This document shows, in pieces, positions 1 through 64,000 of a DNA stretch of 64,000 nucleotides. The position numbers and the translations under genes are program-made. How positions within the stretch are numbered: the first letter of the stretch is position 1; every line of letters begins with the position of its first letter. The notes under the pieces are model-generated. The model did not search any database and was not told where the DNA came from. It saw only the letters and a list, made by a program, of their open reading frames with translations. Origin of the DNA: an uncultured Fibrobacterota bacterium. Lineage in GTDB: Bacteria > Fibrobacterota > Chitinivibrionia > Chitinivibrionales > FEN-1185. Location: contig CAVWBU010000021.1 in the NCBI GenBank assembly GCA_963753345.1, positions 96,001-160,000 on the forward strand, in the 5' to 3' direction.

Positions 1-410
1 ATCCGTTGTAGAGCTTTCAGTATATCCTTCATGCCTTTAATCTTTGCCGGATCATCCGCCGGTCCTACAAGGACAAAGTCGGAATAACAAACCGGGCGGA
101 GATTTACCGCAAATCCATCTTTTATAAATTGTGCTTCCTCGTCAGGCTCATGCCCCATCATGACATCAATATCCTCGATACCTTCATGGTCTTTTATAAA
201 ATGAATGGCATCCCCTGTGCACAGGGAGATTACCTTGACGGGTATCTTGTATTGCGTTTCAAACAGCTTGGCCAATCCATTGGCCAAACCGGGAGAAACG
301 CAGGTCACGGGGAAAATGGCCTTAAGCTCCCGTGGAGCATTCTCCTGTGCCTGTACGCTCTGCGGCCATACGAGGAATAAACAAAAAAGAATCGAGAACA
401 TTATTTTCAC
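1..410 (-). CDS. TupA-like (tungstate ABC transporter family) substrate-binding protein, runs off window start
   Basis: Manual translation from GTG at 410: MKIMFSILFCLFLVWPQSVQA (signal peptide) ... DIDVMMGHEPDEEAQFIKDGFAVNLRPVCYSDFVLVGPADDPAKIKG, which resembles the TupA/PBP-like signature. AAGGA lies upstream. Confidence 0.7.
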   Translation of the reverse strand, partial: MKIMFSILFCLFLVWPQSVQAQENAPRELKAIFPVTCVSPGLANGLAKLFETQYKIPVKVISLCTGDAIHFIKDHEGIEDIDVMMGHEPDEEAQFIKDGFAVNLRPVCYSDFVLVGPADDPAKIKGMKDILKALQR

Positions 411-434
411 AGCCGAACTTTCCTTCTTTAACTC

Positions 435-2786
435 TTAGAATCCGCAATGGACCTGGAGGAATAAATAGTATGAATTGATATTGTCTGTTATCTCGAATCC
501 CCCGTACGGATTACTGTATGGATCAGGAGCCATCGGATCATTGTATGGATGATGAACCGTTCCCGAGGAATTGTAAAAAACGTAATTATATAAGGAGACG
601 CCCGTCGTCAATATCACATTTAGGCCGGCATACCTGTCCTTAATCATTAATTGAAAGGTTCCATTATTATGATAATAGTTCTGTAGAGGATCAAAGAAGT
701 CATTGAACAGTTCGAATTGATAGCCAATGGAAATCGAAGTTTTGGGGGTGAACTTCCAGTCGTATACCAAATAGGCGTTATTTGCCATGGTATTATGATG
801 ATATTTATAGTCCATAAGTGAGTCCGATCTGGGGCCGTAATCGTCCCATTCATAGATGTTTTTATATTTGGGGGTTAAAAACATGTCTTTTAAAAATGGG
901 AGAGCCCAGATATATTCGCATTTGTTTACGAGGACCAACGAAGAAATGTTTTCTTCGGTGTAGTTGAACTCGAGGTGAGGAAGATGTTTGGTAAATTCCC
1001 ATTTACCTCTCGTGGTGAAATTGAAGCCGCGGTTCCTGTAAATGTCATACTGCGCAACCAACATTTCGACCAGCGCATCGCGGTAATCCAACGGATCCAC
1101 GTGGGTAGTGTAATTCACAGCATCCGTATGCAGGTTGAGATTATAGCCCACGGTGGAGGTCAGCCAATGGTTGGGGATGTTGTCCTGCACGTAGCGGAGA
1201 TAATTTTTAAGGGTGAGCTTTTTGTCATCCGCGAAATTATGCTGGTACCCAATCAAGGAGTACAGGTCGATGTCCTTTTCGGGGGCATATATATAACCGA
1301 CCGGTTGCCCATTCTGATACGTCATTTGAAAGGAATTCATCTCACTTCTCTCGGCTATCCCGCCCAGGGCAAGATTAAGTTTTGGAAGGAAATCATATTC
1401 GCCATACAGATGTAAACCATCGAGCCCCTTGCTCACCTGACGTTCCATGTTAAAACTGATATCGGCAGAATCCTGCACAACATCATCAATCCATTTGCCG
1501 GACCTGTCATCCTGCCGCAGGTATCGTTCGCCGGAAAGATAGTAACCGGGCACGTGAGGATAATCCGGATACGCGTCGTCTTCTACTTCATCCGGAACTC
1601 CATTGTTGTTTCGGTCGAAATACACGTCCGACTTGGGAGGATCACAATCGTAGCTCAAAAAATCTTCTTCCCAATCATATATGCCATTTTTGTTCTTATC
1701 ATATTTTATTGGGATCACCCCGTCCCAATCACCTCCCCCGTACGGAAGGAAATTTACCTTGCCTTCTTGGCCGTTTTCCGGAAATTGGTCCTTATCGTCG
1801 TTGTCTTCAACAAGTTGATACAGGTATTTTTGGCTTGACAGGTCTCCTTGGGGAAAAGCGGGGTCGTAAAACGTCGTCTTATAATTGTGATTGACAATAT
1901 ACCCTTCGCCGCCCAATTTCAATTTGTCGAAAATGTTGCCCACGGCACTAAGGTCAACTATATTTCCCGGCTTCGGTCTGAAATTACCGTCAATCACCTC
2001 CTGGCTTTGGGCCCATTCGACGTTCGCCTTCAGCCTTGGAAGGTTACAATCGGCGTTAAGCCCGTAGATTTGCAGCGCGGTCGGGGTATTTGGAAAGAGA
2101 GAGTCGTACGTGCCGTCCAGAGAGCCGGACAGGCCGTTCACTTGATTGCGCTCATCTATCAAGGTACCCCCGATATCAAAAAGGCCCTTGATATTCTTAT
2201 TCGCGTGAATTCCATGGAGCCAGTCTGCGCCGGGCATTATTTCGTAATCCTCCATGTACATTCCGTAAATTCCCGTATTTGAGATTCGTGAATTGATGAT
2301 TGACAGCGAGTTCATCCCGTAGAGCAAATCAAAGAATATGTCGATGCGCGCGCCGCAAAACAAGCTCTGATTAAACGTATAGGGCGTAAATTTGGTTGCC
2401 ACCCTGTCGCCAACCAGGGCCATGATCCCGCGGTTATCGGCCATGTCGCCGACCTGCACCATGCCATTCAACCACTTTTTCAGAATGGGAGAGAGAGCGA
2501 TGTCGGATTGCTCGCGATTCGAATTTCCGTTCATCGACATATCAAAAAGATTGAATCCTTCGACGAGATGATTGCCGAAAATGTCATAGTAGTTCCATTC
2601 GGGGACTTCGCCAACCCAGGTAGGGTTCAAATAGGAACCCTTCTGGGCGTAATTGGCATAGTATTCGGGAGGCATCTCCAAGGATAAATTGTTGAAGCCG
2701 TCGGGTATGTAGTTTAATGCCGGCGCCTCGGCCGCAAAAAAAAGGAGCGCCGTTGAAAACAGGCAAGCCCGATTGAGCGTCTTCAT
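435..2786 (-). CDS. Secreted/outer-membrane hypothetical protein with DxNxNG Ca-binding-like motifs
   Basis: ORF 435..2828; likely start MKTLNRACLFSTALLFFAAEAPA (signal peptide). Contains DKNKNGIYD and DRNNNGVPD, aromatic beta-strand-like segments and a C-terminal Phe. Confidence 0.6.
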   Translation of the reverse strand: MKTLNRACLFSTALLFFAAEAPALNYIPDGFNNLSLEMPPEYYANYAQKGSYLNPTWVGEVPEWNYYDIFGNHLVEGFNLFDMSMNGNSNREQSDIALSPILKKWLNGMVQVGDMADNRGIMALVGDRVATKFTPYTFNQSLFCGARIDIFFDLLYGMNSLSIINSRISNTGIYGMYMEDYEIMPGADWLHGIHANKNIKGLFDIGGTLIDERNQVNGLSGSLDGTYDSLFPNTPTALQIYGLNADCNLPRLKANVEWAQSQEVIDGNFRPKPGNIVDLSAVGNIFDKLKLGGEGYIVNHNYKTTFYDPAFPQGDLSSQKYLYQLVEDNDDKDQFPENGQEGKVNFLPYGGGDWDGVIPIKYDKNKNGIYDWEEDFLSYDCDPPKSDVYFDRNNNGVPDEVEDDAYPDYPHVPGYYLSGERYLRQDDRSGKWIDDVVQDSADISFNMERQVSKGLDGLHLYGEYDFLPKLNLALGGIAERSEMNSFQMTYQNGQPVGYIYAPEKDIDLYSLIGYQHNFADDKKLTLKNYLRYVQDNIPNHWLTSTVGYNLNLHTDAVNYTTHVDPLDYRDALVEMLVAQYDIYRNRGFNFTTRGKWEFTKHLPHLEFNYTEENISSLVLVNKCEYIWALPFLKDMFLTPKYKNIYEWDDYGPRSDSLMDYKYHHNTMANNAYLVYDWKFTPKTSISIGYQFELFNDFFDPLQNYYHNNGTFQLMIKDRYAGLNVILTTGVSLYNYVFYNSSGTVHHPYNDPMAPDPYSNPYGGFEITDNINSYYLFLQVHCGF

Positions 2787-2827
2787 GGCGCGCAAGCTCC
2801 TTGACTGGTGCACATAGGCAATGCTCA

Positions 2828-3412
2828 TTATTGCCCTCCTGCAGCGTGGGGATCGGCCAGTTGTATGGTGTCAATCGGGTATTGGAGGAGCGTATCCAAT
2901 TTGTGCAGGGAGGTATCAGGATCAGGCGTGAGTTGAATCATCGTCACAAAGAGCCGGGTGCTTGCGGCGAGTATCACCCCGGATGCTTGAGAAACGGCTA
3001 TTGGCACAGTGTCAAGGAATCCGCCGACGCTGTCGAAGGCAAGGTGCACGATACCCGGTACGCTGCCGGTATGTGTCTCGACCGCCAAATCAAGGTAGTT
3101 TTGCGTGATATCCACAGGGGACCCTGGGTTAGTGGTGATGGTTCCATAGAGGGTTCGTCCCGTGAATGTTGAATCATGCCCGTTAAAAATGATGCTCGCG
3201 CGTGTGCCTCCTCCAGAGGGGAAGTCGTATACCCATTCTACCGTATCGGCGTAGAGATGAAAGGTATACGGAGAGAAATTGTATTGTGTGTCGATAGGGG
3301 CGACTACTGTTTCCATCCTCCCATTGAGGACATCAAGGGATACACTGGTACTGCACTGCATTATCAACACAACGATGCTTACCAGCAACGTCACCATGGT
3401 TACTTGCCGCAT
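2828..3412 (-). CDS. Hypothetical lipoprotein
   Basis: Hydrophobic N-terminus ending IMQC; GGAGG RBS; directly upstream of the next gene on the same strand. Confidence 0.6.
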   Translation of the reverse strand: MRQVTMVTLLVSIVVLIMQCSTSVSLDVLNGRMETVVAPIDTQYNFSPYTFHLYADTVEWVYDFPSGGGTRASIIFNGHDSTFTGRTLYGTITTNPGSPVDITQNYLDLAVETHTGSVPGIVHLAFDSVGGFLDTVPIAVSQASGVILAASTRLFVTMIQLTPDPDTSLHKLDTLLQYPIDTIQLADPHAAGGQ

Positions 3413-3437
3413 AGCGCCTCCACTGGCCGATAAGAAT

Positions 3438-3490
3438 TGAATAGCACAGCCCGCTCAAACCCCGCGCCATTTGGAGCGGGGTTCTCCAAT
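3438..3490. repeat. Short palindromic element shared with 35201-35317
   Basis: TTGAATAGCACAGCCCGC is identical at 3438 and 35201, followed by a CCCCGC...GCGGGGTTCT(C/T)CAAT hairpin end. Confidence 0.6.
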
Positions 3491-3788
3491 GTTCCGAGGT
3501 GTTTGTTTATCCGCTTTAATAAGAGCGTCCCATGGCCGCTTTCCGACCTTCGCGCCGCCTAAGACCAACCAAAATACTTCATTAAGATTGAGAGAGGCAA
3601 GCAGAGAAATTCTCATCCGTTGAATGGAAAAAATTATGTTGAACCGTCAGGAATTATCAGCAGATTTCAGGGTTGCGGCATGAAGATCGGGCACGGATAC
3701 CAATCTCATTGGATCGTGTTGGCCCAAGTTATTTTAGGGAACAGAGAGCCTGTCGGTTTCACGCACAATTCTCCCACAAGGAACTATC

Positions 3789-4913
3789 ATGAAGAACACC
3801 ATTTCCCGCCGGTCATTCGTCAAGCAGGTCGGCGCAGCCGGCATTACCGCGGGCATCGCGGGCATTTCCATCAAGGCTGCGGAAACAAAACCCGTAGCGG
3901 ACCCGGCAACGGAAAAAATCCGCAATTACAAACCCACAATGGCGTATCGGACCATCGGAACCACAGGCATTGCCGCCTCGGTGTTCTCTCTTGGCACCGG
4001 CAATGTCAAGGCCGATATTCTTTCCGCGGCCATCGATAGGGGGGTGAATTTCATTCACACGTCTTTTCATTACATGAACGGTCAATCCCTCGGGGTGGTG
4101 GGCAAAGCGATCAGTGGAAAAACCGACAAGGTGTACATCGCGCTCAAAGACGATTTCCCCTCCATCGAAGAAGCGTTGAAAGCGCTCGGGGTGACCTCGG
4201 TTGACTTCCTGATGTTCAACCGGCACAATGCCGGCGACCTGAAAAAGGAGTTGCCCGCGATCAAGGAGAAATTCATTGCGTGGCGCGACAAGGGGCTTGT
4301 CAAATTCGCAGGCCTCACGGTTCACAAGGACACCGCGGCCGTGCTTGACGTGGCGGCCGACGCCGGTTTCTTCTCCTGCGTCATGCCCGCCTATCCGCCA
4401 AACCAGGTGGAGGAACTCGCCGCCCAGCGCGACAAATTGCGCCAGAAGAACATCTCGCTTCTTGCAATGAAATCAAAGGGGGAATTGAACGCGGATGATT
4501 ACGTGGCTCACATCCCGAAGGTCCTTGCCGATAAAACCGTCAGCACGATCATAAAAGGGGTGGGCTCGCTTGACGAACTAAAGGCATGGTCTGCAGCCGC
4601 GGTATCAGCAAGAACCGGCCTGCTTCACCGTATCATGAATGGGTATGGAACGGCTGCCTACAGCGGCTGCAACATGTGCGGACAGTGTGAGCAGGAATGC
4701 CCGGCGGGAATCGCCACGTCAGACATCATGCGATGCATCAGGTATTATCACGACAGTGAGCGCCTGCCGCAGATGGCTGCCTCGGAATTCCGCGCTATGG
4801 GCCTTGCGCAAGCGGCGCTGCGATGCGATGGCTGCGGCAAATGCGAAGCGGCATGCCCGCAGGGCTTGGGGATCATTGAGGACATCAAGCGCGCGCAGAG
4901 CACGCTCGCATGA
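3789..4913 (+). CDS. Aldo/keto reductase-like oxidoreductase with Tat signal and C-terminal 4Fe-4S dicluster domain
   Basis: SRRSFVK twin-arginine motif; MAYRTIGTTGIAASVFSLG AKR N-terminus; two CxxCxxCxxxCP motifs. Confidence 0.8.
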   Translation: MKNTISRRSFVKQVGAAGITAGIAGISIKAAETKPVADPATEKIRNYKPTMAYRTIGTTGIAASVFSLGTGNVKADILSAAIDRGVNFIHTSFHYMNGQSLGVVGKAISGKTDKVYIALKDDFPSIEEALKALGVTSVDFLMFNRHNAGDLKKELPAIKEKFIAWRDKGLVKFAGLTVHKDTAAVLDVAADAGFFSCVMPAYPPNQVEELAAQRDKLRQKNISLLAMKSKGELNADDYVAHIPKVLADKTVSTIIKGVGSLDELKAWSAAAVSARTGLLHRIMNGYGTAAYSGCNMCGQCEQECPAGIATSDIMRCIRYYHDSERLPQMAASEFRAMGLAQAALRCDGCGKCEAACPQGLGIIEDIKRAQSTLA

Positions 4914-4934
4914 CGGGAAACAACAAGGGCAATA

Positions 4935-5657
4935 ATGCTTAAATTGACAACCAGGATGATCGGTTTCGTACTTGCCGCAATGATGGCCGTGCTTTCGTGT
5001 GCGATATCCATGCCTGGGCTGGTCGGCCAGGACGCGCTTCGCAACAGCGCGGTGGAAATGAAGGTGAGCGGCCGGTCAAGCTTGAAATTTAGGCAATCGG
5101 TCGTCTACGGGCCGTTTCATACGGACACCTTTAGCACCGGGGCCGTAAAAGTCAATCACGACAGGCCCCGGCGCAGCCCTATGGGCGATGACATCTCGAT
5201 ATACACGAACGCGACCCAGGGTTTCCACTTCACCCAGTACGATTCGGCGGGCGATACCATCGGCGTGGAATGCCTTGACACCATACATGCCAAGACCACT
5301 CAGTACGGCAGTCTAGTGCCCGATGAAGTTTCAAACAGCCACTATGAGTTACATTTATCAAAAAACGACAGCGAAAAAGTGTTCCTCATGTATGTAAAAG
5401 GAAAACCGCTCGCTATTCCCTTCGGTAAAGATACCATAAAGATGACCGACGAGGACAAATACGATGCGAAAGAAAAAATGGTGTTTCAGGGCATTCTTTT
5501 TACCAAGTCGGGGGAAACAATAGCGGCCGCCAGCCTGATGAACGAGGGAGCGGTATGGATCAAAAAGGACCTGGACAGCGCATGCAAATTGCTGATCGCC
5601 GCACTATCGACGGCGATGCTTGTGCAGCCCAACCTTGAAAATGCATCAAGGCGGTAG
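4935..5657 (+). CDS. Hypothetical lipoprotein
   Basis: Signal peptide with lipobox VLSC; 240-aa ORF. Confidence 0.6.
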   Translation: MLKLTTRMIGFVLAAMMAVLSCAISMPGLVGQDALRNSAVEMKVSGRSSLKFRQSVVYGPFHTDTFSTGAVKVNHDRPRRSPMGDDISIYTNATQGFHFTQYDSAGDTIGVECLDTIHAKTTQYGSLVPDEVSNSHYELHLSKNDSEKVFLMYVKGKPLAIPFGKDTIKMTDEDKYDAKEKMVFQGILFTKSGETIAAASLMNEGAVWIKKDLDSACKLLIAALSTAMLVQPNLENASRR

Positions 5658-5799
5658 GCTTGGCAGGTTGCCTTGACCTTTGGCTTTTTCAACAGCAGTG
5701 TCAGGGGAAAAATCTCAACAGATGTACTTGTCAAGTTCTTTGTCTCGCAGGCCCCATGTACTCCAATGCCTGGGCGGCACGCCGCCCCGTAACGTTCCC

Positions 5800-8397
5800 T
5801 CATCCCAAACTTCCGAACTTCCTCAACCAAATGCTTGGCTCCCCAGATGCCCGCGACTTGACAAGATCCACTTCAAACTCCAGCACCCAATCGTTGGTTC
5901 CCTCCGGATCAACCAGCATTTGTTGCACCCGCCAGATCCCTTTTTCCGGAAGGGGCGCTACATAGGTGTGGCGGATGTTCCGCGCGTCCGGGTCGAGGCA
6001 AATGGCGTGGTGGTCCGAAAGATAAGTTTCTAGAGTCTGTTGAAGCTTTGCAGGTGTCCAGGAAGGATCGGCAGTTATTGAGTTATCATAATCAGCAATG
6101 ACGCCTTCTTCCGTAATGGAGGATGGATTGACCCGATTTATAATTTCGACCGCCGCCTCAAAATCTCTTTTGATGACCGCGGAAATAAAGGTGAAGATTT
6201 TGGCTCTTATCAGTGAAGTGAATTTCTTAGCGTCCCGGGTGATGTCCTGTTCCGCGGCATCGGCGCCGGGAGGCCGGACTTCTCGCAGTATCGGCCGCCA
6301 GGTAGGATGGATCGCGCATCTTCTCCCATTCGTCAAGCAGGCTGGAGTCCACCTGCCTTATCATGGTGCCGAGATACACTTCCATTTCATCGACGACGTC
6401 GTTCTTGGCGGCGCTGGGCACCGTTTGCACAAGGACCTTGTAGACCCCGTTGACGTGGCGCAAAAGCAATCCTTCAACGCGCTCGAGATCGTACGAACGG
6501 ACATAATCGGCAAACGAGCTGTAGGTCTCGAACATTTCCCTCACGATCGATTTGGGCCGGATGTTTTCCTGGCCCAACCAGGGGTGGCGGTCCGAAAAGT
6601 CGTTGAACGTGGAATACACGAAGTCGCGGTCGGGTTTGGGGTATTCCAGCTTGTCAAGCTCTTCGATGCGCTCGTCGAACGGAATGCCCTGCATTTTCAT
6701 CTCGGCCATTTTCTGCGTTTTGAGTTTGTCCAGTTGTTTGCGCAGAATGGAGTCGGGGTCCTCAAGGATGGACTCGATAAGGGTGAGGAGCCGGAACGGA
6801 TACTCGGGCGCCTGCGCGTCGAGAAGCGGCAGCGTTTCCAGAAGGTACAGCGACAGGGTCTGGTCCATGGAAAAATCGTCCTGTAATTCAAGGTTGACGC
6901 GGACCTTCGCGCCGCCAGGCGTTTGGCCGGTGAACTCGATTATGTGGCGGTTGACAAGCGATCGGAAGAGCTGCCATGCCCGCGTGACATGTGCCTCCTT
7001 TTGCTTCGCACTTTCGTGACAGCGGGCGACAAGGTCGCGCATAGCGGCGCATCCGTCGGTGTCGCGGCTCAGAACGTTGAGCAGCATGCCGTGGGAAACC
7101 TGGAAACGCGACACGAGCTGTTCGGGCTTTGCCGCCACAAGGCGGTTGAAGGTGGCAATGTCCCAGTTGACAAAGTTTCTTTCCGGCGGTTTGCGCTTGA
7201 CGAATTTCCTGCCGCCCTGCGACCGCTTCTCTTCGAGCGCGCGTTTTCTATGGTGTGTTCGGGCGCCTGCGCCACGACCCATCCGCAGTCGTCGAACCCT
7301 TTGCGGCCTGCGCGGCCGCATATCTGATGGAAGTCCCGCGCGCTCAAAATCGCGGTCTTCTGGCCGTCGTATTTGCAAAGGCGGGTGAGCAGCACCGTGC
7401 GGATGGGAACGTTGATGCCCACGCCGAGAGTATCGGTTCCGCAGATGATTTTGAGCAGCCCCTGCTGCGCCAACTGCTCGGCAAGCACCCGGTACTTTGG
7501 CAGCAGCCCTGCATGGTGGATTCCGATGCCCTGGCGCAGCCATCGCTTGATGTCCGGGCCATAGGGGCTGTTGAACTTGAAACCCGAAACTGCCTTGGCA
7601 AGCGCGTCTTTTTCTTCACGCGTGCAAATGTTAAGGCTCGTGAAATTCTGCGCATTCTGTGCCGCCTCGAGCTGGGTGAAATGCACCACATAGACCGGGC
7701 TCTTGCCTTCCGCGACAAGCGATTCAACCGTTGCGGACAGCAGCGTGACGGCATAAGAATATACCAGCGGGACGGGCCGGTCGCCGGATACCACGCTCAC
7801 CGTGGGGCGGGACGTGAGGCGCGTGAGCTCTTCTTCGAAAAACGACGTTTCTCCCAGCGTTGCAGACATCAGAAGGAACCGGGCCTGCGGAAGCGTGAGC
7901 AGCGGCACCTGCCAGGCCACGCCGCGTTCGCGGTCCGCGTAGTAGTGGAACTCGTCCATCACCACGTCCTGGACATTCGCCTTTTCCCCTTCGCGCAACG
8001 CTATGTTGGCGAGGATTTCCGCAGTGCAGCAAAGGATGGGCGCGTCATGGTTGACTGTTGCGTCTCCGGTGCACAGCCCCACGTTGTCGGGCCCGAACTC
8101 GCGGCACAGGGCGAGCCACTTCTCATTGACCAGCGCCTTGACCGGGCAGGTGTACACCGAACGTTTGCCCTGCCCAAGAGCCTTGAAATGCGCCGCCATT
8201 GCAACCAGTGATTTTCCCGACCCGGTGGGAGTGTTCAGAATCACATTCTTCTCTTCGAACAATTCCAGGATCGCGGATTCCTGCGCAGGATACAGGTGAA
8301 GATGCCGGTCCTCCACATAGGCGAGGAACCGCCCCAGCAATTCGTTATTGTCGGGTTTGTCGCATTTGGCAAGCTGTTCGTACAGTGTGGGGAGCAT
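5800..8397 (-). CDS. Ski2/HelY-like DEAD/DEAH-box helicase (DUF3516 type), split by two frameshifts (about 7220 and 6300)
   Basis: Motifs [26 protein letters not shown] and QICGRAGR. ORFs 7069..8415, 6227..7543 and 5800..6336 join into one protein. Confidence 0.85.
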
Positions 8398-8584
8398 TGG
8401 GGTAATTATAAACAATCAATGTTTGGATGATAAGGCGCGGTTGCTTTCACTAGGCTATTAAGATACGTCAAGAAACAGGATCGTGTGAGCGTAAGAAAAG
8501 CAATCGCTGCCGGGAAGCCATGAACCGGGGACCGCAATTTTCGCATTCATCCTGCCGTAGTAAATAGGGAGGAGGGAGGGCAAC

Positions 8585-9643
8585 GTGAAATATGCGACAT
8601 TTATAGGAGCAATTATTATGGGCGCATTTCTTGTAGAATCGGATGCAGCGGGAGCGACGGCGATTGCAACCTTTGCCGGCGGATGCTTCTGGTGCATGCA
8701 GCCGCCGTTCGATTCGCTTCCGGGCGTGGCGAGCGTCACCGTGGGCTACACCGGCGGCACGGTAAAAAACCCCACGTACGAACAGGTGTGCACAGGCACA
8801 ACCGGCCATTACGAGGCGGTGCAGGTTGCGTACGATCCCGCGAAAATATCCTTTGACAAGCTGCTTGACGTGTACTGGAGGAGCATAGACCCCACGGATG
8901 CGGGCGGCCAGTTCGCCGACAGGGGACGGCAGTATCAGACCGCCATCTTCTACCACTCACCGGAGCAAAAGATGCTTGCGGAACAGTCAAAAGCTGCGCT
9001 TGAATCGTCGCACCTGTTCAACAAACCGATCGTCGTCGCGATCCTTGCGGCGTCGGAGTTTTACAAAGCGGAAGAGTACCACCAGAAGTACTACTGCAAA
9101 TCGCCTGCGCATTTCAAGGCCTACGAGAAAGGGTCGGGCCGCGAAAAATATCTGGAGTTGCACTGGGATTTTCCGCAGCCGACCTCGGTTGCGCCGTCGC
9201 CGCAGTACCGCAAGCCTTCCGACAGCGATTTGAAGAAAATCCTCACACGCGAGCAATACAATGTGACTCAGCAATGCGGGACTGAGCCGCCGTTTGCAAA
9301 CGAATATTGGAACAACCACCGTCAGGGTATTTATGTTGACGTGACCACAGGGGAGCCGCTGTTCTGTTCAACGGACAAATTCGAATCAGGCACGGGCTGG
9401 CCCAGCTTCACAAAGCCCATATCGTCCGGTGCCGTGAAAGAGAAAAACGACGCCTCGGATGGAATGCTCAGGACCGAAGTCCGCAGCACCACCGGCAACG
9501 CCCACCTCGGTCATGTTTTCAACGACGGCCCTGCGTCGGCCGGAGGCCTGCGTTACTGCATCAATTCTGCTTCGCTCCACTTCATTCCGCGGGAAGACTT
9601 GGTGAAAGAGGGGTACGGAGAGTATGAGAAGATGTTCAGATAA
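8585..9643 (+). CDS. msrAB: Bifunctional methionine sulfoxide reductase MsrA/MsrB
   Basis: [29 protein letters not shown] and RYCINS motifs. Confidence 0.95.
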
Positions 9644-9677
9644 TTCTCTCGTGTAAATTAAGAAGAAGAAGGTCTAA

Positions 9678-10154
9678 GGGGGGATGTTTCCCCCTCGCTT
9701 CGGCCTCCTCGGCCTTTGGCCTGCGGTGTCCTCCGCTACCCCCTCCTGGGTAGCCGCCTTGACAAAGCAGTTGCCAGACCACACATTGTTGTGGCGGCAC
9801 CCGAGAAGAGTAGTTGAGAAGTTGAGGAGTTGAGAAGCTAACGCGTAGACGCGTTAACACGGTTACGTACTCATATTTTGGATGCCGATTGGCGCGAGAA
9901 GAAGTACTTGACAGAATAGACTTCCTTTGCCGCGCGCCAGGCCGGAACGGAGGCCGCGTTAGAACGTGGTGCCGCCCGGACCCGCCTTTTGTAGAGACGC
10001 AGCGGCGCTGCGTCTCTACAAAAGGAATAGGGCCGTGGCGGCCCGAGGCTGGAGGCCGACGACCCTTGGAAGCACCCGAAGGGGTGGACCGGAAGGAGAA
10101 CCGACCTCGGGTAAAGCCGCAAGGCATTGCGGCTTTACCCGAGGGAACGCCCAA
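9678..10154 (+). repeat. Bipartite structured intergenic repeat, copy A
   Basis: GGGGGA..TCCCCCTCGCT start, CCGCTACCCCCTCCTGGGT, GTTGAGAA octamers, CCGATTGGCGC, GGGAACGCCCAA end. Strand given is the putative folded strand. Confidence 0.9.
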
Positions 10155-10234
10155 TCTCATTTGTATCTCTTAAAGTTCAAGAAACAATCCAACCTTTTCC
10201 CCGCTCCCAAATCTAATATTATAAGGGCCGGTAT

Positions 10235-11941
10235 ATGGAATATCATCCTTTCTCGAATAACGGCGACGATTCCGCCGAATACCTCGCGCCGGACGAACCG
10301 GAAGGCAGGCTGCTTTCCGACGGCGAGTATGCACAGGCATTGACAGACCGTAACGATGTCTTTGCCATCGCAGGCGGGCACAGGCTGGCTGCAATCGAAG
10401 CGGTGGCATTGGCGGCGGGTGTGTTTTTTGGTCTGTGGCTCCACGCACAGCGGCTGAAAACTGTTGCACCGGATTTTCTCAGCTCAACGCAGAAAGAATG
10501 GACCGCGAGGCTGTTGCGCAGTAGGGAGATACAATTGCCGTCTCAGGCACTTGAGCAGGAAATGCCGGCGAGGGAAACTGCGGAGCTTGCAGCACCTGCT
10601 CTGCGATACGCGGACCGTGAGGCGATGAAGCGCGAGGTCCGACTGCCCAAGCCGGCTGCAATGCGCACTGCCGTAAAAGAATTGAAGTCCTCTTTGTCTA
10701 CAGAGCTCAAATCCGTAAGGGTCTCTGCGGTCGCCCGCCGGGAGCACGACACAGTGCAGGCGCTCCTGGAGAAAACAGTTGCAGAAAACGGGACTGCCAA
10801 TAATCAAGACACCGCACTTCCCGTGGGAGAGATAAGCAAGCTTATTGACCGGGGCAATGCCGTAAAGAAGTACGGCAACCGCGCAGAGGCGTTTAGCGCG
10901 TTCAGGCGGGTCTTGGCACATGATCCGCACAACGCCGCGGCTCTGGCCGGCGTCGGTGATTTATTTCTCTACACCGGCATCCTTGACTCATCGGCCGCGT
11001 TTTACAAGGCGGCAATTGCGGCAAACCCGCGCAATGCGGCCGCGCACAACGGGCTTGGTTCGGCGCTGTATTTCAACTCCACGCTTGTAACCAATCCGAA
11101 TTATGCCCGGCGCATGAACATTGCCGACCCCGAGCGGTACGCAAGAGCGCAGTACGACAGTGCGATTGCCGAATACACCGCCGCGATTTCTCTCGACAGT
11201 TCGCAGGTCCAGGCTCTCACCAACCGCGGCGTGCTTCGGGACATTAATGGCGACCGCCGGGCCGCGATTGAGGACTACACGCTCGCCCTGCGAATCAACC
11301 CGAAATGCGCCGATGCCTACAGCAAGAGGGCGGCCACCCTGAAGGCGCTGGGGAAATACAAGGACGCAATCGCCGATTACACCGCGGCAATCAATCTTGA
11401 CACCAGCTCGTACGAGTTCGACCCGAAAACCCACTTTGCAAATGCATACTTCGGCCGGGGGGTCGTGTTCTACAGGTCCGGCGACCTCGGCAGGGCGATA
11501 CGCGATTTTGACAGCGCTCTTGTGATCTCGCCGGACCATTCCCTTGTTATGATCAACCGGGCCGTCGCCTTGATTGACGAGAAGAAGTACGACGCTGCCG
11601 TTGCGGACCTTACCCGCGCGATTGCCCTGCTTTCGCCTCTTGAGTACGGCGGCGCACAGTATCTTGCCTGTTTACAACGGGGGAACGCGTATAAGGCGCT
11701 CGGTCAGTACGACAAGGCGATCGCCGATTACAATGCCGCTCTCGTGTCGAAGAATCTGGCCGCCCGGGCCTGCTGGAGGATCGCCGAATGTTTCTCACTC
11801 AAGAACGATGCCGATTCCGCCATTGCCTGGCTCAGAAAGTCCGCGGCGGCCGGGTTCAATGATTTTGGCGCCTGGCAAAGAGACAAAGCGCTTTCCCCAC
11901 TCTGGAACGCCAGGGAATTCAAGGAAATTGCCGGACAATAA
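10235..11941 (+). CDS. Membrane-anchored tetratricopeptide repeat protein
   Basis: N-terminal transmembrane segment and many TPR units (AIADYTAAI, AYSKRA, AYFGRG). Confidence 0.85.
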   Translation: MEYHPFSNNGDDSAEYLAPDEPEGRLLSDGEYAQALTDRNDVFAIAGGHRLAAIEAVALAAGVFFGLWLHAQRLKTVAPDFLSSTQKEWTARLLRSREIQLPSQALEQEMPARETAELAAPALRYADREAMKREVRLPKPAAMRTAVKELKSSLSTELKSVRVSAVARREHDTVQALLEKTVAENGTANNQDTALPVGEISKLIDRGNAVKKYGNRAEAFSAFRRVLAHDPHNAAALAGVGDLFLYTGILDSSAAFYKAAIAANPRNAAAHNGLGSALYFNSTLVTNPNYARRMNIADPERYARAQYDSAIAEYTAAISLDSSQVQALTNRGVLRDINGDRRAAIEDYTLALRINPKCADAYSKRAATLKALGKYKDAIADYTAAINLDTSSYEFDPKTHFANAYFGRGVVFYRSGDLGRAIRDFDSALVISPDHSLVMINRAVALIDEKKYDAAVADLTRAIALLSPLEYGGAQYLACLQRGNAYKALGQYDKAIADYNAALVSKNLAARACWRIAECFSLKNDADSAIAWLRKSAAAGFNDFGAWQRDKALSPLWNAREFKEIAGQ

Positions 11942-11988
11942 TTCTGTTGTAATAAGGCCGTTCCCCGCGTAATAGGAGACATCTAAGT

Positions 11989-12424
11989 GGGGGAAGTTTC
12001 CCCCTCGCTCCGGCCCGGCCGCGCAGCTTTACATACCGGTATTTTGGATATGCGCGGCCGGTCCTTCGCTACCCCCTCCTGGGTGCACCCCGAGAAAGTT
12101 GATTTGCGAGAAAGGTGCCTCGGTTGGGGGGCACCCGCGAAAAGCAGTTGAGAAGTTGAAATGAAGAAACGTTGAAAAGTAGGAAGAAGCCCGACCGATT
12201 TCTTGCGAATGCCGATTGGCGCAAGAAGAAGTGATTGACTGAATAGATCTCCTTTGCCGCGCGTTAGGGGCGACTGGAGGTCCCGCCATAGCGGGATGCC
12301 GCCCGGACCCGGCCCTGCGGGCCATAGGGCCGTGGTGGCCCGAGGCCAAAGGCCGAGACCGGAAGGAGAACCGCCCTCGGGAGGGGCCGCAATGCATTGC
12401 GGCCCCTCCCGAGGGAACGCCCAA
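11989..12424 (+). repeat. Bipartite structured intergenic repeat, copy B
   Basis: Same motif order as copy A; ends GGGAACGCCCAA. Confidence 0.9.
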
Positions 12425-12581
12425 TCTTTGTAATTAATCTCACGTTTGAAATATCTAATAAGTTTCGAGAAGCCCACACCGCTGCCAAAATTGTATATTG
12501 GTGCGTACCGGCCTTTCGCCGGTCAGTACAATTCTCGGGGCAGAGGGGGGCAAAAGACCCTTATCCAAGAAGGAATGACGC

Positions 12582-13886
12582 ATGAACAGCTCCGGTCCAT
12601 CACTAGACAAACGCAATCTCTACCGTTTTCCCTGGTCGCTTAACGACAATCCGCAGGGCTGGGTCGAGATAACCGATATCTGCAACCTCAAGTGCCAGGG
12701 ATGCTACCGCCAGCGGCTCGAAGGCCACAAGCCACTTGATGCGATCAAGGAAGAAATTGCATTCCTCAAGAAGTGGCGCAACGTCGACAATATCACCCTT
12801 GCCGGAGGAGAGCCCATCCTCCATCCTCAAATCGTCGACATCGTCGCCCACATCGCGCAACAGAAGCTCAAACCGTTTATGCTCGGCAACGGCGTGGCGC
12901 ACACAAAGCCCATGCTTTCCGAACTGCGAAATGCGGGCCTCGTTGGGGTCGGCCTTCATGTCGACATGCACCAGAACCGTCCCGGATGGGAAGGCAAGAA
13001 CGAACTTGACTTGTGCGCACTCCGCGGGGAGCTTGCCGAGCTTGTCTGGCAGGTGGGCGGCCTCTCGTGCAACTTCAACAGCACCGTGTACCGCGATTCC
13101 ATCCAGTACGTCCCCGATCTCGTCAAGTGGACGATCCGCAACAGCAGGAAGGTGCAGGGATACACCTTCATGACCTATCGCGGCGCGCTTATCGACGGAA
13201 GCAGTGAGTATCTGGTGAAAGGCAGGAAGGTGCGGCTCGACGAGGAATCGCTCGGGTATGCGCTCCAGCAGCAGACCGGGGAGGATTTCTCCATCATGTC
13301 AACCGACGTCTACGCTGCTATCAAGGCGGCGGTGCCGGAATACGCGCCGTGCGTGTATCTGGGCGGCACAAAAAAGCACACGTCGTTCAAATGGCTCGCC
13401 GGCATGACGCTGTGCTGCAACGGCAGGCCGCTCGGGTCGCTCGGCAAAAAAGCGATGGAATTCATCCAGACCATGCATCATCTGCTTTTCGGAACGTATG
13501 TGCTGTACCTCAGGAATAAGAGCACCGGCCGGATTGTTTTGTTGTTGTCGCTTTTCGACAAGGGTATCAGAAACGCCCTGCTGTGCTACCTTCGAAACCC
13601 CCTCAACATCTTCCGGCAGGTGAACTCGGTCGGGATCGCCATCGTCCAGGCGCCCGATGCGCTGGACGGCGATGTTGACATGTGCGAGAGCTGCCCCGAC
13701 ATCACGGTCTTTGAAGGCAGGCTCGTCAATTCGTGCAGGCTCGACGAATACCGCAAGTTCGGCGACGCGCTCGTTCCGTCGCTACGGAAGACCGACGACC
13801 CCGCCCTGTTGATCGCCGAAGTGCAGTCCGGCGTCCGCACGCAGGCTACCGCGGGCGAGCGGCGGGCACCAGCAGGAGCGGCGTAA
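12582..13886 (+). CDS. Radical SAM protein
   Basis: CNLKCQGC (CxxxCxxC), GGEP, and C-terminal CESCPD...SC. Confidence 0.85.
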   Translation: MNSSGPSLDKRNLYRFPWSLNDNPQGWVEITDICNLKCQGCYRQRLEGHKPLDAIKEEIAFLKKWRNVDNITLAGGEPILHPQIVDIVAHIAQQKLKPFMLGNGVAHTKPMLSELRNAGLVGVGLHVDMHQNRPGWEGKNELDLCALRGELAELVWQVGGLSCNFNSTVYRDSIQYVPDLVKWTIRNSRKVQGYTFMTYRGALIDGSSEYLVKGRKVRLDEESLGYALQQQTGEDFSIMSTDVYAAIKAAVPEYAPCVYLGGTKKHTSFKWLAGMTLCCNGRPLGSLGKKAMEFIQTMHHLLFGTYVLYLRNKSTGRIVLLLSLFDKGIRNALLCYLRNPLNIFRQVNSVGIAIVQAPDALDGDVDMCESCPDITVFEGRLVNSCRLDEYRKFGDALVPSLRKTDDPALLIAEVQSGVRTQATAGERRAPAGAA

Positions 13887-14748
13887 CGGTCTGGGCGAAT
13901 ACCCGCGGCGTCACGCTTCCCTCCCACAGGGCCGCAATGCCGGAATTCCCGTGCGTGGCCATTACGATCACCCCAGCGCGCGATTCTTTTGCGTCAAGAG
14001 CGATCATCCGGCCGGGATCGCCGCGAAGCACCGCGGCCTCCGCGGCCGTGCCTTTTTCGCGCAGCGCCGTTGCCGCGCCTTCGATAAACTGTTGTAAACC
14101 GTCGGCCTCGGTATCGAGCATCTCGGCGGTGGCGCCGGGAAGCAGGCGTCCCACCTGAGACCATTTTCCCGCGATGGTGTCCGAAGTCGGAACCACGGCA
14201 ATGAGCCTGACCGCGGCGTCGCAGCATGCGGCGAATTCCCCGGAAAACCCCAGAATGTCCCCGTGCTCCTCCCTTCCGTCAAGTGGAAGCAGAATTGTGT
14301 TGCACGAAAACGGTTGGGCGTTCCCCGATGTCGCGTGAACCGCGAGCACGGGAACGGTGCCCGCCGCGACCACCCGCTGCGCGATGCTGCCCTGCGCGAA
14401 GCGCAGCGCCCCGGCTGCGCCGTGTGCACACATCACGACAAGGTCGGCATGCAGCTCGGTTGCGCCGTGCTCCGCAATGCTTTGTCCCACGCGGCTCACT
14501 TCCTGGTCGTGAACGTGGATGTCGGCGACCCCCGGCGGGAACGAGGCGGCCACCCGCGTTAGATAGTCACGGGCCTGGTTTGCATCGTGTAAATGCGGCT
14601 GTTCGTGCACGGTGCGGGGCCGGCCCTTTTCGATGAGGTGCACGAGCGAGACGCGGCCGCCGCATTTCTGCGCGAGGAACCGCGCGGCGGGAAGCGCGGC
14701 CTCGGCAAGCTCCGATCCGTCAAGTGGGACAAGCAGACGTTTGAACAT
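13846..14748 (-). CDS. Universal stress protein (two USP domains)
   Basis: LLVPLDGSE...DLVVMCAHG...GSIA and ILLPLDG...IVMATHG...GSVT. Confidence 0.9.
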   Translation of the reverse strand: MFKRLLVPLDGSELAEAALPAARFLAQKCGGRVSLVHLIEKGRPRTVHEQPHLHDANQARDYLTRVAASFPPGVADIHVHDQEVSRVGQSIAEHGATELHADLVVMCAHGAAGALRFAQGSIAQRVVAAGTVPVLAVHATSGNAQPFSCNTILLPLDGREEHGDILGFSGEFAACCDAAVRLIAVVPTSDTIAGKWSQVGRLLPGATAEMLDTEADGLQQFIEGAATALREKGTAAEAAVLRGDPGRMIALDAKESRAGVIVMATHGNSGIAALWEGSVTPRVFAQTVTPLLLVPAARPR

Positions 14749-14752
14749 GGCG

Positions 14753-16060
14753 CTATCCCCTTATGGTAAGGACAACGAGATACGCGTTGAGCGCGAGTAC
14801 GGCGGCCGTGATTGCGCTCAACGCCGCGGTGGTCGGCCCGCGGTTGACCAGCGGCCCCATCAACCTCTGGTTTGCGGTGAACAGCAGGAGCGGCACCAAG
14901 GCGAACGGCAGGCCGAAACTGAGCACTACTTGACTGATGACAAGCGTGCGGGTCGGGTCGAACCCTGCCGCGATGACCGCGAGCGACGGCGCCACCGTAA
15001 CGAGCCGCCGCACCCACACCGGTATTTTCCGCCGCACAAACCCCTGCATGATCACCTGGCCCGCGGCCGTGCCCACGGTGGACGACGAAAGCCCGGACGC
15101 GAGCAGGGCCACGGCGAACAGCACGCCCGCCGCTCTTCCCAGCAGGGGCTCGAGCGTTCGGTGCGCGTCCTGAATGGTTGCCACCTGCGCAAGCCCGCGG
15201 CCGTGAAAGGTCGCCGCGGCCATGACGAGCATTGCCATATTGACAAGGCCGGCGATGCTCATGGCCGCGGTGACGTCGATGGTCTCGAACCTGAACAGGC
15301 GGCGCATCCGCTCCTTGCCGGCGGCAACGATGCGTCCCTGGGTGAGCGCGGAGTGCAGGAAGATCGCATGCGGCATCACGGTGGCGCCCAGGATGCCCGC
15401 GGCCAGCAGCACGCTTTCGCGTCCGGAAAGGCGCGGGATCGCCGCGCCCGCAAGGGCTGCGCCGAAATCCGGGACGCCGAGAATCGTTTCGGCGCCGTAG
15501 CAGGCCGCGATTATGCCGACCATGGCCGCAATCACCGCCTCAAACGGCCTGAACCCGAACCGCTCCAGCCCGAGGATGAGGAACGTGGCGATTGCGGTGA
15601 GCCCGCCGCCGGCAAGCAGGGGTATTCCGAAAAGTAAATTGAACCCGATCGCCGCGCCCACAAACTCCGCAAGGTCGGTGGCCATGGCCACCAGCTCCAT
15701 AAGCACCCACATGGAGGCCGCGACCCATCGCGGGAACCGGAGGCCGCACAGCTCGGCGAGGTTATGCCCCGTTGCGATGCCGAGCTTTGCGGAGAGGGTC
15801 TGGATGAGCATTGCCATAAGGCTGCTCGCCAGCACCACCCATAAAAGCATGTATCCGAATTCGGAGCCGGCCTGAATGTTGGTGGCGAAATTTCCCGGGT
15901 CGACATACGCGACGCTCGCGACGAACGCCGGCCCCAGAAACGGGAGTATCCGGCCCATGCCGCGCCTGCCGCGTCCGTCAAGCGCGCGTCCGGCGGCGTC
16001 CACCGTGCCCCGGTCCATGGGGCGGACGGCGCGAGGCGGAGGCCCGGCCGTGGCGGTCAT
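14753..16060 (-). CDS. mntH: Nramp family divalent metal (Mn2+) transporter; start uncertain
   Basis: AYVDPGNFATN and GATVMPHAIFLHS motifs. Confidence 0.92.
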   Translation of the reverse strand: MTATAGPPPRAVRPMDRGTVDAAGRALDGRGRRGMGRILPFLGPAFVASVAYVDPGNFATNIQAGSEFGYMLLWVVLASSLMAMLIQTLSAKLGIATGHNLAELCGLRFPRWVAASMWVLMELVAMATDLAEFVGAAIGFNLLFGIPLLAGGGLTAIATFLILGLERFGFRPFEAVIAAMVGIIAACYGAETILGVPDFGAALAGAAIPRLSGRESVLLAAGILGATVMPHAIFLHSALTQGRIVAAGKERMRRLFRFETIDVTAAMSIAGLVNMAMLVMAAATFHGRGLAQVATIQDAHRTLEPLLGRAAGVLFAVALLASGLSSSTVGTAAGQVIMQGFVRRKIPVWVRRLVTVAPSLAVIAAGFDPTRTLVISQVVLSFGLPFALVPLLLFTANQRLMGPLVNRGPTTAALSAITAAVLALNAYLVVLTIRG

Positions 16061-16091
16061 GCGCTGGTCCTTTCGTGCGGGGAGGGGAGCG

Positions 16092-18263
16092 TCAGGATGC
16101 CTCGCCGTCGACTGCCTGGACAATGGATTGCATCAGCACATCAAGCGAGAACGGTTTCTGGACGTATCCCCTGATGCCCGGCATCCGGAAAATCGCAGCG
16201 GTGTCGCCCACCATGAATCCCGTGGAGAACAGCGCTTTTGCCTGGGGATTTATCTTGCGCAGGGCCGCAAAACAGGCCTTGCCGTCCATCACGGGCATGT
16301 TCATGTCGAGCACAATGCAGTCGACATCGGCGAACGACGTCCGGTACCATTCCACCGCTTCCTGGGGGTCGGTGAACGCGGTGGCGCGATGTCCTTCCGA
16401 AACAAGATACTCCTTTACAAAATCACAAATCATGGATTCGTCGTCCACGATGAGCACATGCAGGGCGCGGCCGGGCGCGGCGGCGTGCGGCGCAGGAGCT
16501 GCGACCGCGGCCGTGGACGCGGCCTGAGGCAGGTAGAAGGTCATGGCCGTTCCTTTGCCTTTACTCGATTCCGCCTCGATGAACCCTCCGTGCCGCTTGA
16601 CCGTTCCGAACACGCTGGCAAGCCCGAGCCCCGTTCCCTTGCCGGGTTCCTTTGTTGTAAAGAACGGCTCGTAGAGGTGTTCCCTTGCCCTGTCGTCCAA
16701 CCCAACGCCGGTGTCGGCGACGGCGACGGCGACGTAACTCCCGGGCGCGGCGGACCGCGACCGCGGGTCCGCGGACTGCTTGTCAAACACGACGCTCCGG
16801 GTGGAAAAGGTGAGCGTTCCGCCGTCGGGCATGGCGTCGCGGGCGTTGATGGCGAGGTTGAGCAGCGCGCTCTGCAGGAGCGCCTGGTCTCCCGAAACGA
16901 CCGGGTTGAGCGCGGTGAGCGCCTTTGCAATGGTGATGCGTTTATCGATGCTGTGCGACAGAAGCGTCGTCACCTCGTCGATGAGCGCGTGCACGTTGAC
17001 CGGTTTCTCCTCGTAGGACCCCTGGCGGGAAAAAGCCAGCAGCTTCCGCACAAGGTCGGTGGCGCGCTCGCTCGCCCTCAGGACCGCCGAAATCTGTTCG
17101 TCGAGCCTTATGCCGAACGCATCCTTTTCCCTGGCGGCATTCTGGGCCTTGATGAGCGTCGCGTAGCCGAAAATGCCCGACATGATGTTGTTGAAATCGT
17201 GCGCCACGCCGCCCGCCAGCAGCCCCACCGATTCCATCTTCTGCGACTGCCGGTACTGCTCCTCGAGGGTCTTCTGCTCCGTTATGTCAACAAGGCACAT
17301 GCGCAGGCCCGCGACCGAGCCCTTCGACCACACGTGGTCGCATTGAAGGAGGGTTCTGAGCGTTTTCCCGTCTTTGCGAACGATCCGATACTCCTGGAGG
17401 GGCAGATGGTCGCCCGAAAGCGTTCGGGAGAATTCATCCCGCGCACGCGGCGTGTCGCCGGGATGAATGAGGTCGAGCACGGTGTGGCCGGGGCCGAGCT
17501 CGCCCTGGCTATACCCGGTGAGTGCGAGGCCGGCCCGGTTGACAAAAGAAATTGAAAGGTCGCTGCCCGTCTCGCAGATCATCACCGGCAGCATGTCGGC
17601 GGTTTCGAAGAAACGGCTTTCACTTGCCTTCTTTTCCGCGTCGGACTTCTCAATGGCTTTGCGGTATCCCCGGTGGAGTACCAGGACAAAGGTGACGGTG
17701 AGAATCGTTGCCATCAAGAAGGAGGCGGCAACGTCTGTCAACCGCTCCGTTTCTGAGGCATACCCGATGATCATGTTCGGGTTTGAATGTTCCAGCGTAA
17801 AGAGAAGGACAACCAGCAAAGCGTAAATGCCGATGAGGATGATGCGGCCCGCGCCACGCGAGAACACCGAGAAGATGAGGGGGGCAACAAGCAGGAAAAA
17901 ATTCGCACCGCCGCTGCTTCCGGCATTGAAAATCCATGCAATAGAAACGAGAATGATAAAACCGATTGCCGCTGGATAAATGAGTAGTGAAAATGATTTT
18001 CCGCGTCTTGCAAATAGCCAGAGTACGGCAAATCCAAGCGCTATTGCAACCGTTACAAATTGGAGAGGGAGATTGAACCCGAGGATGCAATTTTCAGTGA
18101 AGGTCGATACTCCCGCACACGCGCTGAGAAACATGACCGTCGTAAAAAGTCGCTGTTCAAGGGCCCTATTCAGGTTGAGAGGACCGGCAACAAATTGAGA
18201 TGCTTTTTGGAAGATCGTCATGTGATGATTTTTCTTTTCAAACAGAAGGCGCGATCCGCTCAT
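16092..18263 (-). CDS. Membrane PAS-domain hybrid histidine kinase/receiver
   Basis: N-terminal transmembrane helices, PAS domain, GGVAHDFNN H-box, NLAINARDAM, GKGTGLGL, and receiver LIVDDE...LDMNMP...QKPF. Confidence 0.9.
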   Translation of the reverse strand: MSGSRLLFEKKNHHMTIFQKASQFVAGPLNLNRALEQRLFTTVMFLSACAGVSTFTENCILGFNLPLQFVTVAIALGFAVLWLFARRGKSFSLLIYPAAIGFIILVSIAWIFNAGSSGGANFFLLVAPLIFSVFSRGAGRIILIGIYALLVVLLFTLEHSNPNMIIGYASETERLTDVAASFLMATILTVTFVLVLHRGYRKAIEKSDAEKKASESRFFETADMLPVMICETGSDLSISFVNRAGLALTGYSQGELGPGHTVLDLIHPGDTPRARDEFSRTLSGDHLPLQEYRIVRKDGKTLRTLLQCDHVWSKGSVAGLRMCLVDITEQKTLEEQYRQSQKMESVGLLAGGVAHDFNNIMSGIFGYATLIKAQNAAREKDAFGIRLDEQISAVLRASERATDLVRKLLAFSRQGSYEEKPVNVHALIDEVTTLLSHSIDKRITIAKALTALNPVVSGDQALLQSALLNLAINARDAMPDGGTLTFSTRSVVFDKQSADPRSRSAAPGSYVAVAVADTGVGLDDRAREHLYEPFFTTKEPGKGTGLGLASVFGTVKRHGGFIEAESSKGKGTAMTFYLPQAASTAAVAAPAPHAAAPGRALHVLIVDDESMICDFVKEYLVSEGHRATAFTDPQEAVEWYRTSFADVDCIVLDMNMPVMDGKACFAALRKINPQAKALFSTGFMVGDTAAIFRMPGIRGYVQKPFSLDVLMQSIVQAVDGEAS

Positions 18264-18477
18264 TCATATGTCGCGGTGCCGGAGGGCCGGCAGCAATAAG
18301 ATTGTACCTTTGTGAAGGCGCATTTTCAAGCATGGAAGGGACAAAATCAAAGAGAGGAAAGGACTTCACCATTCCAAAAGCGACGGCCGGGCTTTTTCAA
18401 GAATCTTGGGACGGCGCAGTCGCGAATAAATTGGTGGTGAAAGGGCCTGGAAGAAAAGGTATATTTTCTGATCCACC

Positions 18478-19242
18478 ATGCTTCCCGTCGACTTCCATTC
18501 CCACACGCTTTTCTCCAAATGCGGCCTGCACACCATTGTCGAGATGTTGACGGAAGCAAAGGCCCGCGGGCTTGCCGCGCTGGCCGTCACCGACCACGGT
18601 CCCGTGCTCGGCGCCGGACCGCCCACCACGTTCTGGGACAGGCTCGCAAATCCCGTTGAAGGCATCCGCCTGCTCAAGGGGCTTGAAAGCAACATCGCCT
18701 CGGACAACGGCGCCATCGACTTCCCGCAAAAGATGCTCGCTTACGCCGACATCGTGCTTCTGGGGCTGCACCCGCATCTTCCGGCGGGAAAAGCGACCGG
18801 CCATAACACGAGGCTCCTTGTGGCCGCGCTCGAAGCAAACCCGTTCGTTGACATCGTGACGCATCCCGAGGACGTCCAGTACCCGGTGGATTTCGACGTG
18901 CTTGCCGCGTTTGCGTCGGCGCGCGGCATCGCGCTGGAATGCAACAACTCCAAGGTCCTTAACAAACGCGTGTCTCCGGAACGGATGCTCGCATTTCTCG
19001 GCGCATGCAAGCGGGCCGGCTGCCGTGTGGCCGTCAACTCCGATGCGCACGCGCTCAACGAAGTCGGCCTCGACGATTCGGTGCGGCCTCTGCTAAGCCA
19101 AGTGGGAATTCTTTCCCGGCTGATTGTCAATGAAACGGCAGCGTCGGCGTTTGCGTTTATGGAGGAACGGAGAAAGGAAAAAATGGAGTACCTGGCGGGG
19201 AAGGGGAGACCGCAAAAGAGGAATGCAGAAGACAGAATGTAA
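18478..19242 (+). CDS. PHP-domain phosphatase (YcdX-like)
   Basis: DFHSHT, VTDHG, THP, ECNN and NSDAH motifs. Confidence 0.88.
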   Translation: MLPVDFHSHTLFSKCGLHTIVEMLTEAKARGLAALAVTDHGPVLGAGPPTTFWDRLANPVEGIRLLKGLESNIASDNGAIDFPQKMLAYADIVLLGLHPHLPAGKATGHNTRLLVAALEANPFVDIVTHPEDVQYPVDFDVLAAFASARGIALECNNSKVLNKRVSPERMLAFLGACKRAGCRVAVNSDAHALNEVGLDDSVRPLLSQVGILSRLIVNETAASAFAFMEERRKEKMEYLAGKGRPQKRNAEDRM

Positions 19243-19344
19243 AATACAGAATAAGCTCGGTATAACCAAATTCCACCATCTTCAACCCATTCACTCGTCC
19301 ACCCATCATCCGGTTACTTTCAACCTCCAACCTTCCACTTTCAA

Positions 19345-19885
19345 CTAAATAAGGTTATACGATTGTTCAATCGTATGCACCGCTCCTGCGGGCATGAGCA
19401 CGCTCGAGTACAGGTGGAACTCGTTCACCGCCACGTTCTCAGCGGCAAACAGGTTGTTCGCGGAAAGAAAGCCCGTTATTTTCGCAAGCGGCGCCTCGGG
19501 CCGCAGTCTCGCAAGCGTCAGGTGCGGGTGGTATTTCCGTTCCTCAGGCTCAAGCCCGAGCTCCGCCAAAAGTTTCTCGATCGAATCGCGCAGCGCCGCA
19601 AGCGGCTCGCACGGTTCGATGCCCACCCATAGAACGTTCGGCTTTCTTCTCGGCGGGAAATATCCCACGCCCCGAAGCGCGAGCGAAAAACAGGACGCGT
19701 TGACATTGTGCAATATGTCCGCGACGTCGGCAAACAAATGTTCGTCGGCGTCGCCGATGAACCTGAGCGTGAGGTGGAGTTGGTCCTTGGACACCCATTT
19801 CGCCCCGGGCACGCCGAAGCACATGTTGGCGAGGGATTCTCGAACGTCGTCGGGGAAGATCTATGGCTATGAAGAGGCGGTGCAT
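19345..19885 (-). CDS. thpR: RNA 2',3'-cyclic phosphodiesterase (2H family), apparent single-base frameshift in G-run 19852-19855
   Basis: MHRLFIAIDLP joins DDVRESLANMCFG...; two HLTL motifs. Confidence 0.88.
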
Positions 19886-19943
19886 ATTTGATAATATAAA
19901 AGATGCTTGGTGGGGGCACCGCTTTGTAAAGCGAGATAGAAGC

Positions 19944-20408
19944 TGGACGTTGCCTTCGCTGCGCTCAGGCCGGTCTCCTTCCGGGCTCGGCTGTTCGCCT
20001 CGTTGCCGGACCGCCCTATGCCTAACGGCCGGGTCGGCCGGCAATGCGCTCTAGCTCACCCTCCAGTCCACCTAACGCGCGGCATAGGAAATCTATTCAG
20101 TCAATAAACATTTCTTGCGCCAATCGGTATCCAAAACACACTTCTTACCTCCTAAACTTCTCAACCTCTCAACTACTCTTCTTGGGTGTCGCCACAGGAA
20201 GAAAGTTACAAAGTGACAAAGGGACAAAGAAAGAAAATTGCCCGGTACAACTACTCTCCAAGGGTGCCCTCACATGGGTGATTGATTCCTGCAACCAGCC
20301 TCACTTGGGGTGCACCCAGGAGGGGGTAGCGGAGGACTGGCGCGTGATTGAAAGTGAACAACAAATCAAAGGTGCGCCGGGCCGGAGCGAGGGGGAAACT
20401 TCCCCCGC
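19944..20408 (-). repeat. Bipartite structured intergenic repeat, copy C
   Basis: Plus strand reads TGGACGTT...CCTAACGCGCGGCA...CAGTCAA...TCTTGCGCCAATCGG...CCCAGGAGGGGGTAGCGGAGGAC...GAGGGGGAAACTTCCCCCGC. Confidence 0.9.
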
Positions 20409-20512
20409 CAAGTGTATCGTTATATCTATCCACCCATTTGACTCCTCCTCGATTCATACTATATTATTGAATACAAATACCACCCAGGAATTAATAAGGT
20501 AAAGGACTTTAC

Positions 20513-22051
20513 ATGATCCCAATTCTAACTACAGCCCAAATGCGGAAAATTGACAAAGCAGCAATCGGCGGAAACACGGCCGCCGGGTACTCGCTGATGA
20601 CGGAGGCGGGCGCGGGCCTGTTCGACGAAGCGCGAAGGCTCGTGATCACCCCCCGCAGCGGCGACATCACGGTGGTGTGCGGCGGCGGAAACAACGGCGG
20701 CGACGGGTTCGCCGCGGCCAGGCTGCTTCTTGAGGCGGGCTACAAGGTGATGTGCTTTGGACTTTGTCAACCGGACGACCTGTCCGGCGAGGCCAGGCTC
20801 GCCTACGATGCTTACGCAGGCCGCGAAGGTAATTTTCTGTTCCTCGACGACGTAGACGACCTTGGCAATTTGCACTCGTGCAGCCTCGTCATCGACGCCA
20901 TGCTCGGCACGGGAACCAAGGGCGATCCCCGCGGCCTGTACGCCGAGGTCATTGAGGCCGTCAACGCCGCGCAGGTGCCGGTGCTTTCGGCCGACACGCC
21001 GTCGGGCCTGGACAACGACCTCGGCACGGCCGGAACGCCGTGCGTGAAGGCAACGGTCACCGTCGCCATGGGGTTTCCGAAAATAGGGCAGTATTTCTAT
21101 CCGGGGAAATCGTTCGTCGGTTCGCTTCGTGTCAAGCCTCTCGGGTATCCGCCGGAAATTGTAGAGAAGAATTCGTCGCGCCTGTTTCTTCCCGAGGTTG
21201 ACGACCTCAGGAAAATGCTGCCGCCGCGCAAACCCGGCGGCTCCAAGTTCGACCACGGCGTGGTGCTCATGCTTGCCGGCTCGGCAGGCATGACCGGCTC
21301 GGCCGCGCTCGCGTCGGTTGCGGCGCTCCGCACCGGCTGCGGCATGGTGCACTGTGCGTCTCCCGCAAGCGCGGTCCCGGTGCTTGGCGCAAAGCTCACC
21401 GAGGTGGTGCTCCACCCGCTGCCGGAGACGAAGTCCGGAAGCGCGGCGCTTTCCGGATCGGAATGGCTGCTTTCCAAGGCCGCGACCTGCCAAGCGCTGT
21501 GCATCGGTCCCGGCCTTTCCCACGACGATGAAACGTCGGCCCTGGTGCGCAGGATGGTGACCAAGAGCCCGGTGCCCGTGGTGCTCGACGCGGACGGCAT
21601 CAATGCGTTCAAGGGCAAGAGCAACGAGCTTGCGTCACGCGCCGCGCCGCTGCTCATCACCCCGCACGCGGGCGAGTGGGCGCGGCTGTTTGCCGAAATG
21701 CCGAAAAGCCCGGTTGAGATTGTTGAAGAGCTGAGGAAAAAGGCAGCGGAATACTCGATGACCATTCTTTACAAAGGCAACCCGACCATCATCGCAGCGC
21801 CCGACGGCGCGGTGTTCCTCTCGCCGTACGGCAATTCGGGCATGGCAACCGCGGGATCGGGCGACGTTCTGAGCGGCATAATCACGTCGCTCGTGGCGCA
21901 GGGTTGCACCGTGACCGATGCGGCCATCCTTGGCGCATACCTTCATGGAAAGGCCGGCGATGCCGCGGCACAGGAGCTGGGCGAGTATTCGATGATTGCC
22001 GGCGACATTGAGAGGAATATTTACAAGGCGATACAAAAGTTGAAGAGTTGA
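20513..22051 (+). CDS. nnr: Bifunctional NAD(P)HX epimerase/dehydratase
   Basis: CGGGNNGGDG, IDAMLGTG, DTPSG, LDADG, ITPHAGE and MATAGSGDVLSG motifs. Confidence 0.93.
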   Translation: MIPILTTAQMRKIDKAAIGGNTAAGYSLMTEAGAGLFDEARRLVITPRSGDITVVCGGGNNGGDGFAAARLLLEAGYKVMCFGLCQPDDLSGEARLAYDAYAGREGNFLFLDDVDDLGNLHSCSLVIDAMLGTGTKGDPRGLYAEVIEAVNAAQVPVLSADTPSGLDNDLGTAGTPCVKATVTVAMGFPKIGQYFYPGKSFVGSLRVKPLGYPPEIVEKNSSRLFLPEVDDLRKMLPPRKPGGSKFDHGVVLMLAGSAGMTGSAALASVAALRTGCGMVHCASPASAVPVLGAKLTEVVLHPLPETKSGSAALSGSEWLLSKAATCQALCIGPGLSHDDETSALVRRMVTKSPVPVVLDADGINAFKGKSNELASRAAPLLITPHAGEWARLFAEMPKSPVEIVEELRKKAAEYSMTILYKGNPTIIAAPDGAVFLSPYGNSGMATAGSGDVLSGIITSLVAQGCTVTDAAILGAYLHGKAGDAAAQELGEYSMIAGDIERNIYKAIQKLKS

Positions 22052-22085
22052 AGCGTTGAAAAGTTGAAGCGTTGAGGAGTTGATG
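22037..22085. repeat. Octamer tandem array (NNGTTGAA-like) at the nnr stop
   Basis: AAGTTGAAGAGTTGAAGCGTTGAAAAGTTGAAGCGTTGAGGAGTTGAT; same unit as the central spacer of the large repeat. Confidence 0.75.
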
Positions 22086-22169
22086 CGCGGATGCGTAAAT
22101 GCGTTTAGGGTTTGAACAGCGGCAGGGAGGATAGAATACACGCAGGTTGACAGGAAGGAAACGACGACC

Positions 22170-22829
22170 TTAATACAGACTGTCAATCATGGCAATTCCA
22201 TTCTTCCTGTATTTCTGCAGGACCTTTTCGCGGTTCTTTTCATTCATCAGTCCGATGCCGCTTTCGATAATTGTCGTTTTATAGCCCCGGTTGACCGCGC
22301 CCCGGGCGGTAAGCATGACGCAGAATTCCGCGTCAACACCTGTGACGTACAATTCATCGATCCTGTTGATTCTCAGGTAGCGGTCCAGGTCCGGGTTTGC
22401 AAATGCGTCGCCCTTGGGTTTGGGAAACGTTGTTGCCATCGGGGCGACCACCCTGGCGTCGGTTTTTGCGCCGGGCGCTCCCCGCATCAAACGGCCGCCG
22501 AGGAACATCTTCGACCAGAGTGTCCCCAGCAAGCCGCCAAATTCCTGATCCACGATAACCACCGGCATGTGCATGGAATCTGCGCGATGGATTGCGGTGT
22601 TGATGGCTGCGATCAATGCCGCGGAATTCTTGTACGGATACGGCGGCGCGGACAGGGAGCCGGTCAATGCTTCCTGGATGTCAATTATCATGAGCGCCGC
22701 GCGGGGATGTTCGTATTTACTGATGTGTTTGGCGGAAGTGGGTGAGGCCATGTAGAGGGCCCAGAGGAAGAGGGCGACAATGAGAAGACTTACGGCAATA
22801 CTGGTGACGATGAGAAATTTTTTCAACAT
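22170..22829 (-). CDS. Isochorismatase-family cysteine hydrolase with N-terminal membrane anchor
   Basis: ALMIIDIQ, K..GDAF and GVDAEFCV..TA.GA..RGY motifs. Confidence 0.85.
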   Translation of the reverse strand: MLKKFLIVTSIAVSLLIVALFLWALYMASPTSAKHISKYEHPRAALMIIDIQEALTGSLSAPPYPYKNSAALIAAINTAIHRADSMHMPVVIVDQEFGGLLGTLWSKMFLGGRLMRGAPGAKTDARVVAPMATTFPKPKGDAFANPDLDRYLRINRIDELYVTGVDAEFCVMLTARGAVNRGYKTTIIESGIGLMNEKNREKVLQKYRKNGIAMIDSLY

Positions 22830-23112
22830 GGTTTTATGCCTTCAACGGTTAGAGCGTATTGATATGGCATTCACCTGAGAATCGACTTTTGTAATTGATA
22901 AATGAAGAATAGAAATGCCTTTGGGAGCTTCGCGGGGTGCAGCGTGGTTGGGCCTGTGGCAAGACCGAAACACCCGTTGCGCGCACCCTTGAAGCGGCAG
23001 TTGTGAAGCAAAAGATGTTATGTCTGTTCATGAGTATAATCCTGTACTGATTTTTTAATCTTCAAAGTATCAAGAAACAAATCGGTGAATTAATGGACAT
23101 CTCAACCTTGTA

Positions 23113-23958
23113 CTATTTTGACTCGATCTCTTTCAGTGGCTTACCATTTTTGTCTTTCCAGGCAATCAAGCCGTTTGCGGAACCACCGTGAACTACGGCT
23201 GCGGCAGCACTCGGACTGGAAAACTCTTCGTCGCGGGTGAACACGAGATGATCCTTTTTCAAAGATAGAACGCCCTCATCCTTGAGCCGTTGACGCATGT
23301 TTATCGGCCAAGGATACTTTTGTGATGATTTCCGCTCAACCAGTACGGCTTGAGACCCTTCCATGACAAGAAATCCATTTGGGGTAAGATGCCCTTGCGC
23401 AATTAAGCCCTTTATTTCGCAGTACAACATTCCTTCTTTTCTATCTATTCCTGTTTTCCCAATGGAAGTTACCAGTAATTCATTTCCAAGAACGGGCAAT
23501 AGTTGATTTATCTTTTCTAGAAAAACCTCCATGTCTTCACGATCCGATTCGGGCAGTTTTGCACCACTGCTTTGACTGTTTATTACAATTGCACGTCCAG
23601 CGTGTTGCGCTTGCTCGATGAGTCTTCCTTCTAGATAGCGTATATGAGCCTTAGTAAGGTTCTCATCTTTACTTATGAAATAAATCATCTGATTCCAGAA
23701 ATCCTTGTCTAAATGGGACTTTACGCGGTCCTTGATGTTTTCCGCTTCGCCAATATATATCGCTGGCTTGCCTGTTTCAGGATCGATTCCGCTAAGGAGG
23801 TAAATGCCAGAATTATTGCCTTCTTCCCTACGAACAACTTCTTCAAATTCGCTGCGCGGGCCAGCAACAGCTTTTCCGGTCCAGTTTGACAATTCGGCCG
23901 TACGCAGACGCTTGGGATCTCCGTGAACGAGAAAGATTCTAATTGTTGCACTTGCCAT
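23113..23958 (-). CDS. GIY-YIG nuclease family protein with C-terminal DUF4357-like domain
   Basis: GIYLL...IYIGEAE...R...H...YLE; C-terminal FSSPSAAAAVVHGGSANGLIAWKD; AT-rich relative to neighbours. Confidence 0.85.
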   Translation of the reverse strand: MASATIRIFLVHGDPKRLRTAELSNWTGKAVAGPRSEFEEVVRREEGNNSGIYLLSGIDPETGKPAIYIGEAENIKDRVKSHLDKDFWNQMIYFISKDENLTKAHIRYLEGRLIEQAQHAGRAIVINSQSSGAKLPESDREDMEVFLEKINQLLPVLGNELLVTSIGKTGIDRKEGMLYCEIKGLIAQGHLTPNGFLVMEGSQAVLVERKSSQKYPWPINMRQRLKDEGVLSLKKDHLVFTRDEEFSSPSAAAAVVHGGSANGLIAWKDKNGKPLKEIESK

Positions 23959-24082
23959 TATGTGACCCTCCGGTGGCTACATGTCAACGAATATCTTTTT
24001 GAGAAGGCAACGTTTTCCGTTCTATCTCCTTACAGGTAGAAAAATCCTAAATTCATTTCCCGCTCCTCAGCCCTTCTCTTCA

Positions 24083-24158
24083 CTGTCAACCGCCAACCGT
24101 CAACTGTCAACTTCGATCCTCTCAACTCTCAATTCCAACTCTCAACTTTCAACTTTCA
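24083..24158. repeat. Heptamer tandem array (NNTCAAC) overlapping the coaX stop
   Basis: CTGTCAACCGCCAACCGTCAACTGTCAAC...CTCTCAACTCTCAATTCCAACTCTCAACTTTCAACTTTCAA. Confidence 0.75.
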
Positions 24159-24918
24159 AAAACAACGCTGTTCCAACCAACGTCATCTCCTTCACATATT
24201 CATACTCAAACCCCACCAATTTCTCCACATGCCTCCATGCCCCTCCCGTCGCCATCACCAAAGCATCTTTCCCGAATTGTTCTTTGTACCGCGCCACGAC
24301 AAACGAGAGCGCGCCCGCGGTCCCGTAGACCACGCCGGTCGTCATGGCCGATTTTGTGGACCTGCCCGGAAACTCTGTTGCCGATTCGTCAAGCTCCACC
24401 GCCGGGAGCGCAGCGGCGTGCTCGTGCAGGCTCGAAAGCTGGGTGGAGATGCCCGGCATTATAGTTCCGCCGCTGAATTCGTTGCCGTTTTTGAGAAAGT
24501 CCACGGTGACGGCCGTGCCCGCGTCGATGATGACCTGGCTTCTTCCCGGATGTGCGGTGCAACAGTACAGGCAGTCGGCAAGGCGGTCGGGCCCGAGCGA
24601 GGCTGCGTTGTCGTAGGAGACTTTGATCGGAAAGCGCGGCGTGTGTTCGAACCAGACCGGCGGATTGCAGCCGGCCTCGGCGATGGCGCCGGCAACGGCG
24701 CTGCGGCCGATTGTGACAACAGAGCACACCACAACGGGAAGGGACATTGCGCCGCCGACTGCGGAAGCCAGATCCTTGAGCGAGCCGCCGAGACGCCGGA
24801 CCGCGTCCTTAGTGGGGAACACGTCGGACCGCAGGCAGGAAAGCTTGCCGCAGTCGATCACTCCTGCATGCGTATTGGTGTTGCCGATGTCAATTGCAAG
24901 AACGAGGGTATTTGCCAT
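24142..24918 (-). CDS. coaX: Type III pantothenate kinase
   Basis: AIDIGNTN, LGPDR, IIDAGTAVTVD, GGTIMPG and ATGG motifs. Confidence 0.93.
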   Translation of the reverse strand: MANTLVLAIDIGNTNTHAGVIDCGKLSCLRSDVFPTKDAVRRLGGSLKDLASAVGGAMSLPVVVCSVVTIGRSAVAGAIAEAGCNPPVWFEHTPRFPIKVSYDNAASLGPDRLADCLYCCTAHPGRSQVIIDAGTAVTVDFLKNGNEFSGGTIMPGISTQLSSLHEHAAALPAVELDESATEFPGRSTKSAMTTGVVYGTAGALSFVVARYKEQFGKDALVMATGGAWRHVEKLVGFEYEYVKEMTLVGTALFLKVES

Positions 24919-24949
24919 ACAACAAAAATATATGGGGACGTGCCGGCCG

Positions 24950-25705
24950 TCACAGCCGGCTTGGGAACCGTACTGGTCCAGTAGACAGGAGGAGCTCCTT
25001 GTGCCCGGCAAAAAGCCGCATTCTTCCGTCTTCGAGCACGCCGGTGAAAATTCCTTTTGTGCCGTGCACTTCGCAGAAGGACCCCTGTCCGTAAAGACGG
25101 TTCGCATACAGCAGGTGCGCGGCGCCCGCGTCAAGCGGCAGATATTTCCAGAACCGCTTGAGAATGGCGCAGAGCAGGCCGCCGATTGCGTGCCGTTTCT
25201 TCGTCTCCATGAGAAGCGACGTCGCGACGCGGCTTACATCGGGCGGAAAGGTACTGGCCGCAATGTTGACGTTGATGCCGAACCCAATCACGATGAAGCC
25301 CGGGCGGGAAGGCACGGTTTCCAGAAGGATGCCGCAGATTTTCCTGTCGCCCCAGTAGATGTCGTTGGGCCACTTGACGCTAAGCGCAGCCTTGGGCGCG
25401 AGGGCCTTTATCCCGTCGAAAATCGCAAGGCTCATCGAACGGTTCAAGGAGAAATGCGATGAAAGGTCCTTGAGGGGACACACCACGCTCGCGTACAGCC
25501 CGCCATTTACTTCAGAGAAAAACGTGTTCTGGCGCTGTCCCCGGCCCGCGGTCTGCCTGGTTGCCCAGACGACGACGATGCCCTTTTCCGGATAGGCCGG
25601 CAGGTTCTTGGCAAACGCATTGGTGGAATCGAGGACGTCAAAGTGGTGAAGATGCTCGACAAAGGGGAGGGAGCGAATGGTAGATAAATGGTCGGATGTG
25701 CTCAT
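24950..25705 (-). CDS. birA: Biotin--[acetyl-CoA-carboxylase] ligase
   Basis: DSTN, QTAGRGQR, VKWPND, KICGILLE and GFGINV motifs. Confidence 0.92.
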   Translation of the reverse strand: MSTSDHLSTIRSLPFVEHLHHFDVLDSTNAFAKNLPAYPEKGIVVVWATRQTAGRGQRQNTFFSEVNGGLYASVVCPLKDLSSHFSLNRSMSLAIFDGIKALAPKAALSVKWPNDIYWGDRKICGILLETVPSRPGFIVIGFGINVNIAASTFPPDVSRVATSLLMETKKRHAIGGLLCAILKRFWKYLPLDAGAAHLLYANRLYGQGSFCEVHGTKGIFTGVLEDGRMRLFAGHKELLLSTGPVRFPSRL

Positions 25706-25784
25706 GGGTGATGCAATTCCTCCGGCATCAGGGTCGGCGCTGATTCCAACAGTTGAGGAAACTTTTTGTACGATTCGTTCTAAC

Positions 25785-25820
25785 CTCACCCCCGTCCCCT
25801 CTCCGATCGGAGAGGGGTGG
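25785..25820. repeat. REP-like hairpin (CCCCTCTCC-N-GGAGAGGGG family)
   Basis: CCTCACCCCCGTCCCCTCTCCGATCGGAGAGGGG; related to CCCCTCTCCACTTGTGGAGAGGGG at about 35390. Confidence 0.65.
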
Positions 25821-25845
25821 CAGGATTGGCCAGCACTCCTCTGCG

Positions 25846-26012
25846 CCGCGTTAGGCCGGAACGGAGGCCGCGCTGGAGCGTGGTGCTGCCTGACCACGGC
25901 CCGGAGGGCCATCGTGGCAGGCAGCCCGAGGCCGAAGGCCGAGACCGGAGCGAGGGCCGACCCTTTGGTAGAAGCGAAATATATTTCGCCTCTACCAAAG
26001 GGTAACGCCCAA
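25846..26012 (+). repeat. Structured repeat copy D (GCGTTAGG...AACGCCCAA arm only)
   Basis: GCGTTAGGCCGGAACGGAGGCCGCGCTGGAGCGTGG...GGCCGAAGGCCGAGACCGG...GGTAACGCCCAA. Confidence 0.85.
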
Positions 26013-26027
26013 GTCATTCTTATCTCT

Positions 26028-26888
26028 TCATTCAATTACCAGATGCATGTCAACGATCGCCGCGCTGTGGGTTATCGCGCCGACCGAAATGAAATCCACG
26101 CCTGTTTCGGCGATGGCGACAATGGTGTCTACAGTCACATTGCCACTTGCCTCAAGCTCAATCCCCGGCGCCGAAGCCCGCGCGCGTTTTACGCACGCAG
26201 CCGTGTCGGCGATGTTCATGTTGTCAAGCATTATCCTGTCGGGCGCGCAGGCGAGCGCCTCCTCGAATTCGTGCAGCGTCTGCGTTTCGGCCTCGATCTT
26301 CACGGCAAGGCCGGACTCCTTGACAAATGCCTGCGCCTTGCGCACGGCGGCCGCCACGCCGGCCGCGGCCTTCACGTGCGTGTGCTTTACAAGGATCATG
26401 TCGAACAGGCCGAAACGGTGGTTGAGGCCGCCGCCGTGGACCACAGCCTCCTTCTCGAGCGCCCGGAGAAGGGGAGTGGTCTTGCGTGTGTCAAGCAGCT
26501 TCGCCCGCGTGTGGGCGATTTCGGCTGCGAGGAGCCGCGTGGCGGTCGCCACGCCGCTCAGGTGCTGGAGAAAGTTGAGCGCAACGCGCTCGCCCGCAAG
26601 GATGGGGTGCACGGGCCCGCTCAGCGCGCAGATGCGCGAATCGGGCTCGAGCGAGGCCCCGCTTTCACACAGCATAGTGACCGATATTGATTTGTCAAGA
26701 GAATGAAAGAGTGGCTCAAGGAGCTTTATGCCCGAAAGAACGCCGCTCGCCTTGCTTTTTATCGCCGCGTTTGCGCGCGCTCCTTTGCCGAATATTGCCT
26801 GCGACGTTATGTCGCCGCGCTGCCCGAGGTCTTCGGCCAGTGCCTGGCGGATCAGGGAGTCAAGTGACGCGTCGCCTGCAAACGTCAT
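26028..26888 (-). CDS. nadC: Quinolinate phosphoribosyltransferase (nicotinate-nucleotide diphosphorylase, carboxylating)
   Basis: ALAEDLG..GDITS, ERVALN, DTRKTTP, NHRFGL, IMLDNM, EASGN and SVGAITHS motifs. Confidence 0.95.
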   Translation of the reverse strand: MTFAGDASLDSLIRQALAEDLGQRGDITSQAIFGKGARANAAIKSKASGVLSGIKLLEPLFHSLDKSISVTMLCESGASLEPDSRICALSGPVHPILAGERVALNFLQHLSGVATATRLLAAEIAHTRAKLLDTRKTTPLLRALEKEAVVHGGGLNHRFGLFDMILVKHTHVKAAAGVAAAVRKAQAFVKESGLAVKIEAETQTLHEFEEALACAPDRIMLDNMNIADTAACVKRARASAPGIELEASGNVTVDTIVAIAETGVDFISVGAITHSAAIVDMHLVIE

Positions 26889-29017
26889 AGGAACCCGTAG
26901 CGCAGCCCGAGGTAGAATTCCACGACATTGTCGCCGGGATCGATCCTGTTGTTGGAGTTCATGTCGAGAAGATACCACGACATCCCGCCGCACAGGCCCA
27001 CACCGAAGATAATCGGGTTGGTCACGATGTCGAGGCCGGCGTGCAATCCCCACGAGGGAATCACCGCGCCGCGTGGATACAGGCCGCCGTGCGTCTCTTC
27101 CACGTACGCGGCGCCGTACCGTATGGGGCGCCACAAGCTGTCGTTTACGGAAACGGAAAGACCGAAGGACAGGTCCGGGTCGGCGTAGTTCGTGTCCAAA
27201 AGGAGCGCGCAGTTTTCGAAAATGTTCTGTTTATACATAAGGGAAAACGACAGGCCCCTCAGGGGATTCATCCCGTAGAACAGTTCGAGCTTCGTGCCGA
27301 GTCTTCTGGTGTTGAGAACCGAATTCTGGGTGACCAGCGTGTCCTGGGCGGCCGCGGTGTCGAAAAGCATTTCGCGGTTTGCCATGTACGAGGAATTGAA
27401 CTGGCCCTCAACGATCCTGCCCTGCTGTATGGTGAGGTTAAGTTTGAAGCACATGGAATTCATCCGCGCTTCCACTGTGGGGACCCGCAGGAGGAACCCG
27501 TCGGTGCGGTTGGGGACCAGTTTCTGGGCGAAGGCCATGCCGAACGCGAGTACCTGGTCGTAGGTGGATATGGCCGCGGCGTTGAAATCGACCTGATACA
27601 TGTAGGCCGCTGCGGAGGGGTCGAGCCTGACCGTGGCGGAGCCGGCGCGGGGAAGGTTAACAAAGCGGAAACCAGTCGAGTCGGCGGATTCCACATACTC
27701 CATGTTGCGGTCGAAGAAGAACCCTGCCCCGAGATGGAACATTTCCGGCTCGAACGACAGGTAGGCGCCGCCCGGCGAAGGCGCGGCGACGTCGCCGAGG
27801 AATGCCTTGAGGCCGAAGTCGCCGAGCTGGCCCTGGGCAATAAGCCCCAGCGGGTGGAATATCGAATACGGGTTGCAGTTGTTGTATCCGTCAACCAACA
27901 GGCCGTCGCCGAGCGTGTAGTTCCGCACCGGGCCGAATTTGACAAAATTGGAATCGGAAAAAGGGCCGATGGTGATGTGATCGACAAGGTCGAGGTATCC
28001 CGAAAGGGATTTTGTATCGTAGAAAAACGGCCGGCCGGTGTAGTTCGCCGCAATGGGGAGCCTGAGCCCTGCGCCGAACATGCCGCTCGAATACGAAGGA
28101 ATAAAGGAATACGATTGAAACAACCGGCCGCCGGCCATGGCAAGATCATTTGTTTCCTGCACGACAATCTTCCGTTCCGTCGAAACGTCCGGCGGCAGAA
28201 AGGGCGCGAAACTGAGTTCTTCTTTGTCGCGGTCGGTCATGATGGACGCCCAGAGCCTGTTCTCGCTGAATTCCCGTTTGTATCCCATGCCGCCGGCGCC
28301 GCCGTACTGCTGCGGAGCACCGGCCGTCGCAGGCCCGACGCCGGCTTCCTCCTCTGCAGGCCTCACGCCGGCGGCGCCGAGCTCGCGGTCTATGCGGTCG
28401 TCGCCGAAGATCTGCTTGAGTTCGACGATCTCCCGCACCGTGACGGCATAGGGGGCCAAGGGCTCCCTTCCGGGGAAAATCGAGGTGGTCTGTCCGGACG
28501 CAAGCGTGGTTTCCTCTTTCTGGGAAATGTTTCTGGTTTTCATCGATCCGGCCAGCGACTTGAACCCGGTTTCCCCGGTCTTTGGATCAACGACCGCGGA
28601 AAATGATCCGCCCTGCGTTTCCCCCACCGCGTCCGACGTGAACACGCTGACGCGGCAGTTGGAAACCGCTTTCACAAAACAGCCGCCGCCGAAAAGGGTA
28701 AGGTTCACTTCGGAGAGCACGGCGCCGTTGTCGGATTTCCGGTCGCGGACATTGAACAGCACCTTGGAATTTGGTCCGAGCACCACCGCGTTGCCCGAGC
28801 CGAACTGCACCACGAGCCTGGTCTGGAAATAGGTTTCAACCATGTCGTTGTCGCGCAGGCGGGAATCGACCGTCAGCTTTTCCCATTTCTTCTTCGAGAC
28901 ATGCTGGACTTTTGCGCTTCCGTCAAGCGAAACGACGTTGAACTCAGGCTGCGTAAACGCGGGGGCCGCGGCGCACAGGAGTGCAAGGATTGCGAGCGAT
29001 GCCGGGAGCGGTTTCAT
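26885..29017 (-). CDS. Secreted FecR-like domain protein with possible C-terminal outer-membrane domain
   Basis: Signal peptide; N-terminal L..NDMVET...LVVQFGSG..VVLGPNSKV resembles FecR; C-terminal DMNSNNRID and YLGLRYGFL. Confidence 0.6.
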   Translation of the reverse strand: MKPLPASLAILALLCAAAPAFTQPEFNVVSLDGSAKVQHVSKKKWEKLTVDSRLRDNDMVETYFQTRLVVQFGSGNAVVLGPNSKVLFNVRDRKSDNGAVLSEVNLTLFGGGCFVKAVSNCRVSVFTSDAVGETQGGSFSAVVDPKTGETGFKSLAGSMKTRNISQKEETTLASGQTTSIFPGREPLAPYAVTVREIVELKQIFGDDRIDRELGAAGVRPAEEEAGVGPATAGAPQQYGGAGGMGYKREFSENRLWASIMTDRDKEELSFAPFLPPDVSTERKIVVQETNDLAMAGGRLFQSYSFIPSYSSGMFGAGLRLPIAANYTGRPFFYDTKSLSGYLDLVDHITIGPFSDSNFVKFGPVRNYTLGDGLLVDGYNNCNPYSIFHPLGLIAQGQLGDFGLKAFLGDVAAPSPGGAYLSFEPEMFHLGAGFFFDRNMEYVESADSTGFRFVNLPRAGSATVRLDPSAAAYMYQVDFNAAAISTYDQVLAFGMAFAQKLVPNRTDGFLLRVPTVEARMNSMCFKLNLTIQQGRIVEGQFNSSYMANREMLFDTAAAQDTLVTQNSVLNTRRLGTKLELFYGMNPLRGLSFSLMYKQNIFENCALLLDTNYADPDLSFGLSVSVNDSLWRPIRYGAAYVEETHGGLYPRGAVIPSWGLHAGLDIVTNPIIFGVGLCGGMSWYLLDMNSNNRIDPGDNVVEFYLGLRYGFL

Positions 29018-29106
29018 CTAAGGGTAAAATAATATCCACAAACGGGCAAGTGTCACCAATACGGCGGCGTGGCGGAATCGTTTGACCGGCAAGAATAGAA
29101 TAGGAT

Positions 29107-29562
29107 TTGGGCGTTTCCCCGGCTATGTAGAGGCGTAGCGCGCTACTCCTCTACATAGCCGGGGTCGGTCTCCTTCCGGGCTCGGCTATCCGCCTCGTTG
29201 CCGGACCGCCCTATGCCTAGAGACGCAGCACCGCTGCGTCTCTACCGGCCGGGGTCGGCCGGCAATTCGCTCTGGCTCACCCTCCAGTCCACCTAACGCG
29301 CGGCAACCGTTATTATCATCAGTCAACTACTTATTCTTGCGCCAATCGGAATGCTCAAAATATCATGTAGTGTCTTTCCAGTCACTTCTCAACTTCTAAA
29401 CCTTTCAACTACTCTCCGTGGGTGCCGCCACAACAATGCATGGTCTTGCAACTACTTTGTCAAGGCGGTCACCCAGGAGGGGGTAGCGAAGGACCGGCGC
29501 GGAAAAAGATGAACTCTGAAAATATGAGTGCCGGGCCGGAGCGAGGGGGAAACTTCCCCCGC
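29107..29562 (-). repeat. Bipartite structured intergenic repeat, copy E
   Basis: TTGGGCGTTTCCCC...CCTAACGCGCGGCAA...TCTTGCGCCAATCGG...GGGTGCCGCC/GGCGGTCACCC...GAGGGGGAAACTTCCCCCGC. Confidence 0.92.
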
Positions 29563-29581
29563 AAAAAAGAATTTCTCTTCT

Positions 29582-30922
29582 CTATATTACTTCATCCCCT
29601 TTTTTTATCACCCATAATCCGCCCACCTTCTCATGGAACTTGTCAAGCGGCAGCTTGGTCTTGAGCACGCAGTTGAAGAAGTTGTACTTTGCAAGGTCGA
29701 AATCGATGATGTCCTTTTTGAGGTCGCTAAAGAGCTGCGTGCCAGGCATGGGCGTGAGGATGGTGTACCCCGCATAGGTGACCCGTTGCAAGGACGCGTA
29801 GTCGGCAAGCGCGTCGAAATCTTCGTCGGTGTAATCGGGTGGCACAACGTAGTTGCCCCGCACCGATATGCCGTTGTCGTGAAACACCGAAATCGCCTGT
29901 TTGATGAGCGTGGCGTCGAGCCGCTTGTTGTATAAAGCAAGCTCGCTCTGGCGGAACGATTCGAAGCCGCAGATCACCACCTTGAGCCCAGCCCTGGCCA
30001 TCTGTGCTATCAATTTCGGATTCTTTGCCGCCGTGTCCGCCCGAATGTCCATCACGAATTCCTTGTCGAGCCGTTCCTCTTCGATGCGCGAGAAGAGCCG
30101 CGCCGAATACTCCTCCTCGATCACCGAATTCGCGTCTGCAAAGCGCACGATGCCGTACTCGGAAAGCGTACGCAATTCGGCGACAACGCTTTCGATGTCG
30201 CGCAGGTAGTATTTGCCGTCCCACTGCGGCCATATTGAGCAGAACGAGCATTTGAACGGGCACCCGAGCGACGTGTTGACGTAGGTGATGTTCTTGTCGT
30301 TGTGCGGCAGGCGGTAGGCAGTGATCCACCTGCGGATAAAGGATCGGTCGGGCAAAATGTATCCGTCTTTGCCGTAATCCTTTGCAAGCGGCGCGGGCGC
30401 GGAGCACGTAAACCCGTCCGGTGAGTTTGTAAAAATTCCGGCCACGTTCCGGTAGTCGCCGCCCGCAGCCTTTGCGCTCACGATCTCGCGGAACGCGTGC
30501 GCGGCCTGGCCCACGGCAACGATGTCGGCCGCGGTCCCTTTAAAATCTTCGGGACACAGCGAGGCATGGAGGCCGCCCGCAACCGTAAGGACGCCAGCCT
30601 TCCATTGCTTTACCGACGCGAGTATCCGCGTACAGGCGGGGAATTCCGACGCGATGCAGGTGATGCCCACGATGTCGGGCCGCAGGTCTTCGCAGTACTT
30701 TCTGACAAGCTCCTCGGGCGACGGCGCCTGGGGGTTCAGGTCGTATTCGGCCTTCATGTCGAGCACGGTAACGTTATGGCCGCGCACCGCAGATGCCACG
30801 GTGAGCAGCCCCAGCGGCGGGCCCACGAGTTTCTTGTGAACGAACGGTTTCGCCGCTTCGGGCGCGTGCGCAAGGATCGCGTTTTCGGGGGAGCGGGGCG
30901 GATTGACAAGAAGGATGTTCAT
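29582..30922 (-). CDS. B12-binding domain radical SAM protein
   Basis: MNILLVNPP, PPLGLL.VAS, AGGLHAS, TSLGCPFKCSFC, CGFES and LTPMPGT motifs. Confidence 0.9.
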   Translation of the reverse strand: MNILLVNPPRSPENAILAHAPEAAKPFVHKKLVGPPLGLLTVASAVRGHNVTVLDMKAEYDLNPQAPSPEELVRKYCEDLRPDIVGITCIASEFPACTRILASVKQWKAGVLTVAGGLHASLCPEDFKGTAADIVAVGQAAHAFREIVSAKAAGGDYRNVAGIFTNSPDGFTCSAPAPLAKDYGKDGYILPDRSFIRRWITAYRLPHNDKNITYVNTSLGCPFKCSFCSIWPQWDGKYYLRDIESVVAELRTLSEYGIVRFADANSVIEEEYSARLFSRIEEERLDKEFVMDIRADTAAKNPKLIAQMARAGLKVVICGFESFRQSELALYNKRLDATLIKQAISVFHDNGISVRGNYVVPPDYTDEDFDALADYASLQRVTYAGYTILTPMPGTQLFSDLKKDIIDFDLAKYNFFNCVLKTKLPLDKFHEKVGGLWVIKKGDEVI

Positions 30923-31326
30923 GCCGCGCCCAGGAGGTAGACCACGGCCGTGACATGGCCTTGCACGGGCCTCAGGATTTTTGCGACAGGCACGGCGCCC
31001 CGCAGGTCCAGGGCCAGGCGGCGCGAGACGGCAAGCGAGCCTGACGCCCGGCCGCGGCCGGGAAGGAATTCGCAGTCGGTGAAGTTATACGGCCGGCCAA
31101 TCGCCTTGTACAATGCTTCTTTGACGCAGAACGCGGCGCAGAGCCCTGCCGCCGGGTCGGAAAGCCGCCTGCAGCGGCTGCGTTCCTTTCTTGTAAACAC
31201 GAACGGCATAAAGGCCGAGCCGTCCCTGCTCCATCGCCGGAACCGGCCGACGCGCTCCGCATCGATGCCGCAGGAAACAAGGCGGCAGCAGGAGCTAAAC
31301 GTCCACGTTGACGATGTCGTCGCCAT
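30919..31326 (-). CDS. AcpS-type 4'-phosphopantetheinyl transferase (start uncertain)
   Basis: GIDAERVGRF...VFTRKE...AAFCVKEALYKA. Confidence 0.75.
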   Translation of the reverse strand: MATTSSTWTFSSCCRLVSCGIDAERVGRFRRWSRDGSAFMPFVFTRKERSRCRRLSDPAAGLCAAFCVKEALYKAIGRPYNFTDCEFLPGRGRASGSLAVSRRLALDLRGAVPVAKILRPVQGHVTAVVYLLGAA

Positions 31327-31603
31327 ATCGCACGATTTTGAGGGTGAGGTCCACCACCTGGCCGATGGTGCTCGCGGGCTTTTTCATGAGGTGTTTGCCG
31401 AGGGTCTTGAGCTCTATCTTGAGGCCGTACTTCTTGCGCACGATTTCCAGCAGGGATAAAAGCATGAGCGAATCGCCCTCCAGCTCCTCGATGATGTTGG
31501 TGGCGTCGGTGAGCTTCGACGAATCGATGTCGCATTCATCGGCGAAAAAGCCGTACACGAGCGTGCGGATGTCGGATTCCTGCTGTGCGGTCAGGTCGGG
31601 CAT
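31295..31603 (-). CDS. Acyl carrier protein
   Basis: EELEGDSLMLLSLL phosphopantetheine-site motif; acidic 102-aa protein. Confidence 0.85.
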   Translation of the reverse strand: MPDLTAQQESDIRTLVYGFFADECDIDSSKLTDATNIIEELEGDSLMLLSLLEIVRKKYGLKIELKTLGKHLMKKPASTIGQVVDLTLKIVRYGDDIVNVDV

Positions 31604-31707
31604 GTATAAAGGGCTCCTGGTCTTGATGGGTTAGGTAAAATACTATGTAGTAATATGAGATAAGTCGTGATTATTGGTGGGGGAGGTGGAGCCAATAAAA
31701 AAAGAGA

Positions 31708-32172
31708 TGGGCGTTCCCCTCCCCCTCGACAAGCTCGGGGTCGGGTCGGCCCTCCCTCCGGTCTCGGCCTTCGGCCTCGGGCCGCCTCGGCCCTATGGCC
31801 CACAGGGCCGGGTCCGGGCGGCACCGCGCTCCAGCGCGGCCTCCAGTCCTGCCTAACGCGCGGCAACGATGTTCTTATCAGTCAATTACCTATTCTCGCG
31901 CCAATCGGCATCTGCAACAAATTAGTAAGGGCTTCATCTTTGCATTTTCTACTCTTCAACGTTTCAACTATTCAACTTTTCAACGCTCTTTCTTCTCAAC
32001 TCCTCAACCTCTCAACTACTTCCTCGTGGGTGCCGCCACAACAATGGATGGTCTTGCAACTACTTTTTCAAGGCGGCTACCCAGGAGGGGGTAGCGGAGG
32101 ACCGGCGCGTTTCAACGCGAGTAAGGCATACGATGAGCGCGCCGGGCCGGAGCGAGGGGGATACTTCCCCCG
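31708..32172 (-). repeat. Bipartite structured intergenic repeat, copy F
   Basis: Complete motif set with a long central TTCAAC octamer array. Confidence 0.92.
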
Positions 32173-32245
32173 CCCAGACCATGTTTTTATCCTTGCACTG
32201 CCTCCTCTGGATTTCATACCTCCGCCTCGTGTATTTTAAGCCTTC

Positions 32246-32659
32246 ATGAAATCACCCCTGCACGAGTTCTCCATGCCCGTCACCGTCGAGTTCGAGGACG
32301 TCGATTCGTATAAAATTGCGCATCACGCCAGGCTTGTCTCGTACCTGGAGCGCGCGCGGGTGCGGTACTTTACGACCCTGGGGTTCGATCTTTCCGCCGA
32401 AGACATGACCGTGGTGCTGTACCACCTGGAAATGAATTTCAAGAAGCCCGCGTTCTTCCAGGACAGCCTGACGGTCTCGGTTTCCCTCAAATCGTTTGAC
32501 AACTACCGCATGGTGTTGTATTATAAAATCCGCAGGGACAAGGACCTTATCGCGCGGGCTTCCACGGGCCTCTGCTTTGTGGACCCGAAAAACAAGATCA
32601 TGATTCCCGCGCCGGACAAGTACGTTGAGAAAATCAACGCGCTCCTGTCAACTCATTAA
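32246..32659 (+). CDS. Acyl-CoA thioesterase (hot-dog fold, 4HBT/YbgC-like)
   Basis: VEFEDVDSYKIAHHARLVSYLERAR; FKKPAFFQD. Confidence 0.85.
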   Translation: MKSPLHEFSMPVTVEFEDVDSYKIAHHARLVSYLERARVRYFTTLGFDLSAEDMTVVLYHLEMNFKKPAFFQDSLTVSVSLKSFDNYRMVLYYKIRRDKDLIARASTGLCFVDPKNKIMIPAPDKYVEKINALLSTH

Positions 32660-32679
32660 CATTCAGGATTTTCCGCGTC

Positions 32680-33888
32680 ATGGCTGATTCGATCGTCATT
32701 ACCGGCCTTGGTCTTGTTACCGGACTGGGCCTTAATTGTTCCTCGTGCTGGAAGGCGCTCGTTAGCGGCAGCAATCCCGTGAAGCGCTTCTCCCTGTTCG
32801 ATACCAAGGGTCTCACCAGCGATTTCGGTGTTGAGCTGCCACCGGAGGCGGAAGGGCTTTTCTCTTCCATAAAGCCGCGGAGCCGGTCGCAGATGACCCG
32901 CGCCACCATGATCTCGGTGGTCACGGCCGAAATGGCAATTGCCGACGCAGGCCTTGCGCAAAGCGGAATTGACGCTGCGCGCATCGGGGTTATTACCGGC
33001 GCGACAGGCACCGGATATTTCTGGGACAAACCCGGCAAGGACGAGCACCGGATCCTGAGGAACATGGCCAACGCGTCGTCGTCGTGGATAAGTTTGCGCA
33101 ACAAGTACCGCGGCCCGTCGTACACCGTGAGCACCGCCTGCTCCTCCGGCGCGTACGCGTTGGCCGGCGCCATGGACCTGATCTTGACCGGCCAATGCGA
33201 TGCCGTTGTCGTGGGCTCCGCGGATTCGTCGATCAACTACGCGGACGTCGAGGGATTCCAGAGCATCATGGCCCTCTCCGAGGAAAAGGACGACATGCAG
33301 CACGCGAGCCGGCCGTTCGACGCGAAGCGCAGCGGCTTCGTGATGGGCGAGGGCGGGGGCATGCTTGTTGTCGAATCGGAAGACCATGCCAAGAAACGCG
33401 GCGCGAAACTATACGGTCGCATGTTCCGTCCCGGTCTGTCGAGCGAGGCATACAACATGCTTTCACCGCAGCCCGGCGGAACCGGCATGGCCCTCGCCAT
33501 GCAACGCGCGCTCGACAACGCGCAGCTTTCACCCGCCGACATCGACTACATCAATGCGCACGGCACGTCGACCGGGTACAACGACGTGTACGAGACCCAG
33601 GCGATCAAGACGGTCTTCGGGACCGCGGCTGCATCGATTCCTGTGTCGTCAACAAAGCCGCAGACCGGTCACTGCCTCGCGGGCGCCGCGGGCGTGGAGG
33701 CCGTGATTGCCGTTCTGTCGCTGTGCGAAAACATCGTGCCCGCGACACTCAACCTGCGAAACCCCGATCCGCAATGCGACCTGGACTACGTCCCCAACCG
33801 GTGCCGCGCAAAGCAGCTTGACGCCGTGATGTCGAATTCATTCGCGTTCGGCGGCCACAACGGCGTGTGCGTGTTCGCCAGGCTATGA
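32680..33888 (+). CDS. FabF-like beta-ketoacyl-ACP synthase
   Basis: STACSSG, SRPFD, GFVMGEG, INAHGTST, TGHCLAGAA and SNSFAFGGHN motifs. Confidence 0.92.
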   Translation: MADSIVITGLGLVTGLGLNCSSCWKALVSGSNPVKRFSLFDTKGLTSDFGVELPPEAEGLFSSIKPRSRSQMTRATMISVVTAEMAIADAGLAQSGIDAARIGVITGATGTGYFWDKPGKDEHRILRNMANASSSWISLRNKYRGPSYTVSTACSSGAYALAGAMDLILTGQCDAVVVGSADSSINYADVEGFQSIMALSEEKDDMQHASRPFDAKRSGFVMGEGGGMLVVESEDHAKKRGAKLYGRMFRPGLSSEAYNMLSPQPGGTGMALAMQRALDNAQLSPADIDYINAHGTSTGYNDVYETQAIKTVFGTAAASIPVSSTKPQTGHCLAGAAGVEAVIAVLSLCENIVPATLNLRNPDPQCDLDYVPNRCRAKQLDAVMSNSFAFGGHNGVCVFARL

Positions 33889-34997
33889 GCCGCCCCGTTT
33901 ATCTCGCGGGCACCGGCGCATTTCTCCCGGGCGACCCCATTCCCTTCGACAGGATCGACGCAATGCTCGGGCCGCTTGACGCCGCCCCCGCGGGGGTTAA
34001 GAAGTGGTATGCGTCGCGAACGCCGGTGATGCGCGAGATCCTCGACGTTTCGTATGTGCATTACGCAATAGACCCTGTCACGCGCGAGTTTACCGAAGAC
34101 AACGTCACCATGGCGGTGAAGGCCGCGAGAAAAGCGCTTGACGCAGCGGGAATGGCGCCTGCGGACATCGACCTCATCTGCTACGGCAGCGCGCACCAGG
34201 ACCAGATGCCCACCGCGTCGGTGCGCATCCAGGAGGCGCTGGGCATTGACAGGTGCGACGAGCTGTCGATCCACGCCAACTGCACGTCGGCCTACAAGGC
34301 GCTGTACCTTGCGCACCAGCTTGTCGCGGGCGGAAAAAATAAAAACGCGCTCGTGCTGTCGTCGAATATCTCGTCGTCGGAATTGCGCGCCGAATACTAC
34401 AACCAGCCGCTTGTCGACAAGGAATCGCTGTTTCTGCGCTGGTTCCTCTGCGACGGCAGCGGCGCGGCCGTTGTCACCGCCGACCGTGCACGGTCGGCCG
34501 GATACGAGCTGGAATTCACCTTTATCGAATCGGTGGGCGGCAAACGACCGTCGCTCATGTACAACGAGCGTCCCGCACTGTGGCTCCCGCCCGACCGCGA
34601 GTTTGCCGAGGGCCGCCATCATCTGCGCCAGAAGTTCCGCAACGCGCTGTCGACTCCGGTGTTCCAGGAGAAGGACGGCTCGGTATTTTTCAACGGCCTC
34701 AAGCGGATGCTCGCGCGCGGAAACGTGCCCGTTGACAAAATAAAGTTGTTTCAGGTTAACATGCCCACGCGGCACATTATAGAATCCATCATGGACGAAT
34801 GCGTGAGCATCGGCATTAAACGCGAGGCGCTGTATTCGAGGCTCCGCGACCTCGGGTATTGCGGCCCGCCCATGGTGTTTATCTGTCTTGATGAAATAAT
34901 AAAGAACGAGCACATTGACAAAGGGGATAGAATCGTAAGTTTTGTGACAGAGGTCAGCAAGTTTATGCAGGCAGGATATTCAATAGTAAAAAATTAG
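33885..34997 (+). CDS. KS III/StlD-DarB-like thiolase-fold enzyme
   Basis: VYLAGTGAFLPG, HANCTS and FLRWFLCDGSGA (DarB-like FLRWxLxDGxGA). Confidence 0.75.
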   Translation: MSRPVYLAGTGAFLPGDPIPFDRIDAMLGPLDAAPAGVKKWYASRTPVMREILDVSYVHYAIDPVTREFTEDNVTMAVKAARKALDAAGMAPADIDLICYGSAHQDQMPTASVRIQEALGIDRCDELSIHANCTSAYKALYLAHQLVAGGKNKNALVLSSNISSSELRAEYYNQPLVDKESLFLRWFLCDGSGAAVVTADRARSAGYELEFTFIESVGGKRPSLMYNERPALWLPPDREFAEGRHHLRQKFRNALSTPVFQEKDGSVFFNGLKRMLARGNVPVDKIKLFQVNMPTRHIIESIMDECVSIGIKREALYSRLRDLGYCGPPMVFICLDEIIKNEHIDKGDRIVSFVTEVSKFMQAGYSIVKN

Positions 34998-35017
34998 TTC
35001 TTAGAAAATATTTTGGT

Positions 35018-35648
35018 GGGGGAAGTATCCCCCTGGGGTGCCATGTCGAGACTCAAGGTCATGATTTAAATCTGATGTCTCGACATTGGCACCCACACCC
35101 CCTCCTGGGTGCACCCCAAGAGAGGGTAGCTGCAAGAATCAAGCACCTGTGTGGGGGCACCCGCGTAGTGCGGTTGTTGACGGAAGAGGAATTGGCTTGT
35201 TTGAATAGCACAGCCCGCGCATTCCCCGCGACTTGGCGCGGGGAATGCGGGCGAATATTTATTATTCTATTTCCTTAGCTATGGAAGATCCCCGCCACTT
35301 GGGGCGGGGTTCTTCAATCCACCACAACGTGGTGGAATATCCCAGCCCGGGGCAACGCCCCGGGAATACAAGGAGAACAAAGCACATTTCCCCTCTCCAC
35401 TTGTGGAGAGGGGTGGCCGCGACAGCGGACGGGGTGAGGCGACCGTTTGGCGCCAAAAGGTAATTGACTTAAAAGAATCCTTCCGCCGCGCGTTAGGTGG
35501 ACCGGAGGGTGAGCTGGAGCGAATTGCCGGCCGACCCGGCCGTCAGGCATAGGGCGGTCCGGCAACGAGGCGAACAGCCGAGCCCGCAGGGAGACCGACC
35601 CCATGGAGAGCCGCACGGCAGTGCGGCTCTCCATGGGGGAACGCCCAA
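35018..35648 (+). repeat. Bipartite structured intergenic repeat, copy G, with an expanded central region of stacked hairpins
   Basis: Arm 35018-35165, insert about 35200-35440, arm 35445-35648 ending GGGAACGCCCAA. Confidence 0.88.
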
Positions 35649-35663
35649 GGTATTTGTATTATT

Positions 35664-36590
35664 ATGATTGAAAATCAAAAATCAGCATTTGTATTTCCCG
35701 GCGCCGCAGTCGAACCCTGCGGCGCGGAAGCGGCGTTCTACGCGAAACACCGGGAGGTGATGCGGCCGTTTCTTGTCAAGGCGTCCGGTGCGGCGGGGAT
35801 CGACCTTGAGCAAACCCTGGACAAGGGCCTGCTTTCAGAACTTGACGAACGCAACAGCCAGCTTTTTACCTTTGCGTACTCGCACGCCGTGGCCCAGGCG
35901 CACCGGCGTGCGGGCGTGTCGCCCGCGGCGGTCGCGGGGTACAGCCTCGGGATCTACGCTGCGATAACCGTTTCCGGCGCCCTGGCATTCGACCAAGGCC
36001 TGTCCGTTGTCGGCGCCGTGTTCGACATCATGAAGGAGCAATGCGCCGGCGGCGCCTACGCCATGGGCGCCGTGGTGGGGCTCTTGCAATCGGACACGGA
36101 TCGAATCGTCGCATCCGGAAAGTTCCCGTCGATATGCCGCACCAACACCAACAACGAGACATGCGGCGTGTTTTCCGGCACAAAAGCGGACATCGAGGCG
36201 TTTTTTGCCGAGGCACGCACCGAAGGCGCGCTCTCCACGGTCACCTTCAGGGTGAGCATCCCATACCATCATCCAAAATTCATCGGCGGCGCATCGGCCA
36301 GGTTTGTCCGCGTCCTGGAGGATTTTTCGTTTTGCGACGCGGCCGTGCCGGTGATCTCCTCCATCGACCAGAAGCCGCTTGTCAAGGCCGGCGACCTTGT
36401 GGAGTTCGTCGTGAAGAACTTTTCCTCGCCCGTGCACTGGCAGAAGGTGACAGAGACCATTGCCGCCATGAGAGTCACCACGGTGTACGAGTGCGGGCCG
36501 GGCATCTCCCTGCGCCAGAACGGAAGGTTCATTCCCAACCGTCTGCGCTATATCACGGTCAAGAGAGCAACCAGGAGCAACGCTGTTTGA
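35664..36590 (+). CDS. FabD-like ACP acyltransferase
   Basis: AFVFPG, GYSLG, IPYHH, SPVHW and ECGPG motifs. Confidence 0.85.
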   Translation: MIENQKSAFVFPGAAVEPCGAEAAFYAKHREVMRPFLVKASGAAGIDLEQTLDKGLLSELDERNSQLFTFAYSHAVAQAHRRAGVSPAAVAGYSLGIYAAITVSGALAFDQGLSVVGAVFDIMKEQCAGGAYAMGAVVGLLQSDTDRIVASGKFPSICRTNTNNETCGVFSGTKADIEAFFAEARTEGALSTVTFRVSIPYHHPKFIGGASARFVRVLEDFSFCDAAVPVISSIDQKPLVKAGDLVEFVVKNFSSPVHWQKVTETIAAMRVTTVYECGPGISLRQNGRFIPNRLRYITVKRATRSNAV

Positions 36591-37619
36591 GCACAACCAT
36601 CTGCATTGCCGGAAGCGGGAAGATCGCCCGCGACGCGGGGATGTTTTTCCTCAAAAAGGGACATGCCGTGTGCTGGGTGTCGGCCGGCGAGAATCGGCTC
36701 ATCGAGCTTCAGACGTGGATCAGCAAGCACGTTCAAAGTTTGATGAAATATTCCGGCGGCGCCGTGCGGGAGATGAGCGCTTCCTTCGCACTGTACGACG
36801 AACTGAAAAACGAATCATTCGACGTGGTATTCGAATGCACCAGGGAATCGCTTGATGTCAAGCATAACGTGTTTAACCGTCTCGCTGGACATTCAAGCAA
36901 GGATTGCCTTCTGTTCTCGTCTTCGTCGTCAATCCTTCCCTCTGCGATCAAACAGGGATGCCTTGGCCTTCATGTGTTTTACCCGCTTGAACTCACCGGG
37001 CTTGCCGAACTGGTCATCCCGCCTGACCTTCCAGGGTCGAAACGCGACTCGGCGATTGCTTTCTGTAAAGAAAACGGCATTACCTGCATCGTACAAGAAT
37101 GAGGCGAACGCTTTTGCAGTGAACCGCCTTCTCCTGCCGCTTCAGAACGAAGTCTTCGCCGCGATTGAACGCGGCATTTCGTATGATGATGCCGACGCGG
37201 CGTCCTCGTCGCCCCTGTGCCGCTTTGGCATGTGCGAATTCGCGCGAAAGGTCGGCTCGGCGGTCGTTGCCGCTTCGGTTGCAAACTACCGGTCGCGCAT
37301 GGCCGCGCCAGCAAGCGCGCAGTTCGAAACGCTGTCGCGCGGGCTGGCGGCCTTCGATGGTTCGATTGGACGATGGAGGTCGGGGAGGAAGCTGGACAGC
37401 CGGGAACGCGAGGAATTGTCGACCAGCCTGTATTATCTATTTATCAACACTTGCCTCTCTGTTTCTTGGACGGCGGCAAATCAGCACAACAGATCTGGAC
37501 TTGGTGCTGGACTCGGTACTGGGAGCAGACGTGACGCTAGAGCAGGCAATCATGCCCGTGAAGGAAGGCCGCGCATCGCGGAGACGCTGAAGAGAGATCC
37601 GCACCAAGGGCGGGTATGA
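36587..37619 (+). CDS. 3-hydroxyacyl-CoA dehydrogenase-like protein, frameshifted (about 37095, possibly again about 37460)
   Basis: TTG start overlaps the fabD-like stop; ICIAGSGKIA Rossmann motif, FECTRESLDVK, SSSSS, GLHVFYP, then FAVNRLL in another frame. Confidence 0.72.
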
Positions 37620-37683
37620 GTATTTCGAGCCTTCTGACGCTCCCTGACATAAGCTCAATTCGACCGCAGCAGGAGAAACTCAC

Positions 37684-38409
37684 ATGAAACTCCTTTACTC
37701 AATAGACAACGCCATCGGGCGCATCGTTCTTTCCAATCCGCCCTTCAATTACCTTCCGGAGCCGGAGTTCGAGCGCCCTGGAGTCCTGCGTGACTTTTTG
37801 TCCAGCCCTGAACTTAAAGCCGTGACGGTGACGGGCGAGGGACGGCATTTCTGCGCCGGTGCGTCCAAAGAGCGCCTTGACGAGATGGCCCGCGATGGTA
37901 CATTGCTTAAACGGAACCTTGACAAGGGCAAGGCCCTGCTCGACATCATCCGGTACGCAACGGTTCCTGTCGCGGCCGCCGTTCGCGGCAGCTGCCTGGG
38001 CGGCGGTCTCGAAATCGCGCTTGCCTGCCATTTCCGGATCGCCGCGGCAACGGCCATGTTCGGGTTTCCCGAATCCGGGAGCGATCTAATGCCCGGGCTG
38101 GGCGGGACCGTGGCTGCCCAGGAGAAAATGAGCAGGGCAGGCGTAATAGACCTTGCCGTGTCGGGCAGAATGATCGGCGCAGACGAAGCGCTGTCCATGG
38201 GAATCATTGACAAAAGCTGCCCGCCCGCCGCAGTGGAGCGCGAGGCGCGGCAGTTTCTGGAGCGGCTCACCGAGGGCCGGTCTTGCCGGCTGATACGGAA
38301 GATCATGGAATCCATCCACAACGCGCGGCGGCTGTCTTGTGCCGATGCCCTGGCGAGGGAGACGGAACTGTTCTGCGAGGCGGCGCGGGAGGCGAATGAC
38401 GAGGAGTAA
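37684..38409 (+). CDS. Enoyl-CoA hydratase/isomerase family protein
   Basis: HFCAGA, GSCLGGGLEIALACHFRIA and FPE...MPGLGGT motifs. Confidence 0.88.
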   Translation: MKLLYSIDNAIGRIVLSNPPFNYLPEPEFERPGVLRDFLSSPELKAVTVTGEGRHFCAGASKERLDEMARDGTLLKRNLDKGKALLDIIRYATVPVAAAVRGSCLGGGLEIALACHFRIAAATAMFGFPESGSDLMPGLGGTVAAQEKMSRAGVIDLAVSGRMIGADEALSMGIIDKSCPPAAVEREARQFLERLTEGRSCRLIRKIMESIHNARRLSCADALARETELFCEAAREANDEE

Positions 38410-38451
38410 AAGAAACAACGCTGGGGGACGGGTTCGGAATGCCAGAGCACC

Positions 38452-38835
38452 ATGAACCTGCACGCGTCCATTCCTTTCTCGAAATCGTGCCATTGGCGCT
38501 ATGTCATGAAATCCAAGACACGGCAGATACGCATGAGCTTTCCCTCCAAAGAGGTGTCTCGGTTGTCCGCGGTTCCCCTCCGCACCGTTACGGGAATGAT
38601 TGCGGCGAAAGAAGCGGTCGCGACCCTTGCCGCAGCCCTCTATGGCGTCCGTATGAGCCTGCGCGATATCAGCCTGACGCATTCGTCAACCGGCCATCCG
38701 CGGCTGTTGCCGCCGTCGCCGCAGGTGCGGTCTCGAATTCCCGCATGGCGATCCATTCGAATCTCGATTTCCCATACCGCAACCCACGCATTCGGACTTG
38801 CAGTGATTTCCACAAAGGAGTCGGTGCATGCCTGA
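38452..38835 (+). CDS. Second AcpS-like phosphopantetheinyl transferase
   Basis: GMIAAKEAV...TGHPRL...IRISISHT...GLAVI. Confidence 0.6.
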   Translation: MNLHASIPFSKSCHWRYVMKSKTRQIRMSFPSKEVSRLSAVPLRTVTGMIAAKEAVATLAAALYGVRMSLRDISLTHSSTGHPRLLPPSPQVRSRIPAWRSIRISISHTATHAFGLAVISTKESVHA

Positions 38836-39433
38836 GAGCCCGATAACGCTGATCCGCAGAGGCCTGATGGCGCATCTCGTGCTTTCCGCCCCGCCGAAAA
38901 ACGAAATGGGCAGCGCGTTTTTCGGCGAGTTGTCGCGCGTCGTACCCGCGCTTGCGCCCCTGCCCGTAAAGGGCATGATCGTTGGCGGCGAGGGCCGCCA
39001 TTTTTCGTCCGGCGCAAACCTGAGCGAACTGCGCGCGATGCTCGGCCGGTCGTCCGGCGGGAAGGGGATGCGCACGCTTGTTGACAACAGCGAAAGCTTT
39101 TCCGCGATCGCCTCGCTGCCGTTTCCCACGGTCGCCGCCATCCGGGGCTGCTGTCTGGGGAGCGGGCTGGAACTGGCGCTGGCCTGCCGCTACCGCATTG
39201 CGGAACATAGCGCCGTGCTCGGCCTGCCCGAGGCGACGTTCGGCATCATGCCCGGGTGCGGCGGCACGGTGCGGCTCACAAGACTGGTGGGGTACGGGAA
39301 GGCGATGGAAATGATATTGACAGGCGCGTCGATGCTCGCTGCCGATGCGCTGGCGATAGGGCTGGTTGATGCGGTGGTGGGCAAAGAGGAAATTGACATA
39401 ACGGCAATGAGGTTCATCGAGCGGCTGGGGTAG
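38828..39433 (+). CDS. Enoyl-CoA hydratase/isomerase family protein
   Basis: HFSSGANL, GCCLGSGLELALAC and LPEATFGIMPGCGGT motifs. Confidence 0.88.
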   Translation: MPESPITLIRRGLMAHLVLSAPPKNEMGSAFFGELSRVVPALAPLPVKGMIVGGEGRHFSSGANLSELRAMLGRSSGGKGMRTLVDNSESFSAIASLPFPTVAAIRGCCLGSGLELALACRYRIAEHSAVLGLPEATFGIMPGCGGTVRLTRLVGYGKAMEMILTGASMLAADALAIGLVDAVVGKEEIDITAMRFIERLG

Positions 39434-39611
39434 GGCGGAGCGCAAAAGCCGCTCTTTGGTTTCGATTATGTATATTATTCAGCGGCCTTGGTTCACAGCG
39501 CCCTTTCGGTTGAAGCGTGTAGATTCAAGACATGAGAACAATTGACAAGTACCGTTGACTCCTGACAATCTACATTCTACAATTTTGAAAAACGATAGGA
39601 CACATTGTTTC

Positions 39612-40907
39612 ATGAAACCCATTCCCATCATCAACCTTTCCAGCTCCTCCGGCAAACGAATGCTCCGCCGCATCAGCGAATCCCGGCAGGCGCGCGAAGG
39701 CCGCGCGCAGGAGGTCGTGGCAAAAATTCTTGCCGACGTGCAAAGGCGCGGCGACTCGGCGCTGTTCGCGTATTCAAGGAAATTCGACGGCACCCTGGTT
39801 TCGGGCAGGACAATACGGGTTTCCCGCGCGTACATTCGGGCTCGCGCGCGTCTCGCACCCGCTGCATTCAGGCGCTCATGCGCAGAGGCGGCAAAGCACA
39901 TCCGCGCGTATCACGAAAGGCAGAAGCCCTGCGTTTTCAGCATGCGGACTGCGGAGGGCGAGCTGTCCCAGATCGTGAGGCCGGTCCGGCGCGCGGGCGT
40001 GTACGTTCCGGGCGGACACACGTTGTATCCGTCAAGCGTGCTCATGAACGTGATTCCCGCGCAGATCGCGGGCGTTTCCGAAATCGCGGTCGCGACCCCG
40101 CCCAGGGGCGAGCTCGATCCGGGCATTGCATTTGCGCTCGATCTGCTCGGTGCGTACGAAGTCTACCGCATGGGCGGCGCCCAGGCGGTTGCGGCGTTTG
40201 CGTACGGGACAAAGAGTGTTCCCGCGGTTGACAAAATCGTAGGCCCCGGCAACCTGTATGTCGCGCTTGCAAAGAAGGCAGTATACGGCACAGTGGACAT
40301 CGACGCGGTGGCCGGCCCCAGCGAGGTGATCATACTTGCCGACAAATCGGCAAATCCCGCGTGGGTGGCGCTCGACCTTCTTGCCCAGGCCGAGCATGGC
40401 AGCGGCGACGAGACCGCCTTCTGCGTTACCGAAGACGCTGCGTTCGCCCGCCGCGTGCAGGCCGCGGTCGCGGCCGAAATCCGAAGGTCGCCGGTGCGTA
40501 CGGTTTTTGAAAAACTCGGCCCTTTCTCGCTCTGCATCTGCCTCGGCCGCAGCCGCACTCAAAGTATAGACTTTGTCAACCAATGCGCTCCCGAGCATTT
40601 GGAAATAATGACTGCCACCTGCAAACAAGACCTCGCCCTGGTCCGCAACGCTGGCGCGATTTTTCTCGGTCCGTATTCGCCTGTCGCTCTGGGCGATTAT
40701 TTCGCGGGCACCAACCACGTGCTGCCCACGGGCGGCGCCGCGCGCTTCGCCTCGGGCCTGGGCGTGGAGAGCTTTGTCAAGCGCATGTCCGTCGCTTGCA
40801 TCAATAAAGAAGGACTTCGCAGTGCGGCAGGCCACGTGTCGGTGCTTGCGAGGGCGGAGGAGTTTGTCCACCATGCGAGGAGTGTCGAGCGGAGAGCAAG
40901 GGCATAA
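39612..40907 (+). CDS. hisD: Histidinol dehydrogenase
   Basis: [36 protein letters not shown] and [13 protein letters not shown] motifs. Confidence 0.96.
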
Positions 40908-40920
40908 TATCTAAATACAG

Positions 40921-41243
40921 TTGGGCGTTCCCCCCTGAAGAGCCGCACTGCCGAGCGGCTCTTCAGGGGGGTCGGTTCCACCCCTCCGGGTGCTTCGAGG
41001 CGTCGTCCTTCCGGTCCACCCCTTCGGGTGCTTCTCCCTCGTCAGGGATTTCCAAGGGTCACAAGGGTCGTCGGCCTTCGGCCTCGGGCCATCTAATTGC
41101 AGAATGTAGATTGTAGAATGTAGATTTGAAATGCGAAGACCAACCGGAATGTTTTTTCAATCTACAATCATCAATCTAAAATCTACAATTAAGAGTCCGG
41201 GCGGCATCCCGCTTTGGCGGGACCTCCAGTCGCCCCTAACGCG
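40921..41243 (-). repeat. Structured repeat copy H, first arm (with nested inserts)
   Basis: TTGGGCGTTCCCC...GTCCGGGCGGCATCCCGCTTTGGCGGGACCTCCAGTCGCCCCTAACGCG. Confidence 0.88.
41094..41191. repeat. Inverted heptamer-array element (TAGATTG/CAATCTA) nested in copy H
   Basis: TAATTGCAGAATGTAGATTGTAGAATGTAGATTTGAAA ... TTTCAATCTACAATCATCAATCTAAAATCTACAATTA. Confidence 0.8.
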
Positions 41244-41397
41244 AAAGTCAAAAAACGGAAAACTGACAAAAGGTAATTAAAAATTGGGAACAGGGTGTGG
41301 ATGGATTTATTTTGATCAGTAAGGCAATGCTTTAGTAAAAACCGCTCGCGCCTGGCGTTTGAAGATGGATGCTTATCATATCAAATAGGATCCGTTC

Positions 41398-44300
41398 ATG
41401 AACTACAACCTCGATCCTATCCGCGATTTGGTCAAGAGATTCTCTCAAAACAAGGAATCCTACTCCGCCGCCTCCTACAACGAGACCCAGCTCCGCCAGG
41501 AATTCCTCAACCCGTTCTTCGAAGCGCTCGGCTGGGACGTTGCGAACAAGCAGGGCTTTGCCGAAGCGTACAAGGAAGTCATCCACGAAGACGCGGTAAA
41601 GGTCGGAACCGCGACCAAGGCGCCCGACTATTCCTTCCGGGTGGGAGGGACGCGCAAGTTCTTCGTGGAGGCGAAAAAGCCTTTTGTAAATATCAAAGAT
41701 GATATCAGCCCGGCTTTTCAGCTCCGCCGCTACGCATGGTCGGCAAAGCTGCCGCTTTCGGTGCTCACCGATTTCGAAGAGTTCGCGGTGTATGATTGCA
41801 GGCTCAAACCGGTCAAGACCGACAAGGCAAGCATCGGACGAATCCTTTACATAAAGTATGATGAATACGAAAAACGCTGGGAAGAAATAGCGTCTATCTT
41901 CTCGAAAGATGCGGTCCTCAAAGGATCGTTCGACCGGTATGCCGAAACAAACAGGGCGAAAAAAGGGACCACCGAGGTAGACGATTCGTTCCTTTCCGAA
42001 ATAGAGAACTGGCGCGACATGCTCGCGCGCAACATAGCGATCCGCAACGAAAAGCTTTCCACGCGCGAACTCAACTTCGCGGTCCAGCGCACCATCGACC
42101 GCCTTATCTTCCTGCGCATCTGCGAAGACCGCGGCATAGAAGATTATGGCAGGCTCCAATCACACCTGAACGGCGAAAACGTTTACAAGCGGCTTTGCGT
42201 TCTTTTCCGCGAAGCGGACGACCGGTACAACTCTGGCATTTTCCATTTCCGCGAGGAAAAGGGACGAGAGGAAACGCTTGACAGCACGACGCTTTCGCTC
42301 GACATAGACGATAAAGTGCTCAAGGAGATAATCGAGAACCTGTACTACCCCGAAAGCGCATATGAGTTTTCAGTCTTGCCCGCCGACATCCTGGGCCAGG
42401 TATACGAACAATTCCTGGGCAAGGTGATCCGCCTTACCACCGGGCACCAGGCAAAAGTAGAAGATAAGCCGGAGGTGAAAAAGGCAGGCGGCGTTTTTTA
42501 TACGCCGACGTACATTGTGGACTACATTGTAAAGAATACGGTGGGCAAGCTGCTTGAAAATAAAACCCCTTGGGAAGCTGAAAAACTTCGCATTCTTGAT
42601 CCTGCTTGCGGGTCAGGGTCCTTCTTGATAGGTGCTTATCAATATTTGTTGGATTGGCACCGTGATTGGTACACTAAGAACTGGCATGAGAAGTGGTGCT
42701 ATGGCAAGAATCCAAGGCTATATGAAGCACGGGAAAAGGAGTACCGGCTCACAACGCCAGAACGAAAAAGGATATTGCTCAACAGCATCTACGGCGTTGA
42801 CATTGACACACAGGCAGTGGAGGTTACGAAATTATCGCTTTTGCTGAAAGTACTTGAAGGGGAGAATGAGCAGAGCATCGCACAACAGTTAAAATTATTC
42901 CATCAGAGAGCTTTGCCGGATTTGGGGAATAATATTAAGTGCGGGAATTCTTTGATAGGAATGGATTTTTATGACGGTGTTCAGGAAACAATGTCGCTTT
43001 ATGAGGATGCCGAAATTGAAGATCGGATCAAGGTAAATGCGTTTGATTGGGATATGAAACACGGTTTTCAGGATATTATGAGGAGCGGGGGATTTGATGC
43101 GGTGATTGGGAATCCGCCGTATGGGGCTCAAACTTTCCAAGAAAAGCCGAAACTGAAGTTACCATTCTATAGAAACCATTATAAGCTGCCAAAGTTGGGT
43201 CAATTAGGACTTCTTATGTAATTGTTTATTGAAAGCGGTATTGACCTTACTCAGAAGTAAAAAGGGCTATTTGGGCTATCATTATTCCAGCCTCGTAGTT
43301 GTCTAAGGCGAAAGTATACATGCCATCAGCGCGAATTCATCCAAGTGGGAAGCATTAGTCGCAGTATAATGCATTTCGATGACCATTAGATATTTGAAAG
43401 TGCATACTACAGACACGTGATAATTGTTTTTCCTTAACTAAAGACCAAATGCAGATCCATTTTGTTTTCTAAAGAAAAGATGTAGATAAATGGATAACTC
43501 AAAGCATAGCCTAAAGATGTAGATCAAAGCTGACAGCATAATGGATAGGAATGGAGTTTTACCACAGGAAGAAATTCGGTTTTGTTCGAAAAGTTAAAAC
43601 CTTCCTTCGAAGCAAAAGAGATGTCGACAGATAAGATATTCCAAGGCCTTGTTACAATTGGTGATCTTTATACTTATTGGAAGAAATAGAATAATTGGCA
43701 AGATCCATGTGAGAGTAAACTCTTGGCGACAGCCAAACTCATATAAATCGGAAAGACAGGTTGTTCTACCTCTGTTCAAAGGATCCTGATATCCGAGGTA
43801 TTCTGCAACAACTACCAAACGAGAGATTTTTCCACACGATTTAGAAGCCTAAGATCTAACTGGCAAAGTTACAAGAATTGCACAATCGAATTTCGCAAAA
43901 TATTATCCCAATACGTGGAACTATCTAAACGAGAACGATGATTTCTTGCGGAACCGAGAAAAAGGGAAGATGAGACATGAAGGGTGGTATGGTTACATTT
44001 ATCCTAAAGGCATTGCATTGTTTGCAGAGAAGAAGATATTAACTCCTTCTATTGCCGCTACAGCTTCCTTTACGCATTGATAAAGACGGCGAATTGTACT
44101 TTGTGGGTTCGGGCACGCAATGACGGTGGTGGATATGGGCTATTCGCTCTAAAAAGCGGTGTGGAATTCGAGTATGCGTATCTTCTTGGCTTGCTGAATT
44201 CAACACTCCTTGATGTTGTTGCCTCAAGCTGATAAGATCTTGATTTAGAGGCAGCTATTATGCATAACCGTCATACATTGAACGACTGCCAATAACTCGA

Positions 44301-44535
44301 ATGACTTCTCAATATCTCTCACAAATTGTTTCGCTGCAAAATATTGTTTCCCTCGTCTCCTCCATGCTCTCCCTCCACCAAGAACTTTCCCTTGCCAAGA
44401 CCGATCAGGAAAAAATCGTCCTCCAGCGCCAGATCACCTCCACCGACAGCCGCATCGACGCTCTCGTCTACACAACTCTACGGCCTCACCGAAGAGGAAA
44501 TCAAAATCGTCGAAGGCGCCGGCGAAGGGAAATAG
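41398..44535 (+). CDS. Fused endonuclease-N6-adenine methyltransferase (Type IIG/Eco57I-like R-M); last third has many indels
   Basis: N-terminal PDY...VEAKK nuclease motif, ILDPACGSGSFL (motif I), IGNPPY (motif IV) and C-terminal IDALV/LYGLTEEEIKIVE. The frame breaks repeatedly after about 43140. Confidence 0.85.
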
Positions 44536-44694
44536 AACTTCGGTTCTTCCGGGCAACCAATTCCGCTGGCTGCAGATTGCTTCGCGGAGTTTATCCCGAG
44601 CTCTGTCGAGGGGCTCGCAGTGACACTTTTCTCTCTTCAATCCGCATTCCGCAATCCCAGCCCTGAGCTTTGTCGAAGGGATCAATCCACAATT

Positions 44695-44843
44695 CTCTCT
44701 TGGTGCCCCCGCAGCAGAAGTTTCTTTCTTGCAGACCAACTTGCTTGGGGGCTACCCAGAGGGGGCAGCGCAGGACCGGCGCGGAATAACGTGAACTTTG
44801 AAAATATGAGCGACGGGCCGAAGCGAGGGGGAGACTTCCCCCT
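44695..44843 (-). repeat. Structured repeat copy H, second arm
   Basis: GGTGCCCCC..TCTTGCAG..GGGGGCTACCCAGAGGGGGCAGCGCAGGACCGGCGCG...GAGGGGGAGACTTCCCCC. Confidence 0.88.
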
Positions 44844-44896
44844 GTAAATGATATTGATTTTGGAGAATGTTAAATGAAAGAGGATTGATTTTAAGG

Positions 44897-44970
<74 letters not shown>

Positions 44971-44982
44971 CCAAAAATAAAA

Positions 44983-45059
44983 TGGAGCGAGAGACGGGAT
45001 TTGAACCCGCGACGGCCACCTTGGCAAGGTGGAGCTCTACCAGTCTGAGCTACTCTCGC
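44983..45059 (-). tRNA. tRNA-Gly(GCC)
   Basis: GCGAGAGTAGCTCAG...CCACCTTGCCAAGGTGG...GGTTCAAATCCCGTCTCTCGCTCCA. Confidence 0.97.
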
Positions 45060-45133
45060 TTGCTTGGACGATAAAGATACTTTATTGAAGAACCCGGCTG
45101 CAAGCTGCGGGCTTGCGTTTTCCCGCTGAGCGG

Positions 45134-45418
45134 CTACGGATTCCTTCCCGTGGGGTTCCAGCTCTGCGCCGTGGTGAAGAGCAGCACGATAAACGCCATG
45201 GTACCTATGGCAAGCGCCACGAATTTCCCGTATTCAACTTTTCTCTTGACGATCTTGATCTTCCCGGCCGATCCCCGGCCGACCGTGTCCGCCGCGTGCC
45301 TGGAGGAGTCTGCGGCCAGGGAGTCGCGGCGCGGGGTAATCGGCGTTCCGAACGATATCTGGCAATAGCCCGGCCAAGCGATTGACGCAAGGATAAGAAA
45401 CGCCGCGAGCCGTCTCAT
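45134..45418 (-). CDS. Small hypothetical membrane protein
   Basis: Signal peptide plus C-terminal transmembrane segment; overlaps the gatB stop (ATGA coupling). Confidence 0.6.
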   Translation of the reverse strand: MRRLAAFLILASIAWPGYCQISFGTPITPRRDSLAADSSRHAADTVGRGSAGKIKIVKRKVEYGKFVALAIGTMAFIVLLFTTAQSWNPTGRNP

Positions 45419-46856
45419 GCCGTCCCCTTGCCCAACAGCTCGGCAACCAGCTTGCTGATCTCTTTCGGGTTGCCCTTGCCTCCCGTGGCTCTCATAACCT
45501 GCCCCACAAAGAACCCCGCAAGCTTTGTCTCACCTGCAGTGTACCGCTGCGCCTCCTTCGGGTTCTTTGCCGCAATGTCCTTCACGACCTTCGACAGTTC
45601 GGCAGAATCGGAAATCTGCGACAGTCCCTGTTCTTTGATTATTGTGTCCGGATCTTTGCCATGATCTTCCATGTCATCGAGTACTTTTTTGGCTGCGTTG
45701 GCGGAAACTGCGCCCGTTGACACCAGCGTGAGCAATCTTCCAAAGGCCATCGGCGTAACCCTGGCCTTGAAACCGTCGATTCCAATCTTTTTTTCCTTGA
45801 CGATTCTAAGCACTTCGCCCATCACCCAGTTGGCAACGAGTTTCGCATCTTTACAGAAAGCGAGCGCGTCTTCAAAATAGCGGGCAACCGCGGGTTCCAG
45901 GGTAAGCACCTCCGCCATGTAGGCGGTGACGCCGAAGTCGGCAATAAATCTTGAGCGTTTTTGTGCGGGCAACTCGGGCATGTCTTTCTTGATCGTTTCG
46001 ATCCACGCCGGCTCAACCACGAGCGGCAGGAGGTCGGGCTCCGGGAAATAGCGGTAATCGTGCGCCTCTTCCTTGGTGCGCATGGCAACGGTCCGGTTAC
46101 TGTCCGGGTCCCACCGGAACGTCTGCTGTACGATAGTCTCGCCCGACAGCACGGCCTCGCGCTGCCGAAGGGCCTCGTAGGCGAGGGCCTTTTCCACGCC
46201 GCGGAAGGTGTTCATGTTCTTGAGTTCGATCTTGGTGCCGAGTTTTGTTTCGCCCGCGGGCCGTATCGAGATGTTGGCGTCGCAGCGGAGGCTGCCCTCC
46301 TCCATGTTGCAGTCGCATATGCCGAGATAGCCGAGGATCTGCTTGATGGCCGAAAGATACGCGTAGGCTTCCTGCGCGGTTCGCAAGTCCGGCTCGCTCA
46401 CGATTTCGATGAGCGGCGTGCCGCAGCGGTTGACGTCGAAGAGCGAGTCTTCATCCTGGTCGTGGATGAGTTTCCCGCGTCCTCTTCGAGGTGGATGCGG
46501 TTGATGCGGATGGTCTTCTTCCTTCCGTCAACCTCTATCGCCACCGATCCGCCGGCGCACAGCGGCATGTCGTACTGGGAGATCTGGTAGCCTTTCGGGA
46601 GGTCGGGGTAGAAGTAGTTCTTCCTTGCGAAAATGGAATTGCGCGCAATGGAGCAGCCCACGGCCAGCCCCATAAGAATGGTCATTTCCACGGCGCGGCG
46701 GTTGAGCACCGGCAGCGAACCGGGAAGCCCGAGGCACACCGGGCAGCCGTGCGTGTTGGGCGCGTCGCCGAATTTCGGAGCGCACCCGCAGAAGATCTTC
46801 GTTGTCGTGAGAAGCTCGGCGTGTATTTCGAGGCCGATGACGGTTTCAAATTCCAT
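45415..46856 (-). CDS. gatB: Asp/Glu-tRNA amidotransferase subunit B (one-base frameshift at about 46472)
   Basis: [27 protein letters not shown] and HLEEDAG, then the other frame gives LIH...[25 protein letters not shown] and [10 protein letters not shown]. Confidence 0.95.
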
Positions 46857-47975
46857 CTATTTTTCCACCACCGTAAACTTGATTCCTTTTTTCGCAAGCG
46901 TCGAGTCGCCGTATGCCCGGGCCCTGTCCTGCGAATCGAACGATCCCACATGCACCCGGAAAATGGTCTTTCCGCCCGTGTTTCCCTGGGCGATTGCGAC
47001 AAGCGGGAACTGTGCCGCCAGCTTCACCTTGAGACCGTGGGCGTTTTCCATGGTGCCGAAGGCGCCCACCTGAAGGGAATACACCGGTTTTTGCGCGGTC
47101 TGGCCGGGAGACGGTTTCTTTGCGGCGGTATCGGACGCCAGCCACGAAACCGTATCGCGCGACCCGGCGGAGTCCTTCTTCGCGGCCGGGGCCTTTTGCT
47201 TCACCTTGGCGAGCATGGGCCGTTCGAGGTATTCGCTCCATGCGCGCCTGATATGGGTGAGGACCGCCGAGGCCTCCTGCGGCCGTGCCAAGGCAGACGC
47301 GCAGGCATAGGCGCCGGCGTTGGCCGCGCATGCCCACGATGCCGTGTCGGCAACAGCGGCGCCGGCGGTAAAACAGGAAAGCGCCTTGTTGAAATCCTTC
47401 TTTACGTAATGGAACAGACCGAGATAGAAGCTCGCCAGCGGGCCGGAACCGGAGGCCGTATCCTTCGCCGCCTTTTCCAGTTCCGCAATGAGGGCGGTGT
47501 CGGCGGTGTCGCGGACAACGCTCAGGTACCGCGGTTCCGCGTACCTGCCGCCGGCCGACAGGTCGGTCGCGGTGCCGAAGTACCCCGACGCCTTGTGACC
47601 GGGGCCCTGCCGAAGGTACGCGGCGCACCCGAGCAGGAAATAGGCCTCGGCGCGCACCGAGTCGGGCGCCGACTTTTCGCGGGCGATCTTTTTGTAAACC
47701 TGCAGGGCGCTGTCGGCGTTGTCGAGCGTCCGCGCCCGAAGCAGGGTGATTTCAGGCCCTGCGGAACTGTCGGCGCGTGCCTTTTCCAGAACGGCGCGCG
47801 CTCCCGCCATGTCGCCTTTGTTAAGAAAATCGCGGCTGTCGCCCGCCGTGCTCCCCGATGCAATCGATGCAATGACGGCCGCAAGCAGCAGTGATGCTAT
47901 TCGGGGACACACCGGCATGGTACGGAATCTGCGCATCGGAGTGCTTCCGCGCAATAGGGTGTTAAAACGAATCAT
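46857..47975 (-). CDS. TPR-like/SPOR-domain protein
   Basis: Signal peptide; C-terminal YSLQVGAF...FRVHVGSF SPOR motif. Confidence 0.82.
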   Translation of the reverse strand: MIRFNTLLRGSTPMRRFRTMPVCPRIASLLLAAVIASIASGSTAGDSRDFLNKGDMAGARAVLEKARADSSAGPEITLLRARTLDNADSALQVYKKIAREKSAPDSVRAEAYFLLGCAAYLRQGPGHKASGYFGTATDLSAGGRYAEPRYLSVVRDTADTALIAELEKAAKDTASGSGPLASFYLGLFHYVKKDFNKALSCFTAGAAVADTASWACAANAGAYACASALARPQEASAVLTHIRRAWSEYLERPMLAKVKQKAPAAKKDSAGSRDTVSWLASDTAAKKPSPGQTAQKPVYSLQVGAFGTMENAHGLKVKLAAQFPLVAIAQGNTGGKTIFRVHVGSFDSQDRARAYGDSTLAKKGIKFTVVEK

Positions 47976-48303
47976 CGCCGGTCGGCTCCTGGGGAGCCAG
48001 GAATTTTTCCGGGATTTCCTGCGCGGTCTGGGTCCCGGCTTCCAGATCCCTGATCCGTCTGTCTCTTTTGTGAATCGCGGTACGCAGGGTCACAAAATTA
48101 TACGCGGCAACGCCGAGTCCCACAATAAGGCCGAGGCCGAGGGCCCCCGCCACATAGGCCCACACCGGCAGGGCTTTGGTGTGATAGGTGAATATATGCG
48201 CCGAGACTTGGACCTGGAACTCCGGCTGCGAAAACGTAATGATGATGACGAAGGCCAGCGCGAACGACAGGAGGAACACCAGAAGCCACTTGACAAAAAC
48301 CAT
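47962..48303 (-). CDS. LapA (DUF1049)-like membrane protein
   Basis: Two transmembrane segments followed by a basic coiled tail (KRDRRIRDLE). Confidence 0.65.
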   Translation of the reverse strand: MVFVKWLLVFLLSFALAFVIIITFSQPEFQVQVSAHIFTYHTKALPVWAYVAGALGLGLIVGLGVAAYNFVTLRTAIHKRDRRIRDLEAGTQTAQEIPEKFLAPQEPTGDDSF

Positions 48304-48305
48304 GA

Positions 48306-49574
48306 TCACGTCCTTTCGCCGATAAGCGTCTTGCCCGTGCTTTTTACGATCCGCAGAGGTAAAATCGTTCCTGCCCGGCAGTCTTTGCAAGCGGCAAGGA
48401 CCTTTTTGCAACCCATGTCCTGTCCCATCCACAGTCCGTCTCTGCCTTCCTGCCTGCCGGTTAATAGCACCGGAAGCTCCCTGCCGATCATGGCGCCGTA
48501 GACCTCTTTTGTCATGGCCGTCTGCAGGCGGATGAGGCGGGCAAGCCTACCCTGCTTGACCGCGGCGGGAACATCGTCGGCCATGGAGGCCGCGGCGGTG
48601 TTGTCGCGCCGGGAGTAGGCGAACATGAACGCGGTTGTAAACCGCACGGTTTCAAACAGCGACAGGGTTCCCTCATACTCAGCGTCGGTTTCGGTGGGGA
48701 AGCCGACCATTGCGTCGGTGGTGATGTCGGCGTCGGGAAGGTGTTTGCGGATTGTGCCGATCCTGGCAAGGTAGTCGTCGCGCGAGTACCCGCGGTTCAT
48801 GAGCGAAAGAATGCGCGTGGAACCCGACTGCACCGGAAGGTGGATGTGCCTGCAGAGCTTCGGGAGTTCGGCCATGGTGCGGATGAGATCTTCGGAGCAG
48901 TCCTTGGGATGGCTTGTGGTGAACCGGATCCTGGCAATGCCGTCTATGGCGTGCAGGCGGCGAAGAAGTTGCGGAAAGCGTGTCACGCCGTCATGATACG
49001 AATTGACGTTCTGGCCCAGGAGCGTCACCTCGCAAACCCCTTTGTCAACCAGCGACAGGACCGTTTTCTCCACCGAGGCCGCGGGCAGGGAAACCTCCGG
49101 TCCGCGCACCTGCGGCACCACGCAGTAGGAGCAGCAATTGTCGCAGCCCCGCATGATCGGAACAAACTTGCTTACCGCGGATTCGGCCGCGCCCGCGGCC
49201 AGCGCGCCGGGAACGTCTGCGAGCGCCGAATCGATATTCTCGATGAACCGCTCGAAATCGCGTGCGCCTATCGCCAGATCAATTGCCGGGAAATCGCGCT
49301 TGAGCGAGCCGCCGAGGCGCTGCGCCATGCAGCCGACAACCCAGAGCCTGCGTTCTCGGCCGCCGCGCGCCTTGTGCGCCGAAAGCTCGGCGATGCGGGC
49401 CAGGGCGCGTTGCTCCGCGCGCTCGCGCACGCTGCACGTGGTGACCACGATGAGGTCGGCGTCGCCCGGGGTTTTAGCTTTTGCAAAGCCGCGGGAAAAA
49501 AGCGCTGACGCGAGCGCGTCGGCGTCGGCGACGTTCATCTGGCAGCCGAAGGTTTCGAAGAATACAAAAGGCAT
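48306..49574 (-). CDS. miaB: tRNA-i6A37 methylthiotransferase
   Basis: ETFGCQMN, TCSVRERAE, GCDNCCSYCVVP, LLGQNVNSY and HLPVQSGS motifs. Confidence 0.93.
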   Translation of the reverse strand: MPFVFFETFGCQMNVADADALASALFSRGFAKAKTPGDADLIVVTTCSVRERAEQRALARIAELSAHKARGGRERRLWVVGCMAQRLGGSLKRDFPAIDLAIGARDFERFIENIDSALADVPGALAAGAAESAVSKFVPIMRGCDNCCSYCVVPQVRGPEVSLPAASVEKTVLSLVDKGVCEVTLLGQNVNSYHDGVTRFPQLLRRLHAIDGIARIRFTTSHPKDCSEDLIRTMAELPKLCRHIHLPVQSGSTRILSLMNRGYSRDDYLARIGTIRKHLPDADITTDAMVGFPTETDAEYEGTLSLFETVRFTTAFMFAYSRRDNTAAASMADDVPAAVKQGRLARLIRLQTAMTKEVYGAMIGRELPVLLTGRQEGRDGLWMGQDMGCKKVLAACKDCRAGTILPLRIVKSTGKTLIGERT

Positions 49575-49600
49575 TTTCGTGGTTTCAATCTGTAAAGATC

Positions 49601-49815
49601 TGGGCGTTACCCCGCCTCGCGCTTCGGCGTGAGGCGGGGTCGGTCTTCTTCCGGGCTCGGCTGTTCGTCTCGTTGCCGGTCCGCCCTATGCCTTGCGGCC
49701 GGGCACCCCGTCGGGTGCTTCCAAGGGTCGTCGGCCGGCAATGCGCTCCACCGCACTTACCGTCGCCCCTAACGCGGCGGCAGACAATTGCTACTGGCAT
49801 TTTTTCGTGGCGCCG
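49601..49815 (-). repeat. Structured repeat copy I (first arm only)
   Basis: TGGGCGTTACCCC...GGGGTCGGTC..CTTCCGGGCTCGGCTGTTCG...CCCCTAACGCGG. Confidence 0.85.
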
Positions 49816-49965
49816 ACGATACTCTCGATTCAGGAAGAGATCAATGGATTCTTCTTTGGGTATCCTGAGTGTTGAGAATCAGAATTCAGGATTCGGCAAA
49901 TTACAGATGGATATATTTTGGGCGTCTCCAAGATCGATGAGAGATTTCATTACTTTCAACTTGAT

Positions 49966-50463
49966 TTATAGCAGCGCTTTCACAAAATGATATCCGAAAA
50001 GAATCACCAAAAGAGAGATATTCGTAAGTATCCCCGCCGCCACGTCGTCCATCACGATGCCAAGGCCGCCCTCGAGGTATTCCATGTTGTGGACGGGGAA
50101 CGGCTTTACAATATCGAAAAAGCGGAACAGGAAGAACCCGAGGATGATCGTCTTCACCGACAGCGGCACAAAGAGGAACGCCACGAGCTGGCCCGCGCAC
50201 TCGTCGATGATCACCCGCGACGGGTCGTCCTCGCCGAACACCTCCCGCGGCCGCGACGACACGAGCACCGAAAACGCGACGACAACAAGCGACAGCACCC
50301 ACAGGTGGGCGGGCGTTACGGCCGGGCCCTTTACGCACGCGAACCACCACAGCGCGCCGGCCGTGATGGCCGAGCCGATGGTGCCCGAGGCGAGGGGAAT
50401 GTAGCCGAGGAACAGAACCGAGGCCAGGGCTTTCTGGAGCCAGATGACGATTGGGTGTTTCAT
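49966..50463 (-). CDS. pgpA: Phosphatidylglycerophosphatase A
   Basis: ASGTIGS, DPSRVIIDE, FRFFDIVKPFP and GGLGIVMDDVAAG motifs. Confidence 0.93.
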   Translation of the reverse strand: MKHPIVIWLQKALASVLFLGYIPLASGTIGSAITAGALWWFACVKGPAVTPAHLWVLSLVVVAFSVLVSSRPREVFGEDDPSRVIIDECAGQLVAFLFVPLSVKTIILGFFLFRFFDIVKPFPVHNMEYLEGGLGIVMDDVAAGILTNISLLVILFGYHFVKALL

Positions 50464-50492
50464 GATTATTTCCTATTTTTGTAATTAAAGAC

Positions 50493-50940
50493 TTGGGCGT
50501 TCCCCTCTCTTCGCTCGGGTCGGTTCTCCTTCCGGTCTCGGCCTTCGGCCTCCGGCCGCCTCGGCCCTAGGCCGCTGTAGCGGCGGGTCCAGGCGGCACC
50601 GCGCTCCAGCGCGGCCTCCAGTCGCCCCTAACGCGCAGCAGAGGAATTCTATTCAGTCAAGTTATATCTATGCGCCAACCCAAGTTTCTATTGAGATTGT
50701 TTAGATTTTCTTCTTGAACTACTCAGCTCCTCCACTTTTCAACTCTTCAACGATTCAACTTCTCAACTTCTCAACATCTCAACTCTATTTCTCGGTGCCC
50801 CCGCAGCCGAAGATTCTTTCTTGCAAATCAACTCTCTAGGGGGCTACCCACGAGGGGGTGTGGGTGCCAATGTCGAGACGTTGGATTTTTGGCATTGGTT
50901 TTGAGTCTCGACATGGCACCCCAGGGGGACCCTTCCCCCA
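50493..50940 (-). repeat. Bipartite structured intergenic repeat, copy J
   Basis: Complete copy; terminal module of the same type as copy G (GGGTGCCAATGTCGAGAC...GTCTCGACATGGCACCC). Confidence 0.9.
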
Positions 50941-50945
50941 CCAAA

Positions 50946-51560
50946 TTACTCATTCTTCTTATCACCATATGAAATTTCCACCCTCTCATGAAGCGCCTGA
51001 TTGAGCGTCATCTGATCTATGTATTCCAGCTCGGTTCCCGCGGGCACGCCGCGCGCGAGCAGCGTGATCTTGAGGTGCATGCCGGAAAAAATGCGGGCCA
51101 GGTACAGGCAGGTGGTCTCGGCTTCCGCGCTGGCCCCGAGCCCGAGGATAAGCTCCTTGACGCCGCCCGCGTCGAGCCGCGCCTTCAGCTCCGAAAGGTG
51201 CAGCTTGTCGGCGGTAATGCCGTTGATGGGCGAGAGCACGCCGCCGAGCACATGGTACAGGCCGCGGAAGATCCCGGACTTTTCGAACACGAGCACGTCC
51301 TGCGGTTTTTCCACCACGCAGATCACCGACGAATCGCGCGAGGTTGACGAGCACACGTCGCACAGTTCGGCAGTGCCGTAGTTGAAGCACCGTTTACACA
51401 CGGTGATCTTCGATTTGATGCCGGCGATGCACTGCGACAGGGTGTCGAGCTCGGCCTGGGGCCGCTCCAGAAGATACAGCGCGAGCCGCAGCGCGGTCTT
51501 CCTGCCGATGGTGGGCAGCCGGCAGAGCGCGTCAACGAGGCTGTCGAGCGGTTCGATCAT
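50946..51560 (-). CDS. recR: Recombination mediator RecR
   Basis: LPTIGRKTA.RL, C4 zinc finger, ICVVE and YHVLGGVLSP motifs. Confidence 0.95.
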   Translation of the reverse strand: MIEPLDSLVDALCRLPTIGRKTALRLALYLLERPQAELDTLSQCIAGIKSKITVCKRCFNYGTAELCDVCSSTSRDSSVICVVEKPQDVLVFEKSGIFRGLYHVLGGVLSPINGITADKLHLSELKARLDAGGVKELILGLGASAEAETTCLYLARIFSGMHLKITLLARGVPAGTELEYIDQMTLNQALHERVEISYGDKKNE

Positions 51561-51591
51561 GGGTTCATCCCTTGCAGCGCAACACAAGACT

Positions 51592-51683
51592 CACCACAGA
51601 GTCACAGAGAACACACAGAGAAATGCCAGGAGAGCCAGAAGTTGATTGTCCTACCGTCAACGGACAACCGTCAACTGTCAACA
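51592..51683. repeat. Short tandem arrays (CACAGAG-containing units; TCAAC heptamers) between recR and ybaB
   Basis: CACCACAGAGTCACAGAGAACACACAGAG and CCGTCAACGGACAACCGTCAACTGTCAAC. Confidence 0.65.
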
Positions 51684-51694
51684 ACGATTCTTTA

Positions 51695-52018
51695 TTACGG
51701 CCCTAACCCCAGTGCTCCCAGATCCATCCCCTGGGTGAGGCTGCCGAGCGCGGCGTTCGACTGTTCCTTCACCTTTTCCTGCGCGTTCTTGAACGCGGCG
51801 ACAATGAGGTCTTCGAGCATCTCCACGTCGTCGGGGTCCACCACTTCGGGGTTGATGGCAATCCCCGCGCAGTCGCCGCCGCCGTTCATGGTCACCTTGA
51901 CCATGCCGCCGCCGGCGGTGCCTTCGAAAGTCTGTTTGGCCAGTTCCTCCTGCGCCTTTACCATCTGCGACTGAAGCCGCTGCGTCTGTTTGAGAAGTTT
52001 GTTGAGGCCCTTCGGCAT
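51695..52018 (-). CDS. ybaB: YbaB/EbfC nucleoid-associated protein
   Basis: GTAGGGMVKVT and DPDDVEMLEDLIVAA; lies between dnaX and recR. Confidence 0.94.
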   Translation of the reverse strand: MPKGLNKLLKQTQRLQSQMVKAQEELAKQTFEGTAGGGMVKVTMNGGGDCAGIAINPEVVDPDDVEMLEDLIVAAFKNAQEKVKEQSNAALGSLTQGMDLGALGLGP

Positions 52019-52050
52019 GCTTTGCTCCTTTGGTAAGTGGAACGGCGGGG

Positions 52051-53775
52051 TTACAGCACCGTTCCGTCGAAAATGTCAAGCACCGTTCCTATGATGGGCT
52101 CGCGGCCTATTTCGTCCTTTATCGAAAGCGACGTTCCCGCCGCCGCCGAAGGTGCCGGCGAGGTCTGCGCGGCCGGTGTGTCGGCCGGCTCAATGGTGAT
52201 GTGCAGTGCGACGTCGGTCTTGACGAATTCGCCGAGTTTCTTCTGAATCTCGTCGCGATTCTTCTTCTTTGTCACCTCGCCGAACTGGAAACGGCATGCC
52301 GCCGGGAACCGCAGCTCTATGGAATTTGCGGTCGACGAAACAATATACGCGACCGACAGGTGATAGCCGAACGCGGGCCAGTCGTGCACCAATTGTTCCA
52401 TGAACCGCGGCCACCGATCCTGCAGGTTTCCTTCGACCGGCGGCGCGGCAGGGGAGACCGCCTCTTCGCCCATGTCGATGTTCGCCTCGCCATTGTCGGG
52501 CGCCGCGTCGGTCTCAAGCACCGGCTCGGCCAGGGTCAGGCCGGGTTGTGAAATTTTTTTTTTATCCGGTACCATGGTGCCCGGCGCCGCAACCGCTGGA
52601 GCCGCCGAAGGCGGCGATGACTGCGGCGCGGCGGCCTGTGGCGCGCCGCCGAGCGATTCCAGAAGCGTTGACAGCGCAACCGTGTCGTCGAGGTGGACAA
52701 GCTTAAGGAGCAGAAGCTCCACAAGGAACCGCGGGAAGTCGGAGAACCGCAGGTCGCGCTCGGTCTTCCGCACGAGCTCGGCCATGCGCAGGAGCGTCTC
52801 CTCGGAAAACGCCGATGCGCGCTTTGCAAATGCGCCGGCCGCGTCGGCGGGAAGGTCGATGCGCGGGTTGTTCATCACGCCGGGCAGGCGGCAGAACAAA
52901 AGCGTCCGCAAATGGTCTTCGAGCCCCATCACGAACTCGCGCAGGTCGAACCCGCGCGACAGCAGGTCTTCCACTGCGGCGACGGCGGGGGAAGGGTTCT
53001 TTTCCGCAACGGCCTTCATGATGGTGTCGTACAGCTCCGTGTCGATGATGCCGAGCACGGTGCGGACCGCGGCCTCATTAATTGACTCATGCGAATACGA
53101 ATACACCTGGTCGAGCAGGCTTAAAGCGTCGCGCATGCTGCCTTCGGCCTTGCGTGCGACAATCGCGAGCGCGGCCTTGTCGAACGCGATGTTCTCGGAC
53201 GTGCAGATGTGCGCGAGCCGCGCGGTAATCTGCTCGGCCGATATCCGCCTGAAATCGAAGCGCTGGCAGCGCGAATGGATGGTGGCCGGTATTTTCTGCG
53301 GCTCGGTGGTGGCGAAGATGAAGATCACGTTTTCGGGCGGTTCTTCGAGCGTCTTGAGCAGGGCGTTGAACGCCGACTTGGACAGCATGTGCACTTCGTC
53401 GATCACGTAAATGCGGTGCTTGCCGCCCATCGACGAATACCTTACGTTCTCGCGGATCTCGCGGATGTCGTCCACCGAGTTGTTCGAGGCGCCGTCTATT
53501 TCCAGCACGTCGAAGCTTGACCCGTTGATGATGTTCTTGCACGGTTCGCATTCGCCGCAGGGCTTGGGCGTGGGGCCCTTGTCGCAGTTGAGCGCGCGCG
53601 CCAGGATGCGGGCCGTGGTGGTTTTGCCCACGCCGCGCGTGCCCGTAAAAATATAGGCATGCGCCACGCGGTTCTTCTCGATGGCCTTGATAAGCGTCTG
53701 CGTGATGTGCTCCTGGCCCACCACGTCGGCGAAACTTTGAGGACGCCATTTGCGGGCAAAAACCAAGTAACTCAT
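52051..53775 (-). CDS. dnaX: DNA polymerase III subunit gamma/tau
   Basis: ARKWRPQSF, GTRGVGKTT, EIDGASN, IDEVHMLS and SRC motifs. Confidence 0.97.
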   Translation of the reverse strand: MSYLVFARKWRPQSFADVVGQEHITQTLIKAIEKNRVAHAYIFTGTRGVGKTTTARILARALNCDKGPTPKPCGECEPCKNIINGSSFDVLEIDGASNNSVDDIREIRENVRYSSMGGKHRIYVIDEVHMLSKSAFNALLKTLEEPPENVIFIFATTEPQKIPATIHSRCQRFDFRRISAEQITARLAHICTSENIAFDKAALAIVARKAEGSMRDALSLLDQVYSYSHESINEAAVRTVLGIIDTELYDTIMKAVAEKNPSPAVAAVEDLLSRGFDLREFVMGLEDHLRTLLFCRLPGVMNNPRIDLPADAAGAFAKRASAFSEETLLRMAELVRKTERDLRFSDFPRFLVELLLLKLVHLDDTVALSTLLESLGGAPQAAAPQSSPPSAAPAVAAPGTMVPDKKKISQPGLTLAEPVLETDAAPDNGEANIDMGEEAVSPAAPPVEGNLQDRWPRFMEQLVHDWPAFGYHLSVAYIVSSTANSIELRFPAACRFQFGEVTKKKNRDEIQKKLGEFVKTDVALHITIEPADTPAAQTSPAPSAAAGTSLSIKDEIGREPIIGTVLDIFDGTVL

Positions 53776-53895
53776 AATAATTTTAGATTTTAGAATGTAG
53801 ATTGACGATTTAGAATACAGTACATCAGGCGTTCATCCTCGAATTGGAATACAGATTCCTTGTCCAACAAAAATAGATTATTCCCCATATATATT

Positions 53896-54303
53896 TCATT
53901 GCCCAATATGCTGGGAAGGATTTCTGGGTTTTGATTGTTTCCTGACTGTATTTATTGATGATACAATAATAGCGAGAATTTGATTCGCCTCATCGGCCAG
54001 TTGCATTACCCTGTTTTGCGGCAGAAAATTTCCTTCGGCAAGCAATTCCATCCAATAGGCAGACTCATCAGCCTCTTCTTCCACAATCTTCAATTTTGCA
54101 ATAAAATCCGCTCTTGATCTTGCTCTGCAAACCGCTCTGTAATTGGCACCAACGGAAGTCCCACTACGAAGCAATTGACGGCCCAATACCTGCGCGGACG
54201 GGTTCCGGGGCAATTCGCTGAACAACCTTATGATCTCAAGCGCAAAGGTCTTGGTGCGCAGTTTCATGGCTTCGGGAGTATACGCCACAGCAAGGTCTTC
54301 CAT
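53896..54303 (-). CDS. Four helix bundle protein (23S rRNA IVS-protein/bAvd-like fold)
   Basis: RTKTFAL...QLLRSGTSVGANYRAVCRARSRADFIAKLKIVEEEADESAYWMELL; AT-rich; flanked by heptamer arrays. Confidence 0.9.
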   Translation of the reverse strand: MEDLAVAYTPEAMKLRTKTFALEIIRLFSELPRNPSAQVLGRQLLRSGTSVGANYRAVCRARSRADFIAKLKIVEEEADESAYWMELLAEGNFLPQNRVMQLADEANQILAIIVSSINTVRKQSKPRNPSQHIGQ

Positions 54304-54378
54304 TAAAAAGGGAATGAACGATAAGTAACTGGACTTTATAAATCTACAATCTACAATCTTCAATCTACAATGGTAAAA

Positions 54379-54482
54379 GCGGGGCCAAGTTTACCTGCGG
54401 CACACTCAGTATCCGTTTACCGTTGCTCCCTTCCGGGCCTGGCGGGGTTCACAGACTGTCGTTGCGCAGGGCCTGGCCCCAC
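54379..54482 (-). ncRNA. ffs: Signal recognition particle RNA (small, 4.5S type)
   Basis: GTGGGGCCA...GTGAACCCCGCCAGGCCCGGAAGGGAGCAACGGTAA...TGGCCCCGC long hairpin with GGAA loop and SRP helix-8 motif; canonical position upstream of dnaX. Confidence 0.93.
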
Positions 54483-54601
54483 AGTTAATTGTAGAATGTA
54501 AATTGTAGATTGTAGATTGAAATTCCGGAGACCTCGTTTCCCGGCGATGCGAAGCGTGCAAAAAATAGCATTTGCGCCGGGCCGAGCAAACGGTTGATTG
54601 C

Positions 54602-57600
54602 TCAATGCTTCATATTCTTGTTCAGCATTTCCGAAAGCTCCGCCAGGGTGAAGGGTTTGGAAATGCTTGCGGTAAAACCGTAGTCTGCGGGATTTTTCAT
54701 CACCGCATCATCGGTGTACCCGCTCGCAACAAAGATCGGGATCTCTTTGTTCAAATTCCGGATTTTTTTGACGGTTTCGATTCCGCCCATGCCTCCGGCG
54801 ACAGTGAGATCAAAAATCATCCCGCTGCATTGTCGTTTGGCACGCATTTCGCCGCCGTAGAAATCAACGGCCGCTTCGCCGTCATTCCTGCACACCACGG
54901 TGTATCCCATCGATTCGAGCATTTGTCGAAGCGTGTCCCGTACTACTTCTTCGTCGTCCATCACAAGGATTGTGCCGCTGCCCTTGTGCCTGCCGGTCGC
55001 GACTGTCTCCTTGACAACGGATTCCGGGGAAGCGGGCAGGTACACATGAAACGTGCTGCCCTTGCCCTGTTCGGATTCGACCTCGATGCAGCCTTCATGA
55101 CGGGTGATGATTGAATAACAGGTGGCGAGCCCGAGGCCGTGCCCCTTTGTTTTTGTCGTGTAGAACGGGTCGAAAATGCGGGGTATGATGTCCTTTGGTA
55201 TGCCGATGCCGTGGTCTTTGATTGACACCTTCACATAATCGCCCTTGGCCAGCGGGGGATGTTCCTTTTCTCCAAAAGAAATATTCCGGGCGGTTATTTC
55301 TATGTCCCCGCCGTTCGGCATGGCCTGCTGCGCATTGATGACGATGTTGTCGATTACCTGGCCGATCTGGTCCTTGTCGATATTGCACGGCCACAGGTTT
55401 TCGGGCAGGGAAAATTTGCACGAAATAGTCGATCCGCTGAGCGCGAAACGTGCGGTATCCTCAATGAACGGCGTCAAGGGTGTTATCTTTCTGGAGCGGG
55501 AAACCGCCCTTGGCAAAGGTCAGGAGCTGCAGGGTGAGCGACCGCGCACGGTTCATGGCCGCAAGCGTTGCCGCAAGGTATTCGGCGGTCTTCGCATCCT
55601 TCGATGAGGAACGGGCCAGGTCGATGTAACCGAAAATGCCGGTAAGCAGGTTGTTGAAATCGTGCGCAATGCCGCCGGCGAGCACGCCGAGCGAGTCGAG
55701 TTTCTGCTTCTGGTTAAGCTGGTCTTCGAGCGCCTTGCGGACTTCATCGGCCTTTCTGCGTTCGGAAATGTCTTCAATCAGGAACAAAAGGTGGTTTTCC
55801 CCGCCTGCGGAAAAAGGGGCGAACGAGGTGTTGAACCATGCGGTTTTCCCGAACGACGAGATGCTGCGGATTTCCTGTGTGACTGGTTTCCCTCCTGTCA
55901 ATGCACGGTCGGCACTTTCCAGAAGGCCATCGCGTTTCCAGGTTCCAAGGCTCCGGAAATTCTGCGCGAGCAGTTGTTCCGTCGTGCCGCCGATGATTCT
56001 CGCGGCCGCCTGGTTTGCCGATACGCATTCCCCCGATGCCTTGTAGACAAGCATTCCCACCGGAGACGATTCCAGTATCATTTTGTTGAAGGAAAGCGCC
56101 TCCATAATCTCCTGCTGGGCATGCTGCACGGCCTCCTGGGCCTGCTTGCGCTCGGTGATGTCGCGCACAATGCCCTGAAACCTGCCGTCTCCCAGCATTT
56201 TTCCGCTTATTTCGGTATAGACAACCGATCCGTCTTTCCGGCGCATTCGTCTTTCGCTTATGACCGTTTCTACGGACAGAAGTTCCTTGAATTTGATCGG
56301 GGAGGATGTGATTTCTTCGGGAAGCAGCAAGTCTTTCATTCCAAGGTGCAATATTTCCTCGCGTGAATAGCCGAGCATGGAAGTCGCCCGAACATTGGCA
56401 TCGGTGTAGTTCCCGTCCTTGATCGGAAATGAATATTGCGTCCGACGCCTGCTCCATGAGCGTGCGATAGTTGCTTTCGCTGTTCCGCAGCTCTTGCTCC
56501 ATGCGTTTGCGTTCGGTGATGTCTTGGACTATGGACAGGATGCACGCCCGGTGGCCCAGTCTGATCACCTGGGCGGAAAGCATCACCGTTTTGAAATCGC
56601 CCTTCTTTCCCTGCAACGTCGTTTCAAGGCCGTTAACGGGGCGGCCCTCGCGGAGAGCCGTTAGCATCCGCTGCCGGTCCTTTTCGTCAACCCACAATTT
56701 CAGGCTGAGCGTTGAGCTGGCGAGTGATTCTTCCCGGCTGAACCCCGACAGGGCGGTGAACGCGTCGTTGACCTCGATAATCCTGCCATCGTCCAAGTTT
56801 CCAATCATGTAGGCATAGGGAGAAGTCTTGAACGCCGTGGAAAGCGTTCCTCGCTCTCGCGCAGCGCAATCTCCGCCTGCTTGCGCGCGGTGATGTCGCG
56901 CGTGACGGCCACAAACGATACGGGCTTGCCCTCCGCATCCGTGATTGCCGTCGCGCTCAGTTCCCCATCAAATTGAGAGCCGTCCTTTTTGACAAAACGA
57001 TATTCAATATTGTTGACGAGCTTTCCCCGTCAGAGTTTTCTGCAAGTTTGAACCGGCGCGTTCATGTTCGTCCGGCGGAAACAGATCGAACGCACTTTTT
57101 CCGATCAGGTCTTCCGGACGTTCATACCCGTGCATGAGCGCAGTCTGGCGGTTGCACATGAGAATTCTGCCGCTCAGGTCGGTCTGCGTGATCGCGTCGG
57201 GCGAGGACTCGACCAGGGCGCGATAACGTATTTCGCTTTCTCTGAGCGCTTCTTCCATGCGTTTGCGCTCGGTGATGTCGCGGATAGCGGTCACCCTGAC
57301 CGTGCGCCCCTGGTAGTTTATTGATCTGCTACTGAGTTCGCCATTGAAAGTCGCGCCGTCCTTTCTCAGCCCTGTCGCTTCATACGGTTTTTCATAGCCG
57401 GAAAGAAAATTGTTGCGGACCAAGTCACGCGACTGGGGCGCGGCAAGGGTTAGAACGTTCATACCGATTAATTCCGAAAGTTTATAGCCGAACAGGTCGG
57501 CCATGGCCTGGTTCGCATCCAGAATCAGGCCTTTATCGTGAATGGCAATTCCTTCGAAACTGGCCTGGGCCAAACGGCTGAAACGTTCTTTACTTTCTTT

Positions 57601-57993
57601 AAGCCCATCCTCGGCCTGCTTGCGCTCGGTGATATTTTCAACCATGATGACAAAGTGTTCTTTCTCGGGGGAATGCACCACCATGTTCAGCCACAACTTC
57701 AGCCGTTCTATGGGTCGCTCAAAATGCTCGGGCCTGCCGGACAGTGCCACCCGTCCGTAGATTGCAAACAGTTCCTTGTTGGATTGCCAGACGCCGGGAA
57801 GGAGTTCCGTGACCTTTTTTCCAATTACATTTCCGAGTCCGGTCAATTTTCCGTATGCCTTGTTGACGTCAAGATAGATGAAATCGATTGGTTTGCCGGA
57901 CTTGAAAATCATCTTGCAGTGAGCAAAGCCGATGGGCATGTCTTTGACAAGGCGTTGATAGCAGTCGGCATGGCTGTCGCTCTCTTTCTTCAT
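54602..57993 (-). CDS. Multi-PAS hybrid histidine kinase/receiver, split by about 4 frameshifts
   Basis: Consecutive ORFs 57004..58074, 55774..56808, 55461..56378 and 54602..55516 give repeated PAS/PAC (DITERK), GGIAHDFNN, GHGLGL and receiver MDDE...KPF. Confidence 0.85.
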
Positions 57994-58291
57994 GGGTGTG
58001 ATCCTTTCCCCCCGGTCCGTTGACGGGCGGGATTTTGAGGACCAGTTTTGTGTTTTTCTTCTTTTCGCTGCCATGAGAATGTCGGCACTCCATGGGGCGC
58101 CGCCGCCTTTACCGCGACGCGCCCCGTCTCCTAAAAGTCAAAGTCCCTTAGACAAACTAAGTATTGCACAAAAGCAACGCAAATTTACAACATTTTTCGT
58201 TTTTGACCTATTAATCCGGTCATTATACTGCAACCGCTCGCCCATAGCATGTCGAAAGGTGAACGAAAAGTGCTGAAATCTAGACGGAATA

Positions 58292-58326
58292 GCCGTTCGT
58301 GGCGAGCTTGTCGAACCATGAACGGC
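58292..58326. repeat. REP-like imperfect palindrome (GAGCTTGTCGA family)
   Basis: GCCGTTCGTGGCGAGCTTGTCGAACCATGAACGGC; related cores at 31725-31737 and 44595-44680. Confidence 0.6.
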
Positions 58327-58467
58327 AAGAGATAGACTTCTTCAACACCCTGTTAGGGCATCGCACAGATGCGAAAATCAAATCGAAGGCCGGGTTTCTC
58401 GATGTAAATTTCCTTTTCGGTCCTTGAGGGTGCAGAGCGTTTTGTCGTCGATGTCAATGGAGGAACG

Positions 58468-59301
58468 GTGAACAACAAAGTGAAGATCGAGCTCGGAGAG
58501 GTCCAGAGAACGCTGCTTATCCCTTTGTTCGGCCGCGCGCTGGAGTACGAGAAAGAGCACCCGCTTATCAAGGATAGGTACGCTTATAAGATTGTAAAGA
58601 GGCTTGATTACAATTTTGCCGCCGGGTTCAAGCAGGCGCCCACGCAGTTTACGACAAACAGCGCCATTCGCGCCTATCATCTTGACAAGGCGGTCGCGGA
58701 TTTCATAGACCGGCATCCCGACGGCACTATCGTGAACATCGGAGCGGGACTCGATACCACGTTTCACCGGCTCGACAACGGCACGATATTCTGGTATGAT
58801 CTCGACCTTCCGGATTCGATCGACCTGCGCCGGAAGCTTATCCCGGAAGGCGAACGGAATAAGTGTGTCGCAAAGTCGGTGTTCGACCGGACATGGTTCC
58901 GCGACATCAAAGAACGGCGCTCAAAGGTTTTCTTCATGGCCGGCGGGGTGCTCGTCTATCTGAAGGAAAAAGAAATTAGAAAACTGTTCGTTGACTTGAT
59001 AGAGGAGTTTCCCGGCAGTGAAATTATGTTTGACATTTATTCAAGAATATTCGCGTGGTTAAGAAACCATGCGCTTGCGCAACGGCGGAAGGACAGGTTG
59101 GAACTGTTTGTTCGCTGGCAATGGGGCGTCAATTCGGCAAAAGCGATTGCCCGATGGAGTGACAAAATACGAGTTCTTGATGAATTTCCCTATTATTCAA
59201 GAATTGATCTCGAAGAATATTGGGACGAGAAGGTTCTTGCTCCGCTCAAGTTTATGAACTTCTTTAAAGTGATGAAGATGGTGCGGCTTGGGCTCGGATA
59301 A
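58468..59301 (+). CDS. Class I SAM-dependent methyltransferase (LCM/TcmP-like)
   Basis: TLLIPLFGRA, VNIGAGLDT, WYDLDLPD and AGGVLVY motifs. Confidence 0.88.
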   Translation: MNNKVKIELGEVQRTLLIPLFGRALEYEKEHPLIKDRYAYKIVKRLDYNFAAGFKQAPTQFTTNSAIRAYHLDKAVADFIDRHPDGTIVNIGAGLDTTFHRLDNGTIFWYDLDLPDSIDLRRKLIPEGERNKCVAKSVFDRTWFRDIKERRSKVFFMAGGVLVYLKEKEIRKLFVDLIEEFPGSEIMFDIYSRIFAWLRNHALAQRRKDRLELFVRWQWGVNSAKAIARWSDKIRVLDEFPYYSRIDLEEYWDEKVLAPLKFMNFFKVMKMVRLGLG

Positions 59302-59314
59302 TAAATCAAGAATA

Positions 59315-59346
59315 TTGGGCGTTCTCCTGATTGTGTAGAGGCGCAG
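59315..59346 (-). repeat. Truncated stub (M) of the structured repeat
   Basis: TTGGGCGTTCTCC...TGTAGAGGCGCAG matches the first about 35 nt of copy E. Confidence 0.6.
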
Positions 59347-59382
59347 TCCATTTCCCTATCTAAATCATTATTTCATCTTCAA

Positions 59383-60330
59383 TTATCTATTTTGTAAATA
59401 AACCACAAATATCCCTCTCCCTGCTTCTCTTCCTACATCAAATTGCCTCGTCATTAATCTGCTCTTATACCACACCAGCTTCCCACCGATATCATAAACA
59501 TAAACATCGCAAGGCATCTTAAAAGTCATTGGAACTGTAATTCTTCCCGCCACCGACACAAAAGTTCCATGATGTAATGAAACTGAAGAAGGAACCGAAT
59601 AGTTACCTTTTACAATCTTTGTCGTCGGTTCCATGCTCGACGTCGAGTCCAGGCTCATGGTGTCGATCCTTGCATGGATGGTGTCGACAACGGTGTGGTT
59701 GAGTGCCACGAAGCCGAAACCCGGCGCGGTGCAATTATTTGTAAAGCACCCGGCAATCGAGATGGCGGAGCACTGGCCGGAGAACAGGGAATCGTACGCG
59801 AGGGAGATATGCGAGTCGCTCGCCCGCAGCGCGGTTCCGGGTATGCCTTTTGCGCCGCAGTAGCAGACCATGGCGTTCTGGTAGCTCACGCCGTACCCTC
59901 CGCCGTCGCCGCCCCGTATGGTGCATTCGAAAAAGGCCACGGTCGAGCTGTCGATAATGATTGCGTCGCTTCCGTCTTTCCCGTCGAGGGCCGGCACGCT
60001 CTTGCAGCTGTTGTTGTTGTTGCCGCTAACTCCCTTTGCCCCGGCAAACCGCAGCATTTCCGCCGAGCACGTGCTGTTGTCAATGAGCAGCACTTTACTG
60101 ATGATTGTCGGGACGGAGGAGGAAGCGCCTTGCACCACAAGGTTGACTTTGTCCACTATCCTGATGGTGTCCAAGTCCTTGACCGTATCGCAGATTATGG
60201 TATCATTGCTTCCCGATGCGTTGATTGCGGTTTGCAGCAGGGGATAGTCCTGCGGGACGTGATAGGTGTTTGCGAGGATCGCGGCGGGTAGTGCTAGTAT
60301 CGCCATACAATATAGGTATAAACCTCGCAT
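59383..60330 (-). CDS. Secreted Cys/Gly-rich protein with T9SS type-A-like C-terminal domain
   Basis: Signal peptide; TYHVPQDYPLLQTAINA; C-terminal VYVYDIGGKLV...GIFVVYL. Confidence 0.6.
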   Translation of the reverse strand: MRGLYLYCMAILALPAAILANTYHVPQDYPLLQTAINASGSNDTIICDTVKDLDTIRIVDKVNLVVQGASSSVPTIISKVLLIDNSTCSAEMLRFAGAKGVSGNNNNSCKSVPALDGKDGSDAIIIDSSTVAFFECTIRGGDGGGYGVSYQNAMVCYCGAKGIPGTALRASDSHISLAYDSLFSGQCSAISIAGCFTNNCTAPGFGFVALNHTVVDTIHARIDTMSLDSTSSMEPTTKIVKGNYSVPSSVSLHHGTFVSVAGRITVPMTFKMPCDVYVYDIGGKLVWYKSRLMTRQFDVGREAGRGIFVVYLQNR

Positions 60331-60420
60331 TAATGGCCTCCATGGATTTGGTTGCGTGATATTACTCAATTATATCCTGGTTCCGGCAGATTGTCGATGA
60401 TATCAAAATAAAGAAAAGAG

Positions 60421-60837
60421 TTGGGCGTTCCCCTCGCTGCACTCGGGTCGGTCCACCCCTTCGGGTGCTTCCAAGGGTCGTCCCTCCGGTCTCGGGCTCG
60501 CCCTCGGGCCGCCTCGGCCCCTATGCCGGCGTACCGGCGGGGTCCGGGCGGCATCCCGCCATAGCGGGACCTCCGGTCGCCCCTAACGCGCGGCAGAGGA
60601 AGTCTTATCAGTCAACTACTTTATCTTGCGCCAATTGGTATCCGGAAATCGGGGCTTCTTCAATATGTTTTCTACTTTTCAACTGCTCCTCGTGGGTGCC
60701 GCCACAACAATGCATAGTCTTGCAGCTGCTTTATCAAGGCGGCTACCCTAGAGGGGGTAGCGCAAGACCGGCGCGGAATGCGGTGAACTTTGATGATGTG
60801 AGCGCCGGGCCGCAGCGAGGGGGAACCTTCCCCCGCC
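60421..60837 (-). repeat. Bipartite structured intergenic repeat, copy K
   Basis: Complete motif set. Confidence 0.92.
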
Positions 60838-61016
60838 TAAATCATTGCTTTATGACTTTTGTCGAAATATCACCCTGGCGATAATCGAAAACTCAAGAAT
60901 AGAGGAAGATGGTGATGAAGGGTGGCCATTGACACTAGAGGTCAGGTCAAGGTATATTTGTAGCCTAAAATTCATAATTATAGGTAATGAAACTTGTAAT
61001 AACGAAAGGACAATTC

Positions 61017-61412
61017 ATGCGCTCCTCCCTGACCGCTGGCCTCGTGATGCTCAACAGTGCGGCATTGTTCGCCCAGACCGCCACAGGCTCCCAGCCCGGC
61101 ACCAAGAACATGATGCCCACCCTCCTCATGATGGGCGTTGTGTTTGCCATTATTTACTTCCTCATGATCCTTCCGCAGCAGAAGAAGCAGAAGGAGACCC
61201 AGAACATGCTCAAGAACGTGAAAAAGGGCGACCGGATTGTGACCGTCGGCGGCTTGCTCGGGACCGTTGGCAACGTGAAGGACGACACGGTGATGGTGAA
61301 GATCGCGGACAACACGGTGGTCGAATTCAGAAAAAGCGCAATCGGCTCGATCCTGAGCGACGTAAAGACAGGAGACAAGACCGAACCCGACAAGCTGGAG
61401 AAAAAGGCGTAA
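61017..61412 (+). CDS. yajC: Preprotein translocase subunit YajC
   Basis: IYFLMILPQQKKQK and KKGDRIVTVGGLLGTV; GAAAGGA RBS. Confidence 0.94.
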   Translation: MRSSLTAGLVMLNSAALFAQTATGSQPGTKNMMPTLLMMGVVFAIIYFLMILPQQKKQKETQNMLKNVKKGDRIVTVGGLLGTVGNVKDDTVMVKIADNTVVEFRKSAIGSILSDVKTGDKTEPDKLEKKA

Positions 61413-61417
61413 TTTTC

Positions 61418-61957
61418 ATGCTCCACATCCATTATTACGGCGATCCTATATTACGGAGAAAAGCCAGGCAGGTTGCGGCGTTCGACGACGAGCTCGGCGC
61501 GCTGGTGGACGACATGATCGAGACCATGGCCGAGAACGACGGCGTGGGGCTGGCCGCTCCGCAGGTGGGACAGTCGAAGCGCCTCGTGGTGATCGACGCC
61601 ACCAAGGGCGAGGCGCCGCCGTTCGTGCTTGTCAATCCGGTATTCACCTATTTGTCCGACGATCTCGTGGAGCGCGAGGAGGGATGCCTGAGCTTTCCCG
61701 ACATACATCTGGATATCAAACGTCCCTCCGTTGTGTCCGTCAGGGCCTTTGACAGGGCCGGAAAAGAATTCAGCATTGACAAGGCGGACGATCTTCTCGC
61801 CCGCGCGCTTCAGCATGAGATGGACCATCTGGACGGCCTGGTCATCACCGACCACATTTCGCTGCTCCAGCGCAGGCTTTTGTCCGGCAAGCTCAAGAAG
61901 ATCGCGGCCATGGCGCCCGGCAAGGCTGTGCGCGAAAGTAAAGCAAAAGCCGTGTGA
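61418..61957 (+). CDS. def: Peptide deformylase
   Basis: GVGLAAPQVG, EGCLS and QHEMDHLDG motifs. Confidence 0.96.
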   Translation: MLHIHYYGDPILRRKARQVAAFDDELGALVDDMIETMAENDGVGLAAPQVGQSKRLVVIDATKGEAPPFVLVNPVFTYLSDDLVEREEGCLSFPDIHLDIKRPSVVSVRAFDRAGKEFSIDKADDLLARALQHEMDHLDGLVITDHISLLQRRLLSGKLKKIAAMAPGKAVRESKAKAV

Positions 61958-63393
61958 GCGCCGCACCCGCCGCCCGATCGGTCGTGACGTCCCTTTTCAC
62001 ACAATCCGTATGCACTGCCATGATGCGTCTCGCAACCGTTTCCGCCGCTATCCTTCTATGGGCGTGCATGGTCCAATGCGCGCCGACAAGGCAGGTTGCT
62101 TCACATAAAGGAACGGCCGGCCCCATGCTCCTTGCACAGAACGAGACCGGCCGCGCCGCCGGCGACGTGTGGGACGTCGAGCCGCAGGGCCGGCCCGCTC
62201 CTGAGCGGTCGTCCGGGTATTATGCGGACGGCGCGAATTTTCACGTTCCGTCGTCATGCGTGCGCGTGATGCTGCGCCCGAACCAGTCCCGCGCGGCCGT
62301 GCGCTCGTCCGGAACCGTGGCGCTGCACAACGGCGGCACGTTGGGCGCAGTGTCGTTTTCCGGGAGCGCGTCCGTTGAGCGCGGCGACGCCGCCGGCAGG
62401 GTGTTCGTTTCGGCCGGAACGCTCGGCAGGATAGGGGTCGTGCTTCCGTGCACGTTGCTTTCCGCAAGCGAATCCGGCATGGTGGTCATCGAAAACCTCG
62501 CGTGCCGCGGCTCGATCATCATTTCTGCGGAACAGGGAGGGCTTTTCTCGCTTGCAAACTTTATTGACGTGGAAGACTATCTTCGCGGCGTGGTGCCCCT
62601 CGAGGTGGGGAAGGGCGGCGCCGACGTTGCCGAGGCGGTGAAGGCCCAGGCGGTTGCCGCGCGCACCTACACGTACCGGAAAATGCAGGACAATGCCGCG
62701 GCCGCCTACGACGTGAGCGCCACCGTGTCCGACCAGGTCTACGGCGGCGCCGAGGCCGAAGCCGAGGCATGCAGCAGGGCGGTCGCGGACACGCGGGGCG
62801 AGGTGATGCTGTACCACGACAGCCTCGTGTACGCCTATTACCATTCCACGTGCGGGGGCAGGACCGCGAATATCGAGGACGTGTGGAACAAAAGCAGGCT
62901 CGGGTATCTGCGCTCGGTTGACGATGAAAACGGATGGTCGGGGCCGTACTGCGGGCAATCAGGGACGTTTGCATGGGAGGAGCGCTGGTCGCTCGCCGCG
63001 TTCACGAGCATCGTGACGCGCTTCTCCCGCGAGGCGTACCCGCAGAACGCCTGCACCGGCGACGTTCGGAGCGTGACCATCGACGCGCGCTTTTCATGCG
63101 GCAGGGTGAAACAGTGCGGTGTGCATACGTCAAGCGGCACGTTTGTGTACGGCGGCGACAGGATCCGCTTTGTATTCCGCCGCAACCAGCCCGGGTTTCC
63201 CATCCTGAAAAGCAGCCTCATCACCGACGTGTCGGTGCGCGACGGCGCGGTCGTCATGAAGGGCCGTGGCTACGGCCACGGCGTGGGCATGTGTCAGACC
63301 GGCGCGCTTGCAAGGGCGAAACACGGGCAGAAGTATGATGAGATTCTTCATGCGTACTATACGGGGATTACGATACGTAAAGTGACAAAATAG
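61954..63393 (+). CDS. SpoIID/LytB domain protein
   Basis: EDYLRGVVP.E, KAQAVAARTY, DQVYGG, YHSTCGG and GYGHGVGMCQ motifs. Confidence 0.92.
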   Translation: MSAAPAARSVVTSLFTQSVCTAMMRLATVSAAILLWACMVQCAPTRQVASHKGTAGPMLLAQNETGRAAGDVWDVEPQGRPAPERSSGYYADGANFHVPSSCVRVMLRPNQSRAAVRSSGTVALHNGGTLGAVSFSGSASVERGDAAGRVFVSAGTLGRIGVVLPCTLLSASESGMVVIENLACRGSIIISAEQGGLFSLANFIDVEDYLRGVVPLEVGKGGADVAEAVKAQAVAARTYTYRKMQDNAAAAYDVSATVSDQVYGGAEAEAEACSRAVADTRGEVMLYHDSLVYAYYHSTCGGRTANIEDVWNKSRLGYLRSVDDENGWSGPYCGQSGTFAWEERWSLAAFTSIVTRFSREAYPQNACTGDVRSVTIDARFSCGRVKQCGVHTSSGTFVYGGDRIRFVFRRNQPGFPILKSSLITDVSVRDGAVVMKGRGYGHGVGMCQTGALARAKHGQKYDEILHAYYTGITIRKVTK

Positions 63394-63407
63394 AGACAAG
63401 ACAGAAT

Positions 63408-63814
63408 TTGGGCGTTCCCCTCCCCCTCGACTTCGCTCGGGGTCGGGTCGGCCCTCCTTCCGGTCTCGGCCTTCGGCCTCGGGCTGCCACGGCCGTATGC
63501 CGCTTCGCGGCCGGTCCGGGCAGCACCGTGCTCTAGCACGGCCTCCAGTCCTGCCTAACGCAGCGCATGCGGGATTCTTATCAATCAAATATTTCTTCTC
63601 ACGCCAAACTGCATTCGCAGACATCAGCCAAGATTACTTTCTTTGCTTTTCAACTACTCTACGTGGGTGCCCCCCAACCGAAGCAACTTTCTTGCAAATC
63701 AACTTCCTTGGGGGCCACCCAAGAGGGGGTAGCGGAGGACCGGTCGCGCACCTCCGGGATACTTGTTTGTAAAGCGGCGCGGCCGGGCCGCAGCGAGGGG
63801 GAGTCTTCCCCCGC
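63408..63814 (-). repeat. Bipartite structured intergenic repeat, copy L
   Basis: Complete motif set. Confidence 0.92.
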
Positions 63815-63904
63815 ATGAATGCTTTTCTTATTGCATCTGATAAAACCTATTTTATCAACGCATACACACATATTCGCATTCACGCATTCACCTCGGAGTT
63901 CCAC

Positions 63905-64000
63905 ATGTCCTTTTTCATCGAACTCGCAAAGAAGCGCTACTCCGTCCGCTCATATCAAGACAAAGAAGTTGAGGAGCCCATCCTCCTCAAAATCCTCGAA
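63905..64000 (+). CDS. Nitroreductase family protein (N-terminus only)
   Basis: MSFFIELAKKRYSVRSYQDKEVEEPILLKILE. Confidence 0.8.
   Translation, partial: MSFFIELAKKRYSVRSYQDKEVEEPILLKILE

Follow-up and report, generated by a model that had tools for sequence, protein, structure and literature searches.

Within a window of 64,000 nucleotides from a contig of an uncultured Fibrobacterota bacterium we mapped a dense family of intergenic repeats, which an earlier note had described from the letters of this DNA. The window was searched by nhmmer with a profile for which copy F (31701-32180) served as query and reference. This gave 15 matches with E = 1e-4 to 1e-148, and after one iteration the hits agreed with the copy coordinates of the note. 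The family is real and comprises nine copies with two arms, two that have arm 1 but no arm 2, one isolated arm 1 and one isolated arm 2, and a stub. According to a crude longest-ORF gene map all copies in the window are located between ORFs, and both orientations are present. The following features were identified:

9678-10155, minus strand: copy A, composite (nhmmer, E = 4e-87); arm 1 at 10155-9923 with extra hairpin inserts (alignment), spacer, arm 2 at 9811-9678
11982-12429, minus strand: copy B, composite (nhmmer, E = 1e-103); arm 1 at 12426-12250, arm 2 at 12145-11984
19939-20412, plus strand: copy C, composite; detected as two hits (19939-20200, 20246-20412), the tract carrying an insert
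22030-22113, minus strand: orphan 8-nt tandem tract without arms at the end of ORF 20513-22051 (repeat search)
25831-26018, minus strand: copy D, a lone arm 1 (nhmmer over profile positions 1-176, E = 4e-35)
29102-29566, plus strand: copy E, composite (nhmmer)
31701-32178, plus strand: copy F; arm 1 at 31705-31870, linker and tract at 31871-32017, arm 2 at 32018-32176
35012-35653, minus strand: copy G; arm 1 at 35653-35441, arm 2 at 35194-35012
40918-41255, plus strand: copy H1, solo arm 1 after hisD (alignment; nhmmer hit 41194-41243)
44684-44844, plus strand: copy H2, solo arm 2 adjoining two tRNA genes (nhmmer, E = 6e-32)
49594-49866, plus strand: copy I, arm 1 and linker (nhmmer, profile positions 1-250)
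50487-50945, plus strand: copy J, composite with convergent ORFs on either side and the longest tandem tract of the window
59315-59350, plus strand: stub, 5' terminus of arm 1 only (read directly)
60415-60841, plus strand: copy K, composite, upstream of an ORF with a peptide-deformylase domain
63403-63816, plus strand: copy L, composite (nhmmer)

Reading of the copies confirmed the proposed layout of arm 1, linker, a tract with a period of 8 nt, and arm 2. Arm 1 is a multi-helix module of about 140–195 nt closed by a 5-bp GCGTT/AACGC helix. It is followed by a conserved, unstructured linker and by a G-poor tract (G 11.6%, C 28.6%) of 0–12 CAAC-containing units, which are spaced by 8 nt in 244 and by 7 nt in 89 of 426 cases. 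The core of arm 2 starts with a GGGGCGTT block on its 5' side and a hairpin, continues with a purine-rich block of invariant sequence and a fully covarying helix whose internal loop is conserved, and ends in a G5/C5 hairpin; in most copies the tetranucleotide GTAG is located directly 5' of the conserved arm 2 helix. Individual copies carry additions to this layout: about 245 nt of extra perfect hairpins separate the arms of copy G, and copy H1 contains a nested mini-hairpin and AT-rich inserts. The stub consists of the 10-nt start of arm 1 and about 30 nt, without an nhmmer hit. The orphan tract at 22030-22113 is antisense relative to the tract motif.

In the whole genome 523 matches merged to 489 loci covering 145,379 nt or 3.2% of the sequence, with 181 loci containing both arms, 186 arm 1 only, 88 arm 2 only and 34 fragments; these locus counts are slightly inflated, as some small contigs duplicate larger ones at 98–100% identity. 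Solo arms thus make up 274 of the 489 loci. Among 154 composites the pairwise identities of arm 1, linker and arm 2 were unlinked (r = 0.01, -0.03 and 0.05), and in a Mantel test of module linkage 33 of 200 permutations matched the observed value. In the consensus folds each arm pairs with itself and not with the other arm. The note had proposed a single bipartite element, non-coding, structured and under selection, that spreads through the genome. Its non-coding nature, the structure, the compensatory changes and the spread were all borne out; the single unit was not supported, in view of the unlinked genealogies, the solo arms and the unequal taxonomic ranges of the arms. Likewise H1 and H2, previously taken for one split copy (40921+44695), are better read as two solo modules, since the restriction-modification gene located between them has two further sites in a congener and is enclosed by arms at neither.

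Copies were also counted in related genomes, where the family extends to congeners and arm 2 across the phylum. With the arm 1 model (R2) strong matches were found only in five of the six species of the genus; beyond it, three of 75 other genomes of the order showed single marginal matches. The arm 2 model (R1) matched 34 of 81 genomes of the order, representing 16 of 33 genera, and at E ≤ 1e-4 it matched 86 of 151 sampled genomes of the phylum (26 of 54 genera); two single-contig genomes gave 25 and 13 matches. The relatives of arm 2 in these genomes have a compact form of 76–197 nt. Arm 2 is an expanded member of an uncatalogued structured element of 76–197 nt found across Fibrobacterota.

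Both covarying hairpins quoted in the note are present as described. That stems are kept by paired changes is visible within the window for arm 1 but not for arm 2. Across the 12 copies of arm 1 in the window, two-sided changes affect 18 of 44 pairs compared to 11.1 ± 1.7 after shuffling; none of 500 shuffles reached 18, and slid controls gave 3–11. In the ten window copies of arm 2 only one of 34 pairs shows a two-sided change; the covariation of arm 2 becomes visible only when distant relatives are included. In alignments fitted to the model, 93.6% of cells were paired order-wide with 21 of 34 pairs two-sided (13.2 ± 1.6 shuffled), and 93.2% were paired phylum-wide with 23 of 34 pairs two-sided (9.0 ± 2.0 shuffled; slid controls 2–5). 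Near-invariant sequence blocks of arm 2 were retained across the phylum. Genome-wide, the long-range pairs of arm 1 swap their Watson-Crick type: for example, columns 56-145 are TA in 188 and CG in 143 cases, and profile columns 125-138 are CG in 223 and TA in 156.

Covariation could also arise as a by-product of palindrome correction by template switching together with gene conversion between copies, without selection on the fold. The variable hairpins are often perfect palindromes right to their centre (copies B and E), whole hairpins are exchanged between sister species, and among 55 pairs with at least 80% Watson-Crick cells the numbers of G-T cells (223) and A-C cells (190) are nearly equal, which leaves arm 1 without a clear strand. 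We nevertheless consider this improbable: covariation links positions separated by about 90–100 nt (columns 50-151 and 56-145), an asymmetric internal loop and invariant blocks without pairing are conserved phylum-wide, and helices that are GC-rich in one family and AT-rich in another are still 94–98% paired.

As had been noted, the copies share no ORF. The reading frame is lost at the tract and amino-acid identity falls far below nucleotide identity: copies F and B are 83% identical in nucleotides but share 54% of residues over 94 aa. Chance ORFs of 139–190 aa span copies, and Pfam gave no match for five element-spanning ORFs. The termini of arm 1 had been likened to the Flavo-1 RNA motif, a resemblance that found no counterpart among Rfam families: none relevant to the copies reached its gathering score in the 64-kb window, and Rfam 15 yielded nothing relevant for copies E and F at E ≤ 10 and for five compact relatives at E ≤ 1. 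The elements differ from Flavo-1 in lacking an Rfam 15 match even at such permissive thresholds. That they belong to a described RNA family (Flavo-1 or another in Rfam) or form a small protein-coding gene, as the likeness of the termini and the chance ORFs might suggest, has a practically negligible likelihood; the copies also vary by 8-nt units and by hairpin-sized indels. At the search sensitivity used, both an Rfam family and a coding gene are refuted.

Pfam searches of this genome (G000) and of relatives supported the observation that no transposase is associated with the copies. Y1/RAYT transposases (PF01797) had no match in G000, which is 94% complete, or in G001; TnpB (PF07282) had none in G000, and reverse transcriptase (PF00078) none in G000, G001 and G005. 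The sole IS110 gene lies 2.8 kb away from any copy. No terminal inverted repeats are seen beyond a 7-nt likeness of both ends, in line with the note. REPs are short palindromic units of 20–40 bp, one end of which carries an unpaired GTAG or CGTC tag, and GTAG-tagged palindromes define a REP superfamily (PMC3733652). The GTAG beside the arm 2 helix recalls this arrangement. Y1 transposases are frequent in the order (65 of 81 genomes), and siting between tandem and convergent genes is as for REPs. Mobilisation as REP/REPIN- or PATE-type elements by a RAYT- or IS200/IS605-like transposase of the Y1 (HUH) type is nonetheless very unlikely, as PF01797 has no match in G000 or G001 and Y1 genes show no association with arm 2 across the order: of the genomes with arm 2, 28 of 34 have them, and of those lacking it, 37 of 47. 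Moreover, none of three Y1 loci examined in G004 and G002 is flanked by arms, and the units are multi-helix folds of 76–197 nt with long-range pairs rather than 20–40-bp hairpins.

We analysed the position of the elements relative to genes, using the crude ORF map for this genome. Elements are over-represented in convergent gaps (141 against an expected 92.5). On the arm 2 side, 285 of 467 neighbouring genes are convergent (p = 2e-6), and the median distance from stop codon to element end is 21–30 nt. The upstream gene shows no orientation bias in this genome (234 to 233), and of 237 elements located between tandem genes 144 are antisense. Of 22 loci outside the genus, 16 have an upstream gene that runs in the same direction as the element. 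The distance from the upstream stop codon to the start of the element is usually -9 to 74 nt. In 17.5 kb of the window we found no canonical terminators at gene ends (27 found, 22.2 ± 3.8 expected) and no terminator matches at conserved element positions.

Comparison of empty and filled sites revealed both states between congeners. The site of copy F is empty in G002 and G003, and that of copy G is empty in G004, leaving a gap of 29 nt; one compact copy of G025 is absent from all four of its congeners. At the copy E site the element of G005 has the opposite orientation, as does that of G001 at C19:3689-4129, where both flanks are conserved. In G001, the variable hairpins and arm 2 of copy E are replaced, and all six orthologous elements compared between G000 and G001 show 39–73% identity, in contrast to 86–92% for non-element flanking DNA. 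Junctions of empty and filled sites were too diverged to align, with no exact insertion boundaries and no target-site duplication seen. At the F site the shared 5' junction points to replacement inside an inherited copy; some such replacements may be independent insertions, since one fifth of convergent gaps are filled and chance co-occupancy is plausible. At the DNA level the modules both multiply and undergo fast turnover.

An alternative that we regard as possible, though tentatively, is that the arm 2 core is primarily a cis-acting Fibrobacterota RNA of 3'-UTRs or intergenic regions, its amplification and fusion to arm 1 being secondary in this genus. Such an RNA might serve termination, processing, stability or insulation through a conserved host protein, roles to which we attach the same reserve. 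The conservation of the arm 2 blocks and fold across the phylum is consistent with it. Helix 1 is rich in U-G pairs (9, 12, 6 and 5 of 16–17 lettered cells), which would become A-C mismatches if the other strand folded, and for 71% of 133 arm 2 copies the fold of the sense strand is the more stable one. The co-directional upstream gene at 16 of the 22 outside loci and the absence of canonical terminators at gene ends in the 17.5 kb also agree with it, and the G-poor tract may resemble a Rho loading site. Against it stand the patchy range (no match in 65 of 151 genomes of the phylum or in one congener that is 99% complete), orthologous sites that are filled or empty or hold flipped elements, and, in this genome, the unbiased upstream genes and the predominantly antisense position within tandem pairs.

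We favour, with moderate confidence, that the elements are a BIME/BOX-like mosaic of independently spreading structured modules whose mobiliser is not among the usual enzymes here. At least three independent parts, namely arm 1, linker with tract, and arm 2, would be joined in fixed order and orientation. A putative trans-acting factor would recognise the fold and the invariant blocks and either copy or exchange modules or act on transcripts. Gene conversion among the approximately 490 copies would be the simplest account of module swapping. Copies would persist where they do little harm or bring some benefit; sites about 20–30 nt past stop codons, mostly between convergent genes, would give hairpin-rich transcript ends. 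The copies are probably tolerated or used as structures just past the 3' ends of genes. Several findings count against the mosaic: neither a mobilising enzyme nor exact insertion boundaries nor a target-site duplication was seen, module order and orientation are fixed despite the unlinked genealogies, and exact blocks conserved phylum-wide are unusual for selfish repeats and fit a host function better.

Interspersed structured repeats are known mainly from proteobacteria and firmicutes and, to our knowledge, function and mobilisation are not understood for most of them. Like the BIMEs and REPs of enterobacteria such as E. coli and of pseudomonads, the elements are high-copy, GC-rich, hairpin-forming intergenic mosaics of modules and linkers, located mostly after genes between unidirectional or convergent ORFs, with differing sequences at orthologous sites of related species. 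Unlike BIMEs, in which REPs alternate, they combine two unrelated arm families in one fixed direct orientation, and unlike both REPs and BIMEs they include a module whose sequence is conserved throughout a phylum. From REPINs they are set apart by the absence of a RAYT in this genome, of a RAYT association across the order and of an arm-flanked Y1 gene. BOX elements consist of an end module boxA, variable tandem boxB units and a different end module boxC; in the pneumococcal BOX the ends pair with each other and the tandem unit is about 45 nt long. Compared by architecture alone, our elements share with the latter the variable tandem units between two different end modules, as well as hundreds of intergenic copies and no known transposase. 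They differ in that each arm folds on itself, the unit is 8 nt long, and the arms also occur solo with differing taxonomic ranges. As in MITEs and PATEs (non-autonomous derivatives of insertion sequences including IS200/IS605), the copies are small, non-coding and multi-copy, and their presence varies between relatives, but no inverted repeats beyond the 7-nt likeness were seen at their ends and they have no parent insertion sequence. TnpB/IscB guide RNAs and retroelements are unlike them in view of the missing PF07282 and PF00078 matches in G000.

More speculatively, and in our estimate rather unlikely, the arm 2 core could represent a new phylum-wide class of structured element with its own recognition protein, which either spreads without the known transposase families or is a Fibrobacterota transcript-end or insulator signal turned mobile, and which in this genus acquired another structured module as well as a tandem tract, reaching 3% of the genome.

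In practical terms, such repeats fragment metagenome assemblies and give rise to spurious ORFs of 139–190 aa. Hairpins and entire modules are swapped very rapidly between sister species while the sites stay fixed, a clear record of exchange among dispersed copies, and copy-rich genomes without RAYT, TnpB or reverse transcriptase point to an unrecognised mechanism. As the sequence and fold of the arm 2 module are conserved in a phylum that includes cultured and genetically tractable Fibrobacter species, its transcription, protein partners and mobility can be tested at the bench.

A search with nhmmer using copy F (window 31701-32178) recovered every copy listed in the earlier note at E values from 1e-4 to 1e-148, with the exception of one stub. 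The elements are laid out as arm 1, a linker, a tract with a period of 8 nt and arm 2; copies carrying both arms are called composites. A crude longest-ORF map places every window copy between ORFs, with some copies in each orientation, as had been stated from the sequence.

Repeat copies and structured RNA genes of the window
Copies A, B, C, E, F, G, J, K and L: composites (nine copies)
Copies D and I: arm 1 only (two copies)
H1: arm 1, located after hisD
H2: separate arm 2, adjoining two tRNA genes
Stub: 35 nt, detected by eye only
44900-45059, minus strand: two tRNA genes (Rfam)
54380-54478, minus strand: bacterial small SRP RNA (Rfam, 61.5 bits)

Copy K is followed after 3 nt by the crude start of a 370-aa ORF (window 60845-61957), whose peptide deformylase domain is confined to residues 192-343; this start probably over-extends the gene into the repeat.

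In the whole assembly (4.52 Mb, 55 contigs, 56% GC) one profile iteration gave 523 matches, which were merged to 489 loci; together these span 145,379 nt and make up 3.2% of the genome. Both arms are present at 181 loci, arm 1 alone at 186, arm 2 alone at 88, and 34 are fragments; these counts are slightly inflated, as parts of larger contigs recur in some small ones at 98–100% identity, flanks included. Such redundant stretches, again 98–100% identical also in unique flanks, were seen for contigs C4/C16, C10/C39, C44/C46, C54/C32, C55/C15 and others, which indicates strain heterogeneity or redundant contigs.

Folding was carried out on profile-column alignments; MAFFT alignments of 349 arm 1 and 193 arm 2 copies were too gappy. 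Covariance models were made for arm 2 (R1: 159 positions, 34 pairs) and for the core of arm 1 (R2: 112 positions, 36 pairs). In the consensus fold, arm 1 is closed by a helix; the 5' block is immediately followed by a hairpin that varies from 0 to about 20 bp, and a long-range helix surrounds three inner hairpins. In the profile-aligned copies many arm 1 pairs switch their Watson-Crick type among subfamilies, e.g. columns 56-145 (TA 188, CG 143), 85-118 (CG 232, GC 107) and 125-138 (CG 223, TA 156). The loops hold small perfect hairpins that are nested and differ from copy to copy. The compensatory base changes proposed in the earlier note are borne out for arm 1: across the 12 window copies both sides are altered in 18 of 44 pairs, compared to 11.1 ± 1.7 in shuffles, none of 500 shuffles reached 18 pairs, and slid controls gave 3–11. 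The individual covarying hairpins quoted there were found as they had been described. Arm 1 shows no clear strand of folding: an unbiased count gave 223 G-T versus 190 A-C, and in 65% of the copies stability slightly favours the antisense strand. A strand call from 2214 G-U versus 506 A-C was dropped, since this count is biased by prediction on one strand. Of the arm 2 copies, 71% fold more stably as the sense strand, and U-G pairs are abundant in helix 1 of this arm. The linker is conserved in sequence and has no predicted fold. The tract is poor in G (G 11.6%, C 28.6%, T 34.8%) and contains 0–12 CAAC motifs per copy, spaced by 8 nt in 244 and by 7 nt in 89 of 426 cases.

We compared the histories of the different parts. 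Matches between sites with an identity of at least 88% are almost all 100–190 nt long, and 2 of 4,343 exceed 350 nt. Among 154 composites the pairwise identity of arm 1 is correlated neither with that of the linker (r = -0.03) nor with that of arm 2 (r = 0.01), and in a Mantel test on composites the observed value was reached in 33 of 200 permutations. Because the identity of arm 1 does not predict that of linker or arm 2, the composite is a stereotyped assembly whose parts each have their own history. A single self-copying bipartite unit is contradicted by these unlinked identities.

Comparison with congeneric genomes revealed considerable turnover. By synteny, the site of copy F is empty in two congeners, with a gap of 116 nt in G002 and of 252 nt in G003, and that of copy G is empty in G004 (29-nt gap). 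The site of copy E is filled in G005, in the opposite orientation. A compact copy in G025, a genome of another genus, lies between the end of one gene and an EF-Ts-like gene; it is absent from all four congeners compared. Between this genome and its closest relative, G001, all six orthologous elements are 39–73% identical, compared to 86–92% for the non-element DNA of the same alignments. The two genomes have the 5' junction of the F site in common, with an arm 1 interior of a different subfamily. At the E site the core is near-identical and arm 2 and both variable hairpins differ, and at the G site all parts are different. A further element (C19:3689-4129) is inverted relative to G001 with both flanks conserved. 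Insertion ends and target duplications were sought at four sites, where the junction DNA is too diverged to align. Single loci are thus rewritten fast while the sequence is tightly held at the level of the family. An 85-nt sub-variant of arm 1 in H1 (window 41005-41090), which bears a nested mini-hairpin, is 98–99% identical at at least 12 sites of G005, a genome whose coding DNA is only 65–76% identical to ours; this identity suggests that the variant was recently amplified or passed from one species to another.

No match to Y1_Tnp, the TnpB zinc-ribbon domain or RVT_1 was detected in this genome (94% complete). The sole IS110-type gene, which sits 2.8 kb from the nearest copy at the end of a contig, was rejected as mobiliser. 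Y1 transposases occur in 65 of 81 genomes of the order, and their presence is unrelated to that of arm 2 (present in 28 of 34 arm 2-positive and 37 of 47 arm 2-negative genomes); at three Y1 loci in congeners no flanking arms were found. H1 and H2 had been regarded as one split copy. That the restriction-modification gene between them is its cargo is rejected: at the other sites of this gene, in G005, no arms bracket it. The region between them (window 41398-44300) contains an ORF of 607 aa whose domains are an Eco57I/MmeI-type methylase and HSDR_N; beyond it, 16 stops interrupt the same frame within about 1 kb. This may be a type IIG restriction-modification gene in truncated form, and two other sites in G005 have related copies of it. 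Elsewhere in the window, a 53-nt segment occurs five times at a spacing of 357–382 nt (56107-57633, within minus-strand ORFs at 55461-58074); these repeats look like tandem protein-domain repeats.

The position relative to genes was assessed on a simple ORF map, not with a gene caller. The gene at the arm 2 end is convergent with the element in 285 of 467 cases (p = 2e-6), and 141 elements are located in convergent gaps, where 92.5 are expected. Of 237 elements between tandem genes, 144 run antisense to them (p = 1e-3). The median distance from the element end to a facing stop codon is 21–30 nt, that to a facing gene start 68–95 nt. At 16 of 22 loci from other lineages, element and upstream gene point the same way. 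A replication-strand bias was discarded: 244 of 427 elements oppose the local GC skew, no excess over the antisense-to-gene bias. A scan for promoter and terminator consensus sequences found nothing at conserved element positions.

Apart from the two tRNAs and the SRP RNA, no Rfam 15 family matched the 64 kb at gathering score, and no relevant match was found for copies E and F at E ≤ 10 or for five compact relatives at E ≤ 1. As even these permissive thresholds gave no relevant match, the likeness to the Flavo-1 motif proposed earlier is excluded at this sensitivity. Five ORFs spanning copies matched no Pfam family. A coding function was rejected: copies F and B are 83% identical in nucleotides, only 54% in residues over 94 aa, and their shared reading frame ends at the tract. 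Supplements apart, no description of such repeats was found among the papers listed for Chitinivibrionales and Chitinivibrio or for Fibrobacteres/Fibrobacterota and Fibrobacter succinogenes.

The two arms differ in their taxonomic range. A BLAST search with copy F gave hundreds of candidate matches in four of five congeners and none in G003 (99% complete). Strong matches to R2 among the 81 genomes of the order are limited to this genome and the four BLAST-positive congeners, five species, with single marginal matches in three other genomes. R1 matches 34 of the 81 genomes. In a phylum-wide sample of 151 genomes it matches 86, and one family in this sample, with genomes that are small and well assembled, accounts for 50 of them (out of 55); two single-contig genomes contain 25 and 13 matches. 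Outside this genus the arm 2 element is compact (76–197 nt): a 5' GGGGCGTT block is followed by a short hairpin, an invariant purine-rich block with GTAG and a helix that is free in sequence but has a conserved internal loop; a G5/C5 hairpin forms the end. Since the same 5' block also opens arm 1 of this genus, the composite may derive from insertion into a compact ancestor. Carriage of the elements by phages was rejected; one exact pattern match was obtained in the viral collection, a compact arm 2-type element (49.9 bits) at position 9726-9797 of a 12,987-nt IMG/VR contig (L164). Beside compact elements of another genus of the order (L105, L107, L010, L137 in g7) we noticed intergenic tracts of TTGAC/TTGAT hexamers; they are also found at empty orthologous sites and therefore look native, not element-derived.

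Arm 2 is nearly constant in the window, with changes on both sides in 1 of 34 pairs. In model-fitted alignments this number is 21 order-wide (shuffles 13.2 ± 1.6) and 23 phylum-wide (shuffles 9.0 ± 2.0, slid controls 2–5), and the covariation in these alignments is strong. The main rival explanation of the repeats sees arm 2 primarily as a functional RNA signal, a view compatible with their being a mosaic.

Overall, the best-supported reading is that of a mosaic of independently propagating structured modules, one of which is an expanded form of an old, phylum-wide element missing from Rfam. In being such a mosaic the repeats of this genome resemble BIME and BOX elements; the comparison with REPs draws on PMC3733652. 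Some factor presumably recognises the fold together with the invariant blocks, and the swapped modules would most simply result from gene conversion among the roughly 490 copies. Their placement just past stop codons suggests that the genome tolerates the copies, or uses them, as structures at the ends of transcripts.

Follow-up and report, generated by a model that had tools for sequence, protein, structure and literature searches.

Results

The window, i.e. the whole stretch of 64,000 nucleotides that was analysed, contains eleven full copies of a large repeat, predicted to be strongly structured, and several of these copies carry a discrete 27-nt unit. In host copy K (60423..60589, plus strand), site a is filled by the canonical unit (60454..60480, plus strand, no mismatches) and site b is empty at 60491|60492. 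In host copy I (49602..49775, plus strand), site b is empty at 49656|49657, and site c contains a unit with one mismatch, the loop CGTC replacing CTTC (49704..49730, plus strand). Host copy A (9956..10152, minus strand) has an empty site a at 10098|10097 and a canonical unit without mismatches in site b (10060..10086, minus strand). Two further host copies serve as references: both sites a (50526|50527) and b (50537|50538) are empty in the copy at 50495..50637 (plus strand), and sites a (35593|35592) and c (35535|35534) are empty in the copy at 35490..35646 (minus strand).

Host copy H (40923..41242, plus strand) has both site a and site b filled. The former holds a variant unit (40979..41005, plus strand) with the tail CTTCGAGGCGTCG and the pair at positions 19/23 changed from C-G to G-C; this variant was read directly, as its four differences made it invisible to the search at up to three mismatches. 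Site b holds a 54-nt nest. Its outer canonical unit is broken after CTTC into the first 18 nt (41017..41034, plus strand) and the final 9 nt, CAAGGGTCG (41062..41070, plus strand), and the inner unit, again of 27 nt (41035..41061, plus strand), has the stem TCCCT/AGGGA with compensatory changes and a tail ending in TCA. The nest (41017-41070) thus reads as 18 + 27 + 9 nt, and joining 18 and 9 restores the canonical 27-mer exactly. It is predicted to fold into two hairpins side by side. In shuffled sequence, the expected number of matches is 0 for the canonical 27-mer and 0 for the inner variant.

All units listed in an earlier note on this DNA are therefore present in the window, including the self-nested one, and the insert is directly followed by TC in all five cases, as the note had stated. 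A covariance-model scan of the window produced no additional units. Mapping of the host copies also bears out the claim of three different positions, as sites a, b and c are non-homologous. Of the eleven full host copies in the window, two have a filled site a (GGTCGGTYC^TCC; at 40979 and 60454) and six an empty one; two have a filled site b (CCGGTC^TCGGCC; at 10086 on the minus strand and at 41017, the 54-nt nest) and seven an empty one; and site c (GGCCGGG^TCGGCCGGC) holds a unit in one (49704) and none in another.

Four parts make up the unit: a stem of 5 bp with a loop of 4 nt, the triplet YTT, a mini-helix of 2 bp with a loop of 3 nt, and TCG. The loop is CGTC in many variants, and CGTC is also formed over the right junction from the unit end CG and the flank start TC. 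Compensatory changes were observed in three of the five stem pairs of the aligned variants, and 97% of the stem cells are paired, a percentage that is partly built in: the structural pattern accepted only units with four or five of the five stem pairs, and the inner three pairs were preset in the metagenome pattern. The pair 19-23 co-varies as well, being swapped in 6 of 21 distinct variants. None of 500 shuffles matched the covariation score, so that the co-variation of the hairpin noticed earlier is upheld. The tail is nearly invariant between phyla, and the stem varies only with compensation. Half-changed stems are of the type CACCC..GGGTA in at least seven copies versus TACCC..GGGTG in two. 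All six reading frames are open through the unit (27 nt, nine codons). Rfam 15 at gathering scores matched only two tRNAs and the SRP RNA in the window, leaving the unit unmatched; at E<=1, the fourteen context loci gave one chance match, away from the unit.

The structural pattern finds 92 copies in the genome, which is metagenome-assembled, and one match in the reversed genome; a covariance model gives 117 matches at E<=1. The 92 copies are distributed between site b (29), site a (16), the hairpin loop of repeat family B (15), site c (11), nested positions (3), site b2 (1) and other sites (17), and variants of the unit correlate with the site. All 92 lie within other repeats. For 69 of them the exact empty 16-nt junction (8+8) is present elsewhere in the genome, and for 85 it is present with at most one mismatch. 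Sliding the two boundaries together by 1 nt reduces the 69 junctions to 24 and 14; other boundary shifts, or removal of 24, 26, 28 or 30 nt, leave at most 11. No flank letters are duplicated at sites a and b and in family B. The proposal of precise insertion without target duplication is thus supported in this genome: the boundaries are exact, and the occupied positions do not reduce to one homologous site.

Seven or more unrelated repeat families contain both filled and empty forms. Six further unrelated families have clean filled and empty paralogs with matching flanks of about 70 nt; among them are units within stems and one inverted copy within another unit. Three chimeric repeats are joined precisely at the unit (C6:14417, C34:49243, C32:171293). 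At site b the units are 99.0% alike, and the neighbouring 13 nt are 85-86% alike. Filled copies of this site are spread over all five host subclasses. A tree of 261 host copies, 26 of them filled, requires 23 changes for the filled state, the null value being 25.25 (sd 0.86); the tree was built on 110 nt and is poorly resolved.

Five orthologous loci differ in the presence of the unit between this genome and its relatives. Clean 27-nt differences from metagenome relatives were observed at C24:~207540 and C32:~18260 of this genome (G000), and a replacement at C16:~257140. Loci A and H are unit-free in the relatives G001 and G002, and in G002 the ortholog of host copy H is plain, with no unit at any of the three sites. 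At orthologous loci the host repeats have swapped subfamily, which shows frequent exchange between copies.

Units with at most two mismatches occur in all seven other genomes of the same family (1 to 48 copies each) and in none of 33 genomes from other families of the order. The exact 27-mer was found at three loci of two metagenome-assembled genomes (MAGs) labelled Myxococcales/Polyangiaceae, within a different repeat; this assignment, like Chitinivibrionales/Fibrobacterota, is that of the labels on the records only. Of 301 genomes of the Myxococcales-labelled phylum, 6 carry a TCCCCC variant, one of them in 69 copies. Copy numbers are burst-like and patchy, from 1 to 69 among carriers. A scan of soil and peat metagenome contigs yielded at least 124 loci with variants, including self-nested copies and tandem copies (L084, L114, L137); some related units lie within CGGGCA tandem short repeats.

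Two possibilities raised in the earlier note, copies outside the large repeats and in-frame copies in coding regions, are both realized. The former are found in other unrelated repeat families here and in unique DNA of other genomes. The latter are in-frame 9-codon units in other soil bacteria, namely in uvrA, where the unit corresponds to a 10-residue gap against solved UvrA, in a carboxylesterase gene (PF00135, E 4.6e-50) and in a gene with a PSP1 domain. Y2-like genes of Myxococcales-labelled MAGs also hold units, read through in frame as in other genes. A similar hairpin without the tail was observed at L256, a Y1/Y2 gene locus.

Junction microhomology averages 2.16 in 108 contexts, against 0.79 (sd 0.10) in the null. 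It reaches at least 4 nt in 18 contexts (2.6 expected) and is zero in 14, and units overlap their flanks by 0 to 8 nt. The unit end shares GGTCG (5 nt) with the left flank in both uvrA and the carboxylesterase gene. Over all variants, the left flank is CG in 33 and the right flank TC in 47 of the 108 contexts. In 20 of 132 contexts the insertion point is spanned by a host stem of at least 6 bp (null mean 3.1, maximum 10). Two recurrent self-insertion points are known for the family. At sites a and b and in family B of this genome there is neither a CG^TC target nor microhomology.

Discussion

The unit is added or removed as exactly 27 nt. It occupies many unrelated sites, in this genome always within structured repeats or its own copies, is far more uniform than the surrounding host sequence, and differs between orthologous loci of relatives; the direction of change, gain versus precise loss, is inferred throughout. 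Members of the family are also found in another phylum and, in frame, within genes. The explanation that we favour, with some reserve, sees in the 27-mer one copy of a tiny mobile element that carries no gene and is the same kind of DNA as the cyanobacterial small dispersed repeats.

These repeats (SDR1-8, 21-27 nt) were reportedly described by Elhai and co-workers in 2008 in Nostoc punctiforme and its relatives and are said to be confined to a cyanobacterial subgroup. By their reported features, they are the closest known kind to the 27-nt family. They share with it the size class and the large number of dispersed copies (here 92 to 117), a hairpin preserved through compensatory changes, precise filled and empty sites with no duplication of the target, and location within small repeats or mini-transposons, tandem short repeats and their own copies. 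The hosts differ, being cyanobacteria on the one side and genomes labelled Chitinivibrionales/Fibrobacterota or Myxococcales/Polyangiaceae on the other, so the unit is at most of the same kind as these repeats and not of the same family. To our knowledge, neither an identical unit across phyla nor in-frame copies within genes, both seen here, have been reported for them. Another parallel is offered by the Rickettsia palindromic elements, selfish palindromic DNA of about 100-150 nt that is tolerated in frame within protein genes, as is the unit with its nine codons.

REP and REPIN sequences, as described in PMC3116915 and PMC3733652, are short dispersed hairpins with co-varying stems and patchy, lineage-specific abundance, and some REPs lie within other palindromes and within genes such as uvrA (PMC3733652). 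The unit resembles them in its dispersed hairpin, co-varying stem, nesting in palindromes, copy in uvrA and patchiness. It differs in having a stem of just 5 bp and no GTAG tag in the aligned variants, in occurring apparently mostly as single copies, also tandem or nested, unlike the inverted REPIN doublets, and in the absence of a RAYT gene from G000 and four other carriers. The CGTC-tagged REPs described by Di Nocera et al. 2013 (PMC3733652) have an 8-9 bp stem beginning with A-T pairs, a 4-5 nt loop, a terminal CGTC and a CCA tail, and no dedicated transposase was found for them. The tetranucleotide and the lack of a dedicated transposase are common to both, but with its G+C-rich 5-bp stem and 13-nt tail the unit falls outside that class. 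A classical MITE, defined by terminal inverted repeats and a fixed-length target-site duplication, was considered and rejected, since there is no duplication at sites a and b and in family B, and the flank overlap varies. For TCCCCC-type units at CG^TC, a 23-nt unit with a 4-nt duplication is indistinguishable from a 27-nt unit; by a hand tally, about three in four TCCCCC-type contexts have no full CG^TC.

The earlier note had described a minimal mobile hairpin, moved by an HUH/RAYT-type or a templated mechanism. The discrete, precise and duplication-free character of the unit stands, whereas the HUH/RAYT attribution is not supported: Y1 is absent from this genome and four other carriers, and Y2 does not track the unit. 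Movement of a REP-like hairpin by an HUH transposase, either Y1 (RAYT or IS200/IS605 TnpA) or Y2 (IS91 type), would agree with a hairpin bearing a conserved flanking motif, the lack of target duplication, hairpin targets and biased flanks, this genome has one Y2_Tnp gene (C26:285763-286341), and Y2-like genes of Myxococcales-labelled MAGs hold units. However, PF01797 was not found in the genome itself (94% complete) and is present in one of five other carriers, being missing in G001 (48 units), G158 (69 units), G318 and G168. For PF04986 the counts are 3 of 8 genomes in the family that bears the element and 15 of 33 in the families that lack it, i.e. no correlation over 41 relatives. None of thirteen Y1/Y2 gene loci, each with a flank of about 1.5 kb, holds the unit, so a transposase gene flanked by it, as envisaged in the note, was not seen there; units within Y2-like genes are read through as in any other gene, and the GTAG tag is absent. 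We consider this mechanism improbable. Templated copying that needs no enzyme seems rather unlikely too. A fork would stall at hairpin-rich repeats, and the nascent strand, guided by short homology, would move to another copy or a tandem pair, copy one 27-nt period there and return. The enriched microhomology, including GGTCG, the insertion points in or beside hairpins, the possible templates in the tandem copies and the subfamily swaps of host repeats all speak for it. Yet the enrichment comes from other lineages and is missing at the main sites here; the boundaries are exact although these three sites and 14 of 108 contexts have no microhomology, template switching usually yields variable end points, and the conserved tail and stem covariation across phyla suggest recognition by a factor.

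That the unit is an optional helix of a large structured repeat, shuffled by homologous recombination and not itself mobile, would account for the confinement of all 92 copies to repeats, the correlation of variants with sites, the chimeric repeats joined exactly at the unit and the changes of subfamily. It is very improbable, as the three non-homologous sites, the seven or more unrelated families and the self-nesting argue against it, and the copies in a different repeat of another phylum, in unique DNA and in genes already contradict it. Spread through RNA, copied from the unit and returned to DNA, has reportedly been proposed for the cyanobacterial repeats and would suit a fold conserved via compensatory changes and strongly structured host repeats, but the half-changed stems more often have a C.A mismatch than a U.G wobble, and we give this route little credence. 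Among the listed sequencing runs that contain this DNA, none is recorded as RNA. Nor is it at all probable that the 27-mer is a functional site, such as a protein-binding or RNA-stability hairpin, that owes its spread to usefulness and not to selfish mobility. Its near-invariant tail across phyla, its stem changes that are always compensated and its conservation above that of the flanks could be so explained, but selection would not produce exact 27-nt insertions in UvrA, carboxylesterase and transposase genes, leaves the self-nesting and the patchy copy numbers (1 to 69; 6 of 301 genomes) unexplained, and has no Rfam match to support it.

If the unit is a mobile element of its own, it may enter as folded single-stranded DNA by means of a putative trans-acting activity, for which searches for Y1 (PF01797) and Y2 (PF04986) enzymes yielded no candidate. 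This activity would recognise the shape of the hairpin and the sequence of the conserved tail, and would favour unpaired spots within or beside other hairpins. The commonest form of the unit elsewhere begins with TC and ends with CG, its targets are enriched for ...CG^TC..., and its own CGTC loop is one such target. This pattern fits an intermediate with joined ends, circular or tandem, that recombines wherever a sequence resembles its own junction. Sites a and b and family B, with neither CG^TC nor microhomology, are not explained by that idea. Most of the 92 copies probably derive from some 15-20 primary insertions. The remaining ones may reflect repeated hits on the same preferred sites, gene conversion between host repeats, or both; as all copies lie in repeated DNA, hitch-hiking and gene conversion could explain most of the copy number.

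A bolder and more doubtful suggestion is that one family, letter-identical in two phyla, spreads horizontally, for instance as a passenger of IS91-like genes or small repeats, and is inserted by hairpin-directed single-strand joining via a joined-ends CG|TC junction. If so, the unit would be one of the smallest mobile DNAs that spread horizontally, and a natural editor that adds hairpins to structured repeats and nine residues to proteins. How gene-less elements move without the usual transposon signatures is a question that dates from the cyanobacterial small dispersed repeats. The family described here supplies far more data on it, in a form that is easier to work with, with hundreds of insertion sites of known empty form and measurable target biases (hairpins, CG^TC). 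Its carriers include Myxococcota genomes, one of them nearly closed, and these carriers, together with the empty sites, the biases and the burst-like copy numbers, bring phylogenetic profiling for the responsible gene and a direct search for junction reads within reach. The unit is relevant to annotation as well, as it remodels a high-copy structured repeat, gives rise to chimeric repeats and lengthens proteins, UvrA among them, by 9-residue loops.

Units in the window

The canonical 27-mer, a 5-bp stem with a 4-nt loop and a conserved 13-nt tail, was found by sequence match at 60454-60480 on the forward strand and at 10060-10086 on the reverse strand. A copy with one change lies at 49704-49730 on the forward strand; no such match is expected by chance at any of the three. 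A variant unit TCCCT..AGGGA was matched at 41035-41061, and direct reading gives a variant with four differences at 40979-41005. The segment 41017-41070 reads directly as nt 1-18 of the canonical unit, the 27-nt TCCCT..AGGGA unit and the final 9 nt of the canonical unit. The TC dinucleotide is observed directly 3' of all five insertions. Thus the insertions described in the earlier note, including the one nested in itself and the TC that follows each, are all present.

The window contains 13 heads of the large structured repeat that carries these units. Occupancy was scored on the 11 full host copies that could be delimited by script. Site a is filled in two and empty in six, site b is filled in two and empty in seven, and site c is filled in one and empty in one, so that three different junctions of the host repeat are occupied, as had been claimed. 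Host copy H also contains an A+T-rich insert of about 110 nt (41093-41200), built from short repeats of the TGTAGA/TCTACA type in inverted arrangement, that separates the first arm of the large repeat from its tail.

Copies and boundaries in the genome

The assembly (G000; 4.5 Mb, 55 contigs, 94% complete) contains 83 copies of the unit at up to three mismatches. A structural pattern requiring at least four of five stem pairs, a 4-nt loop and the tail motif retrieves 93 of the 110 tail-motif matches, one of the 93 being a chance match, and finds a single match when the genome is read backwards. A covariance model yields 117 matches at E<=1. The 92 classified copies reside at site b (29), site a (16), the hairpin loop of another repeat family, family B (GGGGGAAGTT^TCCCCC; 15), site c (11), within another unit (3), at site b2 (1) and elsewhere (17).

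When exactly 27 nt are removed, the resulting 8+8-nt junction is present elsewhere in the genome, letter for letter, for 69 of the 92 copies, and at no more than one mismatch for 85. Sliding both boundaries by one base leaves only 24 or 14 matching empty junctions, and removal of 24, 26, 28 or 30 nt leaves at most ten. Since the counts peak at exact 27-nt removal, the ends of the unit are exact and the majority of host copies are empty, in agreement with the precise insertion proposed before.

Paralogs with and without the unit, matching over about 70 nt of flank on each side, exist in six further unrelated repeat families; some of these insertions lie within a stem strand, and one inverted unit lies inside another unit. 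As to whether the unit leaves the large repeats, other repeat families are indeed filled, but all 92 units lie within repeated DNA, without a single case of unique flanks. Location within genes was judged here from the repeat context, since G+C-rich repeats are open in many frames and an open-frame test is uninformative in this genome.

Several chimeric or truncated large repeats are broken exactly at the 27-mer: C6:14326-14560 (+), C34:49243 (-) and C32:171293 (-), and also locus L036. The listed types join the 5' part of subfamily A2 to the 3' part of A1, a family-B 5' part to A1, unique DNA to an A2 3' part, and the left flank of site a to the right flank of site c. In these repeats the 27-mer seems to act as a recombination point. 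Most copies filled at site c (e.g. C42:47807, C47:203423, C35:68178) carry, immediately behind GGCA, an additional insert of about 70 nt that begins with CAAGGCAAGAGACACAATAATGAAGCGCGAAGCGC; window copy I is filled at site c and does not have it. The pattern suggests that a host sub-lineage spread carrying both.

Other small modules were observed nearby. A 28-nt double hairpin (TCCCTCTTCAGGGA and TGCCCGAAGGGGCA) lies within the stem of TACCC-type 27-mers, between GGG and TAC, at C26:98712-98766 (+), C36:16930-16985 (-), C18:66398-66450 (-) and C19:8614-8680 (-), in strand-specific coordinates; it represents a further type of tiny unit, located within the 27-mer. A perfect hairpin of about 35-50 nt (..TGTAGAGACGCA...TGCGTCTCTACA..) looks like another portable module, because it occupies two distinct places in the large repeat: 9985-10040 of the window (copy A, reverse strand) and, in many host copies (e.g. 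29109-29299), the position of the first hairpin. At metagenome locus L189 the 27-mer lies in the loop of this hairpin.

Secondary structure

The co-variation of the hairpin claimed in the earlier note is seen among the 21 distinct variants of the genome. In three of the five pairs of the stem both partners change (C-G to U-A; A-U to C-G or G-C), and 97% of cells are paired, the census itself having required at least four of five pairs. None of 500 shuffles reaches the covariation score. A second helix of 2 bp, positions 18-19 with 23-24, has a C-G to G-C swap in six of the 21 variants. An alternative fold of loop and tail, positions 4-8 with 20-24, was rejected, having no covariation support. 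The stability of the unit folded alone is barely above that of shuffled sequences (z from -0.7 to -1.6), and Rfam contains no family matching it. In predicted folds of the host copies, sites a, b and c fall within a small loop or where helices join, and the unit would therefore add a helix, leaving the host helices unbroken.

Insertion and inheritance with the host repeat

The site-b units are 99.0% alike, whereas the 13 nt on each side are 85-86% alike. A short and weakly resolved tree was built from the downstream 110 nt of 261 host copies; on it, 23 changes are required for the 26 filled copies (null 25.25, sd 0.86; 39 of 1000 shuffles are as low). Unlike this tree, the table of subclasses is robust: site-b filled copies are present in all five host subclasses (13/95, 6/35, 2/4, 2/77 and 1/41). 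Because unit variants correlate with site, we infer about 15-20 primary insertions, with later multiplication through repeated hits or gene conversion.

Comparison with relatives gives filled and empty states of single loci. In one metagenome relative the unit occupies a family-B loop behind the same gene, and C24 has a clean 27-nt gap there (~207540); in another it lies in a stem that is empty in C32 (~18260). At C16 (~257140) a relative has a unit replacing 11 nt between sites a and b. The orthologs of copy A (window 9956-10152; C149:2733-3016 in relative G001) and copy H (window 40923-41242; C19:26230-26370 in relative G002) are plain host copies with no unit. In both cases the head, tail and flanks are kept, and the interior belongs to subfamily A1 here and to A2 in the relative. 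The other subfamily at both orthologous loci points to frequent exchange among host repeats and implies wholesale conversion or replacement of their interiors. At locus I (window 49000-50300), relatives G001, G002 and G004 have no large repeat and the flanking genes are adjacent, with gaps of 2-10 nt; therefore the whole large repeat is a lineage-specific insertion. No clean ortholog of copy K was found among the five relatives G001-G005.

Parts of 41300-49500 are contained in 13 sequencing runs, none of those listed being recorded as RNA. Contigs from four runs over 40800-60700 end at the repeats or bridge them, with paralogous loose ends; no form with the 27 nt left out is listed among them, and alleles are not readable.

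Distribution beyond the genome

At up to two mismatches, the unit occurs in each of the seven further genomes of its family, at 1 to 48 copies, and was not found in any of 33 genomes from other families of the order. With one genome per species scanned, the exact 27-mer occurs at 51 loci, 48 of them in MAGs labelled Chitinivibrionales, Fibrobacterota or Fibrobacteres. The remaining three belong to two MAGs with the labels Myxococcales and Polyangiaceae, on long contigs with 62-65% G+C, where the unit resides in a different repeat, about 250 nt long and bounded by inverted ends. All five copies seen of this repeat (TAGTACTACTTGGTCA-like ends; L077, L080 and L082 in G041, L076 and L079 in G042) hold a unit, one of them decayed.

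A looser pattern scan of metagenome contigs gave at least 124 loci with at least 128 matches. Nine listed matches were dropped, as they represent a conserved coding motif (FDPWKDP on the reverse strand) with only three of five stem pairs. This motif (L106, L118, L143, L157, L161, L178, L180, L181, L198) equals the unit tail letter for letter; the match is treated as a coincidence, but the likeness to what the unit gives when read antisense (DPWKSP) is striking. Among the matches listed there are new stem variants, TCCCCC..GGGGA being the commonest, contig G+C ranges from 0.37 to 0.75, and units occur in unique contexts and also as tandem copies. In at least six metagenome loci a unit is nested in the CGTC loop of another. 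The TCCCCC variant was found in six of 301 sampled genomes of the Myxococcales-labelled phylum, one of which has 69 copies, some nested at CTTC^CAAGGG, where the nesting in window copy H also lies.

All reading frames of the unit are free of stop codons. In-frame copies inside coding sequences, a possibility raised earlier, were found in the DNA of other carriers in three recognisable proteins: a UvrA fragment, at a point where solved UvrA structures have a 10-residue gap, a carboxylesterase (PF00135, E 4.6e-50), and a PSP1-domain protein, just behind the matched domain. Moreover, a Y2 (IS91-type) transposase-like gene holds several in-frame units in four genomes of the Myxococcales-labelled phylum (G343, G168, G119, G318), its open frame containing up to four 27-mers in both orientations (L210-L212, L207, L211). 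The insertion contexts recur across the four genomes, and this gene is a plausible vehicle for horizontal spread of the unit.

Target preferences and mechanism

Target preferences were analysed in 108 distinct contexts, tandem and nested copies being left out together with the main contexts of the Chitinivibrionales repeats. The flanks share on average 2.16 letters with the unit's own ends, 0.79 being expected (sd 0.10, maximum 1.20 in 1000 trials), and at least four letters are shared in 18 contexts (2.6 expected). CG closes the left flank in 33 contexts, and TC opens the right flank in 47. In 20 of 132 contexts the insertion point is spanned by a perfect host stem of 6 bp or more (3.1 expected, maximum 10). 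The commonest form among the matches listed starts with TC and ends with CG, and hence an insertion at CG^TC is indistinguishable from a 23-nt unit with a 4-nt duplication. However, a fixed CGTC target duplication was rejected as a general rule, because by hand tally only about one fifth of the TCCCCC-type contexts listed have both halves, and the main sites in G000 have neither.

The earlier note had attributed the insertions to an HUH/RAYT-type or templated mechanism. The former attribution is not supported by the gene content. The Y1 transposase (PF01797) is absent from five carriers (G000, G001, G158, G318, G168), and of the six genomes only G002 has it. The Y2 transposase (PF04986) is represented by one gene in G000 and does not track the unit, being present in three of eight genomes of the carrier family, compared with 15 of 33 from non-carrier families. 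Of 13 loci around Y1 and Y2 genes, none holds a copy, so no transposase gene flanked by the unit was seen there; one locus, L256, has a comparable hairpin but no tail. Template switching during replication, with short homology as its guide, is a possible but less favoured explanation, as the boundaries are exact even at sites without homology. For this reason we favour a putative trans-acting, hairpin-directed single-strand activity that would insert the unit, with the conserved tail as its candidate recognition sequence; a joined-ends junction may serve as its route.

Relation to known elements

The closest known kind is the small dispersed repeats of Nostoc (Elhai, 2008). The unit is similar to these, as they are reported, in size, co-varying hairpin, precise insertion, self-nesting, residence within other repeats and short tandem tracts, and their mechanism is likewise not established. 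However, the hosts differ, and the likeness is one of description. The unit lacks the defining features of classical MITEs, of GTAG REPs with RAYTs and of CGTC REPs; the latter have stems of 8-9 bp according to the relevant part of PMC3733652. The Nostoc work is cited in passages of PMC3116915 and PMC3733652. In full-text literature the letters of the unit retrieve only unrelated primers and tRNA sequences, and no printed description. The unit is a real feature and is more widespread than was visible in the earlier note. From these comparisons, it appears to belong to a kind of mobile DNA that is known but little understood, among which it would itself be new.
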